A stretch of DNA of 64,000 nucleotides, taken from contig CAWCTA010000025.1 in assembly GCA_963798315.1 (NCBI GenBank), positions 158,007-222,006 on the forward strand. Reading direction: 5' to 3'. This DNA comes from an uncultured Acidobacteriota bacterium (lineage in GTDB: Bacteria > Acidobacteriota > Terriglobia > Terriglobales > Acidobacteriaceae). The notes under the pieces are model-generated. The model was given only the letters and a program-made list of their open reading frames with translations, ran no database searches and was not told the origin of the DNA. How positions within the stretch are numbered: position 1 is the first letter of the stretch; the number at the start of each line of letters is the position of its first letter. A program made the position numbers and the translations under genes. This document shows, piece after piece, positions 1 through 64,000 of this stretch.

Positions 1-1800
1 GGCGGACTCTACCCTGAACTGGTCAAGAACCGATCATTCGAATTCCAGGAGCCGCTGACCGGCTGGCACGAGGTCCTGGGCATCAGCAGCAAAGGGATCG
101 ACAATCCCAAGGGCGAACTCAGCATCCGGACCGATGACCCGCTCAACCAGTCCAATCCGCACTATCTCCGGGTCCGCGCCTACGAACCCGGATACGCGTT
201 CTATAACACCGGCTTTCGCGGAATCGGGGTGCAAGGCGGCGCCGAGTATCGGTTCTCCGCTTATGTTCGAAGCGGCGGACCGAAAGCTATCCGCGCTACT
301 CTCACAGATGGAAGCGGCCATGAAATCGGAAGTGGAAAGCTGGAAGGATTCGACGGACCCTGGAAGCGATATGAAACCGTCATCCGAGCCAACGCGACCG
401 TGCCGCACGCGCAATTGAACCTCTTCGTTGACGAGGCGGGCCAACTCGATCTCGACATGGTCTCGCTGTTCCCCGTGGACACATGGAAGGGCCGTCCAAA
501 CGGGTTGCGCAAAGACCTGGTCCAATTGCTCTACGATATGCATCCGGGATTTATTCGCTTTCCCGGCGGCTGCATCGTCGAAGGCCGCCAGTTGTTGACG
601 CGCTATCGCTGGAAGACGACCGTCGGGGATATTACCCAGAGGAAAACAATCATCAATCGCTGGAACGATGAATTTGATTACCGGCCGGCGCCGGACTATT
701 TTCAGTCGTTCGGCCTGGGCTTTTATGAGTACTTCCAGTTGGCCGAGGATATTGGCGCGGAGCCGTTGCCCATCCTGAATTGTGGGATGGCCTGCCAGTT
801 CAACACCGACGAGACGGCCGCGCTGGACCAGCTCGACGAATATGTGCACGACGCGCTGGATCTCATCGACTTCGCTAACGGGCCGGCGACTTCACCGTGG
901 GGCAAGCTGCGCGCGCAGATGGGGCATCCCGAGCCGTTTCACCTCAAAATGATGGGGGTGGGCAACGAGCAGTGGGGTCCGCACTACGTGGAGCGCTACA
1001 AGATCTTTGCGGCGGCGTTGAAGGCGGAGCACCCTGAGATCAAGCTGGTTGTCGCGGCCGGGCCGGCGCCCTCTGGCGAGCCGTTCGAGACCATGTGGAG
1101 TAACTGGCGGACGCTTCATGCCGACATCGTCGACGAGCATTACTACATGAGTCCGGAGTGGTTCCTCGCCAACACGGCTCGCTACGATCGCTACGACCGG
1201 AACGGTCCCAAAGTCTTTGCGGGCGAATACGCCGCCCAGACCGTCGGCACGACGAGTTCTGAAAATCGGAATAACTGGAAAGCGGCAGTCTCAGAAGCTG
1301 CCTTCATGACCGGCCTGGAGCGCAACGCCGACGTCGTGCAGATGGCCTCGTATGCGCCGCTGCTGGCCCATGTCGATGCGTGGCAGTGGAAGCCGGACGC
1401 CATCTGGTTCGACAACCTGCGATCGTACGGCACAACGAATTACTTCGTTCAAAAGGTCTTCGCCAATAACGTTGGGACGCGTATCGTTCCTGTCACGCCC
1501 CACGCCGAAGACGGCCTCTATACCAGCGCTTCGATCGACGACCGCACCCACGAACTGATCGTGAAGGCGGTTAACTTCTCGGCCACTCCGAGACAGGCGG
1601 AGATCAGATTGAATGGAGTCAACCCGGCGGGCACAGCGAAGGTGACTACCCTGGCAAGCAATGACCTCAATGCTGAAAACAGCCTGGATCATCCGACGGC
1701 TGTCGCGCCGGAATCTTCGACCATCGAATTGCGATCGGGCGCGATTCCCGTGCAGTTGCGTCCATATTCCGTAACCGTGTATCGCATCCCCGCACAGTAG
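1..1800 (+). CDS. Alpha-L-arabinofuranosidase, GH51 (5'-truncated by window edge)
   Basis: Frame is open from base 1 (GGLYPELVKNRSFEF...). GH51 motifs RFPGGCIVEG, GVGNEQWG, VDEHYY, FAGEYAAQ, MASYAPL. Confidence 0.92.
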   Translation, partial: GGLYPELVKNRSFEFQEPLTGWHEVLGISSKGIDNPKGELSIRTDDPLNQSNPHYLRVRAYEPGYAFYNTGFRGIGVQGGAEYRFSAYVRSGGPKAIRATLTDGSGHEIGSGKLEGFDGPWKRYETVIRANATVPHAQLNLFVDEAGQLDLDMVSLFPVDTWKGRPNGLRKDLVQLLYDMHPGFIRFPGGCIVEGRQLLTRYRWKTTVGDITQRKTIINRWNDEFDYRPAPDYFQSFGLGFYEYFQLAEDIGAEPLPILNCGMACQFNTDETAALDQLDEYVHDALDLIDFANGPATSPWGKLRAQMGHPEPFHLKMMGVGNEQWGPHYVERYKIFAAALKAEHPEIKLVVAAGPAPSGEPFETMWSNWRTLHADIVDEHYYMSPEWFLANTARYDRYDRNGPKVFAGEYAAQTVGTTSSENRNNWKAAVSEAAFMTGLERNADVVQMASYAPLLAHVDAWQWKPDAIWFDNLRSYGTTNYFVQKVFANNVGTRIVPVTPHAEDGLYTSASIDDRTHELIVKAVNFSATPRQAEIRLNGVNPAGTAKVTTLASNDLNAENSLDHPTAVAPESSTIELRSGAIPVQLRPYSVTVYRIPAQ

Positions 1801-1817
1801 CAGGGCGCGAAAGGACA

Positions 1818-3345
1818 CTACTGCGGCGGAACGTGGCCGATGAACTTATCCGCCCATTGGATGAAGTACTTCATGTTCGGCGCGTCGGTGTGCCCCCCGT
1901 CATGCTGACGCCAGGCCAACTGGCCGTCTAGCAATCCGGTGTTCACAGGCGGCATTTGGGCGGTATGGTAATTCCCTTGTACGTCGAAGCCCTTCGCGCC
2001 CAGCAGCGTGAAGACGCGGCTGGCGCCCACCGTGGCCATAAAGCTTCCCTGGTGGTCGAGCCATCTGGCATCACCCTTTTCGGGAATGCCGTAGCTGATG
2101 AACGTAAGCCGTGGCGCGCACAGCGCGATCAGTTCATTGGAATCAACCGGAATGTCGCCGGGATTCTTGCTTCCAAACGTGGCTTCCGACGCGCCGTACT
2201 TCATGAAGTTTCCCGCCATCCAGTAGTACTCGCCTCCGGTAAGGCTCTCCACGGCCTCGCCAAAATTGCGGCGCAGCAGAGTTGCCCCTCCCTTGCCGGA
2301 CGAACCCACCAGTACCATCGCAAAGCGCTGATCAAACGCCATCGTCACCAGGGCCGCTTTGCCGTAGCGCGACACGCCCTCAATTCCCACGTGCCGGGCG
2401 TCGACTGCCGGATCTGCCTCCAGATAGTCGAGCCCTCGTCCCGCACCCCAGGCCCACGCCCGCAGCGCGCCCCAGTCCTCCGGTGTGCGAGGCTGGCCCT
2501 TGTTCACCAGGCCGATGATGCCTCGCGTCAGTCCGGCGCCGTCATCCGCCTGCACGCTGGCGGGATCAAACAGGACGAAACCCCATCCCGCCGCAATCAG
2601 CTGCCAGGTATTGGGCAGATCGCCGTCTTCGTTCAACTGCGGCGGCTGAAAGGGCGTGGCCTTCACCGGCTCCCAGGCCGGATGCTGCGCGAACACATCC
2701 TTGAGCGAAGCGTCCTGCTGAATGAGCAGCGCTTTCATCGCCTGGTTGATGCGGTCCAGGTCATCGCCGCGCGGCTCATTGGGCGCCGGGAAACCAGCGC
2801 GGCCAAACATCATCAACACGGGAACGGGGCCGGTCGCGCGCGCCGGCGTCACCAGCGTCATGTGGATCTTCACCTTGATGGCCGGGTATGACGCGTTGTC
2901 CACCTCGCCCACCAGGTCTTTCGCGGTCACCGGCGTGAACCCCAGGAATTCGTGATCGACCGCCGTCACCGTCCACGTCACCTTGGGAACATGATTCGGC
3001 ACTCGACCGTACACGTACTTCTCATAACATTTCCACGATTTCCGGCCGCCGCTTGTCCCACCACATCTGCGGGGTGGTCACCTTTTGGCCGTCATTCATG
3101 GTGAGAGGGTCGGGAAGATCGGGATAAGGATTGGCTTTAGCCTCATCGTAATTGGCGTGATTCGGCGCCTTCTCGTTTCCGCTCGGGCCCGGTCGCAGCG
3201 CCTTGATGCCCAGTTGGTTCATCATGTTCTGATGATCCTGCTCGGTGGCGTCGGCCGCGGCGCTCTGGGCCGAAACGCGGATGAGTCCGAAGACGAAACA
3301 CGTCATAAGAAGAAGAGCGGCAGGCGACTTCGAAAGAACAGGCAC
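1818..3345 (-). pseudogene. CE15-like (glucuronoyl/acetylxylan) esterase, frameshifted as sequenced by one extra base near 3025
   Basis: ORFs 3022-3669 and 1818-3014 join as ...RRPEIVEM(F)EKYVYGRVP if base 3025 is removed (GTG start 3345 after GAGG; 1527 nt, in frame). Nucleophile motif GVSRYGKAA, C-terminal HDGGH, signal peptide. Confidence 0.8.
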
Positions 3346-3416
3346 GGAAACCTCACGTGGGTGATATGCTGGCTTCGCTGAAAAGCGATTTACTACGGGG
3401 CAATGGTACATCTTCG

Positions 3417-4679
3417 ATGAAGGTGCGCGCAGTGAAATTCGCAACGGCTCTGGTCCTCCTTGTGGCCCTCGGCGGTGTTGCGATTCATTCGCACGCCCAG
3501 CCCGGAACCCAGGCGCAGCGCAAATGGATCGCCACGTGGGGAGCTTCGCAGCAGGTTCCCGAACCGCAGAATGCTTTGCCCGTTGAGGACCTGCGCGACG
3601 CAACTGTGCGCCAGGTCTTTCACCTTTCCCTCGGAGGCCCGTCCGTGCGAGTGCATCTCTCGAATGCATTCGGAACCGAGGCCCTGCACATCACCTCCGT
3701 GCACATCGCGCGGACCCTCGCCGCCGCTTCAGCAGCAATCGACCCGGCAACGGACAAGTCGCTCACCTTCGCGGGCAGCGTTGACGTCACGATCCCGCCT
3801 GGCGCCGAATTCGTCTCGGATCCAGTGGACTATCCAGTACCCGCGCTCTCCGACCTCGCCGTGACATTTCACCTGGAAACACCGCCGGCACGACAGACAG
3901 GTCATCCCGGTTCTCGCACTACTTCTTATTATGTCCACGGTGACCAGGTTGCTGTGCCCTCGCTCCCAGAACCGAAGCGCGTGGATCATTGGTACCAGGT
4001 GTCTGAAATCGATGTGCTCGCCCCACCCGATGCTGCGTCCGTGGTTGCGCTCGGGGACTCCATCACGGACGGCCACGGTGCCACCACAAACGGGAACGAC
4101 CGCTGGACCGACGTGCTCGCGACACGGCTGCAGGCCTCCGCAACCACGCGCAGCATCGGCGTCTCGAACCAGGGAATCGGCGGCAATCATCTGCTCACCG
4201 ATGGACTCGGGCCCAACGTGCTGTCGCGCTTTGACCGCGACGTGCTTGGTCCCGCGGGCGTGCATTGGCTTATTGTCTTTGAAGGAGTGAATGACCTGGG
4301 AGGACTGGCACGGAACGGTGAAGTGAGTCCGTCCGAACACAAGGCGATGGTTCAGCGCGTTGTTGCCGCTTACCAGCAGATCATCGTTCGCGCGCATGCG
4401 CACGGGCTGCGGGTCTTCGGAGCGACCATCACTCCGTACACGGATTCAAACTACTACCATCCCGGGCCGCTCAGCGAAGCCGACCGCCGGTCCGTCAACG
4501 AATGGATTCGCGCCGCCGGACACTTTGATGCGGTCATCGATTTCGACCGTGTCGTCGCCGATCCCCAGCATCCCGATCATCTGCTGCCCGCCTACGATTG
4601 CGGCGACCACCTCCATCCGTCGCCTGCGGGGTACAAGGCGATGGCTGATGCGATTTCCCTCAGCCTCTTTGCACAGTGA
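3417..4679 (+). CDS. Secreted SGNH/GDSL hydrolase (esterase)
   Basis: Signal peptide MKVRAVKF...; blocks LGDSITDG, NQGIGGN, FEGVND, DHLHP. Confidence 0.9.
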   Translation: MKVRAVKFATALVLLVALGGVAIHSHAQPGTQAQRKWIATWGASQQVPEPQNALPVEDLRDATVRQVFHLSLGGPSVRVHLSNAFGTEALHITSVHIARTLAAASAAIDPATDKSLTFAGSVDVTIPPGAEFVSDPVDYPVPALSDLAVTFHLETPPARQTGHPGSRTTSYYVHGDQVAVPSLPEPKRVDHWYQVSEIDVLAPPDAASVVALGDSITDGHGATTNGNDRWTDVLATRLQASATTRSIGVSNQGIGGNHLLTDGLGPNVLSRFDRDVLGPAGVHWLIVFEGVNDLGGLARNGEVSPSEHKAMVQRVVAAYQQIIVRAHAHGLRVFGATITPYTDSNYYHPGPLSEADRRSVNEWIRAAGHFDAVIDFDRVVADPQHPDHLLPAYDCGDHLHPSPAGYKAMADAISLSLFAQ

Positions 4680-4821
4680 GTCCCGGACGCCGCTGGGCCC
4701 AGGCCATGTTTGAGATGCGTGAGGCCGGCGGTGTATCCTCATTCGTTCCGTAAAAGCCGGAAGATGAGGGCGAGGAAGATTTCGCTGAACCTCGGAAACA
4801 TCAACGAGTAAGGGAGTCCGT

Positions 4822-7401
4822 ATGCGAAGCATCGTTTGCTGCACACCAGGGTCCATGAATCGGCGCGCGTTCGCCGTTGTCGCGTCATTGCTATTTTCAG
4901 CCCTGTTCGCGGCCGCGCAAGGCCCGCACACGCTGACGAGTGCTGAGAAACAGCGCGTCGATGATCTTGTCAAATCGATGACCCTGCAGCAAAAGCTGGA
5001 CTACATCGGCGGTACTGGCTTCGCAGTTCGTCCCGTACCGGAGTTGAAGATCCCGTCGATCGAGATGTCGGACGGCCCCTACGGGGTCCGATCGAATTTC
5101 GGATTCCCCTCGACGACACTCGCCGTCGGAATCTCGCTCGCGGCTTCATGGGACCGCTCGCTCGCGGCTGACGCCGGAGCCGCGATCGGCCGCGACGCGC
5201 GCGCACGCGGAGTCCACTTCATGCTCGGTCCCGGCGTGAACATCTACCGCTCGCCGCGCAATGGCCGCAACTTTGAATATTTCGGCGAAGATCCGTTCCT
5301 CGCCGGGGCGATCGCGGTGGGCTACATCAGTGGCATGCAGCAACAAGGTGTCAGTGCCACCGTCAAGCACTACCTTGGAAACAACAGCGAATTCCTGAGG
5401 CACGATTCCGATACCATCGTCGACGACCGTACCGTCCGCGAGATCTATCTGCCGGCCTTCGAAGCGGCCGTGAAGCAAGCTCATGTCGGCGCAGTGATGG
5501 ACTCCTACAACCTGATCAACGGCGAGCACGCGACGCAGAACAGTCACTTCAACATCGACGTCCTGCGCAAGGATTGGGGATTCCAGGGCGTGTTGATGTC
5601 GGACTGGGATGCGACCTATGACGCGATGGGCCCGGCCAACGCCGGCCTCGACATCGAGATGCCCACCGGCAAGTTCATGAACAGTAAAAACCTGAAGCCA
5701 CTCATCGATGCCGGCAAAGTGAGTGAAGCCACCATCGACGAAAAGGTCCGGCACATACTTGCCACCGCAATGTCGTTCGGCTGGCTCGATCGTGAACAGA
5801 AAGACATCGGCCAGTCGGTCGTCGATGCGCGCAACACGGCTACAGCACTGCAAACCGCACGCGAAGGAGTGGTCCTGCTCAAGAACGATAGCGGCCTGTT
5901 GCCCCTCGATCGCGCCAAAGTCAAAACCATTCTCGTTGTCGGTCCGGATGCTTATCCCGCGGTGCCGGTCGGCGGCGGAAGCGCCGGTGTCGTGCCCTTT
6001 TACAGCGTGAGCAGCTTCCTTGGGGTTGCCGATGCGGCCGGGGGCGGCACTGCCGTCCTGTATGATCCCGGCCTGCCGACAATGAACCAGCTGACGAACG
6101 CCACAGCGTGGACGACCGCCGCTTCCAACGGCCAGCGGGGCGTGACAATCGACACCTTCGCAAACGCCGATTTATCCGGCTCGCCCACAACCACAACCGC
6201 TCCCCACATGAAGCTCGATGGCTTGAGCATCAAGCTGTTGATGGAAGACATCGAGAGCGCGATGGCGATCTTCATGTCCGGGCCGAAGCCTGCGTCGCAT
6301 CGCCTGACTGGCTACTTTACGCCGCCGAAGGCCGGGAAATATATCGTGGTCGTGGAAGGGTCCGGAGAGGGCGCCGGATTCCGCGTCTCAATCGACGACA
6401 AAGTGGTCTTCGACTGTTGGAGCCTGGTCCGGGCGTTTCAGCCGCACGTGACCGTGGATCTGTCAGCCGGACCGCACAAGGTGGTTGTGGAGCACACGCA
6501 GACCTCGCCGATCGGCGGCCATCTGGCGCTCGGAATTGTGCCGGAAGACAAAGTCGTGAACACGCAGGCGATCGCGATGGCCGCCAAGGCGGATGTCGTG
6601 CTCGTCCAGGCCGGTTTCGCGCAGGAGAGTGAGAGCGAAGGCGGTGACCGCACATTTTCATTGCCCTACGGCCAGGATGAGCTGATCGCGGCCATGGCGA
6701 AAGCCAACCCTAAAACCATCGTCGCAGTTACGTCCGGCGGCAACGTCGATTCCCGCGCCTGGCTATCGACTGTCCCGGCATTGCTGGAAACATGGTATGG
6801 CGGCCAGGCGGGGGGCCGGGCGCTGGCCGAAATCCTCTTCGGCGAAGTTGACCCCTCCGGCCATTTGCCTGTGACCTTTGAACGCAATCCCGAAGACAAC
6901 CCCACATTCGCTAACTATTACCCCGAAGAAGGACAAAAGAAGGTCTCCTACAAGGAAGGCATCTTTGTCGGCTATCGCGGCTATGAGAAAAACAAGATCA
7001 CGCCCCTGTTCCCCTTCGGCTTTGGACTTTCCTATACAACATTCAAGTTCTCTGCCCTGAAGGTGACTCCCTCACAAGATCGCGCAACGGCTACCGTGAC
7101 CTTTGACTTGACCAACGTCGGGTCCCGTGAGGGGGCCGACGTCGCCCAGGTGTACGTCACCGAAAATCAACCGAAGGTCGAGCGTCCGGACCATGAGTTG
7201 AAGGGCTTCGAGAGAGTCGATCTCAAGCCCGGTGAGACGAAGCATGTCTCCATCAACCTTGATGAACGGGCCTTCTCGTTTTTCGACACCCACTCGAACG
7301 CGTGGTCGATCGGCAGCGATAAGTTCACCATCTCGGTCGGTGATTCAGTCGCGTCGCTTCCGCTCAAGGCTGAGTTGCAGTTGAATCACAGCGCTCATTA
7401 A
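4822..7401 (+). CDS. Beta-glucosidase/xylosidase, GH3, with PA14-like insert and C-terminal Fn3-like domain
   Basis: SDGPYG, GRNFEYFGEDP, VKHY, VMDSYN, LMSDW, ESEGGDR, YKEGIFVGYR, FPFGFGLSYT; AAGGGAG RBS before 4822. Confidence 0.92.
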   Translation: MRSIVCCTPGSMNRRAFAVVASLLFSALFAAAQGPHTLTSAEKQRVDDLVKSMTLQQKLDYIGGTGFAVRPVPELKIPSIEMSDGPYGVRSNFGFPSTTLAVGISLAASWDRSLAADAGAAIGRDARARGVHFMLGPGVNIYRSPRNGRNFEYFGEDPFLAGAIAVGYISGMQQQGVSATVKHYLGNNSEFLRHDSDTIVDDRTVREIYLPAFEAAVKQAHVGAVMDSYNLINGEHATQNSHFNIDVLRKDWGFQGVLMSDWDATYDAMGPANAGLDIEMPTGKFMNSKNLKPLIDAGKVSEATIDEKVRHILATAMSFGWLDREQKDIGQSVVDARNTATALQTAREGVVLLKNDSGLLPLDRAKVKTILVVGPDAYPAVPVGGGSAGVVPFYSVSSFLGVADAAGGGTAVLYDPGLPTMNQLTNATAWTTAASNGQRGVTIDTFANADLSGSPTTTTAPHMKLDGLSIKLLMEDIESAMAIFMSGPKPASHRLTGYFTPPKAGKYIVVVEGSGEGAGFRVSIDDKVVFDCWSLVRAFQPHVTVDLSAGPHKVVVEHTQTSPIGGHLALGIVPEDKVVNTQAIAMAAKADVVLVQAGFAQESESEGGDRTFSLPYGQDELIAAMAKANPKTIVAVTSGGNVDSRAWLSTVPALLETWYGGQAGGRALAEILFGEVDPSGHLPVTFERNPEDNPTFANYYPEEGQKKVSYKEGIFVGYRGYEKNKITPLFPFGFGLSYTTFKFSALKVTPSQDRATATVTFDLTNVGSREGADVAQVYVTENQPKVERPDHELKGFERVDLKPGETKHVSINLDERAFSFFDTHSNAWSIGSDKFTISVGDSVASLPLKAELQLNHSAH

Positions 7402-7432
7402 GCGGTGCGAAGATGCAATCGCCGCAGTGGGC

Positions 7433-8503
7433 TCACTTGGCCATCGAGGATGAGGTAGTCCCGGGCGCGGGCAGAGCTGCAATCTGTTCCATCGGCAGTT
7501 CCAGGGAGAAGACCGCGGCGTCCCCCTGCTGCGCGTGCACCCAGATTCCGTGAAAGGCGTCGTGCAATTCAGGGTGCAGGGCGAGAATTGAGGTCATCAC
7601 GTCAATCACCTGCTTGCGCGCCGACGGCGGATCGCGCAACTGACTTGCCTGGGTCGCATTCGGGGCGTAGGTGACCTCGAGATCGAGCGGACCAAGCGCT
7701 GAAGTGGTGTCGATCCCGGTGACCTGGTATGTGGAACCGTTCGCGGTCACCATCAAGGGCTTGGCCCCGGGAATATTGTCCGGCCGAACCTGGTCGGTTT
7801 CATGTTGCAGTTTCTGAAGATTGGCGCTGGTCAGGAAATCGACGGGATCCAGCAGGTTCGCGGCCATCCGATAGTAGAACCACGCATTCCAGTTCATCTT
7901 CTTCTGCGCGAACGTGCGCGCTGATTCCCAATACCAGAGCCCATTATGACCAGCATCCACCATGGGCCTCGCAAAGAATCCGGCCAGCATCCAGCGAGTT
8001 CCGGCTGTCTTTGAAAGCACCAGCGAAATCTGTTGGGGCTTGGGTACTCCTGTGGCGTGCACAATGGCCAACGCGTAGGTGCCGGGAGGCAGGCCGTTGA
8101 AGTTCAGCACCACCACCGGGGTTCCGCAGTAGAAATCGGTTCGAGCCGCGCCGGGAGCGTCGCTGGACGCATCAAGAAAGTAGAGGTTGTAGATGGTGAT
8201 CGTCGCCTGCTGGACCAGGGGCTTGAGGACCTGCACCGAAGAGGCTATCCCGGCGAAATCGGCCGCCACGGCGGGTATCGTGTTTGTCTGCAGATTCTGC
8301 ACATCACCACTCTGCACCGCGCTCATCAGCTGATGAGCGGCATTGGACAGCGCATCCCGCTCCACCACAGTCATCTGCGACTCCGTCTTGCAGGCGGTCG
8401 CGTTGGCGCTCAATACCCACTGCGAACAGACGCAGACGAGGAGAAATACCCCCAGGGCAGATCGCCGATTCATGCATCTTGAGATCATGGCCGGAGCCTT
8501 CAT
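7433..8503 (-). CDS. Secreted hypothetical protein
   Basis: 356-aa ORF with signal-peptide-like N-terminus (MNRRSALGVFLLVCVC...) and globular composition; family not recognised. Confidence 0.7.
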   Translation of the reverse strand: MKAPAMISRCMNRRSALGVFLLVCVCSQWVLSANATACKTESQMTVVERDALSNAAHQLMSAVQSGDVQNLQTNTIPAVAADFAGIASSVQVLKPLVQQATITIYNLYFLDASSDAPGAARTDFYCGTPVVVLNFNGLPPGTYALAIVHATGVPKPQQISLVLSKTAGTRWMLAGFFARPMVDAGHNGLWYWESARTFAQKKMNWNAWFYYRMAANLLDPVDFLTSANLQKLQHETDQVRPDNIPGAKPLMVTANGSTYQVTGIDTTSALGPLDLEVTYAPNATQASQLRDPPSARKQVIDVMTSILALHPELHDAFHGIWVHAQQGDAAVFSLELPMEQIAALPAPGTTSSSMAK

Positions 8504-8552
8504 AGTGCGGTGATTTGACCGGCGGAGCCCGAAAATCCGCCAGCATGCGTAG

Positions 8553-9269
8553 TTAGATGCTGATTGATGCTTCCATAAAATCTTCAGAACGGGACGTCGC
8601 CCGACCCGAAAGCGCCATTAGGGTCCGCTCGACAATTCGCTGCGTAACTTCCTGCACTGTCATGGGAGCAATCACCGTGATGCCACCGATACGCCTTGCC
8701 AGGGTTAAATATGCCTGACGGTTCTCATGAATAAAATCGAGGGGATACTCGGGCTTGCGCGAGCGTGCCTGGAGGGGATCTGCATCCAGCAGGTAGCTGA
8801 TGTGGGGTTTGGGCACAAAGGCCACGAGCATCCGGATATAGGCTCGGACAATCGGATTCCGCAGATTAAGATTCGCCAACTCGTCCCAGGTATACCGATC
8901 GAAGATGACGACATCGGCGTCGGACCGGAGCGCCTTCTTTACCACTTGCCGCAACGAGACTGCATCCACGAAATAGAGAAAGAACCGGATGCATGTCATG
9001 GCTCCGGATCGCACATTCTTGTCGCGGCGGTTGATAGGCGCCGATGGGCTTCCGATTCCCTTGTCACCTTTGAAAATCGTGTGTCCCGAGGCTTCGCGGA
9101 TTCCTTTCAGGCGCGCCACATCATCCCAGAACCGGATCACCCGGACGCGCAGACCGTCCGTGGCGAGGCGCGTCAAAAGAGCCTCAATCTGCGTGCTCTT
9201 TCCGGCACCGTCGATACCAGAGAAACTCACCAGGAGAGTTCGATTGTTTTCTCTGCGTCCAGCCATCAC
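8553..9269 (-). CDS. Thymidylate-kinase-like P-loop kinase
   Basis: P-loop FSGIDGAGKSTQ and FDRY motif; the usual REPG motif is replaced by RFWDD. Confidence 0.8.
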   Translation of the reverse strand: MMAGRRENNRTLLVSFSGIDGAGKSTQIEALLTRLATDGLRVRVIRFWDDVARLKGIREASGHTIFKGDKGIGSPSAPINRRDKNVRSGAMTCIRFFLYFVDAVSLRQVVKKALRSDADVVIFDRYTWDELANLNLRNPIVRAYIRMLVAFVPKPHISYLLDADPLQARSRKPEYPLDFIHENRQAYLTLARRIGGITVIAPMTVQEVTQRIVERTLMALSGRATSRSEDFMEASISI

Positions 9270-9290
9270 GAGACTCCGGTTTGTCTCAAC

Positions 9291-9785
9291 TCATTGTGGG
9301 TGGCTTGAGCTGCCATGCGAGAGGGCAGCGACCGATCCGACAGCCACTCCCGCTGCTACGATCACGCCTACACTGATAAGAATGGTTCGCACGCGCCGCT
9401 GCTTCGCCGGTGCAATCGCCGCTCCCGCAGGCCGCGACGCGGCTATGCCCATCGTCTTTTCGTAGGGAGCCGCGGCCGTGCCAACCGGTTGCGCAGGTCC
9501 TTGCTGCTGTTGACTCGAACTGCTTTGCGAAGAGCCGTCTCGTACACCCTGGGGTTCAGCCTGCGGACTCGCCGGCTCTGGAGAATCCGGAAGCGCGTTC
9601 GTGGCGATGATCGAACCGGTGGCAGGCTCTCCGGGTGGCCCCTCTGGCGATGGAGCGTTTGACGCACTTTTTTTTGCAACCGCTTGCTGCGCTGCAGCCG
9701 TCCCAATCTCGCTGGAGGGGAACATCAGACACAGCACCAGGCAGGCAGCAACTTGTCTGAATACCCAGCTATTTAAGGATCTCAT
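9291..9785 (-). CDS. Hypothetical protein with signal peptide, low-complexity linker and C-terminal TM helix
   Basis: Hydrophobic N-terminus, Pro/Gln/Ser-rich middle, RTILISVGVIVAAGVAVG helix; GGAGG RBS upstream. Confidence 0.65.
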   Translation of the reverse strand: MRSLNSWVFRQVAACLVLCLMFPSSEIGTAAAQQAVAKKSASNAPSPEGPPGEPATGSIIATNALPDSPEPASPQAEPQGVRDGSSQSSSSQQQQGPAQPVGTAAAPYEKTMGIAASRPAGAAIAPAKQRRVRTILISVGVIVAAGVAVGSVAALSHGSSSHPQ

Positions 9786-9821
9786 CTTGTCCTCCAGATC
9801 CTGCGCGTTGGAATCGCTGCC

Positions 9822-10220
9822 TTAGGCCGCTGACTCGGACATCTGATCGGAATCGTGCGCTTCGCGCGCGTACGATTCCGGCTCGAAACGGGGTCTGAAG
9901 AAGCTGTTGACCGCTTCCGACTGCGTCTCGTAGATCTCGAACAGCCGATCGACCCGGGTCAGTTCCAGAATTTTTTCGATCGACGGCGGCACCGCGGCGA
10001 GCCTCACATCGCCATTGCGCTTCATTGCTTCTTCGAGGCAACACAGGAGCATATGAATCGCACGCTTATCCATCTCGCGAACCTTCGCATAATCGAGCAC
10101 GATACAGGGTCGCTCGATCTTGATGCGGCTCTGCAGATCTGCAAAGAAGAGTCGACCTTCCTTCATCTTTAATTTTTCTGGCAACTGGGCCACAGTTACT
10201 GTGCACGGTCGAATTCTCAT
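9822..10220 (-). CDS. STAS domain protein (anti-sigma-factor-antagonist-like)
   Basis: IVLDYAKVREMD...GDVRLAAVPPSIEKILELTRVDRLFEIYET matches the STAS C-terminal pattern. Confidence 0.8.
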   Translation of the reverse strand: MRIRPCTVTVAQLPEKLKMKEGRLFFADLQSRIKIERPCIVLDYAKVREMDKRAIHMLLCCLEEAMKRNGDVRLAAVPPSIEKILELTRVDRLFEIYETQSEAVNSFFRPRFEPESYAREAHDSDQMSESAA

Positions 10221-10349
10221 AAGTATGCCCTGCCTATTCCAAACTCCGTTCGCGCTTCAAACCATGTTCCGTGCATTGTGTCTCTCTCCAAAGAACCAAA
10301 GGTGAATTCAATCAACGTGCAGCGTTTCCGGCCAACCCGAAAGCAGCGG

Positions 10350-12317
10350 TTACCCGGGACTCTGAAAAAGACGTGCAAGCTCCGCTTCGGGATCACGAGC
10401 CGCGTGCGTCAAGACATTTCTTCCGTAGCGCATAAGCGTCATGAAATTGGTGTTGTACCAGCAGCACTCCGACATGCGAGGCGAGATTCCACACATGAAG
10501 CGGAGTTTGTGAAGTCGATGGGGCGATTCGAGCATCGCCGAAACCAGCCGATGATTTCCATCGAGAACAGTCATCGGTTCGGTTTCGTTGAGGCCAATGA
10601 GAACGACCGCGCCAGGTCCGGAATCCTTCTGGCGAAGCCGCTTGCGAATAGCAGCAATCTTGGACAGGAAAGCTTCGTCAACGGCGTGCTGACGGGTACG
10701 CATCCCCTGCAGGATCTCGGTCATGGAGAAATTGCCGCGCCCCAGCCTTCGCCATTGGGCGCGCGGAAAAACCCGTATCTGACCGAGATCAGCCTCCTCC
10801 ACTTCCACTTCGTACCATTCGGTGTCGGAGGGGATCTCTTTCCAGAGCGAACGGTGGCGAATGAAGAGCAGCGCGCGCCGTTTTGCATTCTCGTCAGGGT
10901 CATGAATATTCGGCTGGGCGACCATCTGAGCCAGGGACTGTTGGTAGTCTCGATACTCATGGCGATGGAATTCGCTCTTCAGGAACTCCGCAATCACTTC
11001 GTCCTCGGGGATTCGGCGGACCAGCCTGACCGGCCTGGATCCATCCGCGCGCAGCAGATCTTTGGGATCCGTAAGCGAATTGATGAGGAACGGCATCGCC
11101 ACGAGGATGAAGAGGAGGACCATCAATACAAGTTGCACCATCACTACATCCCGAAGCGACGAGTGAAACTCGCAGATGCCCGCGATCAATATCGCGCTGA
11201 AGGCCAGCTGCACCCAGCTCGTATTTGCAATCTTGTACGACATTTCGAAGGTGATGATGACGGCGCCCAGAGAGTAAATCACGGTGGCGATTGCATAGAA
11301 GGCCATCAGATACGCGATATTGTACTTGCCAAGAATCTCGAATCCGGTTCCAAACAACCGCGTCCAGATCCCCGCCGGAGCGATGAAGATAAACAACACG
11401 ATTCCCGCACCGGTGGCCAGCACCATCAGCAGCGAAGTGGCGATCACCGAGAGGTCTCTTCTTTCCTCTTCCCGGGTCCCCGCAACGAGCGGGAACGTGG
11501 AGTTTACCACCGCCTGCGAAAAGGTGAAGATCACACGGCCCACCATCGCCACGGCCGCATAGATGCCTGCCTCGCGCGACGGGAAGAAATGGTTGACGAG
11601 TATGATGCCGCAGTTATTGATGAGCAACTGGCCAGAGAAGAAGTTGAGGGCCTGCATCATCTCCCGGAATACGTAGGAGACGTGGAGAGGATTGGGAACC
11701 CGGGCAGCCAATCGCGGCGGAATCGTGATATAGGCGATCGCAATGGCGGCCGAATTCGCCACGATCACACCCCGTACCCCAAACCCCGCCAGAATCATCA
11801 GCAGGGACCCACCCAGCCGGACAGCTCCCTCAAGCACCAGGTTTGTGGCGAGACCGCGGAATCCGTAAGTGCCCTGAATAAAGCCGCGACGGCAGCCGAG
11901 AGGGACATAGACGGCCGCGCCGATAGCCAGAATTGCCACCAGATCGGAACCAGGAAGGTTCAAATAATTCGCAATCCCGCCTTGACATGCCAGGAGTGCG
12001 ATCCCGACCAGGATTCCGCATCCCCATGCCACACGGTGGAAGCCGCGATACACCGCGGCTTTCCCTTCCGGGGAGTCTTGTTGAGCCACTACTTTTGCGG
12101 AGACGATCTGGAACGAGAGTGTAATAGCGGAAATAAGAGTCAGAAGGGTATAGACGACGGTGGCATGCCCGAATCCGGCAGGGCCGAGAGACTGCGCAAT
12201 GACGACGTTGTAGACCATGTTGATCGCCGTCGCGAGGCCCGAGCCCGACAGCAATACGATGCTCCCGGAGACAATGCGGGCCTTCAGCGATCTAGTGTTT
12301 TGCGTCAGACTCTTCAC
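10350..12317 (-). CDS. Wzx/MATE-like oligosaccharide flippase fused to a C-terminal ParB/Srx-like soluble domain
   Basis: About 12 hydrophobic helices starting SGSIVLLSGSGLATAINMVYNVVIAQSLGPAGFG; soluble tail of ~220 aa with TVLDGNHRL. Confidence 0.8.
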   Translation of the reverse strand: MKSLTQNTRSLKARIVSGSIVLLSGSGLATAINMVYNVVIAQSLGPAGFGHATVVYTLLTLISAITLSFQIVSAKVVAQQDSPEGKAAVYRGFHRVAWGCGILVGIALLACQGGIANYLNLPGSDLVAILAIGAAVYVPLGCRRGFIQGTYGFRGLATNLVLEGAVRLGGSLLMILAGFGVRGVIVANSAAIAIAYITIPPRLAARVPNPLHVSYVFREMMQALNFFSGQLLINNCGIILVNHFFPSREAGIYAAVAMVGRVIFTFSQAVVNSTFPLVAGTREEERRDLSVIATSLLMVLATGAGIVLFIFIAPAGIWTRLFGTGFEILGKYNIAYLMAFYAIATVIYSLGAVIITFEMSYKIANTSWVQLAFSAILIAGICEFHSSLRDVVMVQLVLMVLLFILVAMPFLINSLTDPKDLLRADGSRPVRLVRRIPEDEVIAEFLKSEFHRHEYRDYQQSLAQMVAQPNIHDPDENAKRRALLFIRHRSLWKEIPSDTEWYEVEVEEADLGQIRVFPRAQWRRLGRGNFSMTEILQGMRTRQHAVDEAFLSKIAAIRKRLRQKDSGPGAVVLIGLNETEPMTVLDGNHRLVSAMLESPHRLHKLRFMCGISPRMSECCWYNTNFMTLMRYGRNVLTHAARDPEAELARLFQSPG

Positions 12318-12503
12318 TAAAGTGTTGAAACTCCAGTTCTCCGAGGAGAAGGAAAAGAGAAACGAACCCGCGGGATTGTTATTTCGTTAACACCTTTATA
12401 TGATGCAATTTCCGGAACTCTGGCTGCTCCAGGGGCGCACTTGGTCCGTCTCTCCGATCAGTGACAACCCCAACGATTCACATCAGCTTCTAACCAAATA
12501 TCT

Positions 12504-13514
12504 ATGCTCAACCGTGTAAGCGCAGCTCTGTTCTCCGTCTTCTTCTTGTCCCATGGATGCTCCGGCCCGGGAACGAGCCATGCCATGCCGCTGAAATACA
12601 AGGCCACTGGGAGTTCTCCCCAGGTTCTCGCCCTCTACGAGGCCTGGTTCGGGCACCCCAAGCACATTGCGGTCGGCTACTCTTCCCAGGACCCTTCCGA
12701 AATCAGCACCCAGATACGCAAAGCAAAGGAATTGGGCGTTTCGGCATTCGTGGTGGACTGGTACGGAGACCGCGAGCCTTTCATCGACAAAAGCTACGCC
12801 CTGGTGCAGTCGACAGCCGCCAAGAAGAAATTTCAGGTGGCCATGATGTATGACGAAACCGACCAGGAAGATGGCGCAACGGACGAAGCCATCGCGGACT
12901 TCACCATGTTCCGCGACACGTATCTTTCGCCGAAGTCTCCGGGACATGAGGCTTATCTCACGTATCAGGGCCGGCCTGTGATCTTTATCTTCCCAAAGAG
13001 CGGGCATACCGACTGGGACAAAGTGCGTGCCTCGGTAAATAAATGGAGCACTCCTCCCTTCCTCATCTATGAAAATCTGCCCGGTCAGTATGTCAACGCG
13101 TTCGACGGCTACTATGCGTGGGTCAGCCCCGGAGACAAGGGCTGGGCCGCTGACGGAAGCAATTGGGGCGAACAGTATCTAAGCAACTTCTATCAGACGA
13201 TGCAGTCGAAATATTCCGACAAGATCATCGTCGGCGGAGCCTGGGCGAGCTTTGACGACAGCAAAGCTTCCTGGGGGCTCAATCGACATATTTCCGCGCG
13301 CTGCGGGCAGACGTTTACTGACACGTTCAACTTCTGGCGCAAGGACTTTCCGGCCGACGATCCGCCCCCCTTCGTCATGCTGGAAACTTGGAATGACCAC
13401 GAGGAAGGGACGGCAATCGAGGGAGGGATTCCGACTTGCGGCTCGCCGCAACCGGAACATACCGAGAAACAGTCGCTATCCTCCCCTGCTCCGGCAGGAC
13501 CGGGGAAATCCTGA
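12504..13514 (+). CDS. Exported GH99/GH71-like endo-glycoside hydrolase
   Basis: LALYEAWFG, GVSAFVVDWYG, YQGRPVIFIF, ETWNDHEEGTAIE; signal peptide ending ...SHGC (possible lipobox). Confidence 0.7.
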   Translation: MLNRVSAALFSVFFLSHGCSGPGTSHAMPLKYKATGSSPQVLALYEAWFGHPKHIAVGYSSQDPSEISTQIRKAKELGVSAFVVDWYGDREPFIDKSYALVQSTAAKKKFQVAMMYDETDQEDGATDEAIADFTMFRDTYLSPKSPGHEAYLTYQGRPVIFIFPKSGHTDWDKVRASVNKWSTPPFLIYENLPGQYVNAFDGYYAWVSPGDKGWAADGSNWGEQYLSNFYQTMQSKYSDKIIVGGAWASFDDSKASWGLNRHISARCGQTFTDTFNFWRKDFPADDPPPFVMLETWNDHEEGTAIEGGIPTCGSPQPEHTEKQSLSSPAPAGPGKS

Positions 13515-13533
13515 TCCAGGAGCAGGCGGGAAG

Positions 13534-14517
13534 TTAAGCCGCTTCGGTGACCTCATCCTCAGCCCGCCGGTTGCCGCCATGCACGGCCACCATGCCCACC
13601 GCCAGGGCCGAGGAGTGTACCTGGCTGATGATTGAAAGCGGCCGGCTGCGTACTTCGTCGTAGATGCGCCCGACATACTCGCCCAGCACACCAAGGGAGA
13701 GCAGCATCAGGCCACCGACGAAGAACACCGCAGCGGCTATCCCCAGGGCCGCGGTCTGGATGGTGCCCCTGCTCAGAAACATCGAAAGCGCAAGAACTAC
13801 GGAGGCACAGGTCGTGAAGGAACACAAGGCAAAACTCAGCCGCAAGGGCTTATAGCTGAAGCTGGTAATCGCATCCATTGCGTACTTGATTCGGCTGATG
13901 AACGAAAGCTTGCCCTCGCCGGCGGCGCGATCCTGGCGATCGTAGTAAACGATTGCGTTCCGATAGCCCACCCACGCCCGGAGACCCGGCAGATAGCGGC
14001 CCCTTTCGCCCATGCTATTGACCGAATCGACAGCTTTGCGGTCCATCAGGCTGAATATCCCGGCATTGAGCGGTATTGGATAATCGGAGAGCGTGCCGAG
14101 AACACGATAAAACAGCGGAAACAGCTTGGCTAAGACCTTTCGCCGCTCCTGCCGGCTCCGTCTCACCGCAACGACCACTTCCGCGCCCTCGCGCCACGCC
14201 TCGATCAGCTGCGGCAGCACCTCGGGCGGATCCTGGAAGTCGCCGTCCATGAGAATGACCGCGCCGCCGCGAGCCGTCTGAAGTCCAGCGGAAACCGCTC
14301 CCATGTGCCCCCAGTTGCGGGACAATTCCACCACTACCACGTGTGGATCTTCGCTCTGTAATCCCTTGAGCAGATCCAGAGAAGAATCCGTGGACCCATC
14401 GTTGACGTACACAACTTCCCATTCACCGCCCGTGCTCTCCAAAGCGCTGGCAACAGCTTCATGAAAGCGCGACACAAGCTCTTCTTCGTTATAGATGGGG
14501 ACCACAACAGAGATCAT
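13534..14517 (-). CDS. GT2 polyprenol-phosphate glycosyltransferase (GtrB/ArnC/DPM1-like)
   Basis: MISVVVPIYNEE, VNDGSTD, SRNWGH, DGDFQDPP, two C-terminal TM helices; AGGAG RBS before ATG 14517. Confidence 0.9.
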   Translation of the reverse strand: MISVVVPIYNEEELVSRFHEAVASALESTGGEWEVVYVNDGSTDSSLDLLKGLQSEDPHVVVVELSRNWGHMGAVSAGLQTARGGAVILMDGDFQDPPEVLPQLIEAWREGAEVVVAVRRSRQERRKVLAKLFPLFYRVLGTLSDYPIPLNAGIFSLMDRKAVDSVNSMGERGRYLPGLRAWVGYRNAIVYYDRQDRAAGEGKLSFISRIKYAMDAITSFSYKPLRLSFALCSFTTCASVVLALSMFLSRGTIQTAALGIAAAVFFVGGLMLLSLGVLGEYVGRIYDEVRSRPLSIISQVHSSALAVGMVAVHGGNRRAEDEVTEAA

Positions 14518-14602
14518 TTTGTTATCTCCTGAATCCTTCTTTATTTCACTTTCCCGTTCTCGTGTCTTTGCCTTCTGGCAACCATGCAAAAGAAACGCCG
14601 CA

Positions 14603-15100
14603 TCATTCCGTCTGCGCCTGCAATACGCGCACTCTCCATCGCACCTCGGTTGGCGTAAGAACCACGATGTAGCGCGCGCGGACTTGCTGTGTCGTCTCGA
14701 CCTTATCGCGATTAAGCACCTGCACGACGTATTCGACATCGTCGATCAACTGGATGGAAAGGCCCTCCGGGGAGTAGAAGACAATTTGAAGGTCGTGCGA
14801 CTTATCCTGATAGCGCGTGTGAATTCCCGCCGCTGACTGCTGCTGGATGGCCTCCGCCATTTTGTCCCGGGCCGTACCAACAAAGTCGCGATCGAGCAGG
14901 TCAACCCGGTTCTGATCGAATGCAACGCCCATTGTCTGCCAGCCCTGCAGATAATCCCGGATGACCGCCGCCTGTGTTTGTTCCTGCAGAACTCGCGGGC
15001 CTTGCAGATGGACCGGCTCCACGCGCACGTCGGCTTGAGCTGTGCCTACTCCCGGCAAAGCAGCGACAACGGCGCAAAGAATGAGTATCGGCCTGACCAT
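14603..15100 (-). CDS. Secreted hypothetical protein (possible NTF2-like fold)
   Basis: Signal peptide MVRPILILCAVVAALPGVGTAQA; ATG follows the upstream stop closely (TAAGATG). Confidence 0.7.
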   Translation of the reverse strand: MVRPILILCAVVAALPGVGTAQADVRVEPVHLQGPRVLQEQTQAAVIRDYLQGWQTMGVAFDQNRVDLLDRDFVGTARDKMAEAIQQQSAAGIHTRYQDKSHDLQIVFYSPEGLSIQLIDDVEYVVQVLNRDKVETTQQVRARYIVVLTPTEVRWRVRVLQAQTE

Positions 15101-15101
15101 C

Positions 15102-15968
15102 TTACTTCTCCCAACGAATTTCGTTCCCCAACACAACACCGCTTGCGACGGAAATCCTTGCTCCCGGACGGATAGGCATCTTAACCTCGGCTATCCCGCG
15201 CTTGAGGGGTACATCGACCGTGGACTGAGCGCCTTCGTAGCTCTCGGTGAAAGTGACGATCGTTCCGTCCGGCACCGCGTTTCCGCTGCAGTCCCGCACC
15301 GGCTCGGTCTGAAGCTGAACCTGCTGACCGGCAGGATGGGCCGTCATCTTCAAAGTGCACGGATCGCCGGGCACCTGCCCGACAATTCTCGTACTTGAAA
15401 CGTCACCCACCCGTGCCACAAATCTGTCCACGCCTTGCTGCGCGGTCGAGTCCATCTCGGTCCATGCAGCACCATTTTTTGCTTCCACCGTGCGCTTTTG
15501 CGTCGCGCCTGCGGGACTTGAAAGCTCGAAGGACACGGAGGCGGGCGTGATGATCAGATTGTGATACGCGTCGAAGACGTATACAGCCCCGGTGATGCCG
15601 CTGTGCAGGCCCACGGGAAGACGCGAAGGCCGGGCAAGAAAGGTCAGATCGGCAGGCTGGGCCGGCACAACATCGAACGCACCGCTCTCAGCTGTTGCAG
15701 ATTCCCGCGCAAGAACGGTAACGTAATGCCCGGCACTGTACATCGATCCAGCGGGGAAGGAGATGGTTTCGCCCAATTGCACATCCCGCTTGAGCACCTG
15801 GCCGAGGCCAACGATGTAAAGGGTCGCCTTGCCGCTCCCCGTGCTTTGGATGGAGAAGGCCTTTCCTGCTTCAAGAGCCTTCGGCAGGGTCAGGGCCTCT
15901 TGCTGCGCAACCAGCCATTGCGCGCCTGCTGCCAGGGCCGCGATCAGAACCGCACATCGGGTCCTCAT
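15102..15968 (-). CDS. Secreted Ig-like (Big_1/invasin-like) domain protein
   Basis: Signal peptide; VRDCSGNAVPDGTIVTF resembles Big_1 strands; ATGA overlap with the upstream gene. Confidence 0.7.
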   Translation of the reverse strand: MRTRCAVLIAALAAGAQWLVAQQEALTLPKALEAGKAFSIQSTGSGKATLYIVGLGQVLKRDVQLGETISFPAGSMYSAGHYVTVLARESATAESGAFDVVPAQPADLTFLARPSRLPVGLHSGITGAVYVFDAYHNLIITPASVSFELSSPAGATQKRTVEAKNGAAWTEMDSTAQQGVDRFVARVGDVSSTRIVGQVPGDPCTLKMTAHPAGQQVQLQTEPVRDCSGNAVPDGTIVTFTESYEGAQSTVDVPLKRGIAEVKMPIRPGARISVASGVVLGNEIRWEK

Positions 15969-17095
15969 CGCGCACCGCCTGAACTATAAGTAGCAACCAC
16001 CGTGCGCTCGGTGCTGACACTTCGGGCAAGGTCCTGAGGAATGTGAATATTGAATGGAACGGGAGTCTGCGCCAGAAGGGCCTGGTCAACGTACTGGTCC
16101 GCCACCCACACTACCTGGCCGGTCTTGTCGTAGAAGGTTCCGAGCACATGCGCCACATTGACGATCTGCCCGCTCTGATTGGTCAGGCTCCCTGTCACCG
16201 ATGCATCCGGTGCAGGATTCAGGCGCTCGTCCTGGATCTCAATCACCGGGTCCGCGGATGCCGATATGAGGCTTGAGAAGGGCGTCATGCGTACGGAACC
16301 GACGTCGGCCAGCGAGAGATTGGGAAAGCTGATCAGAAAGGGCGTAACCTGCTTGGGCAAAAGCAGGTGAGAGATCTTGTCGAAGCTGCCCTCCGTCGCG
16401 ATTGGCGACTTGTCCTTCTTGGACAGCAATGTAGCAGTCACCGAGACGGCAGCGGGCACGACATCTTCGTTCAAAAGTTCTCCCAGGATCACTACGCCGT
16501 CGGCCCGTTCCACCGGGTGCATGTCGATGATCCGCACGTGCGGCGCTTCGACATCCTGCGCACCCCAGTCATCACCGGCCCCGCGATAGATCACGTCCCA
16601 ACGCAGATAATTCACGGGGATGACCTGGGGGGGCAAGACCGTCGCTTTCTCGAGCGGCCATTCCGCCGTCCAGGTGCTGCCAGTTTTCACTACATGCACA
16701 TCGCGGGTGGTGGGCAACGTACCAACGACAGTAGCCCAGTACAACTTCAGTTGAACCTCCGCCTCGTTGGAGGAAGAGTGAAGCGGCAGCACCTCAAACT
16801 TGTCCACGGTCGCGTACGTACGCAGGTTGGGGTAGTAACCCATCAGGTCGTACATGAATTGCTGCTGGGTAAATTGGGCCTTGTTGCCGAGACTGGCATA
16901 GGCTCGCTGCCAAGCTTGTTCCCGGATCTCCTCGCCCAGATTTCTCACCGCCGCTTCCGGTGTCGACGCCGATTGCAGGAAGCCTCCCGTACCGGCGTAC
17001 ACAGCAGCAGAATGGTAGGGCCACAGTGTCCCTATGACGACAAGCAGCACCGTCGAAGCGCCAAGAAGAACGGCAAGCATACGTCCCTTGGTCAC
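15965..17095 (-). CDS. Membrane-anchored periplasmic protein with two FxLYD-like beta-sandwich domains
   Basis: N-terminal anchor; GELLNED...VTATLL and GSLTNQS...LGTFYDKTG segments; ATGA overlap with the upstream gene. Confidence 0.7.
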   Translation of the reverse strand: MTKGRMLAVLLGASTVLLVVIGTLWPYHSAAVYAGTGGFLQSASTPEAAVRNLGEEIREQAWQRAYASLGNKAQFTQQQFMYDLMGYYPNLRTYATVDKFEVLPLHSSSNEAEVQLKLYWATVVGTLPTTRDVHVVKTGSTWTAEWPLEKATVLPPQVIPVNYLRWDVIYRGAGDDWGAQDVEAPHVRIIDMHPVERADGVVILGELLNEDVVPAAVSVTATLLSKKDKSPIATEGSFDKISHLLLPKQVTPFLISFPNLSLADVGSVRMTPFSSLISASADPVIEIQDERLNPAPDASVTGSLTNQSGQIVNVAHVLGTFYDKTGQVVWVADQYVDQALLAQTPVPFNIHIPQDLARSVSTERTVVATYSSGGAR

Positions 17096-18843
17096 GATGC
17101 CATCCTCCCCCCCACAAGATTCTCTTCCGCGGCGAACTCAACATCGCCTCGCGTCTCGAACCGCCTGCGCTGCGGAATCAGGAGCACCAGGATTGCCAGG
17201 ATGCTGCTTCCAAAGGGAAGCGTTCCCCACATCAGGCCCTGCCAGCGGGGCGGCATCTGCGGGGAGTTCATGGGGGTGGCCGGAGGCACTCCATCTTTGC
17301 TCCAGATCATGATGGTCTTGTCTTCCAGATTGTCGACGGGGCGCCAGCCCGCAAACGAGAGCAGTGGATCGTAATACGAATCGCGAACGATGACCCACTT
17401 GAGGCCATAGTGATCCGCGTGCTGCAGGATGGCTCGCAGCGCGTCCATGCCCTCCTTCCCTTGGTATTTGGAACTCGTCAGGGTGGCGCCACCGTGGCTG
17501 GTCAGTTCGGGCAACATGCGCCCCGAGTTCCATTCCCCATCGACGCTGGTGGCGTCCGTTGCCGCCGCCAGGCGGGAGATCTTGTTGCCAAATCCAAGCG
17601 TGATGTACCTGTACTTGTCGTGCCCATCGCGATTGAGCCAGGAAGCCACCGCACTGACCTGAAAATCTGCCGCATCGGCGGGTCGATAGGTCGCCCAGGC
17701 CACCGCGAACGCGCACGTAGAAGCTGCCAGGACGGTCAACCCGACTACCGCCTTGGTCCGGTATCGATCGATCAGTTCGGCGGCTAACAAACCCACAAAC
17801 GGAAGAGCCAGCAGAGTTGCCCAGTAGCTGAACCGCTCCATGGTCAACACTTCAAACGCGCGCCCCAGCAGCAGATGGCCCACGGGTGTGGTTCCCCCAA
17901 GGCCAACCATGAATGCCACCCAGAATCCAAGCAGCAACGGGCGCAACCGCGCAACCATGGAACCGCGAATAAAAATGAACGGGAGGGCCAGGACCAGCGC
18001 GCCATACGGGACCACAAAGTAGTTCAATCCCCACTGCGGGCTGAGGATGTAATTCGCGCGGCTGGCGTGGGGAATCGGAGTTTGGGTCACAGGGTAACGA
18101 AGGAGCGCGGTCCAAAATGGAAGGAGAACCAAGGCTATGGCCGCGCCCACCACAACCGTAATCGCGACCGCGCGAAACGCCACCGCCGGCGTGGAGGTGC
18201 GCTCCCTCTCCTGACGATCAATAAACGCCAGCGCGAGGATCGGAACCGCGAAAAAGATGGAGCCAAAGAGGAGCGTGGCATGGTGGGCCGCGGCCGCGGC
18301 TGCGAATAGCGCCGTGGCCTTGAGGAACGATCGCCAGCTCCCGTACCGGATCCACTCATACAGGAAAGGCAACGCATTCAGGTAGATCGGTGCGGCGCTC
18401 GTGGTTCCCAGCTGACCCGCTGAATAAATCAGGAAGCTTTCCGATCCCAGGAACACGCTCGCAAGGGCGGCAAACGAAGCTGCGCGAGGGCTCACCCACA
18501 ACAAAGAGAATCGGTAGACGCCAACCGCGAGCAGAAGAATGGCGACAAACTGAACCGCCATGTAGGCCATGTCCAGTCCAAAAATATGCGAAGCCATCGC
18601 CACCCATTGCTGCGTAAGCGGCGGGTAGGTCGTCTGCGAAAAACCCGCATACCACTTGGGGTTCCACGGATCAAACCAGTGATGTACGTAGTGGGAAGCA
18701 AAGAAGATGTGAAAATTGGTATCATACGACTTCAGCGGCAACTTCATCAGCAGAAGCGGCAGGTGAACTGCCACCGCCGCCATTAGAATCAGTGCAAGAG
18801 GGATTGGCCGCGAAGACGGTGCGAACGACTCAGATCTCTGCAC
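17092..18843 (-). CDS. Polytopic membrane protein, probable GT-C-fold glycosyltransferase
   Basis: First TM helix followed by loop YDTNFH...WYAGFSQTTYPPL, then more than 10 TM helices and a periplasmic C-terminal domain. Confidence 0.7.
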   Translation of the reverse strand: MQRSESFAPSSRPIPLALILMAAVAVHLPLLLMKLPLKSYDTNFHIFFASHYVHHWFDPWNPKWYAGFSQTTYPPLTQQWVAMASHIFGLDMAYMAVQFVAILLLAVGVYRFSLLWVSPRAASFAALASVFLGSESFLIYSAGQLGTTSAAPIYLNALPFLYEWIRYGSWRSFLKATALFAAAAAAHHATLLFGSIFFAVPILALAFIDRQERERTSTPAVAFRAVAITVVVGAAIALVLLPFWTALLRYPVTQTPIPHASRANYILSPQWGLNYFVVPYGALVLALPFIFIRGSMVARLRPLLLGFWVAFMVGLGGTTPVGHLLLGRAFEVLTMERFSYWATLLALPFVGLLAAELIDRYRTKAVVGLTVLAASTCAFAVAWATYRPADAADFQVSAVASWLNRDGHDKYRYITLGFGNKISRLAAATDATSVDGEWNSGRMLPELTSHGGATLTSSKYQGKEGMDALRAILQHADHYGLKWVIVRDSYYDPLLSFAGWRPVDNLEDKTIMIWSKDGVPPATPMNSPQMPPRWQGLMWGTLPFGSSILAILVLLIPQRRRFETRGDVEFAAEENLVGGRMAS

Positions 18844-18976
18844 AGTTGCCTCTCGGGGAAAAATTACATCGACCAGCGGATCAGCCCAAACGCGCGGCCC
18901 AGGTGTTGCTGTCGGTCATCGGCTATAAATGGTTACGAACCTACGAACAATAACCAGTGAAATCGACGCACTTATT

Positions 18977-18989
18977 TTTGGATTCCACA
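18977..18989. promoter_or_regulatory. Imperfect palindrome TTTGGA-T-TCCACA, candidate transcription-factor site
   Basis: Lies in an AT-rich divergent intergenic region; related copies at 19106-19118 and 30564-30576 (perfect TTTGGA-A-TCCAAA). Confidence 0.25.
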
Positions 18990-19150
18990 TTGTGTATTAC
19001 GGTTGCTTATCGTACAGGATTAACGGCCGCTAAAGGAAGGAAATTAAAGCGAATCCGCCCCGCAAAACATACCGCCAACCAACACCCAAGTCCTATTTTG
19101 AATCCAACACAATAGTTGGTAATTTCCTGAGCTAGAAATCTCCTGAATCG

Positions 19151-22100
19151 GTGGCACGCTGCTTGGACGCTCGATCGCTCAAAATTGAATGCTTGCTTGC
19201 CTTGACTGTGTTCGCCTGCACGGCCATGGCGCAGACATTTCAAGTCAGCCCCGATGGATCAACACCACCACAGGACCAAAGCAAGCCATCACAGCCTCAA
19301 CAACTTGGGTGGGGTTCGAACATTCAGAATGCGCGCCTGGCACGCGCCGCCCAGGTTGCACTCGAGCGTGGAGATCATGCCCAGGCTTTCGAATACGCCA
19401 AGCGCGCCTCCGCAGGCGCTCCCGACGATCCGCAGCTCTGGTTTCTGCTGGGCTACGCCGCACGGCTTGATGGAAAGAATCAGCAATCGGTCGATGCATA
19501 CAATCAAGGCCTGCGCCTCAGCCCCTCTGCGCTCGATGGGATCTCGGGGCTCGCCCAAACCTACAGCGTGATGGGCAGGAGCGAAGACGCGGAGCGGCTG
19601 CTCAAGCAGGCGCTGGCTGCGGATCCGCGGCGCGCCAACGATGCCCTGGTCCTCGGAGACCTGTACATGCGAGCGGCGGATTACACTTCAGCACTGGACG
19701 CTTTGAACCAGGCTGAACGTGTACACCCCGACGCCCGATCTGAGTTGCTGATAGGTATCAGCTACGAGCATTTAAAACAAATCGACATGGCGAGCCGCTA
19801 TTTTGAACTGGCCCGCCGGCACGCGCCCGACAATCCTGAAGTGCAGCGATCGATGGCAGGTTACTTCCGGGAAGTCGGAAAATATCCCGAGGCGATCACC
19901 GCCCTCAAGTCGATTCGCAATCCGAAACCGGACGTGATAGCCGAGCTCGCGTACACGTATCAGCTCGACGGCAAGCTCAGCGATTCCGCCAGACTGTACG
20001 CCCAGGCAGCGAACGCGGTCCCCAAAGACATTGCCTTGCAGCTCTCCGCCGCCCAGGCCGAGGTCGCGGCCGGATCGATCGATCGCGCAAATTCATTTCT
20101 CCAGCGCGCTGCGGAAATCGATCCGAACCACTACCGCCTGCATGCCATTCGCGGAGAGATCGCCCGGCAAAGAGAGCAGGTTGACGAGGCGATCAAGGAA
20201 TACAACACCGCCCTCAGTGGTCTTCCCGCGGAACCGCCCGAGGGACCGCTCTACGGCATTCAGCTGCACATGGATCTCCTGGAGCTTTACACGGCCGACC
20301 GGAATCCAAGCGCCGCCGGCGAACAGTTGAAGACAGCTCAGGAGCAAATCGATCGGCTCAACGAACAAGGCCCGGGACGGGCGCCGTTTCTCCGTCTTCG
20401 GGCGCTAATCAGATTGCATGCGGGCAACCTCGACGGGGCATTAAGCGACGTGAAGGATGCGCTCGCCATGAATGCCGATGACCCGAATGGCCTTCAACTC
20501 AACGGCGACATCCTGATGAAACTTGGGCGCACCGAGGATGCGATCGATGTCTATAAGCGGATTCTCGCCATCGATGCAAACAATCGGTTTGCGCTCATTT
20601 CGCTGGGATATGCTTCGCGCGCGGCGGGTCGCGATCAGGCCGCGGAAAAGTACTTCGAGCGCCTGGCACAAGCCGATCCGTCGCTTTACGTTCCCTACCT
20701 TGCGCTTGGGGATCTTTACACCGCTCGCCGCGAGTTCAAGCAGGCGCAGGCGGCCTATGAAAAGGGCTACTCTCTGGCGCCCACGAACGCCCTGATTGTT
20801 GCCGGAGGCATGAACGCCGCAATTGAATCGCACGATCTCAACCTGGGCGCAACGTGGCTCAGCCGCACCACCAGCGACATGCTTGAGGAACCACAGGTAC
20901 TTCGCGAGAAAGAGCGATATCTCAGCTTCAAAGGCGACTATCAGCAATCCGCCGAGGTCGCTCAGTTAGCGATGAAAGCGCTCCCGCAGGACCGGGACGT
21001 GGTTGTTTACTTCGGATATGACCTGCTGCATCTCAACAAGTACGACGAGTTGCTCGCTTTGACACAGAAGTACGAGGACATTCTTCCCAAGGAGCCCGAT
21101 ATTCCACTCCTTGCGGGATACGTTCACAAGCATCAAGGACTCGCCGAACAGGCTCAACTGGATTTTACGGAGACGATCAAGCGCGATCCTGAGGCAGAAA
21201 CGGCCTACGTGAATCGCGGATACATGTTCAATGATCTTGGCCGGCCGCAAGAGGCCGCCGCCGACTTCGAATCGGCACTCAAGCTCGATCCGCACGACGG
21301 GGAAGCTCATTTGGGTCTGGCCTACTCGGACCTCGATCTGCGTAAAACCGAGGGTGCGTTGAAGCAGGCCGACCTGGCCGAACAAGCGCTGGGCGACTCC
21401 AAAAACATCCACGTGATCCGGGCGACCGCGTATGGGCGACAGGACATGCTGGCCAAGGCTGCGACCGAATACCGGGCGGCTTTGAAGTTTGCTCCCGACG
21501 ATGGCGCCCTCCATCTCGGCCTGGCAAGCACGTTCTTTGGACAGAGGCAGTATCGCGACGCGATCGACGAGTTGGAGACCGCGGAGAGATACTCCCCGAA
21601 TGACCCGGCCATTTATGCGATGCTGGCGCGTTCGTATGCAAATCTGGATGATCGAGATCAAACGATCCGCTATGTGCAACTTGCCGAGCAGCATCTCGAG
21701 TCAGCGCCAGGCTCGCCGAACGTGTCAGACAAGCAAAGCGAGATATTCATCGCGACCGGGCAGGCTCTCAGCACTCTCGGAGATCACGCCGCCGCAATGG
21801 AGCGATTTCGCAAGGCACTCACGGCTCCCGGCAGCAACCGGGTGAGTGTGCGCCTGGCGATTGCCCAGGTGATGGCTCAGCAGGGCGAGGGCGAGGAAGC
21901 GGAGCGCGAGATCGCGTTGGCCCTGATGGAAGCTGCTGGAGGTGAAACGGTGCCGCCAAGCGGAAACCAATTCGTTATGGCGGCGGACGTGTTCCGGTCC
22001 ATGCACGATTACGAGCTGTCGCAGAACTATCTGCATCGCGCCAAGACCGCGGGTGCCCCCGATGCGGAGGTGCGCATTGGACTGGCAAACAATTATCTGG

Positions 22101-23368
22101 CGCTTGGAGACACGGCCAAAGCCCACGCCGAGTTGGACGCGGTGAAGGCCGCCGCAGACAGCACGCCAGATTACCAGTATCTGCTGGCCCAGGCCAACGT
22201 GTATCGCCAGGAACACAACAACACCCAAGCGCTCACTTCGTTTGCCCAGGCGTCGAGTGCGGAAGGAGATGACCAGACAGCCCAGGAAGGCTTGTTGCAG
22301 GCAGGGGCAGACGAGGGATTAAGAATCACTCCCAATGTCAGCTTTCTCTCGGACTTTTCGGTGGGACCGGAATTTGAAGACTCGACGGTGTATGTTCTGG
22401 ATGCCCTGCTGGATGCGCCGTTCCCGGTACCCCCTTCCGACACCTCGCAGCTCCCACCGCCTCGCTCCTCGCTTCAAACCCAATGGACGGGCGCATTCCA
22501 CCTGCACGTCAACCATCTGCCCACGCCGAGCGGATTCTACCAGCTGAGTAATGTGCGTGGCGCGATCTCTGTTCCGGCGACGAACTCCATCGTGAATCGC
22601 AACACAACTGACAACACAATCAACTTCGGCCTGAATCCCACGGTCAACATTGGCAATAACGTGCTCACATTCAACACCGGGATTCAAACCACGATTCGCC
22701 GCGATTCCGAGTCGCCCGTACAGATGAATCAGAACCTCTTCCGCGTGTATACATACATGTCGACGAGTTCGTTCTTCAATGTGCTTTCCATGAGCGGTTA
22801 CATCATTCACGAGTCAGGGCCGTTTACAGAAAGCAATCTTCATTCCCGGACGTGGACGGCGGCGCTTGATTTTCGGGTGGGTGCGCCTTGGGGCAAGAAT
22901 GCCCTGGTGACCGGCTGGGGCGCGACGGATCAACTATTCACCCCTTCGTACACCGAGGATTACTACACTTCGTCTTATATCGGTTTCGAACATCGATTTT
23001 CGGAACGTTGGAATGCGAGGGCGGAGCTGGACGATGTGCGGGCATGGCGTGTTGTCGGTGCGAACTCGGGGATCGCCCAGAATGTCCGCCCCGCCGCCAT
23101 GGTTGATTTCCGCCCCAATCGGAGCTGGGACATCCGGGCCAACACAGCTTTCTCGAGCACCAGAAGTTATCATGTTTACGACGTCACTCAAAATGGTTTC
23201 TCGGTAACCTATGCCCGCCCGTTTCATCGCAAATTCCATGACGATTCCGGAACCGTGGTATTGCAGTACCCCATACGTTTCTCGGCAGGTCTGCAGGAGG
23301 AGACATTCTTTAACTTTCCGGGTGGTCAAACCCAGCTCAGACCCTATGTACGCATAAGTCTATTTTGA
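19151..23368 (+). CDS. Large TPR-repeat protein with C-terminal outer-membrane beta-barrel (BcsC/PgaA/PelB-like architecture)
   Basis: Signal peptide, ~1000 aa of TPR-like helical repeats, then ~350 aa of alternating beta-strand sequence ending RPYVRISLF (terminal Phe). Confidence 0.8.
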   Translation: MARCLDARSLKIECLLALTVFACTAMAQTFQVSPDGSTPPQDQSKPSQPQQLGWGSNIQNARLARAAQVALERGDHAQAFEYAKRASAGAPDDPQLWFLLGYAARLDGKNQQSVDAYNQGLRLSPSALDGISGLAQTYSVMGRSEDAERLLKQALAADPRRANDALVLGDLYMRAADYTSALDALNQAERVHPDARSELLIGISYEHLKQIDMASRYFELARRHAPDNPEVQRSMAGYFREVGKYPEAITALKSIRNPKPDVIAELAYTYQLDGKLSDSARLYAQAANAVPKDIALQLSAAQAEVAAGSIDRANSFLQRAAEIDPNHYRLHAIRGEIARQREQVDEAIKEYNTALSGLPAEPPEGPLYGIQLHMDLLELYTADRNPSAAGEQLKTAQEQIDRLNEQGPGRAPFLRLRALIRLHAGNLDGALSDVKDALAMNADDPNGLQLNGDILMKLGRTEDAIDVYKRILAIDANNRFALISLGYASRAAGRDQAAEKYFERLAQADPSLYVPYLALGDLYTARREFKQAQAAYEKGYSLAPTNALIVAGGMNAAIESHDLNLGATWLSRTTSDMLEEPQVLREKERYLSFKGDYQQSAEVAQLAMKALPQDRDVVVYFGYDLLHLNKYDELLALTQKYEDILPKEPDIPLLAGYVHKHQGLAEQAQLDFTETIKRDPEAETAYVNRGYMFNDLGRPQEAAADFESALKLDPHDGEAHLGLAYSDLDLRKTEGALKQADLAEQALGDSKNIHVIRATAYGRQDMLAKAATEYRAALKFAPDDGALHLGLASTFFGQRQYRDAIDELETAERYSPNDPAIYAMLARSYANLDDRDQTIRYVQLAEQHLESAPGSPNVSDKQSEIFIATGQALSTLGDHAAAMERFRKALTAPGSNRVSVRLAIAQVMAQQGEGEEAEREIALALMEAAGGETVPPSGNQFVMAADVFRSMHDYELSQNYLHRAKTAGAPDAEVRIGLANNYLALGDTAKAHAELDAVKAAADSTPDYQYLLAQANVYRQEHNNTQALTSFAQASSAEGDDQTAQEGLLQAGADEGLRITPNVSFLSDFSVGPEFEDSTVYVLDALLDAPFPVPPSDTSQLPPPRSSLQTQWTGAFHLHVNHLPTPSGFYQLSNVRGAISVPATNSIVNRNTTDNTINFGLNPTVNIGNNVLTFNTGIQTTIRRDSESPVQMNQNLFRVYTYMSTSSFFNVLSMSGYIIHESGPFTESNLHSRTWTAALDFRVGAPWGKNALVTGWGATDQLFTPSYTEDYYTSSYIGFEHRFSERWNARAELDDVRAWRVVGANSGIAQNVRPAAMVDFRPNRSWDIRANTAFSSTRSYHVYDVTQNGFSVTYARPFHRKFHDDSGTVVLQYPIRFSAGLQEETFFNFPGGQTQLRPYVRISLF

Positions 23369-23375
23369 AGGCGGA

Positions 23376-24830
23376 ATGAAGATGAGAATATGCCTAGTGG
23401 CCACCTTTCCTCCGAGTGGGCGTCAGTTGAACGAATACGCGTTTCACATTGCCCGGGAACTGCAGCGTAACCCCGATGTCGAACTGATCATTCTGGCTGA
23501 TGAATTGACTGAGTATGAGTTCGCAACTGACCAGGACGGCAAACCACTCAAGGTCAGTGAACAGGTCGAACTGCCCGGCTTTAACGTGATTCGCTGCTGG
23601 AAATTCGGCACGCTTTCGACGCCCATGCGCCTGTTGAAGACGATCCGCAAGTTGAAGCCCGACGTGGTCTGGTACAACCTGGTCTTCTCAAGTTTCGCGA
23701 CCCCCGACAACCCGTTCGCGGCATTTGCCGGTCTTTCGGCCCCTGCATTGACGCGCGCTGCCGGCTACTACACGCATATCACTCTGCACCACATCATCGA
23801 ACACGTCGACTTTGCTGCCGCGGGTGTGCGTCGCGAACGGCTCTTTCGCCTGGGCACCGACCTGGCCACGCGCGCGCTTCTCAGGGCCCACTCGATATCC
23901 GTGCTGCTGCCCGGCTATCGCCGCACGCTCATCTCGAAGTATTCCGCGAAGAACGTTTTGCTCGGCACGCACGGGACTTTTGCGTCTATTCCCACTCCGC
24001 CCGATTTTTCCAAGCGAGGCAATCCGGATCAACGCATTCTGGCCATCGGCCATTGGGGAACCTATAAGCGCCTGGAGACCCTGATGGAGGCTTTTCCCAA
24101 GGTTCTTGAGAAAGTGCCGAATGCGCGGTTGATTGTCGCAGGCGCCAATCATCACACCAGGGCCGGTTACTGGGAGTCGATACGAGACGCCCAGCCGCCG
24201 CATCTCCCAATCGAGTTTCGCGGATATGTTCCTGAAGAGAATATTCCCGAGCTCTTTCAGAGCACGTCGGTTCTGGTTTTGCCCTATGACTCCGCAACCG
24301 GATCGAGCGGCCCGGCACATCAGGCCTGTGAATACGGAGTGCCCATCGTGTGCGCCGACCTTGCGGACTTCCGCGGCATGGTCGAGGACGAAGACATGGC
24401 GGTGCGATTTTACGAGACGGGCGATGCCGTCGGTCTAGCCAGCCAGCTCATCGCCATACTGCAGTCCCCCGGGCTGCAACGCCAGATGGCACAGCACAAC
24501 TTCGCCGCCGGTGTCGAGATGACGATGACCAGCGTGGTGACGAACTATCTGCGCTGGTTTGAACTCAACCGGCGCAAAAGGGAGATGGGCGGCGCCGGGG
24601 TTCTGCGCAATCGCCGGCGCCGGTGGCTCCGCAGTCTGCGCAACCCGGACACCGTCCCCGGTTCGGGTTTGCCGACGGGTCTGCTTGCACCGCGCCTGGA
24701 GCATCGAAAAGGACCTGAAGCAACATCGGAATTTGCTCCTGTCGAAGCCTTCGCCGATCCAATTGTCAGGCGCGGATCCGCCTCGGCGAAAGATCATATC
24801 CACTTCGAGCCGGATCATTCTGACGATTGA
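23376..24830 (+). CDS. GT4 (GT-B fold) glycosyltransferase
   Basis: ICLVATFPP, ILAIGHWGTYKRLETL, GYVPEE, VLVLPY, QACEYGVPIV. Confidence 0.88.
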   Translation: MKMRICLVATFPPSGRQLNEYAFHIARELQRNPDVELIILADELTEYEFATDQDGKPLKVSEQVELPGFNVIRCWKFGTLSTPMRLLKTIRKLKPDVVWYNLVFSSFATPDNPFAAFAGLSAPALTRAAGYYTHITLHHIIEHVDFAAAGVRRERLFRLGTDLATRALLRAHSISVLLPGYRRTLISKYSAKNVLLGTHGTFASIPTPPDFSKRGNPDQRILAIGHWGTYKRLETLMEAFPKVLEKVPNARLIVAGANHHTRAGYWESIRDAQPPHLPIEFRGYVPEENIPELFQSTSVLVLPYDSATGSSGPAHQACEYGVPIVCADLADFRGMVEDEDMAVRFYETGDAVGLASQLIAILQSPGLQRQMAQHNFAAGVEMTMTSVVTNYLRWFELNRRKREMGGAGVLRNRRRRWLRSLRNPDTVPGSGLPTGLLAPRLEHRKGPEATSEFAPVEAFADPIVRRGSASAKDHIHFEPDHSDD

Positions 24831-24924
24831 CTTGCTATTCCGCCCGATTTTTACCTAGATGAACGAGAAAGACCATGAATCATGATCCGAAGGAAAAGGT
24901 TCTCCTCGGACTTCCGAGCTCATG

Positions 24925-24940
24925 TGGCTTGCTGCCTGCA
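24925..24940 (+). promoter_or_regulatory. Candidate sigma-54 promoter TGGCTT-GCTGC-CTGCA
   Basis: GG-N10-GC spacing; predicted start near 24951, just before AGGGAG RBS and ATG 24963. Confidence 0.3.
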
Positions 24941-24962
24941 GTGATAAATATAGGGAGAACCC

Positions 24963-27140
24963 ATGATAAAGTCGTACGCTCGCATGTTTCTCCGCTCCTT
25001 CTTATTCACCGGCGGGCCAGTGCTGCTCCTTTCCATCCTGACGGGGTGCGCCCTTTTCACGGGTAGCAATCGCTCGGGCGTGCCCGCGGTGAGCATCGCC
25101 GCAAGCCCCACCACTGTTCCGGCCGGGACGGCTTCCACCCTGACCGTGACCGCGATTAACGCAACCCAGGTTACGGTTACTGGCACCGACGGAACCACAT
25201 ACGGCCTGCCGCTCGCGGGCGGAACACAAGCGGTCAGCCCCAAGGCCACGACTACCTACACTGTGGTCGCAACAGCCAAGACAGGAGTGACCGCCAGTGC
25301 GACCGCCACTATAACCGTGCTGCCTGCACCGACCATCACCATCAGCGCCAATCCGGCGACCATCCACCCTGGGTTTTCATCCACCTTGACGGTTGCGGCG
25401 ACCAATGCCACGCAGGTCACCGTCACTGGAAGCGATGGAAGCTCTTACACTCTGGCGACAAACGGCGGAACACAGTCGGTCGGACCGAAAACGACGACTA
25501 CGTACACGGCTACCGCGACCGGCACCGGCGGAAGCGCTTCAGCAACGGCAACCGTCACCGTGATTCAGGCCAGCCTGCAATCGATTGATCACGTTGTTTT
25601 CCTCCTCCAGGAAAACCACACCTTCGACAACTACTTCGGAATGCTGAATCCCTATCGAAAGGCGAACAGCCTGAATATCGGCGATGACGGGGTGGACTAT
25701 GAGGTCGACGGCATCGATGACAAGCTGGCCACGATCAGCAATCAGAATGACGAAGGCACGTCGTTTCAGCTCTTCAAGTTCAAGAGCACCTGCATCGAAG
25801 ATGAGTCATCCGACTGGCTGGCGAGTTATGGAGACGTAAGCCGTTATGATTTCACCACAACACGGCCAATTCTGATGGACGGGTTCGTCCACGACGCCGA
25901 GGGCTATGCCAAAAGCTGTTCGTCCTCGCCTGGCACTTGCTCCGGCAGTTTTCCCGACCTGACCGGGAAGATCGCGATGGGATATTACGATCAGGATTTT
26001 CTGAACTACTACTACTACATGGCCTCGCAATTCGCGATTTCCGACCGCTGGTTCTCGCCGGTTTCGAGCAAGAGTGTCGACAACCGGATTGCAATGTTCA
26101 CTGGAGGCACGACCCAGGGTATCGTCAAAGATCCCGGCGAGGACCACCTTCCCCAGCTCGATATTCCCACCATTTTCCAGGAACTCGATCAGGCCAACGT
26201 CTCGTGGAAGATCTACTACATCGCTACCCAGGGGTTGTGCGCGGCCGGACAAACCTGCAGCGGCACACCCAACGCGTCCTACCCGGCGACTGACTTCGCC
26301 AACCTCTTGTATTCCAAACAGTTCTTCCAGGGAAACCCAGGGGGGGCTGCATGTCCTGCTCCGCTGCAGGCATCGAGCGTCGTTGGCGATTCATCCAACT
26401 CGTTCTGCATCGATCCAACCCACCTCACTCCGATCTCGAGCTACTTCAGCGACCTGAGCAATGGCACTCTCCCCAGCTTCGCCTTCATCGAAGCCGGATA
26501 CGGTTTCAATGACGAGCACCCCGGCTCTGGTCAGTCCATCCTGGTGGGTCAATCGCAAGTCGCGGCCATCATCAATGCCCTGATGTCGAGCTCGTCGTGG
26601 AAGGACTCGGTCTTCTTCCTGGCCTATGACGAAGGCGGGGGCCCATACGACCACGTTCCCCCGGTACCGGGGCATTCGAACGACTTCTCCGATACCACGC
26701 TAGGCACCATCTCCGATATTTCGGGAATCGCCGTCAATCCCGACAGCTACGGTCCATGTGTTCCCTCCGGCGGCACGCCGACACTGCACTGCGATCTCGC
26801 ATCCACCGACCCCGGCGCCCACCCGAATGATGCGGCGGCAGTGGATGGGTTTGCGGCGCAACTCGGGTTCCGGATACCCAACATGATCGTTTCGCCATTC
26901 GTGAGGAAGCACTATGTTTCGCACACGCCGATGGACCATACGGCGGTCATCAAGTTCGTCGAAAACCGCTTCATCGGAAGCTCCGCGCAACTGACTGCGC
27001 GCGATGCGGCACAGCCCGATCTGCTCGAGTTCTTCGACTTCAACAACATCCCGTGGGAAACGCCGCCCAGCCCGCCGGCTCCGGCGACGGCACAGACTCT
27101 GGGTTCTGATCCCTGCACCCCGGCGAGTGTCGGACCATGA
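24963..27140 (+). CDS. Lipoprotein phosphoesterase (PLC/AcpA-type, alkaline phosphatase superfamily) with two tandem Thr-rich Ig-like repeats
   Basis: Lipobox ILTGC; QENHTFDNYFG, DEHPG, YDEGGGPYDHVPP, GFRIPNMIVSPF; two ~78-aa repeats (STLTVxAxNATQVTVTGxDG...TTTYT). Confidence 0.85.
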   Translation: MIKSYARMFLRSFLFTGGPVLLLSILTGCALFTGSNRSGVPAVSIAASPTTVPAGTASTLTVTAINATQVTVTGTDGTTYGLPLAGGTQAVSPKATTTYTVVATAKTGVTASATATITVLPAPTITISANPATIHPGFSSTLTVAATNATQVTVTGSDGSSYTLATNGGTQSVGPKTTTTYTATATGTGGSASATATVTVIQASLQSIDHVVFLLQENHTFDNYFGMLNPYRKANSLNIGDDGVDYEVDGIDDKLATISNQNDEGTSFQLFKFKSTCIEDESSDWLASYGDVSRYDFTTTRPILMDGFVHDAEGYAKSCSSSPGTCSGSFPDLTGKIAMGYYDQDFLNYYYYMASQFAISDRWFSPVSSKSVDNRIAMFTGGTTQGIVKDPGEDHLPQLDIPTIFQELDQANVSWKIYYIATQGLCAAGQTCSGTPNASYPATDFANLLYSKQFFQGNPGGAACPAPLQASSVVGDSSNSFCIDPTHLTPISSYFSDLSNGTLPSFAFIEAGYGFNDEHPGSGQSILVGQSQVAAIINALMSSSSWKDSVFFLAYDEGGGPYDHVPPVPGHSNDFSDTTLGTISDISGIAVNPDSYGPCVPSGGTPTLHCDLASTDPGAHPNDAAAVDGFAAQLGFRIPNMIVSPFVRKHYVSHTPMDHTAVIKFVENRFIGSSAQLTARDAAQPDLLEFFDFNNIPWETPPSPPAPATAQTLGSDPCTPASVGP

Positions 27141-27158
27141 CCCGAGGCTCTGGTCATT

Positions 27159-28046
27159 TCAAGGCTGGGGTGATGGATTGGCGGTAATCTCGGTGGCGGT
27201 ATAGCGACCTTCGTCAAAGCTGGCGGCCACCCTCACTTGATCTCCCGTGTGAAGATGGTCGCTGCCTGGAATCCTCGCCGGGGCAAAGGAAATCTGGTAA
27301 CTCTTGTCGTCGCGCGGATCGAGCAACACCAGCAAACCGGAATGCATATCGAGCGACGAAAGCTTTCCGCTGAAGACAAAGCTCGATCCCGGCCGGGCCA
27401 GAACCGTCACGTGATTGGCGACCGCCTGCCCTTTGCCGTTGGCTTCGAACTTGACCACCACCAGGCTGCCATTCACAAGATCCGACTTTCCCTCTGCGCC
27501 CGACGTAAATGCGGCCTGGCCCTCCCGGACCACCGGCGTATCATCCCGCAGCATCAGCCGGATCGGTTCTCGGGAGAGATTCGCATTGACAGTCAACGTA
27601 CCCGTCGCAGGGTCGTAGTTCAGCACATGCCCCTGGCACTCGCCTTCCGGCGTTTGCGAAAGCACGTGAATGCTGAGGGCGTACACGTTCCCTCCATCCA
27701 GGACAGTCTGAACGGATGCGTGTTCTTCGGATCGGAGCTCGCGCAGCGAAATGATCTTTCCATTGCGGAAAAGCTGGGTTCTTTCATCGAACAGGATCTT
27801 GAGCGGACGCTGCCCCACGACTCCCAGGGTGAACTGATCCAGCACCGGATCCACGTCGCGGATCTGGCCGCCGAGGATGGTGCTCTTGCCGCCGGGAGGC
27901 AGGGGAAGCACGTTAAAATCGCCCGACGTGGTCGCCGATCTGAGGTCAGGTTGCGGCCCGGTCACCGGCTGCGACTGGGCATGAACAATCGAAAAAGGAG
28001 CCATCGCGAAGCTGGCAAGCACAACCGCAGTTCGGAGCCGTTCCAT
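27159..28046 (-). CDS. Secreted DUF5666-like OB-fold repeat protein
   Basis: Signal peptide; three repeats of G-x-(I/V/L)...(L)xxGD/xxV-x-V; AGGAAG RBS. Confidence 0.6.
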   Translation of the reverse strand: MERLRTAVVLASFAMAPFSIVHAQSQPVTGPQPDLRSATTSGDFNVLPLPPGGKSTILGGQIRDVDPVLDQFTLGVVGQRPLKILFDERTQLFRNGKIISLRELRSEEHASVQTVLDGGNVYALSIHVLSQTPEGECQGHVLNYDPATGTLTVNANLSREPIRLMLRDDTPVVREGQAAFTSGAEGKSDLVNGSLVVVKFEANGKGQAVANHVTVLARPGSSFVFSGKLSSLDMHSGLLVLLDPRDDKSYQISFAPARIPGSDHLHTGDQVRVAASFDEGRYTATEITANPSPQP

Positions 28047-28217
28047 TCAATAACTTCCTTGGTGAGTTCAGGAATTCCCTTAAGTGTTAGATGCCGGCGG
28101 CGCCAAAACAGTGTCCAATCTGGTTCTAAAAGCAACACCATCCAACATCACGCATCCAACTTAATGTGCCCAAGCGATCTACCTCCATGGGCTGGATGAG
28201 GAAGTTGATCGGAGCAC

Positions 28218-29378
28218 ATGCCTGGGATGCCGATTAAATCGTTCGTAATCATTGTATTTGTAGCCTTGAGCCTGCAAAGCTCATGGAGTCGCGATCCTGT
28301 CAAGATCACCATCCCAAGGCGGACTCAGCTGACTCCCGTGCAGCGGCTGAATCGCGAAGGCGTGGACGCAGTCCGCAAACACGAATACGACAAGGCTGGA
28401 GCCCTTTTCTACAAGGCGTATCTCTACGATCCCACCGATCCCTTCACGCTCAACAACCTGGGATACGTCTCAGAACTGCAAGGTCAGTTGGAGCGGGCAC
28501 GCGCATTTTACGACCTGGCGGGGAAGCAAAGCTCCACTGCAAATATCGATCGCAGCAACGCCAAGGAACTGGAAGGCAAGCCGATGCGGGCGGCATTGGA
28601 CGATCTTCAGGATCTTCCCATGGAAGTCAATCGGATGAACATGAGTGCCATGCAGCTCCTGACGGAAAACCGGGGCTTTGAAGCCACGGCCATGTTGAGC
28701 AAGGCTCTAGCGACAGACCCGCATAACCCATTTACCCTCAATAACCTGGGGGTGGCTCACGAAGCCATTGGAGACTTCGATAGCGCCTTGAAATACTACG
28801 GCCAGTCGGCGGGCTTGAATTCTTCCGAGCCGGTCGTCGTCACGATGAGCGAAAGCTGGCGCGGACGGCCCGTGAGCAAAATGGCGGCCGAGAGCGCCAG
28901 GCGGCTGCAAAAACGGGTGCGCGACATGGATCCTGCCGAGGCCAAATCGGTCAAATTCACGATGCATGGAGTCTCCGCCGCCAATCAGAACGATTGGACC
29001 CAGGCACGGCAAGATTTTTTGAAGGCATACTCGCTGAACCCCCAAAGCGCCTTCGCCCTCAACAACCGCGGTTACGTTGCGGAGCGGGACGGCGACCTCG
29101 AGACGGCGCAGTTCTTCTATGAGAAGGCGCGTAAAGCGGACGACTCCCGCGCTCGCGTCGGACTGGCAACGCAACATTCTGCCGAGGGCCAGAACCTGGT
29201 CACCGTGGCAGCCGATAGCAATCAAAAGGTCGATTCGGCGCTCGATGAGTACAGCCGCCAGCGCCGCCGCGAGACGGGGCCCATCGAACTGACTCCGCGC
29301 GGCGGGACGGAGCCGTCCCCCGAAAAACAGCCGACGCCCAATGCTCCTCCGGCGGAACGGCCGTCCGTCCCCCAATAA
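28218..29378 (+). CDS. Secreted TPR-repeat protein
   Basis: Signal peptide; repeated DPFTLNNLGY / NPFTLNNLGV / SAFALNNRGY TPR motifs. Confidence 0.85.
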   Translation: MPGMPIKSFVIIVFVALSLQSSWSRDPVKITIPRRTQLTPVQRLNREGVDAVRKHEYDKAGALFYKAYLYDPTDPFTLNNLGYVSELQGQLERARAFYDLAGKQSSTANIDRSNAKELEGKPMRAALDDLQDLPMEVNRMNMSAMQLLTENRGFEATAMLSKALATDPHNPFTLNNLGVAHEAIGDFDSALKYYGQSAGLNSSEPVVVTMSESWRGRPVSKMAAESARRLQKRVRDMDPAEAKSVKFTMHGVSAANQNDWTQARQDFLKAYSLNPQSAFALNNRGYVAERDGDLETAQFFYEKARKADDSRARVGLATQHSAEGQNLVTVAADSNQKVDSALDEYSRQRRRETGPIELTPRGGTEPSPEKQPTPNAPPAERPSVPQ

Positions 29379-29406
29379 TTCCAAACTACAAGGATTCCCC
29401 TGATAC

Positions 29407-30507
29407 ATGACAATGACGGCCTCACAATCTACGACGGAAAGTTCGATGGCGCTCTTATCGCGCCTGCTCCTGCTTCCACCGCCGCAGAGAACGGCAGCCG
29501 GGCTCACGTCGGAAGTGCTCAGCGTCGCCAGAGATCAATTCGACGAGTTGGCCGCTCTCGCGAGTCTGAATCACGTGATCATCCGTGGCTTAGGGACGTT
29601 CCTTGAGATCGCGGAAAATGCAAAGGATGACACCCGCGCCGATTGGGCTCGAACGGCCCTGGCCGCCGAGCAGTCGCGCATCGACACAGCGATCAAGTCT
29701 CTGGATGAGATTTGTGCCGTTTTTCAAGAAGAAGGTCATGATGTTGCGGTGATCAAGTCGCTTGATCACTGGCCAGATCTGGGCAGCGATCTGGATCTCT
29801 ACACAAACGCAGATGCGGCAGAGATTCGTGGGCTGATGAAGCGTCGCTTCGACTCCCAGACCGCACCGCGCAGTTGGGGAGACCGCCTGGCGGGCAAGTG
29901 GAACTTCATGATTCCCGGGCTTTCCGAATTGGTCGAGATTCATATGGGCCGGCTCGGACAGACTGGAGAACAGGTAACCATTGCGTCGCGTCTTGCCAGG
30001 CGCACACGCATGATTCCGGTCGCCGGCTATGAGTTCAGGGTCCCGTCCGCCTCCGATCGAATCATGATCTCGACCTTGCAGCGCATGTACAGGCATTTCT
30101 ATTTCCGCTTGTGCGATGTCATCGACAGTGCCGGTCTGACAGATTCAGGCAGCCTCAATTTCGAAGATCTTCGCTCGTCGGCGATCGATGCCGGCATTTG
30201 GGAAGGTGTCGCCACCTACCTCGTGATTGTGTCCGACTACGTAAAGACCTATCGTGGATCGGGCGTCGATTTACCTCAGTTTGTCCGCGATACTGCGCGC
30301 TTCGGCGGGGCCGAAATCTACTTCAACAAGGACTTCTTGCGGATTCCGATTTTGCCCCAGTCCGCAAGGCTCTATGGAACGCAACTTGCCGGTCTGGTGC
30401 GAAAGCGCGAACTGCATAGCGGAGCTCGACTCAGCTTGCTGCCGTGGCTCGCCACAGCGGCTGTTGTGGGACAGAAAATCACCGGAAGCGACAAGGGAAT
30501 CTGGTAA
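29407..30507 (+). CDS. Pol-beta-superfamily nucleotidyltransferase (uncharacterised)
   Basis: VIKSLD...GSDLDLY motif (GS-DxD) and a downstream VEIH strand. Confidence 0.7.
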   Translation: MTMTASQSTTESSMALLSRLLLLPPPQRTAAGLTSEVLSVARDQFDELAALASLNHVIIRGLGTFLEIAENAKDDTRADWARTALAAEQSRIDTAIKSLDEICAVFQEEGHDVAVIKSLDHWPDLGSDLDLYTNADAAEIRGLMKRRFDSQTAPRSWGDRLAGKWNFMIPGLSELVEIHMGRLGQTGEQVTIASRLARRTRMIPVAGYEFRVPSASDRIMISTLQRMYRHFYFRLCDVIDSAGLTDSGSLNFEDLRSSAIDAGIWEGVATYLVIVSDYVKTYRGSGVDLPQFVRDTARFGGAEIYFNKDFLRIPILPQSARLYGTQLAGLVRKRELHSGARLSLLPWLATAAVVGQKITGSDKGIW

Positions 30508-30628
30508 CAAACACATAGCTCGGACACTGCAAGTACAAATAACCGGGCAGCGCTTCACACCAATTTGGAATCCAAACTCCGGTCAAACCAAGAGGAGATG
30601 CCGGGACTCTGACCACCCGGATCATGCT

Positions 30629-31657
30629 ATGGCCAATCTGTTACCGAGAAATAAACCGATCTCCCGCGGCAGGTTATTTGCCAGCAATTCAGGCGACCCG
30701 GAGCAGGAGGCGGATGTTTACAACCGATCCTCGCTGGCTCTCGATCCTGAATCTTCTGCTCCCCATAAGCACACCGGTTCCCATGTGGTGGAATGGCCGC
30801 ATCCTGTCGCAGCCGCGGCCCCCGAGGGCGCGATCTGGAAAGGCCTCGATCCGTTTGAGGTCAAGCGGTCAAAGGCCTCCAGTGTTATTTCGTTCATCCT
30901 GCATGCAGTCATAATTGGCGCCGTGCTGTATCTCGGGTTGAGCGTTCGAGTGGTTATACCGGCCGCAGCAAAGGTAACCGCTGTCGATTTCAAGCTGTAT
31001 GCACCTCCACCTCCACCCAAGATCTTGGCGGTCGCACCCGTGCAAGGAGGAGGAGGAGGAGGCGGAGCACACCAGATTGTTGAGCCCACCAAGGGACGTC
31101 CGCCGGAGGTGAGAAAGCTGCCGCCGGTGCTGGCGCCGCAGATCCTCAGGATCGATCGGCCCAAGATGGCTGCCGAGCCTTCGATGCAGCTCAAAATGCC
31201 CGACAGCACCAATCTTCCCAACCTTGGCATGGCAGAGTCGCCGCAGATCGCGCTGGCTTCGCAGGGTAAGGGCGCTGGCTCAGGATTCGGCGCAGGTCTA
31301 GGTGGCGGTATCGGCGCCGGGCATGGACTTGGTGCCGGAACCGGCAGCGGCGGAGGGTATGGAGGCGGCGTAATGAGCGTCGGCGGCGGCGTCAGCGCTC
31401 CAGTCGTCGTTCATTCCGTTGATCCGGAGTTTACTGCCGAAGCTCGTACAGCGAACTTTCAGGGCAGCGTCTCCATTCAGCTCATCGTCGATAGCCAGGG
31501 CAATCCGCAGAATGTCCGCGTGGTTCGGCATCTGGGCATGGGGCTGGATGAAAAGGCAATCGAAGCCGTGAGGCAATACCGGTTCAGGCCCGCGATGTAC
31601 GAAGGCCATCCGGTTGCCGTCCAGTTATTGATCGATGTGGATTTCCACCTGCATTGA
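30629..31657 (+). CDS. TonB family energy transducer
   Basis: Single TM helix (SSVISFILHAVIIG), Pro-rich and Gly-rich linker, TonB_C domain (GSVSIQLIVDSQG...GLDEKAIEAVRQYRFRPA...G.PV). Confidence 0.88.
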   Translation: MANLLPRNKPISRGRLFASNSGDPEQEADVYNRSSLALDPESSAPHKHTGSHVVEWPHPVAAAAPEGAIWKGLDPFEVKRSKASSVISFILHAVIIGAVLYLGLSVRVVIPAAAKVTAVDFKLYAPPPPPKILAVAPVQGGGGGGGAHQIVEPTKGRPPEVRKLPPVLAPQILRIDRPKMAAEPSMQLKMPDSTNLPNLGMAESPQIALASQGKGAGSGFGAGLGGGIGAGHGLGAGTGSGGGYGGGVMSVGGGVSAPVVVHSVDPEFTAEARTANFQGSVSIQLIVDSQGNPQNVRVVRHLGMGLDEKAIEAVRQYRFRPAMYEGHPVAVQLLIDVDFHLH

Positions 31658-31672
31658 TCCAATGAGCCAACG

Positions 31673-31712
31673 AAACCAGAAGAGGAGCCGTTCGCGGCCC
31701 CTCTTCTGGTTT
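31673..31712. terminator. Bidirectional intrinsic terminator between convergent tonB and VWA genes
   Basis: 13-bp perfect arms AAACCAGAAGAGG/CCTCTTCTGGTTT plus inner GCCG-TTCG-CGGC hairpin; T-rich tails on both strands. Confidence 0.8.
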
Positions 31713-31794
31713 GTTGCCGGGACCAGCTGACCCCGATACCGAGTATGCGTGGGTGCGATGCGGGAGTTCCTGATCAGACACTCCTGGGGTCAGG

Positions 31795-33027
31795 CTATGG
31801 CGTGACTTCCTGCGCGGTTTGCGTTGGCTGGGCCGGCGGGCGTTTGGCGAAGTAACCCTTGCGGGTGCGCACGATCAGCCTGCCATGGCGCGGCGCTTTC
31901 ACTTCCACATGGATGGTCCGGTAACCCTCAATACTGGATGGCTTGCCGGAGTGGTAACCCACGACATACTGGTTGCGGATGTCGCGCGCAACCTCCCGGG
32001 CGATCGTGTCGACGTCACCCAGCGATTGAGGGAAATAGGCAACGCCGCCGGTCTCGGCGGAGAGCATGTCGAGCGCGCTTCTCGCCCGCTGTGCTTCGAC
32101 CGGCTCTGCATCGAACAGCAGGCCGATCGAGTACACCACCGGCCCTCCCAGGTGCTGCACCCGGCGAATGGCCTGTTCAAGGCTCAACCGGGAGGCGTTG
32201 TCCGCACCATCGCTGATAATCAGCAACGCCTGCTTCGGCTCCTTCGCGTGCTTCGATAACTCATCGGCCGAGGCTGCAACCGCGTCATACACGGCCGTGG
32301 TTCCCTGCGAATCGAAGTGCGCCAGACCGCGATCGAGCAGGGCGATGTCCGAAGTAAACCCCTGGTCGAGAAATGCCCGGTCGGAGAAATTTACGATGAA
32401 TGCCGCATCCTTTGGGTTGGACGATCTCAGCAGATCCAACGCGGCCGAATTGACCACGCTGCGCTTGTCGCGCATGGAACCCGAATTATCGACGACGATT
32501 CCCAGTGATACGGGAAGGTCCTGGTGCTGAAAGGAGTTGGTGGCCTGAGGAGCCCCGTCTTCCCACACTCGAAAGTCCTGTTGTTTCAGATCCATCACCG
32601 GCTTGCCGTTTTCGTCGATGACCGTACAGTTCAGCAAAACTTCATCTACATCCTGGTGCAGGGTGTAGATACCGTTCTGCCCCTTCTTCAGGGCTCCGGG
32701 GCGCTCATTCGGAACCGGGGCGGCAGGGTTGATCGCTACATTGTCGTCGGGATCCGGCGAGAGGATCGGATCGTGGTCCAGGCTCAGATTTGGCTGCGCT
32801 TCGGGACGCGTCGGATCGTATTGCTGGACCTGGGCCCCGGCGCTGGCAGGAACCGAATTCGTTTGCGAGCGGGACGCGGGCTGGGCTTGCCCACCACCAT
32901 TGGCCGGCGTTTGAGCAAACGACATGGTCCCAATGCTGCCCAGTGCGATGGCAACCGCCAGAGGCGCCGACAAGTGAGCGCGCAGCAGAGAAATCCTTGA
33001 AAATATAGGCACACGAATCCGTTCCAT
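31795..33027 (-). CDS. VWA domain protein (acidobacterial VWFA type)
   Basis: EVLLNCTVID, DFRVWEDG, MIDAS VDNSGS, GTTAVYDA, LLIISDGADNAS, ETGG, IRNQYVVGY, VRTRKGYF. Confidence 0.9.
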   Translation of the reverse strand: MERIRVPIFSRISLLRAHLSAPLAVAIALGSIGTMSFAQTPANGGGQAQPASRSQTNSVPASAGAQVQQYDPTRPEAQPNLSLDHDPILSPDPDDNVAINPAAPVPNERPGALKKGQNGIYTLHQDVDEVLLNCTVIDENGKPVMDLKQQDFRVWEDGAPQATNSFQHQDLPVSLGIVVDNSGSMRDKRSVVNSAALDLLRSSNPKDAAFIVNFSDRAFLDQGFTSDIALLDRGLAHFDSQGTTAVYDAVAASADELSKHAKEPKQALLIISDGADNASRLSLEQAIRRVQHLGGPVVYSIGLLFDAEPVEAQRARSALDMLSAETGGVAYFPQSLGDVDTIAREVARDIRNQYVVGYHSGKPSSIEGYRTIHVEVKAPRHGRLIVRTRKGYFAKRPPAQPTQTAQEVTP

Positions 33028-33098
33028 TTGAGTCCCATACTATTTGATGCGCCCAAACGGACTGACAGCCAAACCGCGCGACCGCTCGGATTCTAACT

Positions 33099-33201
33099 GC
33101 CGTCATCCAGCCCGGGCGCCCTGTCCAAGCTCCGCTTGGGCGGGATGAGGCTCAGGGTCGGTCGGGGTGGAGATCCTCCGCACCCGAGCCACTGTCACGG
33201 C
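33099..33201 (-). ncRNA. Candidate structured RNA (three-way junction) upstream of the VWA gene
   Basis: Outer stems GCCGU/ACGGC and GCUCGGGUGC/GCGCCCGGGC need G-U pairs available only on the minus strand; inner hairpins GGAG-GAU-CUCC and CCCUG...CAGGG. Confidence 0.4.
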
Positions 33202-33206
33202 GCTAA

Positions 33207-34124
33207 TCATGCCCGACCAGCGCGAAGAGTGATTTTTGTGATCTCCGGCGGACAGTCGAATCGGAATGGAACGCCCACCGTCCCGATTCCGCGGTTCACG
33301 TAAAGCTGCATGGATCCTACCCGGAACCAGCCCTGGACGAATTTCCGGCCGCCCGGAGGCAGATCCAGGGCACCCACAAACGGCAGGCGAACCTGGCCGC
33401 CATGGGTATGCCCGCTCAGCATCAGACCAACCGACTTGCCGGACGGATGAGCAGCCAGTTGATCCGCATAATCGGGCGCGTGGCACATGACGATGACCGG
33501 CTCATCCGCCACATCGCGAATGGACGGCGGAATGGCGGCGTCGGGGTCGGGCCGTCCACAAACCGGATCATCGAGCCCGGCCAGCCAGATCCGGCTGCTT
33601 CCCCGCTCCAGGGGCAGATAGGAATTGTTGAGCACCGTGATGCCATTCGCCGTCAGCGCCTCCGTCACCAGCTTTTCGCCGAGCATGACGTCGTGATTGC
33701 CCATGATGGCATAGCGTTGCGTGCATTTGAGTTCGTTCAGAATTTCGGCGCACTGCCAGGCGGATTTGGTCGCAAACTTTCGGGGGGCAATCTGATAAGT
33801 GACATAGTCCCCGGTCAGGAAGACTGCATCCGGCTGAATGCGGTTGATCTCCTCGATCGAATGACGCAACAGGAACGGCTCAGTGAATTCGTCGAGGTGG
33901 ATATCGCTGAGTTGCGCGATTCGCATCCCGTCGAAGACCCCAGGCAGCGACTGGAGATGAATTTCGAGCGGCTTGACCTCGATCCAATGGCGCTCGATCT
34001 CTCCTGAATAGAGAGCCAGGCCGGCGCCCCCGCACAGTCCTGTCGTGAGGAAGCGGCGCCGGCTCATGGGTTGGAGTTGGATGGAGTCGGGGGACGGCTG
34101 GGACTCACTCGTTTTTAGATTCAA
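33207..34124 (-). CDS. Metallophosphoesterase (YkuE-like, calcineurin-like)
   Basis: QLSDIH, LTGDYV, MGNHD, MCHAPD, LSGHTHGGQV, YVNRGIG; SRRRFL Tat-like motif. Start is TTG 34124 or ATG 34067. Confidence 0.9.
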   Translation of the reverse strand: MNLKTSESQPSPDSIQLQPMSRRRFLTTGLCGGAGLALYSGEIERHWIEVKPLEIHLQSLPGVFDGMRIAQLSDIHLDEFTEPFLLRHSIEEINRIQPDAVFLTGDYVTYQIAPRKFATKSAWQCAEILNELKCTQRYAIMGNHDVMLGEKLVTEALTANGITVLNNSYLPLERGSSRIWLAGLDDPVCGRPDPDAAIPPSIRDVADEPVIVMCHAPDYADQLAAHPSGKSVGLMLSGHTHGGQVRLPFVGALDLPPGGRKFVQGWFRVGSMQLYVNRGIGTVGVPFRFDCPPEITKITLRAGRA

Positions 34125-34189
34125 ACTTCTTCTGCTCCTGCAGGGTAGGTAATGAAAGGTAGGTAACCTGCTGCATAAAAATGCGCCGA

Positions 34190-36343
34190 CTAGGGACCCA
34201 TACTGGCGGGAGTGCATGGATTGTATCCGAGCGAGGTCGGGTTGACCGGCGTGGGCGGCGTGGGCGGCGTAGCCCACGGAGTTTTCGCGAAGTCAAAGAA
34301 CTCCAGCAGGTTCGATTGCGCCGCGTCGCGCGCCGTGAGATGCGTCGAACTGCCGATAAACCGGTTTTCGACAAACTTGATCACCGCCGTGTGATCGATG
34401 GGCGTATGCGACACATAATGGCGCCGTGTGAAAGGCGAGATGACGATGTTCGGTATACGGAAGCCGAGTTGCGCGGCAAAGCCATAAACAGCCGCCGCAT
34501 CGGTGCTCTTGGTGCCAGGATAGGGGACAACAAGATCGCAATGTATCGTCTTCACCCCCCCGGCTGGGAGACACGGATTGTAGGCATCCGGATTCACAGC
34601 GATCGCGGAGATATCCGGGATCGCGCCCAGCGCGGAGTCCGTGTTCTGGTTGGAGTGGCCGGGCACCGGCGGGACGTGATCGTAGGGTCCGCCGCCCTCG
34701 TCATATGCGAGGAAGAAGACAGAGTTTTTCCATGAAGAACTGGTCATAAACGCGCCCACAACGCTCGCGACTTCTGTCTGCCCGTTCAGGACGGAATTTC
34801 CTGAGCCCGGATGTTCATCGTTCACGCCCGATCCGGATTCGATGAACGAGAAGCTGGGAAGAGTGCCGTTCTTGAGATCGGTGAAGTATTGGGAGAGCGG
34901 AGCAATGTGGTTCGGATCGACGCAGAAGGAATTCGTCGTGTCGCCCACCACGCTGGACGGCTTGGTGGTTCCGGTACAGGCGGCTTTGGATGAATTCAGG
35001 TAGATGTACCGAAATGAATAACTCAGGCTCGAAAAAGTGGTATCGGGATAGTTCCCGTATGGGTTGGTCGTGGCGCAGGGACTGGAAGCGAGGCAAAGAT
35101 CGTCGGTGACGGTGTAGTACACCTTCCACGTCACGTTCGCCGTATCCAGTTCCTGGAAGATGTTGGGGATGTTGAGTTGGGGCAGGTGGTCGTTGCTGCC
35201 CGGATCAGCGATGAGACCCTGGGTGGTTCCCCCGGTGAAAGTGGCGATGCGATTGGGCACGCTCTTGCTCGAGACGGGGGAGAACCAGCGATCGGACACG
35301 GCGAATTGCGAGGCCATGTAATAGTAATAATTGAGAAAATCCTGATCGTAGTAGCCCATGGCGCGCTCGCCGGTTGTATCGGTGTAGCTTCCGCCACAAG
35401 TGCCGGAATTGAGACAATTGGTCGAGTAACCTTCCGCCGTGTGGACGAAGCCGTCCATGCGGATGGGGCGTGTGGTGGAGAGATCCCAGCGACTGACATC
35501 GCCATAGCTCTCGTACCATCCAGAGGTCGCGTCGTCGATGCAGGTCGACCTCAATTTGAAGATCGGATACGTCGTGCCCTGATCGTCCTGGTTGCTGATC
35601 GTGTTCAGCTTGTCATCAATTCCGTCGACTTCGTAGTCCTTGCCGTCCTGGCCGATATTCCACCCCTTGACCTTGCGATAGGGATTCAGCATTCCGAAGT
35701 AGTTATCGAATGAGTGGTTCTCCTGGAGCATGAAGATGACGTGACTGATGGCATTCACGCTTCCCGCAGGTATGACGTCGACGGTGCTGGTTTCCGAGGC
35801 GCTCCCGCCCGTGCCGCTCACTTCGGCGGTGTAGGTGGTGGTTGCGGTCGGAGTCACGGTCTGCGTTCCGCCGGTCGCGGCAAGGTGATACGTGGTCCCA
35901 TCGGAGCCGGCGATTGTCACCTGGGTTGAATTGGCGGCAGTGACGGTCAACGTGGACGAACTGCCGGCCTGGACCGTGGGCGGATTAGATGTAATGCTGA
36001 CGGTCGGCGCCGGCGGATTTCCCACGGTTATATTAATGGTCGAGGTCGTGGCGCCGCCGCAATAGTCCCATTCCTCGACAACCGTGTGCTCCGGGCCATT
36101 ATTCATCGTGATATAGGTGTTGAGTACTGTGCCTTTTACCACGGATCCAGTAATCAGAACGTTGTTGACGTAGATCCCCATGGTGGCAACGCCCTTGGCA
36201 CAGGTGGTGGCGGTTGCAGTGGCCACGTAATGCACCGGCGAAGGTACCAGCGCGCCGGGAGTCGGGCTCGTAACCGTGACGGTGGCAAAAGCGGGCATAG
36301 CCCATGCCGCGATGGGAAAGAGAATGTGGGGGAAGACCTTCAT
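34190..36343 (-). CDS. Secreted PLC/AcpA-type phosphoesterase, paralogue of 24963-27140, with N-terminal Ig-like domain and one Thr-rich repeat
   Basis: Signal peptide MKVFPHILFPIAAWAMPAFA; QENHSFDNYFG, DEHPG, YDEGGGPYDHVPP, GFRIPNIVISPF. Confidence 0.85.
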   Translation of the reverse strand: MKVFPHILFPIAAWAMPAFATVTVTSPTPGALVPSPVHYVATATATTCAKGVATMGIYVNNVLITGSVVKGTVLNTYITMNNGPEHTVVEEWDYCGGATTSTINITVGNPPAPTVSITSNPPTVQAGSSSTLTVTAANSTQVTIAGSDGTTYHLAATGGTQTVTPTATTTYTAEVSGTGGSASETSTVDVIPAGSVNAISHVIFMLQENHSFDNYFGMLNPYRKVKGWNIGQDGKDYEVDGIDDKLNTISNQDDQGTTYPIFKLRSTCIDDATSGWYESYGDVSRWDLSTTRPIRMDGFVHTAEGYSTNCLNSGTCGGSYTDTTGERAMGYYDQDFLNYYYYMASQFAVSDRWFSPVSSKSVPNRIATFTGGTTQGLIADPGSNDHLPQLNIPNIFQELDTANVTWKVYYTVTDDLCLASSPCATTNPYGNYPDTTFSSLSYSFRYIYLNSSKAACTGTTKPSSVVGDTTNSFCVDPNHIAPLSQYFTDLKNGTLPSFSFIESGSGVNDEHPGSGNSVLNGQTEVASVVGAFMTSSSWKNSVFFLAYDEGGGPYDHVPPVPGHSNQNTDSALGAIPDISAIAVNPDAYNPCLPAGGVKTIHCDLVVPYPGTKSTDAAAVYGFAAQLGFRIPNIVISPFTRRHYVSHTPIDHTAVIKFVENRFIGSSTHLTARDAAQSNLLEFFDFAKTPWATPPTPPTPVNPTSLGYNPCTPASMGP

Positions 36344-36536
36344 GTGCCCGCCTTTACCGATCACTTGTTCTGAACACCTGTGTATAGGATGCATAGATGC
36401 TGGAATCTGGTTTGTTCGCAGCCAAATGATAGGTTCTCATCGTAGGACCAACGATGCGATGTGCCAAAATGGGCTGGGTGGGTTTGCATCGAAACTTTAA
36501 AAACGCCCTTTTGGCCTACCTTTGTAACCACGAGCA

Positions 36537-39500
36537 TCAATGAAAATTGTGTGACCGGATTTCTATATCCGTGATATCCAGGGGAACGATCCGTTGCGCC
36601 TTGATGTGAATTACGCCATCCTGATGCTGGAGTGGGCCCTCCACGCACACGAATCGGCTGCGCGATACGACCACGCGATTCTGCTCGAAAGCGTCAGGCG
36701 TGAAAATGACGTTGGCGATGCCGGTTTCGTCTTCGAGCGAAAGAAAGACAAAACCCTTGGCAGTTCCGGGGCGCTGCCGCGCAATCACGCACCCGGCCAC
36801 ATGCACGAAGTGATGGTTGGGCAGCCGTGTGAGGTCATCGGCTGACACCAGGCCTGCCTGTCGGAATGCTGCGCGGTGATAGGCAAGAGGATGCGGCCCG
36901 GTGGTGAGGCCCGTGCCGGCGTAATCGGCGCACAGACGTTCATGGGTGGTCATCTTCTTGAGCGGCATGGATGTCTCGGCTGGGGAACCGGAGAGAGCCG
37001 CGCTGCGCAGCAGCGGGCCAACAGGCCGGCCGGCCTGCTCCACTTGCCACAGCGCATCGCGCCTGTGTTCCACATCGCCCAGTGAGTTCAGCGCCCCGAT
37101 GCGGGCTAATGTAACCAGTTCTTTGCGGTTGAGCGCGGGGACGCGCTGCGCAACGTCGTCGACCGATGCGAAGGAACCTTTCTCTAGGCGCGTGGCGACA
37201 ACAGAGTCCGCTGACGATTGGCGCAGACCCTTCGCATAATTCAGGCCGACGCGGAGCGAGAGCGAACCATCGGCTTCATGTTCGAGGGTACACAGCCACT
37301 CCGATCGCTGTACGTCGATAGGCCGTACGCGCAGGCCGTGCCGTTGCGCGTCCTTGATAAGCACCGCCGGCGCATAGAAACCCATGGGCTGATTGTTGAG
37401 CAGTCCGCAAGTGAAGGCGGCAAGGAAGTGCACCTTGAGATACGCCGATGCATACGCGATCAGTGCGAAGCTGGCCGCATGCGACTCAGGAAAGCCGTAC
37501 ATGGCGAATGAGGAGATGCCCTGCACGATGTTGTCCTGCGCCTCCTTGCCAATGCCGTTCAGCGTCATGCCGGAGCGCAGCCGTCCTTCGAGATCCTTCA
37601 TCCGCTGCATGGAACGGCGCATGCCCACGGCGCGGCGAAGCTCTTCGGCCTCCGCGCCGCTGAAGTTGGCGACGACCATGGCCATGCGCAGCAACTGTTC
37701 CTGGAAGAGCGGCACGCCCAGGGTGCGTTCCAGTACCGACTTGAGCGAAGGGTGCGGATAGGTGACTTCTTCCCTGCCCTGCCGCCTGCGCATGTATGGG
37801 TGCATCATTTTGCCCACGATGGGCCCGGGCCGGATGATGGCCACCTGCACCACCAGATCGTAGAAGCGCGTGGGAGCGTTGTGCGGAATCGAAGCCATTT
37901 GCGCGCGGCTCTCCACCTGGAACATGCCCACCGTATCGGCCCTGCAGAGCGTGTCATAGACAAGCTTGTCTTCAGGCAGCGTGGCCAGATCAACGTGTCT
38001 TCTGTAGTGGCGCGGGATCAATTCGATCGCATCTTTGACGGCGGCCAGCATGCCAAGGCCAAGCAGATCGACCTTGATGAGGCCCAGATCGGCGCAGTCT
38101 TCCTTGTCCCACTGGACTACAGTACGACCCGGCATGGAAGCCCGCTCGATCGGCACCACGCGATTCAGCATGCCCGCGCAGATCACCATGCCGCCAGAGT
38201 GCTGGCCGAGATGACGTGGCAGATCCTGCATGCGCATGCATAGATCGAGATAGTGCGCGATGCGCGGGTGGCGGATATCGAAGCCCGCCTGCGCAAAGTG
38301 TTTTTCCATGGTGTCGTTGGCGCCGCGCCACTCCCAGTGGCCGACAAGGCTAGAGAGGCGCGCGATCTGCTCTTCTTCAAAGCCCAGCGCCTTGCCCACT
38401 TCGCGCGCTGTTGAACGGCTGCGATAGCTGATCACGTTGGCGGTCATGGCCGCGCCCAGTGAGCCGTAGCGCTCGTAGACGTATTGGATCACCTGCTCGC
38501 GGTGATCGCCCGATGGCAGGTCAAGATCGATGTCGGGCCACTCGCCGCGGTTCTCACTCAGAAATCGTTCGAAGAGCAACTCCATGCCGACGGGATCGAC
38601 GGCCGTGATTTCGAGCGAGTAGCAGACCGCGGAGTTGGCCGCCGAACCACGGCCCTGCACAAGAAAGCCGTTCCACTGGCAGTAGCGAATAATGTCCCAG
38701 ACGATGAGAAAGTATCCGGCAAAACCAAGTTTTGCAATCAATGCGAGTTCGTGGCGCACCTGGGCGCGGGCCTTGTCGAGCAGGTGGCGTTTGGCAGGCG
38801 AGCCGTAGCGCTTGCGGACGCCTTCTTCCACGCGCTTCGAGAGAAAGCTGTCCAATTCGGTCTCGCCGCCGGGAAGCGGGTAGCGGGGAAATTCATAGCC
38901 CAGGTCGTTGAGCGTGAATTCAATGCGGTCACTGACAATGCGGGTGTTCGCGATGGCCTCGGGCAGATCGCCGAACAGTGCCGACATTTCCTGCCCGCTG
39001 CGCAGAGAACGTGCCGAGTTCGCAGCAAGCAGCCTGCCTGCATGATCGAGAGTAGTCCCGTTGCGGATCGAGGTGAAGACATCGAGAAGCTCTCGATCCG
39101 ATTCGTTTGCGTAGCGCACGCCGTTGGTGGCGATGACCGGCAGTCTGCGCGAAGACGCCAGGCTCAGCAGCGACTGGTTGCGGCACTCTTCTTCGCGCTG
39201 TTGATGGCGTTGAAGTTCGACATAGACATTGGTCTGGCCGTAGATGCAGGCCAGGCGGTCGAGGCATTTCCGTGCTTCATCCTTGCCGTGAGATTGCAGC
39301 GCCGAAGCCAGAGGCCCTTCATCGCCGCCTGTCAGGCAAATGAGACCCGAAGAAAATTCCTCCAGGTCCTCCAATGTTGCTGCGCCTTCTGCCTTTGTCG
39401 TTTCGCGCATCTTGAAGCGCGTGATCAGCTGGCAGAGGTTCTGGTACCCGGCTTGCGTAGCGCAGAGCAGCAGGATGCGCGGAGGCTCGTCTGGATATTG

Positions 39501-39866
39501 ATGCGGCTGCCAGGGGTGCGGTGTGAGCCTGTGTCCGAACGAGGAGACGGCGATCTCCGCGGCAATGTGTGCCTTGATGCCGATGCGCTTGGCCGCGGTG
39601 TGAAAGCGCGCTACACCATAGACGCCGTTGCGGTCGGCAAGCGCCATGGACGGCATGCCGAGTGCGGCGGCGCGTTCGATCAAACCTTCGGGCTGCGAAG
39701 CTCCGTCAAGAAAGCTGAACGCGCTGGCGGCGTGGAGCTCAATATACTCGCTGCCGCTCGCTTTGAAAGCGCTTGGAGCCGCTTGAACAACCGGTGTTCG
39801 CGCATCGTCCGGATGGCAGACCGGCGTTCCCGGCGAGTGCGTGTTGGGCACCGCGAGACTAGTCAT
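36537..39866 (-). CDS. dnaE2: Error-prone DNA polymerase III alpha subunit (DnaE2/ImuC)
   Basis: PHP ELHAASAFSFLDG, QGRGSAANS, PDIDLD, HLGQHSGG, YGFPESHAASF, C-terminal RQRPGTAKG and SHNFH (SRDFH-like) tail. Confidence 0.95.
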   Translation of the reverse strand: MTSLAVPNTHSPGTPVCHPDDARTPVVQAAPSAFKASGSEYIELHAASAFSFLDGASQPEGLIERAAALGMPSMALADRNGVYGVARFHTAAKRIGIKAHIAAEIAVSSFGHRLTPHPWQPHQYPDEPPRILLLCATQAGYQNLCQLITRFKMRETTKAEGAATLEDLEEFSSGLICLTGGDEGPLASALQSHGKDEARKCLDRLACIYGQTNVYVELQRHQQREEECRNQSLLSLASSRRLPVIATNGVRYANESDRELLDVFTSIRNGTTLDHAGRLLAANSARSLRSGQEMSALFGDLPEAIANTRIVSDRIEFTLNDLGYEFPRYPLPGGETELDSFLSKRVEEGVRKRYGSPAKRHLLDKARAQVRHELALIAKLGFAGYFLIVWDIIRYCQWNGFLVQGRGSAANSAVCYSLEITAVDPVGMELLFERFLSENRGEWPDIDLDLPSGDHREQVIQYVYERYGSLGAAMTANVISYRSRSTAREVGKALGFEEEQIARLSSLVGHWEWRGANDTMEKHFAQAGFDIRHPRIAHYLDLCMRMQDLPRHLGQHSGGMVICAGMLNRVVPIERASMPGRTVVQWDKEDCADLGLIKVDLLGLGMLAAVKDAIELIPRHYRRHVDLATLPEDKLVYDTLCRADTVGMFQVESRAQMASIPHNAPTRFYDLVVQVAIIRPGPIVGKMMHPYMRRRQGREEVTYPHPSLKSVLERTLGVPLFQEQLLRMAMVVANFSGAEAEELRRAVGMRRSMQRMKDLEGRLRSGMTLNGIGKEAQDNIVQGISSFAMYGFPESHAASFALIAYASAYLKVHFLAAFTCGLLNNQPMGFYAPAVLIKDAQRHGLRVRPIDVQRSEWLCTLEHEADGSLSLRVGLNYAKGLRQSSADSVVATRLEKGSFASVDDVAQRVPALNRKELVTLARIGALNSLGDVEHRRDALWQVEQAGRPVGPLLRSAALSGSPAETSMPLKKMTTHERLCADYAGTGLTTGPHPLAYHRAAFRQAGLVSADDLTRLPNHHFVHVAGCVIARQRPGTAKGFVFLSLEDETGIANVIFTPDAFEQNRVVVSRSRFVCVEGPLQHQDGVIHIKAQRIVPLDITDIEIRSHNFH

Positions 39867-41359
39867 AGTACGCCTCCAGCCGCCATTCGTGGCGAGCGCG
39901 ATCGTGCCCCAGCAGGCACGCCACGAAGACACCATCGCCGCGCTCGGCTAAAACATCCCATTCCTCGAGATCCCACTCGCCTTCGCACCACCAGCTGCCA
40001 CTGCTTCTCCACGGACCGTAGGCAGCCGTTATGTCGAAGCGGTTCTTCTCATCGCGAAATGCCGCCGGCCTGGCCGCACGCTGCACAACGCGAATCGGCA
40101 TCGATGGACGCACCCGCCGCAGAGCCATGCGGCGGCCATCCGGCTCCCTCTCCGATGCCCCGGCGCCGATCGCAAATGCCTCCATGCGAAAGCTCCCGCC
40201 GCGATGGCTGTCTTCAAGAACAGGCGAGCCCACGCGGTCATCGCCGACGAGAGCCCGCAACCTCGCCAGGGTTACATCGAGCCGCGACGGTTCTGGCATT
40301 TGCGGGGCAAACAGGCCGAGTTGCACGGTGCCCGATCGCCCCGCCTCAGCCGTCAATTCGAGAGAGACGATGGCGGCCTGCGGCGGGTGCGCGGCTATCT
40401 CCAGTTGCAGAAGCTTGAGGAGAAATTTGCGATCGGTGGAAGGAACAGCAGGCCGAAGTACGCACTGGTGTGTCAGTCCTCTTTCCAGCTGCATCTTCGC
40501 GGTGAGTATCGAAAGCGAGAGTGCCCGATCGCCTGCGCGGGCAACGAGGCAATCGATCATGCGAGCGCCCATGAACAGCAGAGAGTCGATCTGCTCTACA
40601 GGCGTTTCGAATTCACAAAATTCGCGCAGCGCGAATGCAGCCTCGATGGGTTGAAACGTGTGTGAATGCGCGCCCCGGGCCAATGCGCGCCATGCTTGCG
40701 CATCCGAGCCAAGCCGCGTGATGAGTTCGACCTCGGGCAACGCGGCTAATTCGCCCAGGGTACGAATGCCCCACAGCGCAAAAGTGTCAGCGGGTTCCTC
40801 CTCAAGATCGAGTGAGGCAATGGGCTGTTTTGCGAGTGCTGAAGCTTCTTCACCCTCAGCGATCATGGCCACTCCGTGGGTCACGGCAGCTTTCATCCGC
40901 GCGGCATCGTAGTTGGCGCTCACCGCAATCGACACCCGGAAGCCGGCGTCAGCCAATGCAGAGCGCATTCGCCCGGCTAACTGCGCGGGGGGACCAAACA
41001 GGCGCTCCGTGCCGCTGATGTCGAGCACGAATGCGCGATGCGGTTCCACGGCTTGCTTCTTCAATCCGCGGAGAAAACCGCGCCACGCATTCGAGCAGCA
41101 CAGAGCGAGCCGCTGCTTCCGTTTCGAGCGAGCGCGCCAGAAGCCGGACTCCCCCCATGCCTTCCACATCCAGCCGTGCCATGCCGAGCGACGCGCCATT
41201 CTGCAGCGCGGGACGATTCATGGCACATACAAACTCCTGTGGCGGCCGGCCCTCGATGACCGCCACTGGTGCGCTTCGCAAATCAGGGCGCAGCCGCAGC
41301 AAGGCCTGCGCCGGAAACTCCGCCGCATGCACACAGGCGTAAAGAGCATTCACGCTCAT
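39859..41359 (-). pseudogene. imuB: ImuB Y-family polymerase-like protein, frameshifted as sequenced by one extra base near 41037
   Basis: ORFs 40949-41398 (YACVHAAEFPAQ...FSPRIEE) and 39859-41199 (AFVLDISGTERLFG...WDLEEWDV...WRLEAYYD) join as GTA-CAFVLD if base 41037 is removed (1500 nt). ATGA overlap with imuA. Confidence 0.88.
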
Positions 41360-42147
41360 GCGCGCTTCTCCATATCCCACGGGCTGTTGGCGGACCATGT
41401 AGATGCAGGTTGTTTGCGAGGACCTGGCGAAATCGGCGTAAAGCGCTGTCGACCACGCTGCAGGCTGAACGTAAAGCCGCGCAGCACAGTGCCGCCTGCC
41501 GTTTCGGCTTCAAGCGGAGCGCACTCGAGAGCGATCGCTGCGCTCGACTGGGCATAGGCAGCCTGTCCGAGCACCACGAGACTGCAGCGGGTGCGATCAG
41601 AAGCCTGTCGAAAACGGAACCATGTGGCAAGCGGAATTCGATTGCCGTGCTCCAGCGCGGTATCGCCCAGGTCGAGCACAATGGCAGCGAAGCCGGCGGC
41701 CTGGAGCAGTAGATCGGTGGCGCGCAGCGCCTGATCCAGCTTCGTCCATGGTTTCCCCTTTTCCGATCGCGGAGCCCGAGCGGCACGAGGTTGGGGTTGC
41801 GACCGATCCTGGCATCGCACCCAGAGCAGTTGACGGAGGTCGACGCCGTTGGCCGCGGCCGATTCCGGATCGAAAGCATCATTCGTATCTACCCAGGCGC
41901 AGACGCGGGCTTCGGCCGTTCGCCGGGCGAGAAAGGACAGGGCAAGGCTGGTACGTCCCGACGATGCGGGGCCCGTTATCTCGCTGATCGCTCCCACCGG
42001 AATGCCGCCATCCAACTGTTGGTCGGCCTCCTCAATGCCCGTCGGCGCGACCTCGCGGTGAGCGCAGGGCGCAGGCGTCAGCGCAGACGGAAAGCGGCTG
42101 GCGAGGGCGTGTTCGATCTGGAGGCGAAGGGCTGCAGCGGCAGGCAT
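41356..42147 (-). CDS. imuA: ImuA / RecA-like protein of the mutagenesis cassette
   Basis: GGIPVGAISEITGPASSGRTS Walker-A-like motif, WVDTNDAFDP, IVLDLG; first gene of the cassette. Confidence 0.85.
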   Translation of the reverse strand: MPAAAALRLQIEHALASRFPSALTPAPCAHREVAPTGIEEADQQLDGGIPVGAISEITGPASSGRTSLALSFLARRTAEARVCAWVDTNDAFDPESAAANGVDLRQLLWVRCQDRSQPQPRAARAPRSEKGKPWTKLDQALRATDLLLQAAGFAAIVLDLGDTALEHGNRIPLATWFRFRQASDRTRCSLVVLGQAAYAQSSAAIALECAPLEAETAGGTVLRGFTFSLQRGRQRFTPISPGPRKQPASTWSANSPWDMEKRA

Positions 42148-42160
42148 GGCGAGGCGACCT

Positions 42161-42190
42161 GTTTTCGCCTTTTATTCGCTTAGATTCGCT
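42161..42190. promoter_or_regulatory. Candidate LexA operator: triple TTCGC direct repeat upstream of imuA
   Basis: GTTTTCGCCTTTTATTCGCTTAGATTCGCT; TTTC-N7-ATTC resembles the GTTC-N7-GTTC direct-repeat SOS box, 14-43 nt before the imuA ATG. Confidence 0.5.
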
Positions 42191-42300
42191 CCATGCTCGA
42201 TCGGTTGTCAAAGCCACATCGGTGGATTTTTCTGTAAGCCATTGATTCAATAGCCGAATATAAATGCCGTCGTTACGATTTTCACAAGAAGAATGACCCC

Positions 42301-44244
42301 CTACTTGTGGACTGACTCGCGCTGATTTGCGACGAAATCGGCAATCGCCACGACCTGTTCGTCCGGCAAGTACTCGTGGCCCACCATATCAGTTCCTTTC
42401 AAACCGAATTTGGTGATGCGGGCAATGTCCTTGCGGAGTTCCGCCAGGATCTCACCCCCCGCGACGTGCTGCATTGGACCGCGCACCAGATCCGGCGGAA
42501 CGCTGTGAAAACTCGCCCGCCACTTTCCACGGGCAGCACCGTCGGACGCGTGACAGGTGGCGCAGTGTTCGGCGAAAAGCATGTGGCCGTCGATTGACCG
42601 GGCCTGCGTAATCGCGCGATCCGAAGGCTGCCAGTCGGCGACTGTACGCCAGTGCCCGGCGGAGTTGAGGCTCGTGAGGTAGGCAATCAGGTCGTCCCCG
42701 CGCCCGTCGCGAAACAGGTAATCGTAGCGAGGCATGATGGAGTCGTAGCTTACGTCGCGCGGATTCATGAAATGGATGCGCAGCCATAACGGCGAGCGGC
42801 GAGCGCCCACCTGGCTCAGATCCGGGCCCTGGCGCCGGTTGCCGATCAATGGCGGCTGTTCGCGGCGAATCTCCTCGAGGCCGGTGACTGGGCCCCACAT
42901 CGGCACGTCGGCCGTATTCGGCCGTACGTATTGCGAATGGCAGTTGATGCAGCCTTCGGCGATGTACACCTGCCTGCCGCGTTCGACCGGGGTCAGCACC
43001 ATGGAATTGGCAAAGGAAAGGCCGTCCGGACGAACGATAAGAGTGAGAGCAAAAGCGATTCCCATCACCATCGCGATGACCAGCGCCTGGATCCGGGTCG
43101 ATTTGTCGAGTCGCCCGGCAGTGATCGCGTTCCAAAGCCAGGGCACAGCGAAGAGCGCCGCGGCTGCAATAACAAAAGCGATGGGAACATGATGCAGGTT
43201 GCGGCCCATGCCGATGCCGAGTGCGGAGCCGGTCCAGCCGGCCAGCGCATAGAGGTATCCTGCCGCCCGGGCGCGTTCACCGTGCGATGCGGCAGGCATG
43301 AGGAAAGATGGATAAGCCACAAGCGCAACCGAATAGAGCGACACTCCGATGGGATACAGAACGGCTGCAACGGGGACCCGCACAGGGTCGAGAAGCAACA
43401 GGCATGCTGCGCCGAGGGCCCCAATTGCCAGCGCAAGCGTCAGGGACACACCACGGCGCGCGAGCAGCCATGCGCTTACGAGCGCAGCGGCGAGATGCAG
43501 CGTGCCGGCACGCCATAAATGGAGATCGCCCTGCCATGTTCCGGCTTTGAGCCAGGGAGAATTCTGGATGATGTAGAAGGCGGCAGAATCCAGCCATACC
43601 AGCACAGTGAACCACACGAGTACCAGCGCGAACCTTACCGACTTGCGCTGCATTGGCTCGGCTGGCAGCGGCTGCAGGGAGTCAACGCGGCTGCGATTGG
43701 CAACGATCAGGGCGACAAGGCAGCACGCGGCGGACGTCAATGCAATCCGTTGTGGGCTCGCCGTAAACAGCGGCGGAAAATTGCAGAGGAAATATCCAAT
43801 GCCGGTGCCGATGCCGACTTTGAGAAGCGGCCGATCGATCCCGATCCACAGGGGAAGATTGGCAACCAGGGTTACTGTGAGCAGGCCCAGAGAAACACCG
43901 ATCGTCAAAGCGACCGTGGCGGCGGTGAAGACATTGAGCGGCAACAGCGACCACACTGTGGTGAGTGCGCAACCGATAAGGCCGGTCTGGAGCCGGCAGC
44001 TCGGACAGGTCCACAGGCGACAGCGCGGAGCGAACAGGCTCATGCCGACTCCGCCGATGGCCATCGCGCCCATGATCAGGGGAAGCGAATTCTCCGTGAT
44101 GCCAAGCTCGGCCAGGCGCTTGAGAAATCCGAATTGCGCAAAGATGAGGAAGTAAACATAGGTACTGGCGACGAGGAGAACGCCTTGCCAGCCTTCGAAG
44201 ATGGGTGGAGCATCAGCACCCCGCGGGCGCGATTCAGCCTGCAC
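42301..44244 (-). CDS. Fusion protein: MFS-like multi-TM domain + cbb3 subunit II (CcoO/FixO)-like cytochrome c + second cytochrome c domain
   Basis: About 12 TM helices, then GRQVYIAEGCINCHSQYVRP...GNRRQGPDL...HFMNPR...SIMPRY, then CATCH...MVGH. GTG 44244 overlaps the upstream stop (ORF track start 44418). Confidence 0.8.
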   Translation of the reverse strand: MQAESRPRGADAPPIFEGWQGVLLVASTYVYFLIFAQFGFLKRLAELGITENSLPLIMGAMAIGGVGMSLFAPRCRLWTCPSCRLQTGLIGCALTTVWSLLPLNVFTAATVALTIGVSLGLLTVTLVANLPLWIGIDRPLLKVGIGTGIGYFLCNFPPLFTASPQRIALTSAACCLVALIVANRSRVDSLQPLPAEPMQRKSVRFALVLVWFTVLVWLDSAAFYIIQNSPWLKAGTWQGDLHLWRAGTLHLAAALVSAWLLARRGVSLTLALAIGALGAACLLLLDPVRVPVAAVLYPIGVSLYSVALVAYPSFLMPAASHGERARAAGYLYALAGWTGSALGIGMGRNLHHVPIAFVIAAAALFAVPWLWNAITAGRLDKSTRIQALVIAMVMGIAFALTLIVRPDGLSFANSMVLTPVERGRQVYIAEGCINCHSQYVRPNTADVPMWGPVTGLEEIRREQPPLIGNRRQGPDLSQVGARRSPLWLRIHFMNPRDVSYDSIMPRYDYLFRDGRGDDLIAYLTSLNSAGHWRTVADWQPSDRAITQARSIDGHMLFAEHCATCHASDGAARGKWRASFHSVPPDLVRGPMQHVAGGEILAELRKDIARITKFGLKGTDMVGHEYLPDEQVVAIADFVANQRESVHK

Positions 44245-44653
44245 GTTCGAGCCATCCTTTGCGCAGGCCGATCCACTGAATCGCCGCGAATGAGCCATCG
44301 GAAAACGCAACGCTGATCCAACGGATCTCCAGGGCTGACGATGCGATTTGACCCACAACGAAAACCGCCACGAGGGTGCGCACCAGCGCGGTGATCTTCC
44401 ATTGTGTCGACCATCCAATGTGGGCGTGCGTCGTCAGAGGCCAGCGCGCCACGGCCCAGAAATAGGTAAGGCCTACGGACAAGACGAATACGCCGATGTA
44501 GCGAACGAACACTAGCGGCTGGGGGATGATGGTGAGGCCCATGAACCGCAGCGTCCATGCGGGTGCGCCGATCAGCAGCAGGCCGGTGCCGGTGTCGCAC
44601 AGTCCGGCGATGTATTGGTAGAGGATGAGCCAGCGGCGAGGCGGGGCGTTCAT
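44234..44653 (-). CDS. Small four-TM membrane protein
   Basis: 139 aa with four hydrophobic segments; ATG overlaps the upstream stop (ATGA) and its own stop overlaps the next start. Confidence 0.75.
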   Translation of the reverse strand: MNAPPRRWLILYQYIAGLCDTGTGLLLIGAPAWTLRFMGLTIIPQPLVFVRYIGVFVLSVGLTYFWAVARWPLTTHAHIGWSTQWKITALVRTLVAVFVVGQIASSALEIRWISVAFSDGSFAAIQWIGLRKGWLERAG

Positions 44654-46125
44654 AGTCGCTCGCCCTCCGGATGACCAAGGCTGACGCGATCAAGGTCTGA
44701 GGTTTCCCACCCTTTCCGCAGAAACAAGCGGAAAGGATGGGGCACGGCGGTCTGTGGCGCTGACAGCATGCGGCGGGTGAGACGAATGAACCAATGCGCC
44801 GATGCCGCGGTCATGGCAATTCCCAGCACCAGGCGCACCACGTAAATAAGATTGCGAGCGGGGCCGGGAACAATCGTAAAGGCGGGATCGCCTCCCTCCT
44901 TCCAGCCAGTAAAGAAAAACAGGATCACATACGCCAGTGTCGCGCCGTGCCAGGCAAAAAATGGCCAGCGAGCGCTAAAGATAGCTCCGTCTTCGTCAAG
45001 CAGGACAGACAGGATGAGAATCAGCAGGCTGCTGACGAAACCTGCCATCGCCAGGATGGAATGGCCCACGAGGCCGTCGGTGAATTTGAGGCGGTCGAGG
45101 ATACCGGGGAGAAAAAACGCCCAGCCCGTAGGAACGAGCAGGGCCCAATACCCAAGCACGGCCATCCGCCACAAGCGTGTTCTTGCGGGCCACGCAAAGG
45201 CGGTGAAATACGCAGGCACAAGCGGCACCCAGATCAGCAGGCTGCCCAGGCTGATGAACTGCACGGGAAGGTGGTGGCTCACGTCTGCGCGGCCCAGGGC
45301 GAGGCAAAGCAGGGCTTCGACGGCTAAGACGACCCAGGCGGCGACGATCCAGTGACGGCCGGTGGTTTTGCGATGAGTAAGGCCATAGGGCAACAGGAAG
45401 AGGATGAGGACGATAACGAGCGTGGATTCGAGCTGGCTCGCTCCCGTGGGGCCGCCGGTATCGGGATTGATTGCAGGATATGTGGCCGGATCCGATGCAA
45501 GGTAAATGGCCATGGGAACGAGCAAAAGCAGCGCGAGGCCAAGCAGTTTGGCAGCGCGGATGAGGGTCGATCGATTTTCAGGCTCGTGCCAGGCATGCTT
45601 GTACGCGGCGGCGAGCACCACCCACAGGAAAAGGATCGCCAGCGGAAAAAGAACGCGGGCGTAGCCGGTCCAGTCGAGGAAGAGCTTGCCGCTGGAGTTG
45701 CCGTTGAGCCAGGAGACTGCGCCGATGGTAAGAGCCAGCGACCATAGAATGAGAGCCGCCGGCGACCAGGCGGCGATGGCCCCGCGGTCAGCACGATAGA
45801 TGCGGATCGCCCACGCCACGAGCGGCAGCGCCATCCATCCGTAGAGTTGGAAATTGAGATGCACTGGAGTCCAGCGGCCGTAGCTCCACTCGCCAAGCCA
45901 GCGACCCGCGGCCGGATAGAGCAACAGGATGGCGAGCCAGACTCCGGTCAGGTTCGCGACCACGAGCCACGCCAGGCTGTGCCATGCGGCGACGGCGAGA
46001 ACTGAGTGCGTTTCCGAACGCGACCCGGCGGAAGTCTCGACTGCAACAGGTTGGAACGCGACGTGCAAGGGTAGATATGCGACCGCTGTCAGTCCGGCGC
46101 CGGACTCACTCGCAGATTTTGCCAT
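44650..46125 (-). CDS. Degenerate cbb3-type oxidase subunit I (CcoN/FixN)-like membrane protein
   Basis: YGRWTPVHLN (cf. FGRLRPLHTN), SSGKLFLDW (cf. SSKEYAELEW), SHHL (cf. PHHL), FTDGLVGHSI (cf. YTDWTIGHVH); about 12 TM helices. Confidence 0.75.
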   Translation of the reverse strand: MAKSASESGAGLTAVAYLPLHVAFQPVAVETSAGSRSETHSVLAVAAWHSLAWLVVANLTGVWLAILLLYPAAGRWLGEWSYGRWTPVHLNFQLYGWMALPLVAWAIRIYRADRGAIAAWSPAALILWSLALTIGAVSWLNGNSSGKLFLDWTGYARVLFPLAILFLWVVLAAAYKHAWHEPENRSTLIRAAKLLGLALLLLVPMAIYLASDPATYPAINPDTGGPTGASQLESTLVIVLILFLLPYGLTHRKTTGRHWIVAAWVVLAVEALLCLALGRADVSHHLPVQFISLGSLLIWVPLVPAYFTAFAWPARTRLWRMAVLGYWALLVPTGWAFFLPGILDRLKFTDGLVGHSILAMAGFVSSLLILILSVLLDEDGAIFSARWPFFAWHGATLAYVILFFFTGWKEGGDPAFTIVPGPARNLIYVVRLVLGIAMTAASAHWFIRLTRRMLSAPQTAVPHPFRLFLRKGWETSDLDRVSLGHPEGERL

Positions 46126-46816
46126 CGCGCATCTCCACCAGGCGGTCGCAGCGTTGCGCCAGCCCGCGGTCGTGGGTTGCCATCACCAGGGTGATGCCTT
46201 CGGTGGCGGCCAGTTCCAGCAGCAGGTCGAAAATCTGGCGGCTGGTGCGCTCATCGAGTGAACCGGTGGGCTCGTCGGCCAGCAGGATTCCCGGCTTGTT
46301 CATCAGCGCCCTGCACAACGCGGTGCGCTGACGTTCGCCACCCGACAGCTTTTGGATGCGCTGTTTGAGGCGATGGGTAAGCCCGGTGCGTTCGGCGAGG
46401 ATGTGCAGGCGCGCCAGCGCCTCTTTGCGCGGAGTGCCGGCGGCTACGGTCGGAATGAGGCAGTTTTCTTCAAGCGTCAGGTCGGCGATGAGATTGTGCA
46501 GTTGGAACACGAACCCCACCTCATGGCGGAGGTACTGCGTGCGGCGGCGTTTCTTGAGGTCCGTGCCGTGGATCAACACGCGCCCGCGCGTCGGCTCATC
46601 CAGGCCGCCGACGAGGTGGAGCAAGGTGCTTTTGCCGCAGCCGGAGGGGCCACAGATCGCTACCGTCTGGCGGGAAAACACTTCCAGGTCAACCCCGTTC
46701 AGGACGGGGATGGAACCGTCTTCGTAGCTCTTCCACACATCCTCGGCGCACAGCAGCGCCGGCCCCGATTTCGAGGCGGGTGTGGATTGCCGATCGACGG
46801 CGGTTTGGCTATTCAA
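46106..46816 (-). CDS. ABC transporter ATP-binding protein (LolD/MacB type)
   Basis: GPSGCGKSTLL, GFVFQ, LSGGERQR, LADEPTGSLD, MATHD; probable TTG start 46816 overlaps the permease stop. Confidence 0.93.
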   Translation of the reverse strand: MNSQTAVDRQSTPASKSGPALLCAEDVWKSYEDGSIPVLNGVDLEVFSRQTVAICGPSGCGKSTLLHLVGGLDEPTRGRVLIHGTDLKKRRRTQYLRHEVGFVFQLHNLIADLTLEENCLIPTVAAGTPRKEALARLHILAERTGLTHRLKQRIQKLSGGERQRTALCRALMNKPGILLADEPTGSLDERTSRQIFDLLLELAATEGITLVMATHDRGLAQRCDRLVEMRDGKICE

Positions 46817-47921
46817 AGCGCAGCGCCTCCACCGCGCGAACCCGCATGGCATAGAAGGCGGGATAAAGCGCCCCCGCAGCGCCTGTGAAGCAAGCCAGCA
46901 GCACCACTGCCATCACCACCACTGGCTGGACCTCGGCATCGACGTATCCGTGGAGCGCTGGAATGAGCTTGAGAGCGAGAATGGCGCACGTCCCGATCCC
47001 CAGGCCAAGCACCGCCCCCGCGAAGGAGACAGCGCCCGACTCGCCGAAAATGAGCGTGGCAATTTGAGTGTTGGAGAATCCGTTGACGCGGAGAATCGCG
47101 ATTTCGCGAATACGCGTAAACACCGACATGATCATGGTGTTCGCCACGCCCAGTCCGCCCAGGAGCACGCCACAGGCGCCGACCGCCCAGGCCGTCGCTT
47201 TGAGAATCTTGAACTGCGAGTAAGAACGGTTGAACTCCTCGTCTTCGAGCGCGATCAGGCTGGGAAATTGCTGCTTAACCTGCGCCTTGAACGCGGCCTG
47301 GTCGCTGCGGTTCTTCAGTTTCACAAGCAGAACCGAGGACGTGCCATTCTTGTGAAAGAACGACTGTGCGCTCGGAAGGGGCATGAACACGCCGCCGTCT
47401 TCGAAGCCATTCCTGGTGCGGAGAATGCCCATTACCTGGAAGGTTCCGTGACCGATGGCCACCTGGCTGCCCAAGGAGGCATGCAGGAATTCGGCGGCGC
47501 GCTCGCCGAGAGCAATCGCATCCGGGTTGGCGCCGAAGGTGTCTTTGCTTCCGGAAATCCACGTAGCTTCACGGATGCGCGCGTCGTCGCCGGTTACTCC
47601 AAAGCAGGTGATGATGGGATGGTCCTGGCTGGAGACGATGCCGAAGAGAACCGGGTTGGCCTTCTCGACCAGGCTCCAGCCCTGGATTTGCTTCACCGAA
47701 GCGTCCGGCACGCTGCTGAAGAAGAGGTCGGAGATATTGCGCTCGAAGACGATGAGTTGGCTGTCGGCGGAGAGAAGCCCGGCGAACATGCCGACCGCAC
47801 CCTGCAGGATCGTCACCACGGTCAGCATGGCGGCGACACTGAAGGCGATCCCAGCGATGCTGATGAGGGTGCGAACGCGATGGCGGCCGAGATTGGTGAG
47901 AATCAAGCGGAAAAAAATCAT
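46809..47921 (-). CDS. ABC transporter permease (MacB/FtsX/LolE type)
   Basis: N-terminal TM (RTLISIAGIAFSVAA), large periplasmic domain, NTMIMSVFTRIREIAILRVNG, three C-terminal TMs ending YPA...EALRFE. Confidence 0.92.
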   Translation of the reverse strand: MIFFRLILTNLGRHRVRTLISIAGIAFSVAAMLTVVTILQGAVGMFAGLLSADSQLIVFERNISDLFFSSVPDASVKQIQGWSLVEKANPVLFGIVSSQDHPIITCFGVTGDDARIREATWISGSKDTFGANPDAIALGERAAEFLHASLGSQVAIGHGTFQVMGILRTRNGFEDGGVFMPLPSAQSFFHKNGTSSVLLVKLKNRSDQAAFKAQVKQQFPSLIALEDEEFNRSYSQFKILKATAWAVGACGVLLGGLGVANTMIMSVFTRIREIAILRVNGFSNTQIATLIFGESGAVSFAGAVLGLGIGTCAILALKLIPALHGYVDAEVQPVVVMAVVLLACFTGAAGALYPAFYAMRVRAVEALRFE

Positions 47922-48859
47922 GATGCCCGAGTAAGACTGGCCTCGGAAAGATTCGCGATCTCCTTATTGAATTGGACCCGAACATCGCGGAGGAACGCAA
48001 GTCGCGGACGGCGGTGCACCAGACGCGCAATCACCTGGCTACCCAGGTTCATCAGCCGTTCGATGCGGTCGAAAGACTCGGGTACGCCGATGGTGAGCGC
48101 CAGGTTGGGCCGGTCCAGGCAGGCATCACGGGCAGCGGTTTTGCCGTGGACATGGTCGCCATGCAGCACGTCCTTGAGGTCGTCGAGTGTCTGGTAGCTC
48201 AGGCCCCAGAAGGTAGCCAGGCGATCGAGCAGGTTGGCCTCATAGGGCCGGGCTTGACCAATGATTGCGGGAAGAACCAGCGCCAGGCGGATCAGTGAAA
48301 CCGTTTTGCCCATGGCGATGGACTGGGGTTCACGCAGATGCTCTGAAAGGCATCCGTAATGGAGGTCCTGGCTTTGCCCATTGAGAAGCCCGGCGAGCCC
48401 CAGGTGGCGCTCGAGGTAGCCGAGCCCCGCCGATTGAACCTCCGGTGGCAGTCCTGCTACCGACTTCCAGACCAGCGCATAGGCCCTGTTGATCAGCGCC
48501 AGTGCGGCCAGGATAGCCGCTCCCTCGCCGTACACCTGGTGGGCACAAGGCACGCCGCGGCGCAGCTGGGCGTCGTCCATCGAGGGCAGGTCATCAAAAA
48601 GCAGGGATGCAGTATGAAAGTATTCGATGGCAATGGCCAGGTTTTCAGAACGATCTTCGGATAGCCCGAACAAGCAGGCGATACGATACGCCAGTTCAGC
48701 GCGAACCATGCTGCCGGGGTGCTGCAGCGTGTCCCGCAGGGCTCCACCAAGATGAGGCTCGGTTCCCTGGGGCAACGGCAGTCTTGCCTGAAAGGCGCGC
48801 CGGAGGCGGGACCTCATCAAAGCGTGGTTTGCGGTTGAATCCATTCCTTTCGCTCCCAT
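47918..48859 (-). CDS. Polyprenyl (FPP/GGPP-type) diphosphate synthase
   Basis: FARM HTASLLFDDLPSMDDAQLRRG, GQSQDL, GKT, SARM YQTLDDLKD. Confidence 0.92.
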   Translation of the reverse strand: MGAKGMDSTANHALMRSRLRRAFQARLPLPQGTEPHLGGALRDTLQHPGSMVRAELAYRIACLFGLSEDRSENLAIAIEYFHTASLLFDDLPSMDDAQLRRGVPCAHQVYGEGAAILAALALINRAYALVWKSVAGLPPEVQSAGLGYLERHLGLAGLLNGQSQDLHYGCLSEHLREPQSIAMGKTVSLIRLALVLPAIIGQARPYEANLLDRLATFWGLSYQTLDDLKDVLHGDHVHGKTAARDACLDRPNLALTIGVPESFDRIERLMNLGSQVIARLVHRRPRLAFLRDVRVQFNKEIANLSEASLTRAS

Positions 48860-48956
48860 GGTACCGACAGTGTTCGGTTAGACGACTTTTTTGATGAAAT
48901 GTAGATCACCAAACCAGCGATTTCCGCCGTTCCACTGCGCGAATCGCAATCTGGGA

Positions 48957-48974
48957 GATTGTCCGAGGATTGTC
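48957..48974. promoter_or_regulatory. Direct repeat GATTGTC-N4-GATTGTC (11-bp period), candidate OmpR-family regulator box
   Basis: Located in the divergent region between the prenyl synthase operon and the yceI/two-component genes. Confidence 0.4.
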
Positions 48975-49268
48975 TACTTCCATTAGATCATGGAGTTAGG
49001 AGATAAAATGACGCCGTGATGAAACCTGCCGCGCTGTCCGTCCTATAGGACCGGTAGTGGAGATTCGAGGGTCGGCGGGCAGAGAAAGAGACTCGTAAAC
49101 CTTGAGTCGGATCAGCGGAAATGACGATCTCTTCATTCTCGGCCGAGTGCATTGACGCGCGCCATCCCCAACCGTCAGATTAGTAGGCGAGCCCCAAAAT
49201 TAAATTCTCGCCCGGGCGTTGGATCAAGCCTTGGAGGCGGCGTGAATTTCGAACGTGTCAGGAGACTC

Positions 49269-49880
49269 ATGAGTGGCTTATTTGTAAGTGTGATTTCGAA
49301 ATCCGGACCCTTGAAGCTTGGCCGCTCTTTGCTGGCCGCTGTGGCCGGTTTTGCGTTGACTGTCACAGCTCAGAGCCAACAGCATTATCGTGTCGATCCG
49401 GGGACCAGCGCTGTGCACTTCACGCTCGGAGCATCGGACCACCCCGTGGAGGGAACATTCCATGTCACTTCAGGTGACTTCACCCTCGATCCACAGAGCG
49501 GTGCGATGACAGGAACGGTGTCGGTCGACGCTTCCAGCGGACAAAGCGGGAACGAGGGCCGCGACAAAAAAATGACGAAGGATCAGTTGAAGGTGCAGAC
49601 TTTTCCGACCATCACTTTCGCGCCGGCCAGGTTCTCGGGGCAGTTGAAAGACTCCGGCGATTCGAGCGGACCGGTAGAGGGCGCGTTTACACTGCTGGGA
49701 CAGGCCCATCCGATCACCGTTCCCATGAACGTGCATATGGAGGGCGATCACTTCGCCGCTTCCGGCAGTTTTTCAGTGCCGTTCGTGAGTTGGGGCGTGA
49801 AGGATCCGAGCTTCATGTTCATGAAAGTGGACAAGGAAGTGAAAATCGACCTGAAACTAACCGGCACGGTGACCAAATGA
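49269..49880 (+). CDS. YceI family (polyisoprenoid/lipid-binding) periplasmic protein
   Basis: Signal peptide; YRVDPGTSAVHF, GTFHVTSG, SGNEGRDKKM, FPTITF, GAFTLLG, VPFVSWGVKDP; AGGAG RBS before ATG 49269. Confidence 0.88.
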   Translation: MSGLFVSVISKSGPLKLGRSLLAAVAGFALTVTAQSQQHYRVDPGTSAVHFTLGASDHPVEGTFHVTSGDFTLDPQSGAMTGTVSVDASSGQSGNEGRDKKMTKDQLKVQTFPTITFAPARFSGQLKDSGDSSGPVEGAFTLLGQAHPITVPMNVHMEGDHFAASGSFSVPFVSWGVKDPSFMFMKVDKEVKIDLKLTGTVTK

Positions 49881-49936
49881 CAACCAGCCGGCAAGCTGCG
49901 ACTTCATGCCAATCGGCTTGAAAGAGGATCGAACGT

Positions 49937-50614
49937 ATGCGCCTTTTGGTAATCGAAGACGACGTCGCGAACCAGAACTTCCTTGAACGTTCGTTAACCC
50001 AAAACGGTTTCCAGGTGGATATCGCGCCCAACGGAAAGACGGCGGAGAGGATGGCGCTGGCAGGCAGTCATTCGGCCATCATCCTCGACCTTGGCCTTCC
50101 CGACGATGACGGGCTTTCCTTGATTACCCGGCTGAAACAGCAGGGCATCCGCTCCCCAGTCTTGATCTTGTCTGCGCGCCGCTCGCTCGATGACCGGGTG
50201 CGAGGACTGGAAATCGGCGGGGACGATTACCTGACCAAGCCCTATGCCCTTCCCGAATTGCTCGCCCGTTTGCGCAATCTATTGCGCCGGAATGCTCCCC
50301 CCGCCGACAGCACGACCGTCTTGCGAGTCCTGGATCTCCAGCTTGACCTGTTGCGGCGGGAGGCCATCCGGGGAGACGAGGTTCTTCAACTTACCACCCA
50401 GGAATTCTCTTTACTGGAGTATCTTTGCCGCAACGCGGGTCGTATCGTGAGCCGATCCATGATCCTCGACCAGGTGTGGGGCATGCGTATTGAACCGGAC
50501 ACGAACGTCGTGGATGTGCATATTTATCGTCTTAGGGGTAAAGTTGATAAACCGGGTGGACCCCCCATGATCCGCACCATCCGTGGAGTCGGCTATGTAC
50601 TCCGAGATAAATAG
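49937..50614 (+). CDS. OmpR-family response regulator (CusR/CzcR-like)
   Basis: LVIEDD, ILDLGLP, GGDDYLTKPY, EFSLLEYL, DTNVVDVHIYRLRGKVD, IRTIRGVGY. Confidence 0.93.
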   Translation: MRLLVIEDDVANQNFLERSLTQNGFQVDIAPNGKTAERMALAGSHSAIILDLGLPDDDGLSLITRLKQQGIRSPVLILSARRSLDDRVRGLEIGGDDYLTKPYALPELLARLRNLLRRNAPPADSTTVLRVLDLQLDLLRREAIRGDEVLQLTTQEFSLLEYLCRNAGRIVSRSMILDQVWGMRIEPDTNVVDVHIYRLRGKVDKPGGPPMIRTIRGVGYVLRDK

Positions 50615-52082
50615 CTCCAAAGGACACACCGCGGCCTGGCGCATCTCGTTCTGGAGCACGCTGGCGTTCGCCGTGGGTTCACTGATTCTTTTCCTGTTTC
50701 TGCAGCGTTTCGCATCCCACGAAATTCAGCGCCGGACAGACGCCTGGCTCATGGGCGAGGTAGAGACCCTGGCTGACGTGGCCGAACGAACACCAAAAAA
50801 TGCCCTGTATGACCGGATTGTGGACGAAGTAGCGGAACTGGCTACGAAAGAGGTTCCGCTCGAATTACAGGCGGGAGGCCAACCCGACCAGCAGGCCGTT
50901 TTCTTTATCGAAACAGGAAGCGATAATCGCCTGAAGCTCTGGGGTGGCGGCAAGCAGGACAGCACCCCCTTCCTGACCGCAATTTCGCGAAGTCCGATTA
51001 CCCCTGGCAAGCCCATGGACATTTCGGTCCCGGGCTATTTTCATCCCTTTCGCGTGGTAAGCAGACTAACCCCGTCGGGAGACCGTATCCACCTTGGACT
51101 CTCGAAGGCGCAGGACATCCATGTTCTTCTCCGCATGCGTGTTCGGTTGTTTTCGATTTGCCTGGCCATCGTGGTGCTCGGCTTTGTCATCGTTTTCTTC
51201 GCCACCAAGCGGATGTTGGATCGCGTCCATCGCATTACCAGGACTGCCAATCGCATTGGCCAATACGATCTGCGCAGCCGAGTGCCGGAGGTTCGAGGCA
51301 CGGATGAGATTGCCCAGCTCGCCCGCACGCTCAACAAGATGCTGGATCGAATTGAGAATTCAGTCAATCAGTTGCACACCATCACCAACTCGCTTGCCCA
51401 CGACCTGCGCAGTCCGATGATGGCCATCCGCGGCAAGCTCGAACTGGCCCTGCTGGCCGAACATGAGAGCGCCGGAAGCGATCCCATTGCCTCGGCTCTC
51501 GAGGAACTGGATCGTCTCTCTGACTTCCTTACTAAATCGCTGGACGTGGCGGAGGCCAATGCCGATGCTCTGCGCATCCGCAGGGTGCCGGTAAATCTGG
51601 ATGAATCGCTGCGCTCCATGGTGGACCTGTACGAGCCCAGCTTTACCGACAAAGGCCTCAAGGTCCTGATCAGAAGCTCGTCTCCCGTTATTGTGTCAGC
51701 CGATTCCGCGCTCCTGCACCGCTTGCTGGCCAACCTGTTGGACAACGCCCTCAAGCATCTCGCCTCCGGAACGACAATCTACATCCAACTGCAGGCCCTG
51801 GCCCCGTCAGGGCATCTGGAGATCGAAGACGATGGACCGGGCTTTCCTCCCGAAGTGATCGAACATCCGTTCGAGAGATATGTGAAGGGGAAAGAATCGA
51901 CTGGAAGCGGTCTCGGGCTGGCCTTTGTTGAGGCGGTGGTGCGCGCCCATGGCGGACAGATCCGGGCTTCGAACGGCCCGCGTGGAGGAGCGCAGATCGT
52001 GATCGATCTGCCTCTCGCGGGACGCGCTCTTACCGACGAATCGTCATTCGAGCAATCGCACATGCCCGTCTCCCGGAATTGA
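50595..52082 (+). CDS. Sensor histidine kinase (2 TM, HAMP, HisKA, HATPase)
   Basis: DEIAQLARTLNKML, H-box LAHDLRSP, NLLDNALKH, EDDGPG, GSGLGL; overlaps the regulator stop. Confidence 0.92.
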   Translation: MYSEINSSKGHTAAWRISFWSTLAFAVGSLILFLFLQRFASHEIQRRTDAWLMGEVETLADVAERTPKNALYDRIVDEVAELATKEVPLELQAGGQPDQQAVFFIETGSDNRLKLWGGGKQDSTPFLTAISRSPITPGKPMDISVPGYFHPFRVVSRLTPSGDRIHLGLSKAQDIHVLLRMRVRLFSICLAIVVLGFVIVFFATKRMLDRVHRITRTANRIGQYDLRSRVPEVRGTDEIAQLARTLNKMLDRIENSVNQLHTITNSLAHDLRSPMMAIRGKLELALLAEHESAGSDPIASALEELDRLSDFLTKSLDVAEANADALRIRRVPVNLDESLRSMVDLYEPSFTDKGLKVLIRSSSPVIVSADSALLHRLLANLLDNALKHLASGTTIYIQLQALAPSGHLEIEDDGPGFPPEVIEHPFERYVKGKESTGSGLGLAFVEAVVRAHGGQIRASNGPRGGAQIVIDLPLAGRALTDESSFEQSHMPVSRN

Positions 52083-52317
52083 CCCTGGCGGGAAAAATGG
52101 CAATTCCAGTTGATTTTCGCCGCTTCGGTGCATATGATCGACACATGCACGGTTTCATTTGTTGTCGCCTCTGTTGTACGCTTCGCGCGCAGAGGTGACC
52201 TGAGCCTGCACTTTTAGATCGAAATCAAGGTTTCCGAGCGCCCGCGATCAGCCTTAGCTGCCGCGGGTGTTCTGTTTCTGAGCGCAAGTAAGAATCTGAA
52301 TGCGATGAAGAGGAATC

Positions 52318-54015
52318 ATGGCTCAAGCTGTTCCGGAAAAAGAAACCAAAGCGCAACGCGCTGAACGCCTGAAACGCGAGAAGAACCCCTGGGAAGCATT
52401 TGACGAGGTGCGCGCGTTTGCCCGCGAAGGCCGCGCCAGTGTTGTGCCGGAATGGGCTTCGACCTACTTCAAGTGGTGGGGCATCTACACCCAGGGGGAT
52501 GGCGTGGGTGCCACCGGTGGCAAGGGCGGCGAAGGCCTCGCAACGGAATACTTCATGATGCGCATTGGCATTCCTAACGGGATCATCTCGGCCAGCCACT
52601 TGCGCACTATCGGCGGACTCACGCGCAAGTACGCCCGCAACCTGGCCGATATCACCACTCGCCAGAACATCCAGCTTCACTGGCTGACTATCGAGTCGCT
52701 CCCTGAAGTCGTCGATGCTCTGGATGCCATCGGGCTGTCGCCTAAAGGCGCCTGCGGTGATGTCGTGCGCAATGTGACGGGCTGTCCGCTGGCTGGAATT
52801 GCTGCCGATGAAATCATCGACGCTTCGCCGGTCGCGGTCGAGGTTGCGCATCTGCTCACCGCAAACCCTGACTTCTACAACTTGCCCCGTAAATTCAAGA
52901 TCTGTGCCACTGGCTGCCCTTCCTGGTGCGCCTATCCGGAGATCAACGATATCGGATTGACCGCGGTGAAGCACGAGGGCGAGATAGGCTACTCACTGCG
53001 CGTGGGTGGTGGCCTGTCCAACGAACCACATCTCGGCGTTCGCTTGAATGTGTTCCTGCAGCCGGACCAGGCAGTGCGCGCCGTGCGCGGCGTAACGGAG
53101 ATTTTCCGCGATCAGCAGAAGCTGCGCGAAAGCCGGGACCGCGCTCGCTTGAAATACCTGTTCATGAAGGAGGGCTGGACCGCGGAGAGCTTTCTCACAG
53201 AACTGCAGTCGCGGCTCGACTTCACCCTGCGGCCGGCCGTGCCGGAAATTGTGCCAGAGGACGTGTATCGCGATCACGCCGGCATTCATCGCCAGCGCCA
53301 GCAGGGATTGAGCTATGTGGGCGCGTCGGTCCTTCGCGGGCGCATGACCGGCGAACAGCTGGAGGCGTCCGCCGAGCTAGCGGAGCGATTCGGGAGCGGA
53401 AATCTGCGCGCGACCGTTTCGCAGAACCTCCTGTTCATCGATGTGCCGAATGCAAAAACGGGAGAATTGGCCCGCGAGCTGGAACAGATCGGCCTCCACG
53501 TGGAAGGTTCGGCATTCTGGCGCGGCGCCGTGGCGTGTACCGGAACCGAGTTCTGCAAGCTGGCGATTACCGAGACCAAGGGCTTCGCGCGCTGGCTGGT
53601 GGAGGAGATGGAGGAGCGGCTGCCGCAGTTCGACCAGCAACTGCGACTGCACGTGACCGGCTGCCCCAACGGGTGCGGCCAGCACTGGATCGCCGACATC
53701 GGCATCGAAGGCAAGAAGATCAAGCATGAAGGCAAGCTCACCGATGCGTATTATTTCTGCCTCGGTGGCGCGGTGGGCCAACATGCCGCCGTCGCGCGCC
53801 CGGTCGGCTATCGCTGCGCTGCGCCCCTGGTGCCGGATGCGATTGAGCGGTTGCTGCGCCGATACCTTGGCTCGCGGCAGCCGGAAGAGAACCTGCGCGC
53901 CTGGTTTTTGCGCCACACCAACGATGAGCTGCGCGCGCACCTCGCCGGAGAGGTGACCGCGGCAGCGGAGCGCGATCTCCCCACCGGGCCCGTGCCGCAC
54001 GCGGTCGCTGACTGA
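52318..54015 (+). CDS. Ferredoxin-dependent nitrite/sulfite reductase (siroheme, 4Fe-4S)
   Basis: FMMRI, DITTRQNIQ, VRNVTGCP, LPRKFK, CTGTEFCKLAI and VTGCPNGCGQ cluster ligands. Confidence 0.93.
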   Translation: MAQAVPEKETKAQRAERLKREKNPWEAFDEVRAFAREGRASVVPEWASTYFKWWGIYTQGDGVGATGGKGGEGLATEYFMMRIGIPNGIISASHLRTIGGLTRKYARNLADITTRQNIQLHWLTIESLPEVVDALDAIGLSPKGACGDVVRNVTGCPLAGIAADEIIDASPVAVEVAHLLTANPDFYNLPRKFKICATGCPSWCAYPEINDIGLTAVKHEGEIGYSLRVGGGLSNEPHLGVRLNVFLQPDQAVRAVRGVTEIFRDQQKLRESRDRARLKYLFMKEGWTAESFLTELQSRLDFTLRPAVPEIVPEDVYRDHAGIHRQRQQGLSYVGASVLRGRMTGEQLEASAELAERFGSGNLRATVSQNLLFIDVPNAKTGELARELEQIGLHVEGSAFWRGAVACTGTEFCKLAITETKGFARWLVEEMEERLPQFDQQLRLHVTGCPNGCGQHWIADIGIEGKKIKHEGKLTDAYYFCLGGAVGQHAAVARPVGYRCAAPLVPDAIERLLRRYLGSRQPEENLRAWFLRHTNDELRAHLAGEVTAAAERDLPTGPVPHAVAD

Positions 54016-54024
54016 GGATTGTTG

Positions 54025-55396
54025 ATGAGCCTGCTTCCCATTTTTCTCAAACTCGAAGGACGCCAGTGCCTGCTGGTCGGCGCCGGAACTGTGGCCCTGG
54101 ACAAGATCGGCAGTCTCCTCAAGACCGGCCTGCGGCTGCGCGTCATCGCACCGCATGCGACTTCCGAAATCCGACAACTGGCAATGGAAGGCAAGCTGGA
54201 GTGGATCGAGCGCTCATTTGATCCGTCCGACCTCGACGGCAACTATCTCGTCATTGCGGCGACCAATTCGCCCGAAGTGAACGCGGCTGTTTATCAGGCG
54301 GCGGTCGAACGCGGCATCCTGTGCAACAGCGTCGACGACATTCCCAACTGTGACTTCTTCTTCGGTTCCGTGGTGAGTCGCGGCGATTTGCAGATCGCCA
54401 TTTCGACTGCCGGAGAAAGCCCCGCCGTGGCGCAGCGTCTACGCCACGAGATCGATACCCAATTGCCCCAGGACCTTGGTCCCTGGCTCGCCAATCTCGG
54501 CACAGCTCCGGCGCAAGGTTCTGGCCATTCACCCGCGCGGCGAAGAGCGCAAGACGCTGCTGCACCAGTTGGCGCAACGGCAGATCTGCGACTCCGAATC
54601 GTGCCCCTCGCGACGCCTGGCGTTGGCGCCCCTGGGCAAGCCGGAGCCCGACGCGGGCGGAAGGGTGTGGCTGGTGGGCGCCGGACCGGGCGATCCGGAC
54701 CTGCTGACTGTCAAGGCGCTGCGCCTGATTCAATCCGCGCATGTCGTGCTGCACGACGACCTCGTGCCAAACGCCATTCTCGAACTCGCTCACGTCGCGG
54801 AGATCGTGAACGTGGGCAAGCGCTGCGGCGTCAAGAGCATCACCCAGGATGAGATCAACGCGCTGATGATCGAGCATGCCCGCAACGGCCGCCGCGTGAT
54901 CCGTCTGAAAAGCGGCGATCCGCTCATCTTCGGGCGCGCCGCGGAAGAGATGGCGGCCCTCACCGAGGCCGGCGTCGATTTCGAAGTCGTGCCCGGAATT
55001 ACCGCGGCGTTTGCCGCAGCCGCCGCCATCCCCTGCTCCCTCACGGACCGGAACAGCGCCTCGAACGTGACGTTTTCAACCGGCCACCATGCGCAGTCGC
55101 ACAATGAATCGCAGTTGCCGCAACAGGAAGACGCCACCCGCGTGGTCTACATGCCAGGACGCGACCTGCGCCTGCTGGCAGCCGAATGGCTCGCGGATGG
55201 ACTGCCGCCCGATTTTCCCTGCGCTGTCGTCTCCCGCGCCGCACAACCTGGGCAGGCGGTCTTTCACACCACCCTCGGCGAGCTCGGTGAGTGCCCGCCC
55301 GTAGCGGCTCCCAGCCTGCTCCTCGCCGGCTGGGCCGTTCGGGACGCCTCTTCCGCGCGAGCCCGGGCGCAGGAAGCGATGGAAGCCACAGCCTGA
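54025..55396 (+). pseudogene. cysG: Siroheme synthase (dehydrogenase/ferrochelatase + uroporphyrinogen-III methyltransferase), frameshifted as sequenced by one extra base at 54501-54502
   Basis: LPIFLKL, LVGAGTVA, AISTAGESP in one frame; VGAGPGDPDLLT, RLKSGDPLIFGR, VPGITAA in the next. Removing one base gives LANLGQLRRKV and a 1371-nt CDS. Confidence 0.9.
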
Positions 55397-55518
55397 ATGT
55401 CCGGTGGTGCCAGACCAGCTGCCAGCCGGCCCCTGCCGAGCCCTGCCCTTTATACTGAGATGTTTGCAGCATGCAGGCGCACGGGCCGGACGAACGGTCC
55501 AGTGCACGGGAGCAAGAT

Positions 55519-56385
55519 TTGGCTGAAGCGGAAATCGGCATTATCGGCGGCAGTGGACTCTACTCCATGCCCGGCTTCACAAACGTACATGAACAGCGTG
55601 TGGAAACCCCGTTCGGCGAACCGTCCGAGGCCTTTGTCCTCGGCGAACTCGAAGGACGCAAAGTCGCATTCCTCGCGCGTCACGGGCGCGGCCATCGCAT
55701 CCTTCCCTCGGAATTGAACTTTCGCGCCAACATTTACGCCTTCAAAAAACTGGGCGCGGAACGAATTATCTCCGTCTCCGCTGTGGGCTCGCTGAAAGAA
55801 GAACACAAGCCCACCGACTTCGTCATTCCCGACCAGTTCATCGATCGCACGTTCCATCGCGTCTCCACCTTTTTTGGAAACGGGATCGTTGGCCACGTGG
55901 CCTTTGGCGATCCGGTGTGCGCCACCGTGGCCCGGGCGGCAGCGGATGGGTGCGCCGCGGCCGGCGTGACCAGCAAACTGGGCGGAACCTATGTCTGCAT
56001 GGAAGGCCCCCAGTTCTCCACCAAGGCCGAATCGAACCTCTACCGCAGCTGGGGCGCCGACGTGATCGGCATGACCAATTTGCAGGAAGCCAAGCTGGCC
56101 CGCGAAGCCGAAATCTGCTATGCCACCGTCGCGATGGTGACCGACTACGATTGCTGGCGCGAAGGCCATGATGCGGTAACAGTCGAGGAAATCGTCGCGG
56201 TGCTGCACCAGAACGCCGCCAATGCATGCAAAGTGGTCAAGGAAGCGGTCGCGGCCATGCCCAAAGAGCGCACTTGCGCGTGCGCTTCGGCAGCCCGCTT
56301 TGCAGTGCTGACCCAGCCGGATGCGATTCCAGCCCAGGCAAAAGAAAATCTCAAGCTCCTGTTCGGAAAGTATTTCGGCTGGTAG
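55519..56385 (+). CDS. mtnP: S-methyl-5'-thioadenosine phosphorylase
   Basis: [57 protein letters not shown]; TTG 55519 after GGGAG (track start 55471). Confidence 0.93.
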
Positions 56386-56458
56386 TTCGCAACATCCTCG
56401 CGGGCAAGTGCTGGTGTGTGCGATTGAATAAACCTACAACGAAATGTGAGGAATATAC

Positions 56459-57382
56459 GTGGCAATTACCGTAGTGGGCAGCGTTGCCTTCGACTCCATT
56501 CAAACTCCAGCGGGCCGGCGGGACCGATGCCTGGGCGGTGCGGCAACATACTTTTCGTTGGCGGCAAGCTATTTCACCAGCGTGCGCGTGATCGCGGTGG
56601 TGGGCGAAGATTTCGGCCCCGAGCAGCAATCCGTTTTTCAAGCGCGCGGCATCGACACCCAGGGCCTGGAGCGCGCCGCGGGCAAGAGTTTCTTCTGGGA
56701 AGGCTCGTACCTCGAAAACCTGAATGAGGCCAAGACCCACGCCACCGAACTGAACGTTTTCGGCGCCTTCGAACCCAAGATCCCCGATGCCTATCGCGAT
56801 TCGGAATTCCTGTTCCTGGCCAACATTGATCCGGTGTTGCAGCGGCGCGTGCGCGAGGCCATGCCCCAGGCAAAACTCGTCGCCGGCGACACCATGAATT
56901 ACTGGATCAAGGATCATCGCGACGCGCTCAAGCAGGTTCTGAAGGGTCTCGACATCCTGCTCATCAACGACGCCGAAACGCGCATGCTGGCCGGGAACAA
57001 TAATCTTGTTCAAGCTGCGCGCGGCGTGCTTGCGATGGGACCGCGCATGCTCGTCGTAAAGCACGGCGAATATGGCGCCACGGCTTTCTACGGCGCGAGC
57101 ACGAATGGCCTCGGCGCAAAGACTTTTCGGGCCCCTGCCCTGCCTCTCGAAGAAGTCGTCGACCCGACTGGCGCCGGCGACAGTTTCGCTGGAGGCTTCT
57201 TTGGCTACCTGGCATCGCAGAAGGACCTGACTCCCGGCGCATTCCGGCGCGCCATGTTCTACGGCGGTGTTATGGGATCGTTCGCGGTGGAGCGGTTCGG
57301 GACCGAGCGACTGCAACAGCTCTCGCGCGCGGAAATCGACGAGCGCTTCTCCCAATTCCGCGAGTTGACTCACCTTGATTGA
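56459..57382 (+). CDS. PfkB family carbohydrate/nucleoside kinase
   Basis: LGGAATYF, INDAE, VKHGEYG, DPTGAGDSFAGGF. Confidence 0.9.
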   Translation: MAITVVGSVAFDSIQTPAGRRDRCLGGAATYFSLAASYFTSVRVIAVVGEDFGPEQQSVFQARGIDTQGLERAAGKSFFWEGSYLENLNEAKTHATELNVFGAFEPKIPDAYRDSEFLFLANIDPVLQRRVREAMPQAKLVAGDTMNYWIKDHRDALKQVLKGLDILLINDAETRMLAGNNNLVQAARGVLAMGPRMLVVKHGEYGATAFYGASTNGLGAKTFRAPALPLEEVVDPTGAGDSFAGGFFGYLASQKDLTPGAFRRAMFYGGVMGSFAVERFGTERLQQLSRAEIDERFSQFRELTHLD

Positions 57383-59015
57383 GCAACCGGTTCGCCGCGC
57401 AGAATGGCTCGCAGTGGCAGCCGGTTGCGCGGCGGCATCATTCGCGGCAGCCGCATGGAGTTGGCGGCACGGAGCCATGCTGAACTATGGCGATGCAGTC
57501 GCGCATCTCCACATCGCGCGCCGGGTTATCGATTCGCGCCGGCCGGGCCTCTCCGAATTAGGCTCGGTGTGGCTGCCGTTGCCTCACCTGTTGATGATTC
57601 CGTTCGTCGCAGTCTACACATGGTGGGCCAACGGGATCGCGGGCCTGATTCCCTCCGCCCTGGCTTGGCTGGCCAGTTGCATTGGCATGTACAGGCTGGC
57701 TCGCCGGTGGCTCCCGCCCCAGGCATCGGCACTCGCTCTCGCCTTCTTTGCGCTGAACCCCAACCTGCTCTACCTGCAGACAACCGCCATGACTGAGCCG
57801 CTGTTTGTGTGCGAAATGGTGTGGACAACGGTGTGGCTCGTGGAGTGGCGATCATGCCTCGACAGCAAAGACGCAGCCGAAAAAGCAGCGCGAAATCGGA
57901 GCCGCGCTGACCGCCTCTTGTATGCAATCGCCGTGGTCCTCGTTGCCGCGGTCTTCACGCGCTATGACGGCTGGATCATGGCCTGCCTCGCCTGGATCGC
58001 GATCGCCGTAACGCTGGCGCGGCGTGGCCGGCTTGGTTCGGGCGCCTTCTGGATCGTCACCCTGTTGATTGCGGCCGCTCCCATTGTCTGGTTCGCCTAT
58101 AACGCGGTCGTCTTCGGTGACTGGCTCGATTTCATGCGCGGCCCTTATTCGGCCAAGGCGATCGAGATCCGCACCGCAACGCCCGGATCCGGTCCTCCGC
58201 ATCCGGGATGGCACAACCCCTGGGTGTCACTGAAGTTCTTTGTCAAAGCAGCGGTGATGGATGCGTCCGGCGCGCACTGGGGAAAGTGGCTGCTGTCTCT
58301 GAGTGTCCTAGGCACAGCGTGGGCATCGCTCATCGCTCGCCGCCGCGCATTTCTCTGGGCGCTTCTGCTCTGGCTGCCGGTTCCCTTCTATGCGTATTCG
58401 GTGGCTTACGGTTCGGTCCCAATTTTCCTTCCTCCCTGGTGGCCGCACTCCTGGTACAACACCCGTTATGGACTGGAGCTGCTTCCGGCCTTCGCCCTGG
58501 GCCTGGGGTTCTTCTTCCACTTTGTGCTGACCGGAGTACGCGAGTTCAAGCCGGCATGGACAAATTACATGGTGGTTGGATTGGCGGCCGTTATCGTTCT
58601 GAATGCCGCGGTGGTGGTCCGCGAACGGCCCCTGGTTTATGTCGAAGGCACCAAGAACATCGAATCGCGCCGCGTCTATGATGCTGAAGTTCCCAAAGCC
58701 ATGCGCGCGCTGCTTGCCGCACGTCCCGCGGGTGCGGTACTGATGAATACCTCGGTGCATCCCGAGTTCGTGGCCTTCAGCGGCATTCCTCTGCGCCAGA
58801 CCATCAACGAGAGCGACCGGGAGTACTACCAGGCTGCGCTTGCCGCACCGGCCGCTCACGCGGCCATCGTGCTTGCATTCGAAGGCGATGAGATCGACCT
58901 GGCGGTGCACGCGCACCCTGAAGGGCTGACGTTGGTCCGTCGCTTCAATGCTAAATACCAACCCGCTGGGGCGATTTACGTGTCCGATACCTCTCCTTCC
59001 GGCGCACCCCGGTAG
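57375..59015 (+). CDS. GT-C / ArnT-PMT-like membrane glycosyltransferase
   Basis: First TM then YGDAVAHLHIARR...VWLPLPH loop, MTEPLF, TRYDGW, many TM helices. Confidence 0.75.
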   Translation: MIEQPVRRAEWLAVAAGCAAASFAAAAWSWRHGAMLNYGDAVAHLHIARRVIDSRRPGLSELGSVWLPLPHLLMIPFVAVYTWWANGIAGLIPSALAWLASCIGMYRLARRWLPPQASALALAFFALNPNLLYLQTTAMTEPLFVCEMVWTTVWLVEWRSCLDSKDAAEKAARNRSRADRLLYAIAVVLVAAVFTRYDGWIMACLAWIAIAVTLARRGRLGSGAFWIVTLLIAAAPIVWFAYNAVVFGDWLDFMRGPYSAKAIEIRTATPGSGPPHPGWHNPWVSLKFFVKAAVMDASGAHWGKWLLSLSVLGTAWASLIARRRAFLWALLLWLPVPFYAYSVAYGSVPIFLPPWWPHSWYNTRYGLELLPAFALGLGFFFHFVLTGVREFKPAWTNYMVVGLAAVIVLNAAVVVRERPLVYVEGTKNIESRRVYDAEVPKAMRALLAARPAGAVLMNTSVHPEFVAFSGIPLRQTINESDREYYQAALAAPAAHAAIVLAFEGDEIDLAVHAHPEGLTLVRRFNAKYQPAGAIYVSDTSPSGAPR

Positions 59016-59067
59016 CCCTCACCGCGTCCGTCTGTGCGGTGGTAGCATCGGGCAAGGAAGCCCTCGC

Positions 59068-59787
59068 ATGAATTTCGCTCACGCGCATTTCGTCCAGTCG
59101 TTCAGTTTCGATCGCCTGCAACAGATTGTGATCGCGAACGGCGCAATTGGCCGGCTGTTGTTGGCGTGTCTGCTCGGCGCCGGCGTGGGCCTGGAGCGCG
59201 AAATCAGCGGCAAGGCGGCGGGCGTTCGCACCAATCTGCTCATCTCCATGGGCGCCGCATTTTTTACGCTCCTCTCCGCCGTCCTGGCCGGGGATACTAA
59301 TCCCGACAAGGGCCGCGTGGCCTCAAACATCGTCCAGGGCATTGGATTTCTTGGCGCCGGCCTGATCATCCATAATCGCAGCCGGGTGAGCGGGCTTACC
59401 AGTGCCGCCAGCGTCTGGGTCGTCGCGTCGATTGGAATGGCCTGCGGCGCGGGTCTCTATGCCGCCGCGATCGTGGCCGCCGTCATCGTGGTGCTCGCGC
59501 TCGAGATCGTCGGCTTCCTCGAACGCCGTGCAAATCTCAAGGGGTATCCATTGATCTATGAGGCGCGCGGAAGCGACCAGACGCTGATGCTGCACTCGAT
59601 TCTGGATGCAATGGACAAGGCCAGGGAGCGTCTCTACAACGTCGAGCGCGATTCCATAGGCGAACTGCAGCGTGTCAGCTTTGCGGTAATCGCCACAAAA
59701 AAGCAGCATGAGCAGTTGCAAGGAAAATTACACGCCGAGCCGGCCATCGACGCACTGCTCACCTTCCGTGATCCGGAGGAAGATTGA
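59068..59787 (+). CDS. MgtC/SapB family protein
   Basis: VGLERE, AGVRTNLL, RVASNIVQGIGFLGAGLI, GLTSAASVW. Confidence 0.92.
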   Translation: MNFAHAHFVQSFSFDRLQQIVIANGAIGRLLLACLLGAGVGLEREISGKAAGVRTNLLISMGAAFFTLLSAVLAGDTNPDKGRVASNIVQGIGFLGAGLIIHNRSRVSGLTSAASVWVVASIGMACGAGLYAAAIVAAVIVVLALEIVGFLERRANLKGYPLIYEARGSDQTLMLHSILDAMDKARERLYNVERDSIGELQRVSFAVIATKKQHEQLQGKLHAEPAIDALLTFRDPEED

Positions 59788-60608
59788 TTCCCTTCACCAA
59801 GGCCCACGCCTGCGGCAATGACTTCCTGATCGTGACCGAAGAGGCGGCTGCAGGCAGCGACCGGGCTGAACTGACGCGCCGGTTGTGCGCGCGTAATACC
59901 GGCGTTGGCGCGGATGGGATTGAGTTCTTCGCCTGGACCGGACCGAGTTCGGGCCGCATACGCCTGCACAATGCGGATGGCTCCGTTGCCGAAATCAGCG
60001 GCAACGGAACCCGTTGCGTGGCCGCATGGATGGCAGAGACACTGGGCGCAGAGCCAGGCGATTCGCTGGAGATCGAAACCGACGCCGGCGTGCGCGTCTG
60101 CCACATCGACGCAGTGAGCGCCGCTCAAGCCTTCACCGTGGAGGTCACCACAGGCATGGGCGTACCGCAGTTTGCGCCGCGGACGGTGACCATTCCCGGC
60201 GGCGTGCAGGTCGATGGCGTTGAGGTCTCCATCGGCAATCCCCACTTCGTCATCGTTGTGGACAATCCGCAGTTCACCATCGACGGGCAGCAGTGGCAAA
60301 ATATCGGCCAGCAAATCTGCGCTCATCCCGACTTCCCCTGCCAGACCAACGTGGAATTCGTGCGGATCCTCGATTCGAACCAGATTGAAATTCGGATCTT
60401 CGAGCGCGGCGTAGGACCAACAAGTTCTTCTGGCACCGGGACATCCGCCTCAGCCACAGCAGCGCTCGCATTGAACGGGTGCACATCGCCTTTACGCGTT
60501 TTTGCTCCCGGCGGCGCGCAGATCGTGACATGGGACGGGCCCGGAACCGAATTGAACCTGTCAGGCCCGGCATCATTGATCGCCCGCGGCGAGGCGTGGG
60601 GCGGATGA
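59784..60608 (+). CDS. dapF: Diaminopimelate epimerase
   Basis: FTKAHACGNDF, GVGADG, NADGSVAEISGNG, IGNPH, TNVEF, FERGVGPTSSSGTG. Confidence 0.9.
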   Translation: MIPFTKAHACGNDFLIVTEEAAAGSDRAELTRRLCARNTGVGADGIEFFAWTGPSSGRIRLHNADGSVAEISGNGTRCVAAWMAETLGAEPGDSLEIETDAGVRVCHIDAVSAAQAFTVEVTTGMGVPQFAPRTVTIPGGVQVDGVEVSIGNPHFVIVVDNPQFTIDGQQWQNIGQQICAHPDFPCQTNVEFVRILDSNQIEIRIFERGVGPTSSSGTGTSASATAALALNGCTSPLRVFAPGGAQIVTWDGPGTELNLSGPASLIARGEAWGG

Positions 60609-61555
60609 AGACGCCGCATCAAAGTGCCCCGCTGGTCAAGCTGGCTCCAGTACCGAATGGCGCCGGGATCAGCGTTGTTGCGCCAGCCTCGTTTGCGCGT
60701 CCGGAACGAGTGAAAAGCGGACTCGAGGCGCTGCGCGGACTGGGCTTCTCGACCCGCTTGGGACAACACGGGCTGGTACGCGGGCCGCTCTTCTTTGCCG
60801 GTACGCCGGAGCAAAGACTCGCCGACCTGCATGCCGCATTCGCCGACCCTGGATCGCAAATCCTGATGAGCCTGCGGGGCGGATACGGATCGAATTACAT
60901 CCTCGACGGCCTCGACCTGGAGCTGATTCGCAAACATCCGAAACCGTTTTTCGCCTACAGCGATTTGACTGGCGTGCAGCTTCGCCTGCTCGACGCTCTC
61001 GGCCTGCCTGCATTCCACGGCCCCATGGCCGCGGCTGATTTCTATCGCGACGATGGCGTACATCTTCCCAGCTTTCGCGCCGCGCTGGCCGGCGAACCCT
61101 ATGTTCTCGGACTTGGCGAGGGCCTACGCGTATTGAAGCCGGGTACGGCGCGGGGCACGCTCTACGGCGGCTGCCTCAGCATTCTCGTTTCGCTGCTGGG
61201 CACACCCTGGGAACCTGCCACGGAGGGCAAGCTCCTCTTCCTCGAAGACACGGGAGCCAAGCCGTACCAGATCGATCGCATGTTGTGGCAGTTGCGGCAC
61301 GCGGGCAAACTCGACGGAATCGTGGGCATCGTTTTCGGCGAGATGCTCGATTGCATTTCTCCTGGCGCCGCGCCGGAATTCCTTGAAGAGGTCATCGCAA
61401 CCGTGTTGCACGATTTTGAAGGTCCGATCGCGATCGGCCTGCGCAGCGGGCACGTTTCGCGGCAGAACATCACACTGACTCTCGGCGTAGCCGCGGAATT
61501 ACGCGTAGATGAAGAAGCGCAATTGCATTTGCTGGAACCGGCGGTGGTGCGGTGA
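60605..61555 (+). CDS. LD-carboxypeptidase (peptidase S66)
   Basis: VVAPAS, RGGYGS, AYSDLT, GGCLSIL, LFLEDTG, SGH; ATGA overlap with dapF. Confidence 0.92.
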   Translation: MKTPHQSAPLVKLAPVPNGAGISVVAPASFARPERVKSGLEALRGLGFSTRLGQHGLVRGPLFFAGTPEQRLADLHAAFADPGSQILMSLRGGYGSNYILDGLDLELIRKHPKPFFAYSDLTGVQLRLLDALGLPAFHGPMAAADFYRDDGVHLPSFRAALAGEPYVLGLGEGLRVLKPGTARGTLYGGCLSILVSLLGTPWEPATEGKLLFLEDTGAKPYQIDRMLWQLRHAGKLDGIVGIVFGEMLDCISPGAAPEFLEEVIATVLHDFEGPIAIGLRSGHVSRQNITLTLGVAAELRVDEEAQLHLLEPAVVR

Positions 61556-62992
61556 TACGACAGGCACGAGAGACGAGGCACATTCACCTGGTCGGCATCT
61601 GCGGAACAGCGATGGCTTCGCTGGCGGGACTGCTGCAGTTGCATGGCCACCGCATTACAGGCTCCGATAAAGCAGCCTATCCTCCCATGAGCGATCTCCT
61701 CCGCGAACTCGGCATTCCAGTGCTTGAGCCGTACGCGGAAAACAATCTCGATCCCCGGCCTGACCTGGTGGTCGTCGGCAACGCGCTTTCGCGCGGCAAC
61801 CCGGAGATCGAGCGCGTGCTCGACGAACGCATTCCCTTCACTTCGATGGCAGCGCTGTTGCGCGAGGAGTTCTTGACGGGACGCGAATCGCTTGTTGTGG
61901 CGGGAACCCACGGCAAAACGACCACGACCAGCATGGTGGCGTGGATCTACCAGGTCGCCGCGCGCGAACACCCGGAGCGCGAGCCGTCGTTCCTGATCGG
62001 TGGCGTGGCGGAGAACTTCGGCACCAGCTTTCAGCTTCGTCCCACGCCGACCTTCATTCTCGAGGGCGACGAATACGACACGGCGTTCTTCGACAAGGGA
62101 CCGAAGTTCCTGCACTACTTTCCCGATGCACTCATTCTCACCCACGTGGAGTTCGACCACGCCGACATTTACGCCGACCTCGAAGCGGTAAAGATAGCCT
62201 TCAAGCGGCTGGTGAACCTCGTGCCGCGCCGGGGCCTCATCGTGGCCTACGACGGCAGCCCCAATGTGACCGAATGTGTTTCGCGCGCGTTCTGCCGCGT
62301 GGAACGCTACGGCTTCACAGCCGCGGCAGACTGGCGCCTCCAGAACCTGCGTCATGAGGGCGGCCTGACGCGCTGGGAAGTAGGTCGCAACGGCGACGTT
62401 GTGGGCCGAGCTGGAAATGAGCCTCGCCGGCGAGCACAATGCTCTGAATGCCACGGCCGCCGCCGCCCTGGCCGCTGAACAGGGCATCTCCACGAGCGCG
62501 ATTCAGTCTGCGCTGGCAAGTTTCAAGAGCGTAAAACGGCGCCTTGAGGTGCGGGCGGAAATTGGCGGCATCACGATCATCGAGGATTTCGCGCACCATC
62601 CCACGGCCATCCGCGAGACCCTGCGCGCCCTGCGCTCCGTCTACCCTGAGGCGCGTCTGTGGGCCATACTGGAGCCTCGCTCGAATACTCTTCGTCGCAA
62701 GGTGCTCGAAGATGAAATCGTCTCCAGCCTCCGTCTCGCCGACCGCGTCATTCTGGCCGGTGTGTATCAGCAGGAGCGCATTCCCGAGGGCGAGCGCCTG
62801 CATCCAGAAGATGTCGTGCATGCGCTGAACGCGGCGGGCACCCCAGCCGAGTTGCATGCGAATGCCGACTCGATCATCACTGCAGTCGTGCCGCAGCTTC
62901 GTCCCGGAGACGTGGTCGCTATCTTGTCCAATGGCGGATTCGACGGCATCTATGAGAAACTGCCCGCGCGCCTCAAAACGAGATTCTCGTAG
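61552..62992 (+). pseudogene. mpl: Murein peptide ligase Mpl (MurC family), frameshifted as sequenced by one extra base at 62397-62401
   Basis: HIHLVGICGTAM, VAGTHGKTTT, EGDEYDTAFFDK, EFDHADIY in one frame; GEHNALNA, FKSVKRRLE, DFAHHPTAI, EPRSNT, LSNGGF in the next. Removing one base gives 1440 nt. Confidence 0.9.
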
Positions 62993-63003
62993 GCACAAAA
63001 TCC

Positions 63004-63750
63004 ATGGCCGCCGCGCTCCTACTGCTGTTCACGATTGTCCTCCTCGGCATCCCGGCGGCGCTCGTGTTTATTCCGTGGGCCATCATTACCGGCAATGCGA
63101 CTCCGCTCTACAACGTGTCGATCGGGATCGTCCGGCTCGCGTTGCACCTGGCAGGAATACGCGTCAGGACCACCGGCCTGGAACATGTGCCGGCGCACAC
63201 AGCCTGCATCTTCATGTCGAACCACGTGTCCAATCTCGATCCACCCGCGCTCATTCCGCGCATTCCCGGTCGCACCTCGGCGTTTGTCAAGAGCTCGCTG
63301 ATGAAGATTCCCGTGCTCGGCTACGGCATGAAGTTGGGCGATTTTGTGCCGGTGGACCGCGATGGACGTATCGAGAGCGCGAAGGAGAGCGTGGCCGTGG
63401 CGCGGCGCGTGCTCGAAAAAGGCATTCACATCACCACCTTTGTCGAGGGCACCCGATCCCGCGATGGTCGCCTGCTGCCCTTCAAAAAAGGTCCGTTCTA
63501 CCTGGCAATGGAAGCGGGTGCTCCCTGCGTTCCGGTGTCGATCCACGGCACCGAAACCATGATGGCGAAAGGGAGCCTGCGCGTGCGTCCCGACACAGCG
63601 TACATCACGTTTCACGAACCGCTCGATCCGGCGCGATTTTCAAGTCGCGAGGAACTGATGGCAGCTGTTCGCGCCGCAATCGCGTCCGCACTGCCGGAGT
63701 GGATGGGGGAAACGGGGAACAAGGATCAGGAATCAGAAGACGGGGATTAA
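63004..63750 (+). CDS. 1-acyl-sn-glycerol-3-phosphate acyltransferase family protein
   Basis: SNHVSNLD (NHxxxxD), FVEGTRS, FKKG. Confidence 0.92.
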   Translation: MAAALLLLFTIVLLGIPAALVFIPWAIITGNATPLYNVSIGIVRLALHLAGIRVRTTGLEHVPAHTACIFMSNHVSNLDPPALIPRIPGRTSAFVKSSLMKIPVLGYGMKLGDFVPVDRDGRIESAKESVAVARRVLEKGIHITTFVEGTRSRDGRLLPFKKGPFYLAMEAGAPCVPVSIHGTETMMAKGSLRVRPDTAYITFHEPLDPARFSSREELMAAVRAAIASALPEWMGETGNKDQESEDGD

Positions 63751-63763
63751 GGAATAGCGAAGC

Positions 63764-64000
63764 TCAAGGCTCCACGATCGCGTTATAGCCATCGTTCAGC
63801 AGCTTCTGGCGCATGGCAACCGCATCGTTGCGATTAGCAAAGGGGCCGACCTGGACATGGAGTAGCCCATCTGCGGGATCGCGGTGCGCGCTGACCGCGT
63901 ATCCCCGCTTGCGCAGAGCGCCCACCAGCACATCGGCGTCTTCAGGGTGCGAAACGGCCGCAATCTGAACCATGATCCCCGAGGCCTGTGAGAGCGCCGG
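63764..64000 (-). CDS. SPOR domain protein, C-terminal part (5' end outside window)
   Basis: MVQIAAVSH.EDA..LV.AL..RGY...HVQVGPF..R.DA...LLNDGY; frame is open to the window edge. Confidence 0.85.
   Translation of the reverse strand, partial: PALSQASGIMVQIAAVSHPEDADVLVGALRKRGYAVSAHRDPADGLLHVQVGPFANRNDAVAMRQKLLNDGYNAIVEP

Follow-up and report, generated by a model that had tools for sequence, protein, structure and literature searches.

A kinase–nucleotidyltransferase pair inherited with an accessory envelope-glycan locus of Acidobacteriaceae and its possible role in a phosphate-linked step

The 64,000-nucleotide stretch of DNA analyzed here (the window) contains, at 7433–33027, an accessory envelope-glycan locus of Acidobacteriaceae (order Terriglobales). 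Four of its genes, encoding a thymidylate-kinase-fold kinase, a PF14907-type nucleotidyltransferase, a Wzx-like flippase with a ParB/Srx-like domain and a PF04185 phosphoesterase, are inherited with the locus in about half of the sampled family; therefore, they probably serve an unstudied polymer-making step that we propose to be phosphate-linked. We are fairly confident that the four genes form a functional set of the locus. We hold the mechanism as a whole, a phosphate-linked step carried out by the kinase/transferase set, at slightly under even chances, and the predicted chemistry, a phosphate-linked group on the glycan, more tentatively still. An earlier note on this DNA had treated six phosphate-handling genes as one unit. 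All six were found at or near the places it had assigned to them, and four proved to be linked; the other two, a metallophosphoesterase and a second PF04185 gene, were bystanders outside the conserved block.

The locus consists of Block A and Block B, which are inherited together. Block A comprises the Wzx-like (MOP) flippase (10350–12317, minus strand; Polysacc_synt, 24.1 bits, below cut-off) with its cytoplasmic C-terminal ParB/Srx-like domain, a STAS-domain protein (9822–10220, minus; PF01740, 38.4 bits), a small membrane protein with a signal-like N-terminus, a low-complexity Ser/Pro/Gln region and a conserved C-terminal hydrophobic helix (9291–9785, minus), and the kinase (8553–9269, minus; PF02223, 44.3 bits). 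The last gene in the wzx–STAS–kinase direction of transcription encodes an exported protein with no family match (7433–8503, minus); in seven of eight congeners it is syntenic beside the kinase. The neighbors of Block A, regarded as context, are a syntenic exported GH99-like glycoside hydrolase (12504–13514, plus; PF16317, 26.9 bits, below cut-off), a GT2 glycosyltransferase of the polyprenyl-phosphate-sugar-synthase type that resembles PgfS and ArnC (13534–14739, minus; PF00535, 114 bits), four tightly packed genes (14603–18843, minus) kept in the same order in 12 genomes of five genera, a syntenic giant TPR protein of 1405 residues matching many TPR families (19151–23368, plus) and a GT4 glycosyltransferase (23376–24830, plus; PF13692 and PF00534). 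The four packed genes encode three exported proteins (14603–15139, 15102–15968 and 15965–17095) and a GT-C-like membrane protein (17092–18843).

Block B contains the PF04185 (PLC/AcpA-family) phosphoesterase lipoprotein (24963–27140, plus), an exported DUF5666 repeat protein (27159–28046, minus; PF18914), an exported TPR protein (28218–29378, plus) encoded 28 nt upstream of the nucleotidyltransferase, the pol-beta-fold nucleotidyltransferase itself (29407–30507, plus), a TonB_C-domain membrane protein (30254–31657, plus; PF03544, 62 bits) whose real start probably lies downstream of 30507, and an acidobacterial VWA-domain protein (31795–33027, minus; TIGR03436, 209 bits). We counted neighbors within 10 kb in the 51 nucleotidyltransferase loci with full flanks: the DUF5666 gene was present in all 51, the VWA gene in 40, and the TonB_C and GT4 genes in 31 each. 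The exported TPR gene accompanied the nucleotidyltransferase in 80 of 80 loci. The block from 7433 to about 33027 was kept in eight congeners at 55–93% protein identity and, with rearrangements, in other genera, where gene order was conserved at 40–60% identity; the last two genes (33207–36394) lay outside it. The locus contains no initiating phosphoglycosyltransferase, Wzy or Wzc; therefore, the nature of "the glycan" is uncertain.

Co-occurrence was assessed in 201 family genomes from 142 genera, in which related genomes are non-independent samples. The kinase was carried by 97 genomes, the nucleotidyltransferase by 108 and the Wzx flippase with the ParB-like domain by 100. All three were present in 96 genomes and none in 93; among the 12 mixed genomes, five were assemblies of 59–83% completeness and seven carried the transferase only. 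In at least six genera (g236, g238, g239, g240, g246 and g251), discordant species pairs occurred, with all three genes in one species and none found in the other. Within the genus of the window, the kinase and flippase always occurred together, in 12 of 37 genomes, and the transferase in 11 of these 12 as well as in the fragmentary G002. In five complete genomes, over 250 kb separated the nucleotidyltransferase from the flippase. The kinase, nucleotidyltransferase and ParB/Srx-flippase have been gained and lost together. What the present analysis adds is the link of the kinase–transferase cassette to ParB/Srx and to PF04185.

The score of the kinase exceeded the PF02223 gathering cut-off of 27, and its predicted structure was similar to that of thymidylate kinases (Foldseek E 1e-9, TM 0.6–0.74). 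It shares with Tmk (PF02223, TIGR00041; PDB 5x8a, 3hjn) the same fold, the P-loop G-x-D-G-x-G-K-S/T, D-R-Y and basic LID residues; G-x-D-G-x-G-K, D-R-Y and R171-K172 showed no or almost no variation among 23 sequences. Unlike Tmk, it carries a family-specific F-W-D-D-V-A...R-R-D-K-N-V in place of the nucleotide-monophosphate-binding segment, and its distribution tracks the accessory glycan locus. The acceptor-side segment 52–88 had no Tmk-like motif, showed low pLDDT and was poorly modeled. We rejected the kinase as the dTMP kinase of the cell because it scored 41.9 bits against TIGR00041, half of the 83.25 cut-off, and because the same genome encodes a separate true Tmk (G000:C18:8894-9514, 165 bits).

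The nucleotidyltransferase scored 23.3 bits against PF14907, below the cut-off of 31.2, and a paralogue in G238 with 41% identity to it scored 36.4 bits. Its core G-S...D-x-D (KSLDHWPDLGSDLDLY) was kept in 19 relatives; the protein has no signal peptide and ends in a conserved hydrophobic C-terminal tail. The family is small: a search of 1.84 billion representatives gave only 611 relatives at E ≤ 1e-3. P0236 joins a Thymidylate_kin part and a PF14907 part in one 564-aa protein, and in Wzx/GT4 operons an overlapping Thymidylate_kin-like gene comes before P0204 and P0262 (29% and 25% identical). Judged by these sequences, the cassette occurs translationally coupled or fused in polysaccharide operons of distantly related bacteria, and the pair in the window is its local, unlinked version; the coupling is consistent with consecutive steps and supports the kinase-to-nucleotidyltransferase logic proposed earlier. 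The closest parallel is the pseudomycoidin lasso-peptide cluster of Bacillus pseudomycoides, in which the kinase PsmK is encoded together with PsmN, an enzyme of the "uncharacterised nucleotidyltransferase" family that is presumably a PF14907 member. PsmN likewise has a D-x-D metal site and makes a phosphodiester-type decoration, adding hexose only when the phosphate has been installed by PsmK (PMC6993621). PsmK is HprK-like, whereas the kinase here has the thymidylate-kinase fold, and the Psm substrate is a peptide serine, whereas the context here is a flippase/glycan locus. In a published survey, the pair of Thymidylate_kin-like and PF14907 genes is noted as flanking a PEP mutase (PMC8942020).

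The ParB/Srx-like domain makes up the last 226 aa of the Wzx-like protein (10350–11030, minus). A Pfam search of the domain gave no match, ParBc included. Its AlphaFold model had a pLDDT of 86.7, and the best nine structural matches from 48,161 chains were all ParB/Srx-fold proteins: sulfiredoxin (Z 5.3, rmsd 2.9 Å over 88 residues) and, among the other matches of this fold, ParB-N, Atu1540, SerK, KorB, SbnI and PadC. We regard the ParB/Srx fold as probable and not certain because the Z values are low (3.4–5.3). Relative to sulfiredoxin, SerK and SbnI (PDB 6ky4, 5x0b and 5ujd), the best structural matches, the domain has additional helices on both sides and is fused to or adjoins a MOP flippase. 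The motif T-x-x-(D/E)-G-N-H-R was invariant; the modeled strand-(D/E)-G-N-H-R-helix sits at the Srx G-G-C-H-R / ParB G-x-R-R position, that is, the nucleotide-phosphate-binding site, with the catalytic Cys of Srx replaced by Asn. The flippase and the ParB-like domain were fused in approximately two thirds of the 100 carrier genomes and encoded by two adjacent genes in approximately 35.

Two alkaline-phosphatase-superfamily phosphoesterases had been noted previously, and both are PF04185 proteins (24963–27140, plus, and 34190–36394, minus; 208 bits each). In 38 of the 51 full-flank loci (75%), the nucleotidyltransferase had a PF04185 gene within 10 kb, and at least 30 family genomes carried one inside the locus, against a chance expectation of about 2 in 100 (1–2 copies per 5 Mb); irrespective of the locus, the family is multi-copy, with 1–29 matches in 10 genomes. 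The lipoprotein at 24963–27140 was found in the locus of six of eight congeners; the G027 locus had just a 33%-identical PF04185 and the G023 locus had none. It carries the lipobox L-T-G-C and two Ig-like repeats, and its motifs QENHTFDNYFG, S-V-D-N-R, Y-D-E-G-G-G-P-Y-D-H and G-F-R-I-P can be aligned with PLC/AcpA chains of known structure. Like the phospholipases C PlcH/PlcN and the acid phosphatase AcpA (PF04185; PDB 9gye, 2d1g), it is exported, has the full-length domain and conserves the metal-site and nucleophile motifs. It differs from them in scoring far under the TIGR03396 and TIGR03397 cut-offs and in being a lipoprotein with Ig-like repeats, with fn3, TIG or CBM_4_9 in relatives. In a second EPS operon of G238, PF14907 and a P-loop protein were accompanied by four PF04185 enzymes that carry fused fn3, TIG or CBM_4_9 domains, which points to a carbohydrate substrate. 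The linkage of PF04185 to the glycan locus suggests a glycan-borne phosphodiester as substrate rather than a phospholipid.

The two remaining phosphoesterases were rejected as members of the set. The YaeI/LpxG-like calcineurin-like metallophosphoesterase (33207–34277, minus; Tat-type signal at residue 71) is widespread and unlinked: it occurred in 21 of 36 congeners independently of the locus, mostly elsewhere in the genome, and in 23 of 24 sister-family genomes, and it was near the nucleotidyltransferase in two of 51 loci. The second, secreted PF04185 protein (34190–36394) is an inverted lineage-specific paralogue, 67% identical to the first, found at that position only in the genome of the window (G000) and its 93%-identical relative G005. 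Co-occurrence across genomes, which the earlier note had named as a check, thus held for the kinase, nucleotidyltransferase, ParB/Srx-Wzx and first PF04185 gene and failed for these two.

We propose that the kinase and nucleotidyltransferase would act sequentially at the cytoplasmic membrane face, beside the flippase, on a lipid-linked glycan precursor or a small donor. The kinase would add phosphate, and the nucleotidyltransferase-fold enzyme would make a phosphodiester on that phosphate with a nucleotide or sugar (compare PsmK/PsmN on a peptide). The flippase-tethered ParB/Srx domain may give a further NTP-binding or phosphotransfer function. After export, a phosphodiester in the product would most likely be cleaved or trimmed by the PF04185 lipoprotein, and its installation by this enzyme is unlikely. 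The metallophosphoesterase and second PF04185 copy would have no role. The broad scheme, in which a kinase and a nucleotidyltransferase lead to a surface glycan decorated with a phospho-group, is common to LtaS, EptA and BcsG and to the pathways for Lic phosphocholine and Campylobacter MeOPN. LtaS, EptA and BcsG are, like PF04185, members of the alkaline-phosphatase superfamily, and the transfer suggested earlier by that analogy was not supported: PF04185 is exported and has neither an N-terminal membrane domain nor PF00884, so that cleaving or trimming is more likely than transfer, and its compartment is the wrong one for a donor activated by a nucleotide, known periplasmic phosphoform transferases using lipid donors. 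For the Lic and MeOPN pathways, neither a family member (LicA, LicC, LicD or Cj1415-1418 types) nor a gene for small-substituent biosynthesis was found. The ORFs of 4.8–40 kb included neither a substituent-precursor gene nor a known phosphotransferase of the cytoplasm (LicD, TagF, Stealth or PF00884), and we found no report of phosphate in acidobacterial EPS.

The STAS protein, small membrane protein and kinase formed a constant trio with the small membrane protein always in the middle, intact even when relocated from the flippase (G248 and G459), and the STAS protein has M-D-K-R-A-I in place of the usual D-S-S-G and thus no phosphorylatable serine. These features would suit a regulatory nucleotide switch, which we consider unlikely: the ParB/Srx-like domain (compare the ParB CTP switch), STAS and P-loop protein would gate the flippase or export post-translationally, the nucleotidyltransferase would make or remove a nucleotide signal, and the polymer would end up without phosphate. 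An invariable trio beside the flippase, a STAS protein like those of the binding type, a ParB/Srx domain tethered to or encoded beside the transporter and the failure to find a phospho-group transferase among the ORFs are all in line with it. However, distant polysaccharide operons with the overlapping or fused cassette lack a nearby STAS or ParB-like gene, the catalytic motifs of the kinase and transferase are fully conserved, and no role would be left for the linked PF04185 enzymes and their carbohydrate-binding modules.

It is improbable that the pair, instead of carrying out a phosphate-linked step, makes or recycles an unusual nucleotide-activated sugar for the GT4/GT2 of the locus, giving an ordinary glycosidic polymer. 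Thymidylate-kinase-fold enzymes act on a phosphate group and not on a sugar hydroxyl, known sugar-1-phosphate nucleotidylyltransferases have another fold (PF00483/PF12804) with none here, and neither the flippase tether and conserved hydrophobic tail of the transferase nor the PF04185 link would be explained. This supply of precursor would nevertheless account for the constant position of the cassette among glycosyltransferases. Immediately before the pair, the distant operons encode a 524-aa protein bearing an aminoglycoside/choline-kinase-like H-G-D-x-x-x-x-N...D-W-E signature, an arrangement that recalls pairs of an anomeric kinase and a nucleotidylyltransferase.

We give little credence to a protein or peptide substrate, in which the kinase would phosphorylate a serine of a locus protein, the transferase would decorate that phosphate and the GT2/GT-C pair, similar to the machinery of PgfS protein glycosylation, would likewise act on proteins. 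The precedent of PsmK/PsmN, PgfS as the best family match of the GT2 and the three conserved exported proteins encoded between the GT2 and GT-C genes speak for it; yet the conserved partners are exported proteins and neither the kinase nor the transferase has a signal peptide, the cytoplasmic STAS protein is missing the usual serine, and elsewhere the cassette resides in classical Wzx/Wzy sugar operons. Finally, it is very improbable that the six genes are unrelated neighbors, that is, phosphate-scavenging phosphoesterases and stray nucleotide enzymes near a glycan locus: this is true of the two bystanders, PF04185 is multi-copy and promoter and terminator scans gave operon evidence no better than shuffled controls, but for the kinase, transferase, ParB/Srx-Wzx and first PF04185 gene coincidence is largely refuted by the 96 genomes with all three genes, 93 with none and 12 mixed, by gene order kept across genera at 40–60% protein identity, by the fused or overlapping pair elsewhere and by PF04185 near the transferase in 75% of full-flank loci.

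Tied to the glycan locus is a real, conserved and so far uncharacterised set of four genes, which encode a kinase, a Wzx-like flippase with a ParB/Srx-like domain, a nucleotidyltransferase and a PF04185 phosphoesterase. The earlier note proposed that six phosphate-handling genes phosphorylate and nucleotide-activate a small molecule and attach it to, or remove it from, the glycan; this interpretation stood in part, and two of the six genes do not belong to the set.

We took the gene order from the ORF listing together with Pfam and NCBIfam scans. An exported protein with no assigned function (7433-8503, -) is followed by a thymidylate-kinase-like P-loop protein (8553-9269, -; PF02223), a small membrane protein (9291-9785, -), a STAS protein (9822-10220, -), the Wzx-like flippase (10350-12317, -; its 226-aa C-terminal domain is unannotated), a GH99-like hydrolase (12504-13514, +), a GT2 of the polyprenyl-phosphate-sugar synthase type (13534-14739, -), three exported proteins (14603-17095, -), a GT-C-like protein (17092-18843, -), a 1405-aa TPR protein (19151-23368, +) and a GT4 (23376-24830, +). 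The first PF04185 phosphoesterase (24963-27140, +) comes next, followed by a DUF5666 protein (27159-28046, -), a TPR protein (28218-29378, +), a PF14907-like nucleotidyltransferase (29407-30507, +; hereafter the transferase), a TonB_C protein (ending at 31657, +), a VWA protein of the acidobacterial family TIGR03436 (31795-33027, -), a YaeI-like metallophosphoesterase (33207-34277, -), the second PF04185 phosphoesterase (34190-36394, -) and DnaE (from 36537, -). All six items on the earlier list are thus present. The genome belongs to the Acidobacteriaceae (Terriglobales), and the closest relatives of the window are Terracidiphilus-type MAGs. For both the GT2 and the metallophosphoesterase, the longest ORF probably starts too far upstream: family matches and orthologues start near residue 74 of the former and at residue 60-70 of the latter. 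There is an 88-nt overlap between the metallophosphoesterase ORF and the end of the PF04185 gene. Promoter and terminator scans gave site counts not above those of shuffled sequence and therefore say nothing about operons.

Co-inheritance was assessed first within the genus and then across the family. In the window's genus, the flippase-ParB gene and the kinase occurred in the same 12 of 37 genomes, always 1-2 kb apart, and the transferase occurred in 11 of those 12 and in one fragmentary genome. Where one contig carried both genes (seven genomes), the transferase was always 17-25 kb away from the flippase. Gene-by-gene comparison of eight congener loci revealed a single conserved block, from 7433 to about 33027, in which the sub-block DUF5666-TPR-transferase-TonB-VWA was inverted in two genomes. 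The family sample comprised 201 genomes from 142 genera, with matches to the kinase in 97, to the transferase in 108 and to the Wzx with the ParB-like domain in 100; all three were present in 96 and none in 93. (Two carriers, G619 and G480, are unpublished, and omitting both lowers each count by two.) Among the mixed genomes, five were 59-83% complete assemblies and seven had the transferase only. Six genera sampled twice had one species with all three genes and the other with none; these discordant pairs are separate gain or loss events.

The kinase scored 44.3 bits against PF02223 (cut-off 27), which places it in the Tmk-fold superfamily, and 41.9 bits against the TIGR00041 equivalog, half the cut-off of 83.25. 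We rejected a housekeeping Tmk, as the true Tmk lies elsewhere in the same genome (C18:8894-9514; 165.3 bits). Residues G18, D20, G21, G23, K24, D124, R125, R171 and K172, corresponding to the P-loop, the D-R-Y motif and the basic residues of the LID, are invariant, and the predicted model (pLDDT 82.6) matched Tmk structures in Foldseek with an E value of 1e-9. The dTMP-binding segment of Tmk, from the P-loop helix to D-R-Y, appears to be replaced by a different, family-specific conserved stretch that is poorly modelled, residues 66-82 having a pLDDT below 50. A BY-kinase was likewise rejected, the motifs being of the Tmk type. The match to APS_kinase was weak (E 0.22).

The transferase scored 23.3 bits against PF14907 (NTP_transf_5), below the gathering threshold of 31.2. 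A paralogue in G238, a genome of another genus, is 41% identical to it and scored 36.4 bits, and precomputed PF14907 matches exist for three distant relatives that are 25-29% identical (P0204, P0262 and P0214); membership of the window protein in PF14907 therefore holds by transitivity only. Relatives down to 23% identity all have E188, and all or nearly all have G126-S, D128 and D130, a pattern that matches the pol-beta-type metal-binding core (G-[SG]...D-x-D plus a third carboxylate). A PDB sequence search returned no match, and scans for a signal peptide or a strong hydrophobic segment found neither; the C-terminus is a conserved hydrophobic tail that possibly mediates membrane association. 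The family is small, with 611 representatives at E<=1e-3 among 1.84 billion.

For the C-terminal domain of the flippase (10350-11030), Pfam at E values up to 10 and a PDB sequence search gave nothing usable. The predicted model was confident (pLDDT 86.7), and the nine best of 48,161 chains in a slower VIA search were all of the ParB/Srx fold, at Z scores of only 3.4-5.3; a Foldseek search with the model returned nothing at E<=1e-3 (best E 0.8). The ParB/Srx assignment, coming from the VIA search only, is coherent but weak. T154, G158, N159, H160 and R161 are invariant in 14 domain sequences down to 29% identity, and the (D/E)-G-N-H-R motif sits in the model between strand 153-157 and helix 159-168, which matches the pattern of a nucleotide-phosphate-binding motif of the G-x-x-R type after a beta-strand; sulfiredoxin has G-G-C-H-R at this place. 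About 35 genomes encode the ParB-like domain as a gene of its own directly 3' of a 440-aa Wzx, which confirms a module in its own right that accompanies the flippase. Fusion is seen in about two thirds of carriers; the others, as at G588:C1:173174-175068, have a Wzx of about 440 aa next to a separate ORF of 250-350 aa, a natural series usable for testing the domain alone. In three congeners, the flippase-ParB gene has in-frame stops (four in G031:C2:387131-388959, one each in G028:C1:1662752-1664704 and G011:C23:25654-27588), which may reflect decay of the locus in some lineages or assembly errors.

We examined the genomic context of five distant transferase relatives. P0204 and P0262 are directly preceded by an overlapping Thymidylate_kin-like gene, and P0236 is a 564-aa fusion of kinase and transferase. 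P0214 lies in a GT4 locus, with the kinase absent from its 8-kb contig, and the 2.3-kb contig of P0178 was uninformative. The larger contigs are Wzx/GT4/aminosugar operons, and the distant kinases have the P-loop and D-R-Y motifs in common with the window kinase. The kinase-transferase pair is also noted beside a PEP mutase in a published survey of phosphonates (PMC8942020). A search with P0204 among species-representative genomes found no relative. Directly upstream of the distant pair is a soluble protein of about 520 aa (L045:7789-9363 and L048:8472-10004 in the extracted loci), which has no Pfam match and carries an H-G-D-x-x-x-x-N...D-W-E signature typical of aminoglycoside/choline-kinase-fold enzymes; no homologue of this 524-aa neighbour was found in the window or its genome.

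Co-occurrence of the three phosphoesterases with the locus was uneven. Both PF04185 proteins scored 208 bits for the domain and keep the metal-site and nucleophile motifs of PLC/AcpA, which align with PDB 9gye and 8k3g; we take the roles of these residues to be those in the AcpA structure. Scores against TIGR03396 (phosphocholine-specific PLC; 151.7 bits, cut-off 580.25) and TIGR03397 (Burkholderia-type acid phosphatase; 75.1 bits, cut-off 362.75) were far below the thresholds. The two are inverted paralogues, 67% identical; the first, a lipoprotein, contains two Ig-like repeats, whereas a signal peptide is present on the second. The first was found inside the locus in six of eight congeners (G023 has none there, and G027 only a distant one of 33% identity), and more distant PF04185 genes are present in rearranged loci of three other genera. 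Across the family, at least 30 of 201 genomes have it inside the locus, with about 2% expected by chance, and 38 of 51 full-flank loci have a PF04185 gene no more than 10 kb away from the transferase. As the family is multi-copy in 10 of 10 genomes tested, locus carriers or not, this linkage rests on position, not presence. A PLC1-like subfamily was found in 84 of 201 genomes, 80 of these locus carriers; we downgraded this co-occurrence because only seven candidates were scored per genome and PF04185 was in every genome tested. The second PF04185 gene occupies its position only in the window genome and its 93% identical relative. The metallophosphoesterase scored above the Metallophos cut-off and below those of the YaeI (137.8 against 188 bits) and LpxG (116.1 against 350 bits) NCBIfam equivalogs, and is thus a family-level relative only, with a Tat-type signal at its probable true start. 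Among congeners, 21 of 36 have it, with or without the locus, and so do 23 of 24 sister-family genomes (G041, G046, G047, G048, G050, G052 and G055 among these are unpublished); most carriers have it at another place in the genome, and only 2 of 51 loci contain it within 10 kb of the transferase. The proposed co-occurrence held for the kinase, the transferase and the flippase and, by position, for the first PF04185 gene, and failed for the second PF04185 gene and the metallophosphoesterase, which is not a member of the system.

A phosphate-linked modification appears to be the best single reading of the four genes. The genes are co-inherited, kinase and transferase are coupled or fused in distant operons, the catalytic motifs are conserved and the PF04185 proteins carry export signals. 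The kinase and then the transferase would act in sequence on the cytoplasmic side, near the flippase with its ParB/Srx-like domain. In the PsmK/PsmN system, a nucleotidyltransferase-family enzyme adds a hexose onto a kinase-installed phosphate (PMC6993621), which is the nearest experimental precedent for this sequence. A regulatory reading stays alive as the main rival, since the STAS protein has no phosphorylatable serine. Known phosphoform transferases of the AP superfamily use lipid donors and combine a PF00884 catalytic domain with a membrane domain; in LtaS, EptA, BcsG and OpgB, PF00884 follows a multi-helix membrane domain, whereas the window PF04185 proteins have neither and carry only a lipobox or signal peptide. 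Pfam found no PF00884 on any ORF in the 4.8-40 kb part of the window. These missing domains, and the place of PF04185 outside the cytoplasm, away from any nucleotide-activated donor, mean that the AP-type transfer suggested by the earlier note does not fit; trimming or release is more plausible. For the Lic phosphocholine pathway, Pfam/NCBIfam scans of the region ORFs found no LicA-type choline kinase, LicC-type cytidylyltransferase or LicD transferase, and for the Campylobacter MeOPN pathway no glutamine kinase, phosphoglutamine cytidylyltransferase, gamma-glutamyl hydrolase or CysC-like 3'-kinase families. No gene for making a substituent was found among these ORFs, and a literature search on this gene combination in Acidobacteria found nothing relevant.

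Within the phosphate-linked reading, the flippase-tethered ParB/Srx-fold enzyme, the kinase and the PF14907 transferase would build a phosphodiester-linked group on the lipid-linked glycan just before flipping, and PF04185 enzymes with Ig or carbohydrate-binding modules would be the dedicated extracytoplasmic phosphodiesterases of that route. We regard it as a tentative and rather unlikely idea that these three constitute a previously undescribed "phosphoglycosylation" route served in this way by PF04185; if true, this would be the first function for the kinase-transferase cassette, which polysaccharide loci of many phyla contain. Acidobacteriaceae rank among the most abundant bacteria in soil, and their surface polymers influence soil aggregation and survival. 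The locus is present in about half of the sampled genomes, and polysaccharide operons far beyond the phylum also contain the kinase-transferase pair, in some cases as a fusion. Solving the chemistry would give a function to PF14907 and to many genes mislabelled "thymidylate kinase", would show the role of a ParB/Srx domain on a flippase, and might uncover phosphate-linked groups that decorate soil exopolysaccharides. The comparison also provides clean targets for mutation and removes two genes on which effort would have been lost.

PF04185 enzymes also occur in a second EPS operon of G238 (L038+L039, G238:C1:4236000-4270999), which is of the classical Wzx/Wzy type and separate from the locus. 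It holds Bac_transf, PF14907, Wzx, Wzy_C, GT4, two GT2, a 410-aa P-loop protein, WecG/TagA, GH10 and a deacetylase, together with four PF04185 enzymes fused to fn3, TIG or CBM_4_9, one of them 1503 aa long; these fusions suggest that such phosphoesterases act on carbohydrate polymers. In the window, the DUF5666-TPR-transferase-TonB-VWA block is bracketed by the inverted PF04185 paralogues, whose nucleotide sequences are 74-76% identical over 335 and 207 nt; in two congeners (L007/L008 of G009 and L013/L014 of G031), this block is flipped with respect to the remainder of the locus. Two species of one genus have a second locus in which a stand-alone ParB/Srx-like paralogue and a PF04185 gene are about 1 kb apart (L053:9887-12883 in G596 and L054:7301-10445 in G466). 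Relatives of the PF04185 lipoprotein in G030, G001, G005 and G563 have a variable number of N-terminal Ig-like repeats, with open frames of up to 1240 aa, and in one congener they have multiplied to six loci or more.

What the first reader, a model, noticed from the sequence alone, without database searches (positions are those of the whole stretch)
42301..52082. Candidate new system: prenyl synthase / ABC extractor / degenerate cbb3-like redox complex, with YceI and a metal-type two-component system
Seen: six minus-strand genes whose start and stop codons overlap at every junction (47918-21, 46809-16, 46106-25, 44650-53, 44234-44). Order: polyprenyl-PP synthase, MacB-type permease, ATPase, CcoN-like, 4-TM protein, MFS-like/CcoO/cyt c fusion. 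Divergent are yceI, a CusR-like regulator and a kinase. Known: true cbb3 operons are ccoNOQP with ccoGHIS; YceI proteins bind polyisoprenoids or quinones; MacB/LolCDE/HrtBA-type transporters pull lipidic molecules or heme from the membrane. Inference: an oxidase-derived membrane enzyme repurposed to oxidise, reduce or sense an isoprenoid lipid that is made, extracted and carried in the periplasm, perhaps under metal or envelope-stress control. I know of no description of this arrangement.
Basis: partly seen in the sequence, partly recalled or inferred. Interest (0 to 1): 0.9.

Follow-up and report, generated by a model that had tools for sequence, protein, structure and literature searches.

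The report
Rewired cbb3-like haem complex in isoprenoid-lipid operon
A nine-gene module conserved in hundreds of soil bacteria joins a relative of the cbb3 respiratory oxidase that lacks the standard copper/tyrosine site to genes that make, extract and carry an isoprenoid lipid, so it is probably an envelope lipid-redox machine and not the 'high-affinity oxidase' that databases and papers call it.

Summary
Six minus-strand genes (42301-48859) overlap at every junction. They face yceI and a CopR/CusR-type two-component system. The six-gene order recurs in all 80 related genome loci, and YceI is always linked. The same parts recur in metagenome relatives only 32-45% identical (GC 34-75%). In some lineages an MMPL exporter plus an MBL-fold hydrolase replaces the MacB/ABC pair.

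The 'CcoN-like' protein is a true CcoN homologue (hhalign 98.6%, E 6e-16). It keeps His89 and the haem b3 His355. It lacks the TM6 CuB histidine (Ala229), the cross-linked tyrosine and the second haem b ligand (Ile357). In their place the clade has near-invariant Glu270, Cys274, Arg279, Asp281, His284 and His285. The site is rewired, not decayed.

Its partner is a real MFS fold fused to CcoO and a CcoP-like c-haem domain.

Published 'cbb3 oxidases' of Terriglobus roseus and Acidobacterium capsulatum belong to this family. They are barely expressed and fall further at low O2.

My best reading is a cytochrome-c-linked haem complex that processes an operon-made isoprenoid lipid, which is then extracted and handed to YceI. 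The chemistry is inferred. I found no published description.

The parts
47918..48859 (-). Short-chain trans-prenyl diphosphate synthase (IspA/CrtE-like), first gene of the operon
   Evidence: PF00348 E 4e-31. NCBIfam FPPsyn E 2e-37 and GGPPSynCrtE E 7e-33. Both Asp-rich motifs are present (FDDLPSMDD, LDDLKD; sequence). It is an extra copy: the genome has other polyprenyl synthase loci. It lies directly upstream in 35/42 distant loci with enough sequence.
46809..47921 (-). MacB/LolCE-type (type VII) ABC permease with a periplasmic core domain
   Evidence: PF12704 MacB_PCD E 1e-21 and PF02687 FtsX E 9e-15. Best NCBIfam hit is lolCE, E 9e-20, full length, below cut-off. Present in 49/50 distant loci. 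No MacA/TolC-type partner is in the module.
46106..46852 (-). ABC ATPase, LolD-like
   Evidence: PF00005 E 6e-35; TIGR02211 LolD E 2e-65, below cut-off. The Walker A, signature and Walker B motifs can be read in the sequence. Present in 57/58 distant loci.
44650..46125 (-). CcoN homologue (HCO superfamily subunit I) with a rewired catalytic pocket
   Evidence: No Pfam, NCBIfam or PDB hit as a single sequence. The family profile matches cbb3 CcoN 3mk7/9g6b at E about 1e-8. hhalign against canonical Acidobacteriota CcoN gives Prob 98.6%, E 5.8e-16 over 395 columns. Site pattern in 81 clade members: H89, A229, E270, C274, R279, D281, H284, H285, H355 and L/F/I at 357.
44234..44653 (-). Family-specific 4-TM subunit (the 'cco gene of unknown function' of published annotations)
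   Evidence: No Pfam, NCBIfam or PDB match. The AF2 model has pLDDT 89 and four long helices, with no significant PDB fold match. Invariant residues: D20, T23, G24, R92, W112, D119, Q126; no conserved His or Cys. It follows the CcoN homologue in 62/67 distant loci.
43120..44244 (-). MFS-fold 12-TM domain, N-terminal part of the fusion protein
   Evidence: AF2 pLDDT is mostly 85-97. Foldseek gives probability 1.0 and TM-score 0.6-0.72 (target-normalised) to NorA, VMAT2 and other MFS transporters. Family-wide invariant polar residues: Q37, N155, D219, S220, Q227, K233, W237, H250, Y297, S302, Y304, S305, W337, S340. It is a separate gene of about 380 aa in some distant loci.
42301..43119 (-). 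Thirteenth TM anchor, CcoO-type mono-haem c domain and a second, CcoP-like c-type haem domain (C-terminal part of the fusion)
   Evidence: PF02433 FixO E 8e-28; PF00034 and PF13442. The profile matches PDB CcoO chains at E about 1e-26 and the CcoP C-terminal domain at E 5e-5. CINCH and CATCH motifs and Met504 and Met620 are invariant in 20 homologues. This is the only strong FixO in the genome.
48860..49268 (.). Divergent control region with four sequence blocks conserved across loci: 48972-48992, 49006-49026, 49120-49137 and 49152-49179
   Evidence: MAFFT alignment of this region from the window and nine loci with the same divergent layout, including loci whose proteins are only 55-60% identical. 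Invariant cores: TCAT..TCAT, ATGA..GTCAT and TGACG..GTCAA. The block at 49120-49137 reads AATGACgatctcTTCATT, an imperfect inverted repeat that resembles the E. coli CusR box as I recall it (memory, not tested).
49152..49880 (+). YceI-family periplasmic lipocalin (more likely start: ATG at 49269, followed by a signal-peptide-like stretch)
   Evidence: PF04264 E 2e-24. Linked in every genome locus, in three different positions, and in most distant loci. It is a divergent fifth paralogue in this genome. The TTG at 49152 lies inside a conserved non-coding block.
49937..50614 (+). OmpR-family response regulator of the CopR/CusR/HprR subfamily
   Evidence: PF00072 and PF00486. TIGR01387 E 2e-68 (230 bits, cut-off 279); CusR-type 202 bits; HprR 185 bits. 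Adjacent in most genome loci.
50583..52082 (+). Sensor histidine kinase (HAMP-HisKA-HATPase_c), heavy-metal sensor subfamily by best hit
   Evidence: TIGR01386 E 8e-58 (196 bits, cut-off 292). It overlaps the regulator gene by 32 nt.

Best explanation
The nine genes form one envelope module.

Shown:
- The core is a membrane complex of three proteins. One is a CcoN homologue that keeps the proximal histidine of the high-spin haem. It has replaced the canonical CuB/tyrosine site with its own conserved Glu-Cys-Arg-Asp-His-His set. The second is a family-specific 4-TM subunit. The third is an MFS-fold domain fused to a CcoO haem c domain and a second c-type haem domain.
- This core is genetically locked to three partners. 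These are a dedicated short-chain prenyl diphosphate synthase, a lipid-type extractor and the periplasmic polyisoprenoid-binding lipocalin YceI. The extractor is LolCDE/MacB-like here and is replaced by MMPL/RND plus an MBL-fold hydrolase in other lineages.

Inferred:
- The synthase makes a C15-C20 prenyl lipid on the cytoplasmic face.
- The MFS domain brings the lipid to, or holds it at, the redox complex.
- The periplasmic c-haems exchange electrons with the respiratory cytochrome c pool and feed the buried haem. That haem carries out O2- or peroxide-dependent redox chemistry on the lipid. I favour oxidative tailoring, with reduction of isoprenoid or lipid (hydro)peroxides as second choice.
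- The ABC (or MMPL) transporter pulls the product from the outer leaflet and hands it to YceI, as LolCDE hands lipoproteins to LolA.
- The adjacent CopR/HprR-type two-component system switches the divergent promoters.

The complex is not a conventional high-affinity O2-reducing proton pump.
For: - Linkage: the six-gene order is kept in 80/80 genome loci, and YceI stays linked while changing position.
- Distant relatives at 32-45% identity and GC 34-75% carry the same parts.
- In 80 metagenome loci the counts are MacB 49/50, ABC 57/58, 4TM 62/67, IspA 35/42, MFS 37/47 and CcoO 38/42. Of 22 loci with full context, 16 carry YceI+IspA+MacB+MFS+CcoO.
- Non-orthologous displacement: an MMPL/Patched-type exporter replaces MacB/ABC in L082, L084, L086 and L095. 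This argues that the common task is lipid extraction.
- The CcoN homology and the non-canonical site are established.
- The MFS fold and its conserved polar cavity are shown. The c-haem motifs are intact.
- The synthase, YceI and oxidase-like genes are all extra copies in this genome.
- Published transcriptomes of family members (T. roseus Terro_4248-4250, A. capsulatum ACP_0885/0887/0888) show 0-23 TPM. In A. capsulatum expression drops by log2FC -2.2 to -3.6 when O2 is lowered (PMC8407424). Membership of these genes was inferred from their qPCR primers, which map into my loci and give the published 283-bp amplicon.
- Precedent for a YceI lipocalin working with a membrane haem protein on lipid peroxyl radicals: BcnA-LcoA (PMC9113575).
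- Conserved operator-like blocks lie between yceI and the operon.
Against: - There is no biochemical or genetic evidence on the function of any gene of the module.
- No lipid product is known, and no enzyme in the module obviously removes or transfers the diphosphate in the MacB-type version.
- About one in six distant members lack the prenyl synthase, and one in five lack the MFS domain. The isoprenoid link is therefore not universal.
- A minority of distant members (15/86) keep the TM6 histidine together with Tyr/Trp274 and His279 in the same operon context. The operon context therefore does not depend on loss of the metal site, and a small-molecule substrate (O2, NO, H2O2) remains possible.
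- His284/His285 with Glu270/Asp281/Cys274 could still bind a non-haem metal.
- In the window's clade the second axial ligand of the low-spin haem is missing, so the electron path from haem c to the active-site haem is uncertain.
- I could not model the CcoN homologue in 3D, so the placement of residues in the pocket rests on homology alone.
Confidence: 0.5

Rival explanations
1. It is an ordinary cbb3-type high-affinity cytochrome c oxidase, as JGI annotation and the Acidobacteria literature label it. The neighbouring genes would be unrelated.
For: There is true homology to CcoN and CcoO. JGI names many members 'cytochrome c oxidase cbb3-type subunit I'. Eichorst 2018 and Trojan 2021 treat them as type C HCOs.
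Against: - The TM6 CuB histidine is Ala in 78/81 clade members. The cross-linked tyrosine is absent. The canonical HH position reads Arg-Ala. The second axial His of haem b is Leu/Phe/Ile in 81/81.
- The Ca-site Glu122 equivalent is Leu.
- There are no ccoQ/ccoP genes in the module. A search of the genome for ccoH (FixH) gave only one weak hit, far from the window. ccoG, ccoI and ccoS were not searched.
- Expression is minimal and falls as O2 falls, the opposite of a high-affinity oxidase.
- The neighbours are conserved across 32-86% identity, so they are not unrelated.
Confidence: 0.05
2. It is a new small-molecule reductase of the HCO superfamily, acting on NO, H2O2 or O2 for detoxification. 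Its non-canonical non-haem metal site would be built from His284/His285 plus Glu270/Asp281/Cys274. The prenyl synthase, transporter and YceI would supply or install a lipid cofactor or structural lipid, rather than the lipid being the substrate.
For: HCO active sites are plastic, and NO reduction tolerates several ligand sets; gNOR has Asp in place of one His (PMC11214002). The clade's Glu/Cys/Arg/Asp/His/His set is nearly invariant. Some distant members keep His229, Tyr/Trp274 and His279. The electron-input c-haems are intact. Expression tracks O2, which would fit an oxidant-detoxifying role.
Against: No nir, nor or nos genes are linked. The low-spin haem ligand is lost in this clade. The fusion to a conserved MFS domain and the near-obligate link to a lipid extractor and lipocalin are hard to explain by cofactor supply alone. 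No known HCO needs a dedicated prenyl synthase.
Confidence: 0.2
3. It is a lipid peroxyl-radical or hydroperoxide detoxification system analogous to BcnA-LcoA. YceI would capture damaged or antioxidant isoprenoid lipids. The haem complex, with an Arg/His/Asp distal pocket like a peroxidase, would reduce them with electrons from cytochrome c.
For: A YceI lipocalin paired with a membrane b-type cytochrome protects against lipid peroxidation in Burkholderia (PMC9113575). In the window's clade the CuB-His position is Arg279, flanked by Asp281 and His284/285. Arg plus His or Asp is the distal pair of haem peroxidases (established knowledge; its placement here is by homology only). The regulator subfamily includes the H2O2 sensor HprR. 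Expression is higher at higher O2.
Against: A detoxifier does not obviously need its own prenyl synthase and exporter. Distant members have His rather than Arg at 279. There is no cytochrome b561 or PsrA-like gene in the module. No phenotype data exist.
Confidence: 0.2
4. It is a copper or other metal homeostasis module. The MFS domain would move a metal, as the CcoA copper importer does. The CopRS-like system would sense it, and the haem proteins would change its redox state.
For: The two-component system's best hits are the heavy-metal subfamilies. One control-region block resembles a CusR box (comparison from memory). An MFS copper importer (CcoA) serving cbb3 assembly is known (from memory). 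Asp219 and His250 are invariant in the MFS cavity.
Against: The two-component scores are below the family cut-offs, and distant members use LytTR-type regulators. The MFS domain lacks the Met/His motifs I recall for CcoA. Nothing explains the prenyl synthase, the YceI protein or the swap of lipid exporters. No metallochaperone or P-type ATPase gene is linked.
Confidence: 0.05

Closest known systems
cbb3-type cytochrome c oxidase core CcoN/CcoO(/CcoP), C-family haem-copper oxidase (PDB 3MK7, 9G6B, 8SMR)
   Same: The subunit I fold and sequence are homologous over about 395 columns. The TM2 His (haem b) and the TM10 His (haem b3) are kept. The CcoO mono-haem c domain sits on a single TM anchor. 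A further CcoP-like c-type domain is present.
   Different: - There is no TM6 CuB histidine, no cross-linked tyrosine and no HH pair at the canonical position. Arg279, Asp281 and His284/285 stand there instead.
- The second haem b ligand is lost in this clade, and there is no Ca-site Glu.
- CcoO is fused to a 12-TM MFS domain.
- An obligatory novel 4-TM subunit is present.
- There are no ccoQ or ccoGHIS genes in the module.
- The core is embedded in a prenyl synthase / lipid extractor / YceI operon.
- Expression is not induced by low O2.
BcnA (YceI-family lipocalin) - LcoA (cytochrome b561) lipid peroxyl-radical detoxification system of Burkholderia (Naguib et al. 2022, PMC9113575)
   Same: A periplasmic or secreted YceI-family lipocalin is genetically coupled to an integral-membrane haem protein. 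A role in envelope lipid redox chemistry has been proposed for that system.
   Different: The membrane partner here is an HCO-derived three-protein complex with c-type haems, not a four-helix cytochrome b561. This module adds a prenyl synthase, an ABC or MMPL extractor and a two-component system. No PsrA-type aldehyde reductase is linked.
LolCDE-LolA lipoprotein extraction pathway (type VII ABC / MacB superfamily)
   Same: The permease has a MacB-type periplasmic core domain and a separate LolD-like ATPase. No MacA/TolC partner is present. A soluble periplasmic beta-barrel carrier is encoded alongside.
   Different: There is a single permease gene, so presumably a homodimer. Scores are far below the LolC/E/D equivalog cut-offs. 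The carrier is YceI, not LolA. The presumed cargo is an isoprenoid lipid, not a lipoprotein.
Non-canonical HCO families proposed as NO reductases (gNOR, sNOR, eNOR, nNOR; Murali et al. 2024, PMC11214002)
   Same: These are HCO superfamily members that lack the active-site tyrosine and have altered metal ligands.
   Different: Those families derive from the B-family, have cupredoxin-type subunit II and keep at least two canonical His plus an acidic residue. They occur in denitrification contexts. This family is CcoN/CcoO-related, has lost more ligands and sits in a lipid-handling operon. It is not among the families listed in that paper.

Membership tests
cbb3-type cytochrome c oxidase (C-family HCO), subunit CcoN | Homology to the 12-TM subunit I | tested here: met
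   hhalign of the family profile against canonical CcoN gives Prob 98.6%, E 5.8e-16 over 395 columns. hmmsearch against PDB 3mk7_A gives E 2.5e-8. The single sequence alone gives no Pfam, NCBIfam or PDB hit.
cbb3-type cytochrome c oxidase (C-family HCO), subunit CcoN | Three CuB histidines (P. stutzeri H207, H257, H258) | tested here: not met
   The H207 equivalent is Ala229 (Ala in 78/81 clade members). The canonical HH columns align to Arg279/Ala280/Asp281. A displaced His284-His285 pair is present in 72-76 of 81 members.
cbb3-type cytochrome c oxidase (C-family HCO), subunit CcoN | Cross-linked active-site tyrosine in TM7 (Y251) | tested here: not met
   It aligns to Cys274 (hhalign) or Gly278 (if the HH pair is shifted). 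Neither position is Tyr in any of the 81 clade members.
cbb3-type cytochrome c oxidase (C-family HCO), subunit CcoN | Bis-His low-spin haem b (H60 + H347) and His-ligated haem b3 (H345) | tested here: not met
   His89 (=H60) and His355 (=H345) are invariant in 167/167 sequences. The H347 position is Ile here and Leu/Phe/Ile in 81/81 clade members, although it is His in 70/86 distant members.
cbb3-type cytochrome c oxidase (C-family HCO), subunit CcoN | CcoO mono-haem c subunit encoded next to CcoN | tested here: met
   PF02433 E 8e-28; PDB CcoO chains E about 1e-26; the CxxCH motif and the Met ligand are invariant. Here, however, it is fused to an MFS domain and separated from the CcoN homologue by the 4-TM gene.
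cbb3-type cytochrome c oxidase (C-family HCO), subunit CcoN | Induction or function at low O2 (high-affinity oxidase) | tested here: not met
   Published RNA-seq of family members shows 0-23 TPM and down-regulation at 0.1 and 0.001 uM O2 (PMC8407424). Membership of those genes was inferred from primer mapping. O2 affinity itself cannot be tested with these tools.
MacB/LolCDE (type VII) ABC transporters | Permease with four TM helices, a MacB-type periplasmic core domain and an FtsX domain, plus a cognate ATPase | tested here: met
   PF12704 E 1e-21, PF02687 E 9e-15, PF00005 E 6e-35; best NCBIfam hits are lolCE and LolD, below their cut-offs.
MacB/LolCDE (type VII) ABC transporters | MacA-type adaptor and TolC-type outer-membrane exit duct (MacAB-TolC efflux subtype) | tested here: not met
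   No further conserved gene family is found within 10 kb in more than 80 loci. The window's neighbours are all accounted for.
BcnA-LcoA lipocalin/cytochrome system | YceI-family lipocalin adjacent to a cytochrome b561 (PF01292) gene | tested here: not met
   YceI is present (PF04264 E 2e-24). None of the genome's five PF01292 hits lies beside any of its five YceI genes. Here the partner is the HCO-like complex.
Major facilitator superfamily | 12-TM fold of two six-helix bundles | tested here: met
   The AF2 model scores pLDDT 85-97 in this region. Foldseek against the PDB gives probability 1.0 and TM-score 0.6-0.72 to NorA, VMAT2, LacY and others. A distant homologue gives a weak PF07690 hit, E 3e-4. 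Transport activity was not tested.
Short-chain trans-prenyl diphosphate synthases (FPPS/GGPPS) | polyprenyl_synt fold with first and second Asp-rich motifs | tested here: met
   PF00348 E 4e-31; the DDLPSMD and DDLKD motifs can be read in the sequence. Product chain length was not tested. The small residues before the first motif (HTASLLFDD) resemble CrtE-type GGPP synthases as I recall them.

The most novel reading that the evidence does not exclude
The haem-copper oxidase scaffold, known so far only to reduce O2, NO and perhaps N2O, has been converted here into a membrane enzyme whose substrate is an organic lipid. In this reading a haem b3 site with a Glu/Cys/Arg/Asp/His/His pocket, fed by c-type haems and docked to a fused MFS lipid-presenting domain and a new 4-TM subunit, oxygenates or reduces an isoprenoid made by its own operon. 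The product enters a Lol-like extraction route to a periplasmic lipocalin. This would be a previously unrecognised envelope lipid pathway in Acidobacteriota and other soil and freshwater bacteria.
Probability: 0.35. Interest if true: 0.9.

Novelty: new variant of a known kind. Interest (0 to 1): 0.75.

Why it matters
1. Annotation and ecology. Genes of this family are labelled 'cbb3-type cytochrome c oxidase' by annotation pipelines. They were used to call abundant soil Acidobacteria microaerobes (PMC5900883). A careful physiological study then could not explain why this 'high-affinity oxidase' was not expressed at low O2 (PMC8407424). The sequence evidence here offers an explanation: it is not a canonical oxidase.

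2. Enzymology. A widespread HCO clade lacks the canonical copper/tyrosine site but has a conserved alternative pocket. It has about 355 clusters at 50% identity and occurs in 299 species-representative genomes. This extends the known plasticity of one of the best-studied enzyme scaffolds in bioenergetics.

3. Envelope biology. The strict linkage of a prenyl synthase, an MFS domain fused to a cytochrome, a Lol-like or MMPL extractor and a YceI lipocalin points to an undescribed route for making and moving an isoprenoid lipid across the periplasm. It also gives the long-enigmatic YceI family a testable partner set.

Cultured, sequenced carriers exist (A. capsulatum, T. roseus, Acidipila rosea, Edaphobacter modestus), so the hypothesis can be tested directly.

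Tried and rejected
- The single-sequence searches of the CcoN-like protein found nothing (Pfam, NCBIfam, PDB). Only profiles reach CcoN.
- I planned to fold the 1130-aa 'superfusion' ORF of L083 as a natural model of the whole complex. I dropped it. Its middle 150 residues are low-complexity, and the 4-TM gene lies intact in another frame. It is a read-through or gene-calling artefact of 70% GC DNA.
- The 4-TM subunit folds confidently but has no significant PDB fold match and no profile match.
- My first 18-sequence alignment suggested that His284/His285 are not conserved. The 167-sequence alignment corrected this: 76 and 72 of 81.
- I considered His49 as a replacement axial ligand for haem b. 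It aligns to Met20 at the cytoplasmic end of CcoN TM1, far from the haem, so I rejected it.
- I considered the MFS domain as a CcoA-type copper importer. The Met/His motifs I recall for CcoA are absent, so this is unsupported.
- Sigma-70 promoter and terminator scans of 42000-52300 gave no more sites than shuffled sequence.
- Literature searches for the gene combination and for the locus tags found nothing.
- I could not obtain taxon names for the distant members. Four of the 80 genome loci carry non-Acidobacteriota bin labels (Verrucomicrobia, Rhodanobacteraceae, Acetobacteraceae, Lichenicola). Their proteins are 54-61% identical to the window's. I take these contigs to be mis-binned Acidobacteriaceae DNA, not evidence of range.

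Full report
**1. The observation**

ORF listing and domain scans confirm six co-directional minus-strand genes between 42301 and 48859:

| Coordinates | Product |
|---|---|
| 47918-48859 | polyprenyl diphosphate synthase |
| 46809-47921 | MacB_PCD/FtsX permease |
| 46106-46852 | LolD-like ABC ATPase |
| 44650-46125 | 491-aa polytopic protein with no family hit |
| 44234-44653 | 139-aa 4-TM protein |
| 42301-44244 | 647-aa protein ending in a FixO/CcoO domain and a second cytochrome c domain |

Every junction overlaps: ATGA at 47918-21 and 44650-53, 8 or 44 nt at 46809, 20 nt at 46106-25, and 11 nt at 44234-44. I read two junctions directly.

A 292-bp gap separates the operon from the divergent genes yceI, an OmpR-type regulator and a HAMP kinase. 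The flanks are unrelated: imuA-imuB-dnaE2 on one side and sulfite reductase/sirohaem genes on the other.

**2. Is the arrangement conserved?**

A homology search with the 491-aa protein returned more than 1370 clusters at 90% identity. They are mostly from Acidobacteriaceae and peat or soil metagenomes, and many are named 'cytochrome c oxidase cbb3-type subunit I' by JGI.

A scan of one genome per GTDB species found relatives in 299 genomes. I analysed the best 80; these include Acidipila rosea DSM 103428 and Edaphobacter modestus DSM 18101.

tblastn with the window's nine proteins shows the six-gene order in every locus, as far as each contig reaches. YceI is always linked but sits in three different places: divergent upstream, same-strand upstream, or directly downstream of the fusion gene. 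The two-component system is adjacent in most loci. Clustering all flanking ORFs finds no further conserved neighbour. The nine genes therefore behave as a mobile unit in otherwise different neighbourhoods.

Within the window's own GTDB family the module is sparse: 6 of 201 sampled genomes.

**3. How far does it reach?**

An exhaustive HMMER search of 1.8 billion cluster representatives found 355 representatives, many at 30-45% identity. No canonical CcoN proteins were among them.

Contexts of eight distant members carry the same parts:
- The CcoN-like, 4-TM and MFS-like proteins are present; the MFS-like protein is sometimes a separate gene of about 380 aa.
- FixO/cytochrome c is present.
- A prenyl synthase usually lies directly upstream.
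- YceI is present.
- The exporter is either MacB+ABC, or an MMPL/Patched-type RND exporter together with a Lactamase_B_2 hydrolase.
- One such locus uses a LytTR-type regulator.

A metagenome scan seeded with a distant member gave 80 more loci with GC 49-75%. Among loci with enough flanking sequence:

| Part | Present / eligible loci |
|---|---|
| MacB permease | 49/50 |
| ABC ATPase | 57/58 |
| 4-TM gene | 62/67 |
| prenyl synthase | 35/42 |
| MFS domain | 37/47 |
| CcoO | 38/42 |

Of 22 loci with full context, 16 carry YceI, synthase, MacB, MFS and CcoO together.

The swap between two unrelated classes of exporter is the strongest single hint at the common task. Both classes take hydrophobic cargo from the outer leaflet or the periplasm.

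**4. The CcoN-like protein**

A profile of 41 diverse members matches the solved cbb3 CcoN structures over their full length at E about 1e-8. hhalign against six canonical CcoN sequences, which I took from other Acidobacteriota genomes, gives 98.6% probability and E 5.8e-16 over 395 columns. Homology is secure.

I then aligned 167 family members:
- His89 (P. stutzeri H60, haem b) and His355 (H345, haem b3) are invariant.
- The TM6 CuB ligand H207 corresponds to position 229. This is Ala in the window and in 78/81 members of its clade. It is His in 15/86 distant members, whose motif GGATGHSLL resembles the canonical WYGHNAVG.
- The canonical Tyr-x5-His-His segment aligns to Cys274...Arg279-Ala280-Asp281. 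A His284-His285 pair lies four residues further on. The alignment has a gap here, so this pair may or may not be the old CuB pair.
- The second haem b ligand (H347) is His in 70/86 distant members, but Leu, Phe or Ile in all 81 members of the window's clade.
- The Ca-site Glu122 equivalent is Leu.

The window's clade carries its own near-invariant set:

| Residue | Conserved in clade (of 81) |
|---|---|
| Glu270 | 80 |
| Cys274 | 81 |
| Arg279 | 76 |
| Asp281 | 75 |
| His284 | 76 |
| His285 | 72 |

No locus shows an internal stop. The protein is therefore under selection with a rewired pocket; it is not a decaying oxidase.

By homology these residues lie on the distal side of haem b3.

**5. 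The partners**

*The fusion protein.* The fusion's C-terminal part matches CcoO of solved cbb3 enzymes at E about 1e-26, and its last domain matches the CcoP C-terminal domain at E 5e-5. Both CxxCH motifs and both candidate Met ligands are invariant.

The N-terminal 12 helices fold with high confidence. They superpose on NorA, VMAT2, LacY and other MFS transporters with probability 1.0 and TM-score 0.6-0.72. Across members down to 27% identity the domain keeps a set of polar residues typical of a central binding cavity: Q37, N155, D219, S220, Q227, H250, Y297, S302, Y304, S305, W337 and S340.

The topology fits. MFS termini are cytoplasmic, so a thirteenth helix carries the c-haem domains to the periplasm.

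*The 4-TM protein.* It is conserved (invariant D20, T23, R92, W112, D119, Q126; no His or Cys). It folds confidently. It matches nothing known.

*The other genes.*
- The synthase has both Asp-rich motifs and is an extra copy.
- The genome has three canonical COX1 loci and only this one strong FixO.
- The module's YceI is a divergent fifth paralogue, and none of the five sits beside a cytochrome b561 gene.

**6. Link to the literature**

Trojan et al. 2021 (PMC8407424) list 'cbb3 operons' made of ccoN, 'a cco gene of unknown function' and ccoO. These are Terro_4248-4250 in Terriglobus roseus KBS 63 and ACP_0885/0887/0888 in Acidobacterium capsulatum. That is the same three-gene order as here.

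Their qPCR primers map inside my CcoN-like genes. The T. roseus pair hits locus L069 with 1 and 4 mismatches, at a spacing that reproduces the published 283-bp amplicon. The A. capsulatum reverse primer encodes MAMAGF, the family's TM10 motif without the second histidine. I infer that both published 'cbb3 oxidases' are members of this family.

Their data show 0-12 TPM in T. roseus. In A. capsulatum they show 11-23 TPM at 10 uM O2, falling to about 1 TPM at 0.1 uM O2 and below (log2FC -2.2 to -3.6). The authors could not explain this, and they asked whether the enzyme had lost its function.

Eichorst et al. 2018 used the same genes to propose that these strains are microaerobes.

The survey of new HCO families by Murali et al. 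2024 does not include a family like this. It states that gNOR is the first HCO with a replaced active-site histidine.

Searches for the gene combination found no paper.

Two earlier follow-up reports of this scan, on other genomes, reached the same reading. They are not independent evidence.

**7. Regulation**

I aligned the yceI/operon intergenic region from ten loci, including loci whose proteins are only 55-60% identical. Four blocks are conserved. In window plus-strand coordinates they are 48972-48992, 49006-49026, 49120-49137 and 49152-49179.

Two of them are imperfect inverted repeats: AATGAC..TTCATT and TTGACG..CGTCAGA. One has a TCAT..TCAT repeat with a spacing of about one helical turn.

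The long yceI ORF's TTG start lies inside a conserved block, so the real start is probably the ATG at 49269. That ATG is followed by a signal-peptide-like stretch.

The regulator and kinase score best against the CopR/CusR/CzcR and heavy-metal kinase subfamilies, but below the cut-offs. HprR, the H2O2-responsive paralogue, scores nearly as well. The signal could therefore be a metal, an oxidant or envelope stress. This is open.

**8. Mechanism**

Shown:
- The parts, their homologies and their linkage.
- The non-canonical site.
- The MFS fold.
- The lack of low-O2 induction in relatives.

Inferred:
- A dedicated short-chain prenyl diphosphate synthase supplies an isoprenoid.
- The MFS domain is physically tied to the cytochrome, and it flips or presents the lipid.
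- The buried haem performs O2- or peroxide-dependent chemistry on the lipid, wired to the periplasmic cytochrome c pool through two c-haems.
- The Lol-like ABC (or MMPL) transporter extracts the product and passes it to YceI.

I put about 0.5 on this general reading. Within it, oxidative tailoring of a made-for-export lipid is the most economical explanation of a synthase-exporter-carrier set. Peroxide or radical reduction is the second choice. It is suggested by the BcnA-LcoA precedent and by the Arg/His/Asp pocket.

A new small-molecule (NO, H2O2, O2) reductase with a non-canonical metal site remains a serious rival at about 0.2. Reasons: HCO sites are plastic, some distant members keep more ligands in the same operon context, and His284/285 with Glu270/Asp281/Cys274 could bind iron.

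An ordinary cbb3 oxidase (0.05) and a metal-homeostasis module (0.05) are unlikely.

**9. Verdict**

Its architecture and linkage claims hold and extend well beyond the window. Its functional claim remains inference.
- The genes are already in databases and papers, but under what is probably the wrong function. The module as such is undescribed in the literature I could search.

I rate it a new variant of a known kind: an HCO-derived complex in a new functional setting. Interest is high because it resolves a published paradox, affects ecological inference from genomes, and can be tested directly in cultured strains.

Noticed in passing
window 36537-42147 (minus strand): An imuA-like (RecA/KaiC-fold, 41356-42147), imuB-like (39859-41199, no Pfam hit) and dnaE2 (36537-39935) mutagenesis cassette lies directly downstream of the operon. 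It also follows the module in the closest relatives (L001, L002, L004, L011), but not in more distant ones.
   Followed up: partly
window 52318-55396 (plus strand): A sulfite/nitrite reductase haemoprotein is followed by sirohaem synthesis genes (an NAD_binding_7/Sirohm_synth protein and a TP_methylase). This flank is shared only with the closest relatives.
   Followed up: no
L083:9001-12393: A called 1130-aa 'CcoN-MFS-CcoO superfusion' in a 70% GC metagenome contig is probably an artefact. Its middle part is low-complexity, and the 4-TM gene lies intact in another frame (10220-10588).
   Followed up: yes
metagenome loci L106, L110, L111, L134, L135, L160, L161: A high-GC subgroup of the family keeps MacB/ABC, the CcoN homologue and the 4-TM gene but lacks the prenyl synthase and the MFS domain. 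In some of these loci CcoO directly follows the 4-TM gene. This may be a reduced or ancestral version of the module.
   Followed up: partly
metagenome loci L097, L099, L100, L105, L107-L109, L112, L114, L117-L120, L158 and L088: Fifteen distant members keep a histidine at the CcoN H207 position (motif GGATGHSLL), together with Tyr/Trp274 and His279, in the same operon context. They may retain a metal site and could show what the ancestral enzyme did.
   Followed up: partly
It is not conserved in the family.
   Followed up: yes
own genome G000:C20:55962-57291 and G000:C26:363305-364007: A COX1 gene appears split into two adjacent ORFs. A polyprenyl synthase appears as three pieces, one with an in-frame TGA. 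These could be frameshifts, pseudogenes or assembly errors; I did not examine them.
   Followed up: no
L082:4678-5319 and L084:6974-8882: In two low-GC distant loci the module sits next to genes reminiscent of quinone biosynthesis. One locus has a UbiE-type methyltransferase. The other has a PNP_UDP_1-like protein plus an SPL-type radical SAM protein. With one locus each, this may be coincidence.
   Followed up: no
L006:15653-16096 and 21 other genome loci: A protein of about 150 aa with a weak DUF6640 hit (E 3e-4) recurs near the module in 22 of the Acidobacteriaceae loci, at variable positions.
   Followed up: partly

Follow-up and report, generated by a model that had tools for sequence, protein, structure and literature searches.

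A single gene of an uncultured Acidobacteriaceae bacterium joins an MFS-fold domain of twelve transmembrane (TM) helices to a CcoO-type monohaem cytochrome and a further class I cytochrome c domain, and its product is probably a standard subunit of an uncharacterised, cbb3-descended complex of soil Acidobacteria. The gene lies in a window of 64,000 nucleotides, the whole stretch of DNA that was analysed, to which the coordinates below refer. The reading we favour, with a probability of about 0.5, is that the complex is a cbb3-derived membrane redox module that is not an oxidase, and that it would act on an isoprenoid or quinone-type lipid that the MFS domain moves or presents. A sequence-only reading of this DNA had proposed an MFS-like domain and two c-type haem domains in one gene, which Pfam, a PDB search, AlphaFold2 and Foldseek confirm, and it was right to judge the architecture unusual: no paper describing the MFS-CcoO-cytochrome c domain combination was found in the literature. 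The features are as follows.

42301..44244, minus strand: whole fusion gene, 647 aa (MFS domain, TM13, CcoO domain, cytochrome c domain)
43120..44190, minus strand: MFS-fold domain, aa 19-375, 12 TM helices (6+6), both termini cytoplasmic (AlphaFold2, Foldseek, K+R count)
43996..44022, minus strand: CRLWTCPSC cysteine cluster, cytoplasmic TM2-TM3 loop (alignments)
43033..43104, minus strand: TM13, CcoO anchor, aa 381-404 (AlphaFold2 helix)
42610..42990, minus strand: CcoO/FixO-type monohaem c domain, aa 419-545 (Pfam PF02433, PDB CcoO chains)
42304..42609, minus strand: class I cytochrome c domain, aa 546-647 (Pfam PF00034, PF13442)
44234..44653, minus strand: 139-aa protein, probably 4 TM (hydropathy scan, about three peaks resolved)
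44650..46125, minus strand: CcoN-fold protein, 491 aa, without CuB histidines (Foldseek, hhalign, alignment)
46106..46852, minus strand: LolD-like ABC ATPase (Pfam ABC_tran; NCBIfam LolD 220 bits, below cut-off)
46809..47921, minus strand: MacB/LolCE-like permease (MacB_PCD and FtsX domain matches)
47918..48859, minus strand: short-chain (FPP/GGPP-type) prenyl-diphosphate synthase (Pfam polyprenyl_synt)
49152..49880, plus strand: YceI-family lipocalin (Pfam YceI, E 1.9e-24)
49937-50614, plus strand: OmpR-family response regulator (family models)
50583-52082, plus strand: HAMP histidine kinase (family models)

The reading frame of the fusion gene is open throughout. It starts with GTG, which overlaps the stop codon of the preceding ORF (the gene of the 139-aa protein) and is preceded by an AAGGA Shine-Dalgarno sequence 10 nt upstream, and an identical 647-aa gene call (P0001) is found in a public collection. 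The AlphaFold2 model, with pLDDT mostly 80-96 in the membrane part, gives 6+6 helices with a central loop at residues 185-204, followed by a thirteenth helix at 381-404. Lysine and arginine in the loops of the MFS domain number 10 on the cytoplasmic side and 0 on the periplasmic side. The estimate of about twelve helices made from the sequence is thus correct for the MFS domain, but the total is 13 and the last of them, TM13, is the usual membrane anchor of CcoO, so that a complete CcoO is present. The protein is a single inner-membrane polypeptide, in which TM13 takes the chain from the cytoplasm to the periplasm, just after a basic loop (AGRLD), and its sequence is variable across the family alignment.

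All Pfam matches of the fusion protein (FixO, Cytochrom_C and Cytochrome_CBB3) fall within the C-terminal 250 aa, and the first ~400 aa of the window's protein have no Pfam match. The FixO model PF02433 is matched at E 8e-28, with 97.8 bits against a gathering cut-off of 29.6 and over profile positions 30-143 of 219 only, and a PDB sequence search returns the CcoO chains 8smr_F and 3mk7_B at E ~1e-20. This score, a CXXCH motif with a distal Met and a single anchor helix place the domain in CcoO/FixO. Its haem site consists of CINCH (42937-42951) and Met504 (42733-42735), and in the family alignment 36 of its residues reach at least 90% conservation. The C-terminal domain matches PF00034 (E 1.8e-11) and PF13442 (E 8e-9), with CATCH at 42550-42564 and Met620 at 42385-42387. 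CINCH, Met504, CATCH and Met620 are all at least 90% conserved in the family, and C561, C564, H565 and M620 each reach that level, bearing out the earlier description of an intact CcoO-type haem site and of a second haem with a later Met.

In common with CcoO (FixO, PF02433; 3mk7_B, 8smr_F), the fusion protein has a single anchor helix that leads into a periplasmic monohaem c domain, which carries CXXCH and a distal Met, and its gene lies just downstream of a CcoN-fold gene, from which the small 4-TM gene alone separates it here. It differs in adding the 12-TM MFS domain before and the cytochrome c domain after this unit, and in having a CcoN-like partner without a CuB site. The C-terminal domain shares with CcoP, the dihaem subunit III, the match to Cytochrome_CBB3 (PF13442) and the proposed place in the electron path, as an entry haem upstream of the CcoO haem. 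However, it has one haem where CcoP has two, and it is fused to CcoO without its own anchor, whereas CcoP is a separate anchored subunit. With one CXXCH, no anchor and a negligible match to TIGR00782 (CcoP; E 0.004), it is not assigned to CcoP.

The MFS-like character of the N-terminal domain is upheld by Foldseek, for which the N-terminal ~380 aa match the MFS transporters NorA, SfMCT, VMAT and OxlT (370-400 aligned columns, target TM 0.6-0.7, probability 1.0), with no oxidase among the top 50 matches. Seven of nine family members match Pfam MFS_1 (PF07690) at E <= 1, the best at 1.6e-8; the window's own domain does not match this model, and a PDB search with the MFS-domain profile gave no matches. 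CcoNO fusions (NCBIfam NF011053) also carry twelve helices and then a CcoO unit in one polypeptide, but their helices have the oxidase subunit I fold, whereas those described here have the MFS fold by Foldseek and a gene of its own encodes the subunit I relative.

Residues of the MFS domain that are at least 90% conserved all lie in TM1, 4, 5, 7, 8, 10 and 11, and there are none in TM3, 6, 9, 12 and 13 of the family alignment. In MFS proteins TM1, 4, 5, 7, 8, 10 and 11 line the central cavity and TM3, 6, 9 and 12 are peripheral and lipid-facing, an assignment that comes from the general MFS helix scheme. Because conservation is confined to the cavity-lining helices, the MFS domain appears to be under functional constraint. 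The conserved charged residues of the cavity are one Asp and one His (Asp219 and His250, both invariant), and His242 is nearly invariant among close relatives; the family alignment has no conserved Arg or Lys in the cavity, which counts against a diphosphate head group. Most members have a motif-A-like GxxLDRR loop, between TM8 and TM9 only, with Ala at the Asp position in the window sequence, and in the N-terminal half the canonical motif A has degenerated and is not conserved. The CRLWTCPSC cluster, previously placed in a loop, does lie in the cytoplasmic TM2-TM3 loop, but is conserved in close relatives only, the positions of its Cys residues varying beyond these in the alignments.

It is conceivable that the MFS domain transports nothing and instead holds the CcoO-cytochrome c part in the complex, as a structural scaffold or assembly anchor. 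Some MFS-fold proteins are non-transporting partners, for example UNC93B1, which is itself among the Foldseek matches, and the degenerate N-terminal motif A, the few charged residues left in the cavity and a window sequence that falls below Pfam MFS_1 would agree with such a role. A docking scaffold, however, predicts the opposite of a pattern in which conservation lies in the cavity helices and is missing at the 90% level from TM3, 6, 9 and 12, and most members have retained the GxxLDRR loop. We therefore regard this explanation as doubtful.

The CcoN-like protein, the presumed partner of the fusion protein, is matched by Foldseek to the CcoN chains of 3mk7, 9g6b and 8smr (query TM ~0.6) and aligned by hhalign with canonical CcoN collinearly but weakly (E 4.6e-4). 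PDB searches with the single sequence and with a profile found no match, and neither Pfam COX1 nor TIGR00780 matches the protein. Subunit I of cbb3 oxidases has six ligand histidines (3mk7): one in TM2 and one in TM10 for haem b, one in TM10 for haem b3, and one in TM6 plus two in TM7 for CuB. In the CcoN-like protein the only universally conserved histidines are H89 (TM2) and H355 (the first of TM10), and other residues take the place of the GHN of TM6, the HH of TM7 and the second His of TM10. With two of the six ligands it does not belong to the cbb3-type (C-family) haem-copper oxygen reductases. Its haem occupancy is a prediction. Because the partner has lost all three CuB histidines, the complex is, judging from its sequences, neither an O2 nor an NO reductase.

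Distant relatives of split type, in which the two parts of the fusion are separate genes, keep the TM6 GHN, one TM7 His and the TM10 HxH, so that the ancestor may have had a small-molecule active site. This would suit a respiratory enzyme with another acceptor, or an energy-conserving quinol:cytochrome c oxidoreductase, whose MFS domain moves the substrate or product, and Murali et al. 2024 (PMC11214002) describe several origins of quinol oxidation within the superfamily. Such an enzyme is nevertheless unlikely, given that the TM6, TM7 and TM10 HxH histidines are lost in the Acidobacteriaceae form and that a patchy spread, with the module in ~12 of 36 genomes of one genus and in 2 of 301 of a phylum-wide sample, suits an accessory better than a core respiratory role.

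The gene order around the fusion gene is strongly conserved. The CcoN-like gene adjoins in 79 of 80 loci and the gene of the 139-aa protein, which has no Pfam or NCBIfam match, is present in all 80, always between the CcoN-like gene and the fusion gene; the CcoN-like and small genes are also adjacent in 8/8 relatives found by way of the CcoN-like protein. Start and stop codons of the three genes overlap, and in P0300 a single ORF of 1130 aa comprises the CcoN-like, MFS, CcoO and cytochrome c parts. We infer that the fusion protein, the CcoN-like protein and the small 4-TM protein would form one complex. The LolD-like ABC ATPase and the MacB/LolCE-like permease are each encoded in 79/80 loci, and the prenyl synthase, the first gene of the operon, in 76/80, its best NCBIfam models being FPP synthase and CrtE, both below cut-off. 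The YceI gene, transcribed divergently from the operon in the window, is present in 71/80 loci, in 52 of them directly after the fusion gene and on the same strand. Prenyl synthase and YceI genes are also found in distant split-type loci. The cluster has no conserved prenyltransferase or cyclase, and the prenyl diphosphate could therefore instead serve haem O/A-type prenylation. A UbiA-type prenyltransferase was considered as a core member and rejected, as it is present in one distant locus only.

The response regulator is found in 57/80 loci and the histidine kinase in 52/80, and in two distant contigs of split type the pair lies directly 3' of the CcoO gene. This two-component system is nearest to the heavy-metal (CusRS/CopRS) and HprR families, the heavy-metal model covering kinase residues 168-476 (HAMP and kinase core) and not the sensor domain. 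A two-component system of metal type could point to metals rather than lipids.

In redox-linked metal transport, Cu or Fe ions would be reduced or oxidised by the periplasmic c haems and carried across the inner membrane by the MFS domain, and regulation of metal type would follow from a regulator and kinase closest to the CusR/CopR and CusS families. The cavity residues Asp219, His250 and His242 could be counted in its favour, but a single invariant Asp and a single invariant His make a thin metal site and the metal-sensor model does not match the sensor domain of the kinase. It also gives no account of the prenyl synthase, YceI and LolCDE-like genes, which are near-universal, and would have no need of a 12-TM CcoN-like haem protein, and we consider it improbable.

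Much less credible is a working high-affinity cbb3 oxygen reductase in which the MFS domain is a CcoA-like copper importer feeding CuB, as the copper delivery suggested from the sequence would require. CcoA is an MFS protein required for cbb3 biogenesis (PMC3266609), JGI labels the neighbours "cbb3 subunit I/II", and the nearest relatives of the adjacent two-component system are heavy-metal sensors, although the fit of the kinase is limited to the HAMP and kinase core. The fusion protein shares with the CcoA/CalT copper importers the MFS fold and a tie to cbb3-type proteins. However, the motifs given for those importers (PMC6362234), MxxxM in TM7 and HxxxM in TM8, are both missing: TM7 reads WLDSAAFxIIQ and TM8 HLWxxGxLHLAAA, with Met in neither, so that the domain is not a CcoA/CalT member. 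It is a subunit-like partner and never a free-standing importer gene, no CcoA-specific NCBIfam or Pfam transporter model matches, and the partner lacks a copper site, having lost the second TM10 histidine as well as the three histidines of CuB. Copper delivery of the CcoA type is for these reasons unsupported.

Expression in Terriglobus roseus also speaks against an oxygen reductase. The module holds the sole FixO gene of that genome, in which no ccoN was found, and expression of the T. roseus "cbb3" was too weak to quantify at 10 to 0.001 uM O2 (PMC8407424). Since the module is the only "cbb3" in T. roseus, a non-oxidase reading fits its weak expression at low O2, and the module is mislabelled as a high-affinity oxygen reductase.

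The fusion is genuine. At E <= 0.001 the protein has 1888 homologues, and among the best 120 listed almost every one shares its haem-domain architecture at ~620-700 aa; the frame is single and open in 74 of 77 named related genomes, isolates included, and such conservation in hundreds of genomes excludes the indel error that the sequence-only reading had asked to be checked. An assembly or indel artefact joining two genes has next to no probability, since the 2/77 loci (L042, L072) in which the frame shifts from the MFS to the CcoO part, and the truly split forms of distant lineages, are outweighed by the open frame in the window, by one ORF in 74 of 77 independent genomes and by a coherent topology. 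In five of five distant contigs a stand-alone MFS gene (355-390 aa) abuts or overlaps a downstream gene, which in four has 257-329 aa with FixO and cytochrome c domains and in the fifth is truncated at the contig edge. This arrangement indicates that the protein arose when two adjacent genes, which distant relatives have kept apart, became joined. The MFS-domain tree has one coherent stand-alone clade (support 0.83); the 20 fusion/split changes counted on it have little meaning, the scattered short sequences being probably truncated gene calls. A second FixO-positive ORF of the genome (contig C10, locus L007) was rejected as a paralogue and is an unrelated multihaem cytochrome c.

We propose that the non-oxidase lipid redox module would work as follows. 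The extra class I cytochrome c domain would take the place of CcoP in cbb3 oxidases, and electrons would pass between the periplasmic cytochrome c pool and the CcoN-like haem b through the two c haems, which would form a periplasmic wire. The redox partner at the membrane end may be an isoprenoid, probably quinone-type, lipid, whose prenyl chain would be made by the FPP/GGPP-type synthase of the same operon. Once flipped to the periplasmic leaflet, or presented there, by the MFS domain, the lipid would reach the YceI lipocalin by way of the LolCDE-like ABC pair. Substrate flipping by the MFS domain, also raised from the sequence, is plausible, and the gene context suggests isoprenoid lipids as a putative substrate class; haem in the CcoN-like protein, assembly of the subunits, the kind of lipid and the way in which electrons run are the conjectural parts of this scheme. 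In its most specific form, in which an MFS transporter is a fixed subunit of a complex derived from a haem-copper oxidase and electron transfer through the c and b haems is coupled, mechanically or chemically, to transfer of an isoprenoid quinone-type lipid from the inner membrane to YceI, the proposal is tentative and on present evidence unlikely.

The module may be an inducible envelope redox or antioxidant system analogous to BcnA/LcoA, the lipid-peroxyl-radical detoxification system of Burkholderia that limits lipid peroxidation (PMC9113575). In both, there is a genetic link between a periplasmic lipocalin of the YceI family and a haem b protein of the membrane, and ubiquinone-8 has been proposed as a YceI ligand (PMC9113575), so there is precedent for this association. 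The likeness, including the role proposed there for a prenyl-quinone ligand in envelope redox protection, is one of gene context only. LcoA differs in being a 4-helix b561 and not an oxidase relative, and an MFS domain, c-type haems, a prenyl synthase and an ABC extractor are all absent from the Burkholderia system.

In genome surveys of soil Acidobacteria the module is scored as a high-affinity cbb3 oxidase and taken to indicate a microaerobic lifestyle, and a copper-less, non-oxidase reading would dissolve the expression puzzle in T. roseus. Across the family the oxidase scaffold loses its metal ligands stepwise, distant split forms keeping some and the fused Acidobacteriaceae forms two, and this loss is accompanied by the gain of a transporter subunit. 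The constant association with genes for a prenyl synthase, a lipid extractor and a YceI lipocalin offers a concrete, testable substrate class, and the cultured carriers (T. roseus DSM 18391, Edaphobacter modestus DSM 18101 and Acidipila rosea DSM 103428) make the module itself testable. If the most specific form of the proposal is true, the complex would be a redox-linked lipid shuttle of an undescribed kind, built on an oxidase scaffold that has abandoned oxygen chemistry.

The minus-strand gene at 42301-44244 encodes a fusion protein composed of an MFS domain, a complete CcoO domain and an extra cytochrome c domain, and is not simply a CcoO lengthened by additional helices. The features of the window that concern it are:

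36537-42147, minus strand, cassette of imuA-like (RecA fold), imuB (Y-family polymerase-like) and dnaE2 genes
42301-44244, minus strand, fusion gene, open frame of 647 aa
44234-44653, minus strand, small protein of 139 aa
44650-46125, minus strand, CcoN-like protein of 491 aa

A longer frame extends to 44418, and the GTG at 44244, used as the start in identical public gene calls (P0001), has an AAGGA Shine-Dalgarno sequence 10 nt upstream and overlaps the stop codon of the preceding ORF. Pfam identifies FixO in the fusion protein (E 8e-28, 97.8 bits against a cut-off of 29.6), with Cytochrom_C and Cytochrome_CBB3 also matched within the last ~250 aa, and finds no match in the first ~400 aa. 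NCBIfam models of cbb3 subunit II are matched only partially, and CcoO chains are matched at E ~1e-20 in a PDB sequence search. The haem sites proposed in the sequence-only reading, CINCH (aa 432-436) with Met504 and CATCH (aa 561-565) with Met620, hold up, being at least 90% conserved in 129 family representatives. The CRLWTCPSC cluster to which the same reading drew attention lies in the cytoplasmic TM2-TM3 loop, and is not regarded as functional because it is conserved among close relatives only.

The proposal that the N-terminal region is MFS-like is upheld by structure comparison. In the AlphaFold2 model (36 homologues; mean pLDDT 78, mostly 80-96 across the membrane part), six helices are followed by a 20-residue loop (185-204), six further helices, and a thirteenth at 381-404 ahead of the haem domains, which we take to be the usual anchor of CcoO. 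The best 50 Foldseek matches in the PDB are exclusively MFS transporters (NorA, SfMCT, VMAT, SV2A, OxlT, G6PT and LacY), aligned over 370-480 columns at probability 1.0, the closest of them reaching target TM-scores of 0.6-0.7. Pfam MFS_1 is matched weakly by seven of nine family members (best 1.6e-8). Given this helix layout, and the distribution of Lys and Arg (10 in predicted cytoplasmic loops versus none in periplasmic loops), the predicted topology is coherent: the MFS domain would begin and end in the cytoplasm, and helix 13 would take the chain to the periplasm, the site of c-type haem attachment.

Six minus-strand genes, overlapping at every junction, encode in order a short-chain prenyl-diphosphate synthase, a MacB/LolCE-like permease, a LolD-like ATPase, the CcoN-like protein, the 139-aa protein and the fusion protein. 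The genes for YceI, an OmpR-type regulator and a HAMP kinase are transcribed divergently from these. The company of the MFS domain is fixed in the loci of 80 named genomes, with the 139-aa protein present in all 80, the permease, the ATPase and the CcoN-like protein in 79 each, the CcoO and cytochrome c parts in 77 each, the synthase in 76, YceI in 71 (in 52 on the same strand directly after the fusion gene), the response regulator in 57 and the histidine kinase in 52. Gene order is also kept in all eight relatives found via the CcoN-like protein, one of which belongs to another family of the phylum and is without the ABC pair. Distant loci in which the MFS and CcoO parts are separate neighbouring genes (split-type) also hold the synthase and YceI, with the regulator pair directly after in two. 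The imuA-imuB-dnaE2 cassette directly downstream is outside this conserved set, as imuA occurs within 9 kb of the fusion gene in only 6 of the 80 loci. At one split-type metagenome locus (L120, 3921-5400), and there alone, a UbiA/MenA-type prenyltransferase with an NDLFD motif adjoins yceI, divergent from the synthase and CcoN-like genes.

Sequence searches of Pfam, NCBIfam and the PDB gave no match for the 491-aa protein. Its model (pLDDT 82, pTM 0.82) resembles NorB and the CcoN subunit of cbb3 oxidases, with query TM ~0.6 and E values as low as 8e-8. Against canonical acidobacterial CcoN, a profile-profile alignment scores weakly (E 4.6e-4) yet stays collinear across 433 columns. With ligand positions assigned to this alignment from structure 3mk7, the TM2 haem histidine (H89) and the first histidine of the TM10 HxH pair (H355) are kept. 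The copper site is lost, with ASQ replacing the TM6 GHN motif and R-A-D-V the TM7 HH pair, and Ile or Leu stands in place of the second TM10 histidine. In distant split-type relatives, GHN, HxH and one of the TM7 histidines are still present, and the family therefore records stepwise loss of the binuclear centre. It is near certain that the module formed by these genes is not an oxidase, and a respiratory enzyme with another substrate is improbable. The conserved polar loops YGRW, SGKLFLDW, YPxxNPDxGGPTG and LDRLKFTD are all periplasmic by the helix order of the model, the side on which the CcoO domain would dock. The 3' end of the gene (44650-44800, aa ~440-490) encodes a C-terminal tail (…PQTAVPHPFRLFLRKGWETSDLDRV…) that is missing or different in most homologues. 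Many short sequences that match it are scattered through related genomes, often interrupted by stop codons, and the tail looks like a translated dispersed repeat that became the gene end in some strains. Elsewhere in the same genome (contig C20, 55962-57291), two neighbouring ORFs each match one half of COX1, that of 322 aa the C-terminal half and that of 315 aa the N-terminal half; together they may represent an A-type oxidase subunit I that is split or has a frameshift.

In the general MFS scheme, TM1, 4, 5, 7, 8, 10 and 11 line the central cavity. All MFS-domain residues at least 90% conserved in 129 diverse representatives fall within these helices, and none within the peripheral TM3, 6, 9 and 12 or TM13. 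This pattern favours a cavity that binds or transports a ligand, and makes it unlikely that the domain is purely a scaffold. The universal polar residues are Y151, N155, D219, S220, Q227, W237, H250, Y297, S302, Y304, S305, W337 and S340, and no conserved Lys or Arg was found in the membrane part. Such a cavity argues against an anionic diphosphate head group and would suit a neutral amphipathic head, for example a quinone or quinol. The loop between TM8 and TM9 has a motif-A-like GxxLDRR in most members, and motif A of the N-terminal half is degenerate. A role in metal redox-transport, suggested by the regulator family alone, is unlikely; the match to the metal-sensor model does not extend to the sensor domain of the kinase. 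Copper delivery of the CcoA type, raised from the sequence alone, finds no support: the CcoA motifs MxxxM and HxxxM (PMC6362234) are absent from the MFS domain, and the partner has no copper site.

At E <= 0.001, a word-indexed search with the fusion protein retrieved 1888 homologues; among the 120 listed, almost every one has a length of 620-700 aa and the same three haem-domain Pfam matches. Relatives of the MFS part are encoded by 415 stretches (one genome per species), the best 80 being from Acidobacteriaceae, including Terracidiphilus, Edaphobacter modestus DSM 18101, Acidipila rosea DSM 103428, Terriglobus roseus DSM 18391 and Granulicella. An indel artefact is for practical purposes excluded as the source of the fusion, since in 74 of the 77 loci containing both parts the reading frame continues unbroken from the MFS domain through the cytochrome c domain, the exceptions being two loci with a frame change and one truncated at a contig edge. 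The distribution of the module is patchy: within the same genus about 12 of 36 genomes carry it, as do none of 24 from a neighbouring family and 2 of 301 in a phylum-wide sample. Three records labelled Verrucomicrobiota or Lichenicola (Acetobacteraceae) (L056, L086, L119) also hold it. Their identity to the MFS domain of the window is ~55-57%, at least as high as that of most Acidobacteriaceae loci, and mis-binning or recent transfer could account for them.

Exhaustive HMMER searching of 1.84 billion cluster representatives with the MFS part alone matched only 495 clusters, and the MFS family is therefore small and specific. Most matches are fusions of ~610-660 aa, and many at 34-40% identity are 355-390 aa long. 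In all five split-type contigs inspected for these short matches, the separate MFS gene directly follows a gene of ~135-143 aa and abuts or overlaps the next gene downstream. The downstream product (257-329 aa) has FixO and cytochrome c domains in four, the fifth being truncated at the contig end. In the four contigs that reach further, a protein of ~416-462 aa, matching COX1 weakly at best, is encoded upstream of the ~135-143-aa gene. Since the same parts adjoin there as separate genes, the acidobacterial protein is a fusion of two neighbours that always travel together. A single 1130-aa ORF (P0300) unites the CcoN-like protein, MFS domain, CcoO and cytochrome c. In a 1016-aa metagenome protein (P0311), Lactamase_B_2 (metallo-beta-lactamase fold, aa 770-969) follows the MFS-CcoO-cytochrome c unit, and may hint at the system's chemistry. 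A multihaem cytochrome c of 642 aa encoded in the same genome (contig C10, 8487-10415) has several CcoO-like "GPDL…W" repeats, and after it come a monohaem cytochrome c and a protein of 400 aa without family match; the multihaem protein proved unrelated to the MFS fusion.

Trojan et al. (PMC8407424) report low ccoN transcripts in T. roseus, below reliable RT-qPCR quantification, from 10 to 0.001 µM O2. Because the only FixO-domain gene of the T. roseus genome is that of the module, and the genome has no match to the ccoN model, the "cbb3" referred to there is almost certainly the module described here; its CcoN-like sequence has the same ligand losses as the 491-aa protein. No literature combining YceI, cbb3 and polyprenyl in Acidobacteria was found, and the matches listed for Acidobacteria, cbb3, CcoO and major facilitator include no such fusion. 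The closest functional precedent for a link between YceI and a membrane haem protein is from Burkholderia, where a YceI-family lipocalin and a linked membrane cytochrome b561 limit lipid peroxidation, and where ubiquinone-8 is discussed as a YceI ligand, possibly re-reduced by the cytochrome (Naguib et al. 2022, PMC9113575).

We put the explanation as a whole, which joins the structure and the absence of oxidase function to a role in lipid redox chemistry, at about 0.5; of its parts, the structural claims are near certain and a role for lipid is less likely than not. The two c haems would connect the periplasmic cytochrome c pool to haem b of the CcoN-like subunit, where the redox partner would be an isoprenoid, probably quinone-type, lipid with its chain supplied by the prenyl-diphosphate synthase of the operon. 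The MFS domain would flip or present this lipid, and the LolCDE-like pair would extract it to YceI, such that the whole module may serve these bacteria as an inducible envelope redox or antioxidant device.
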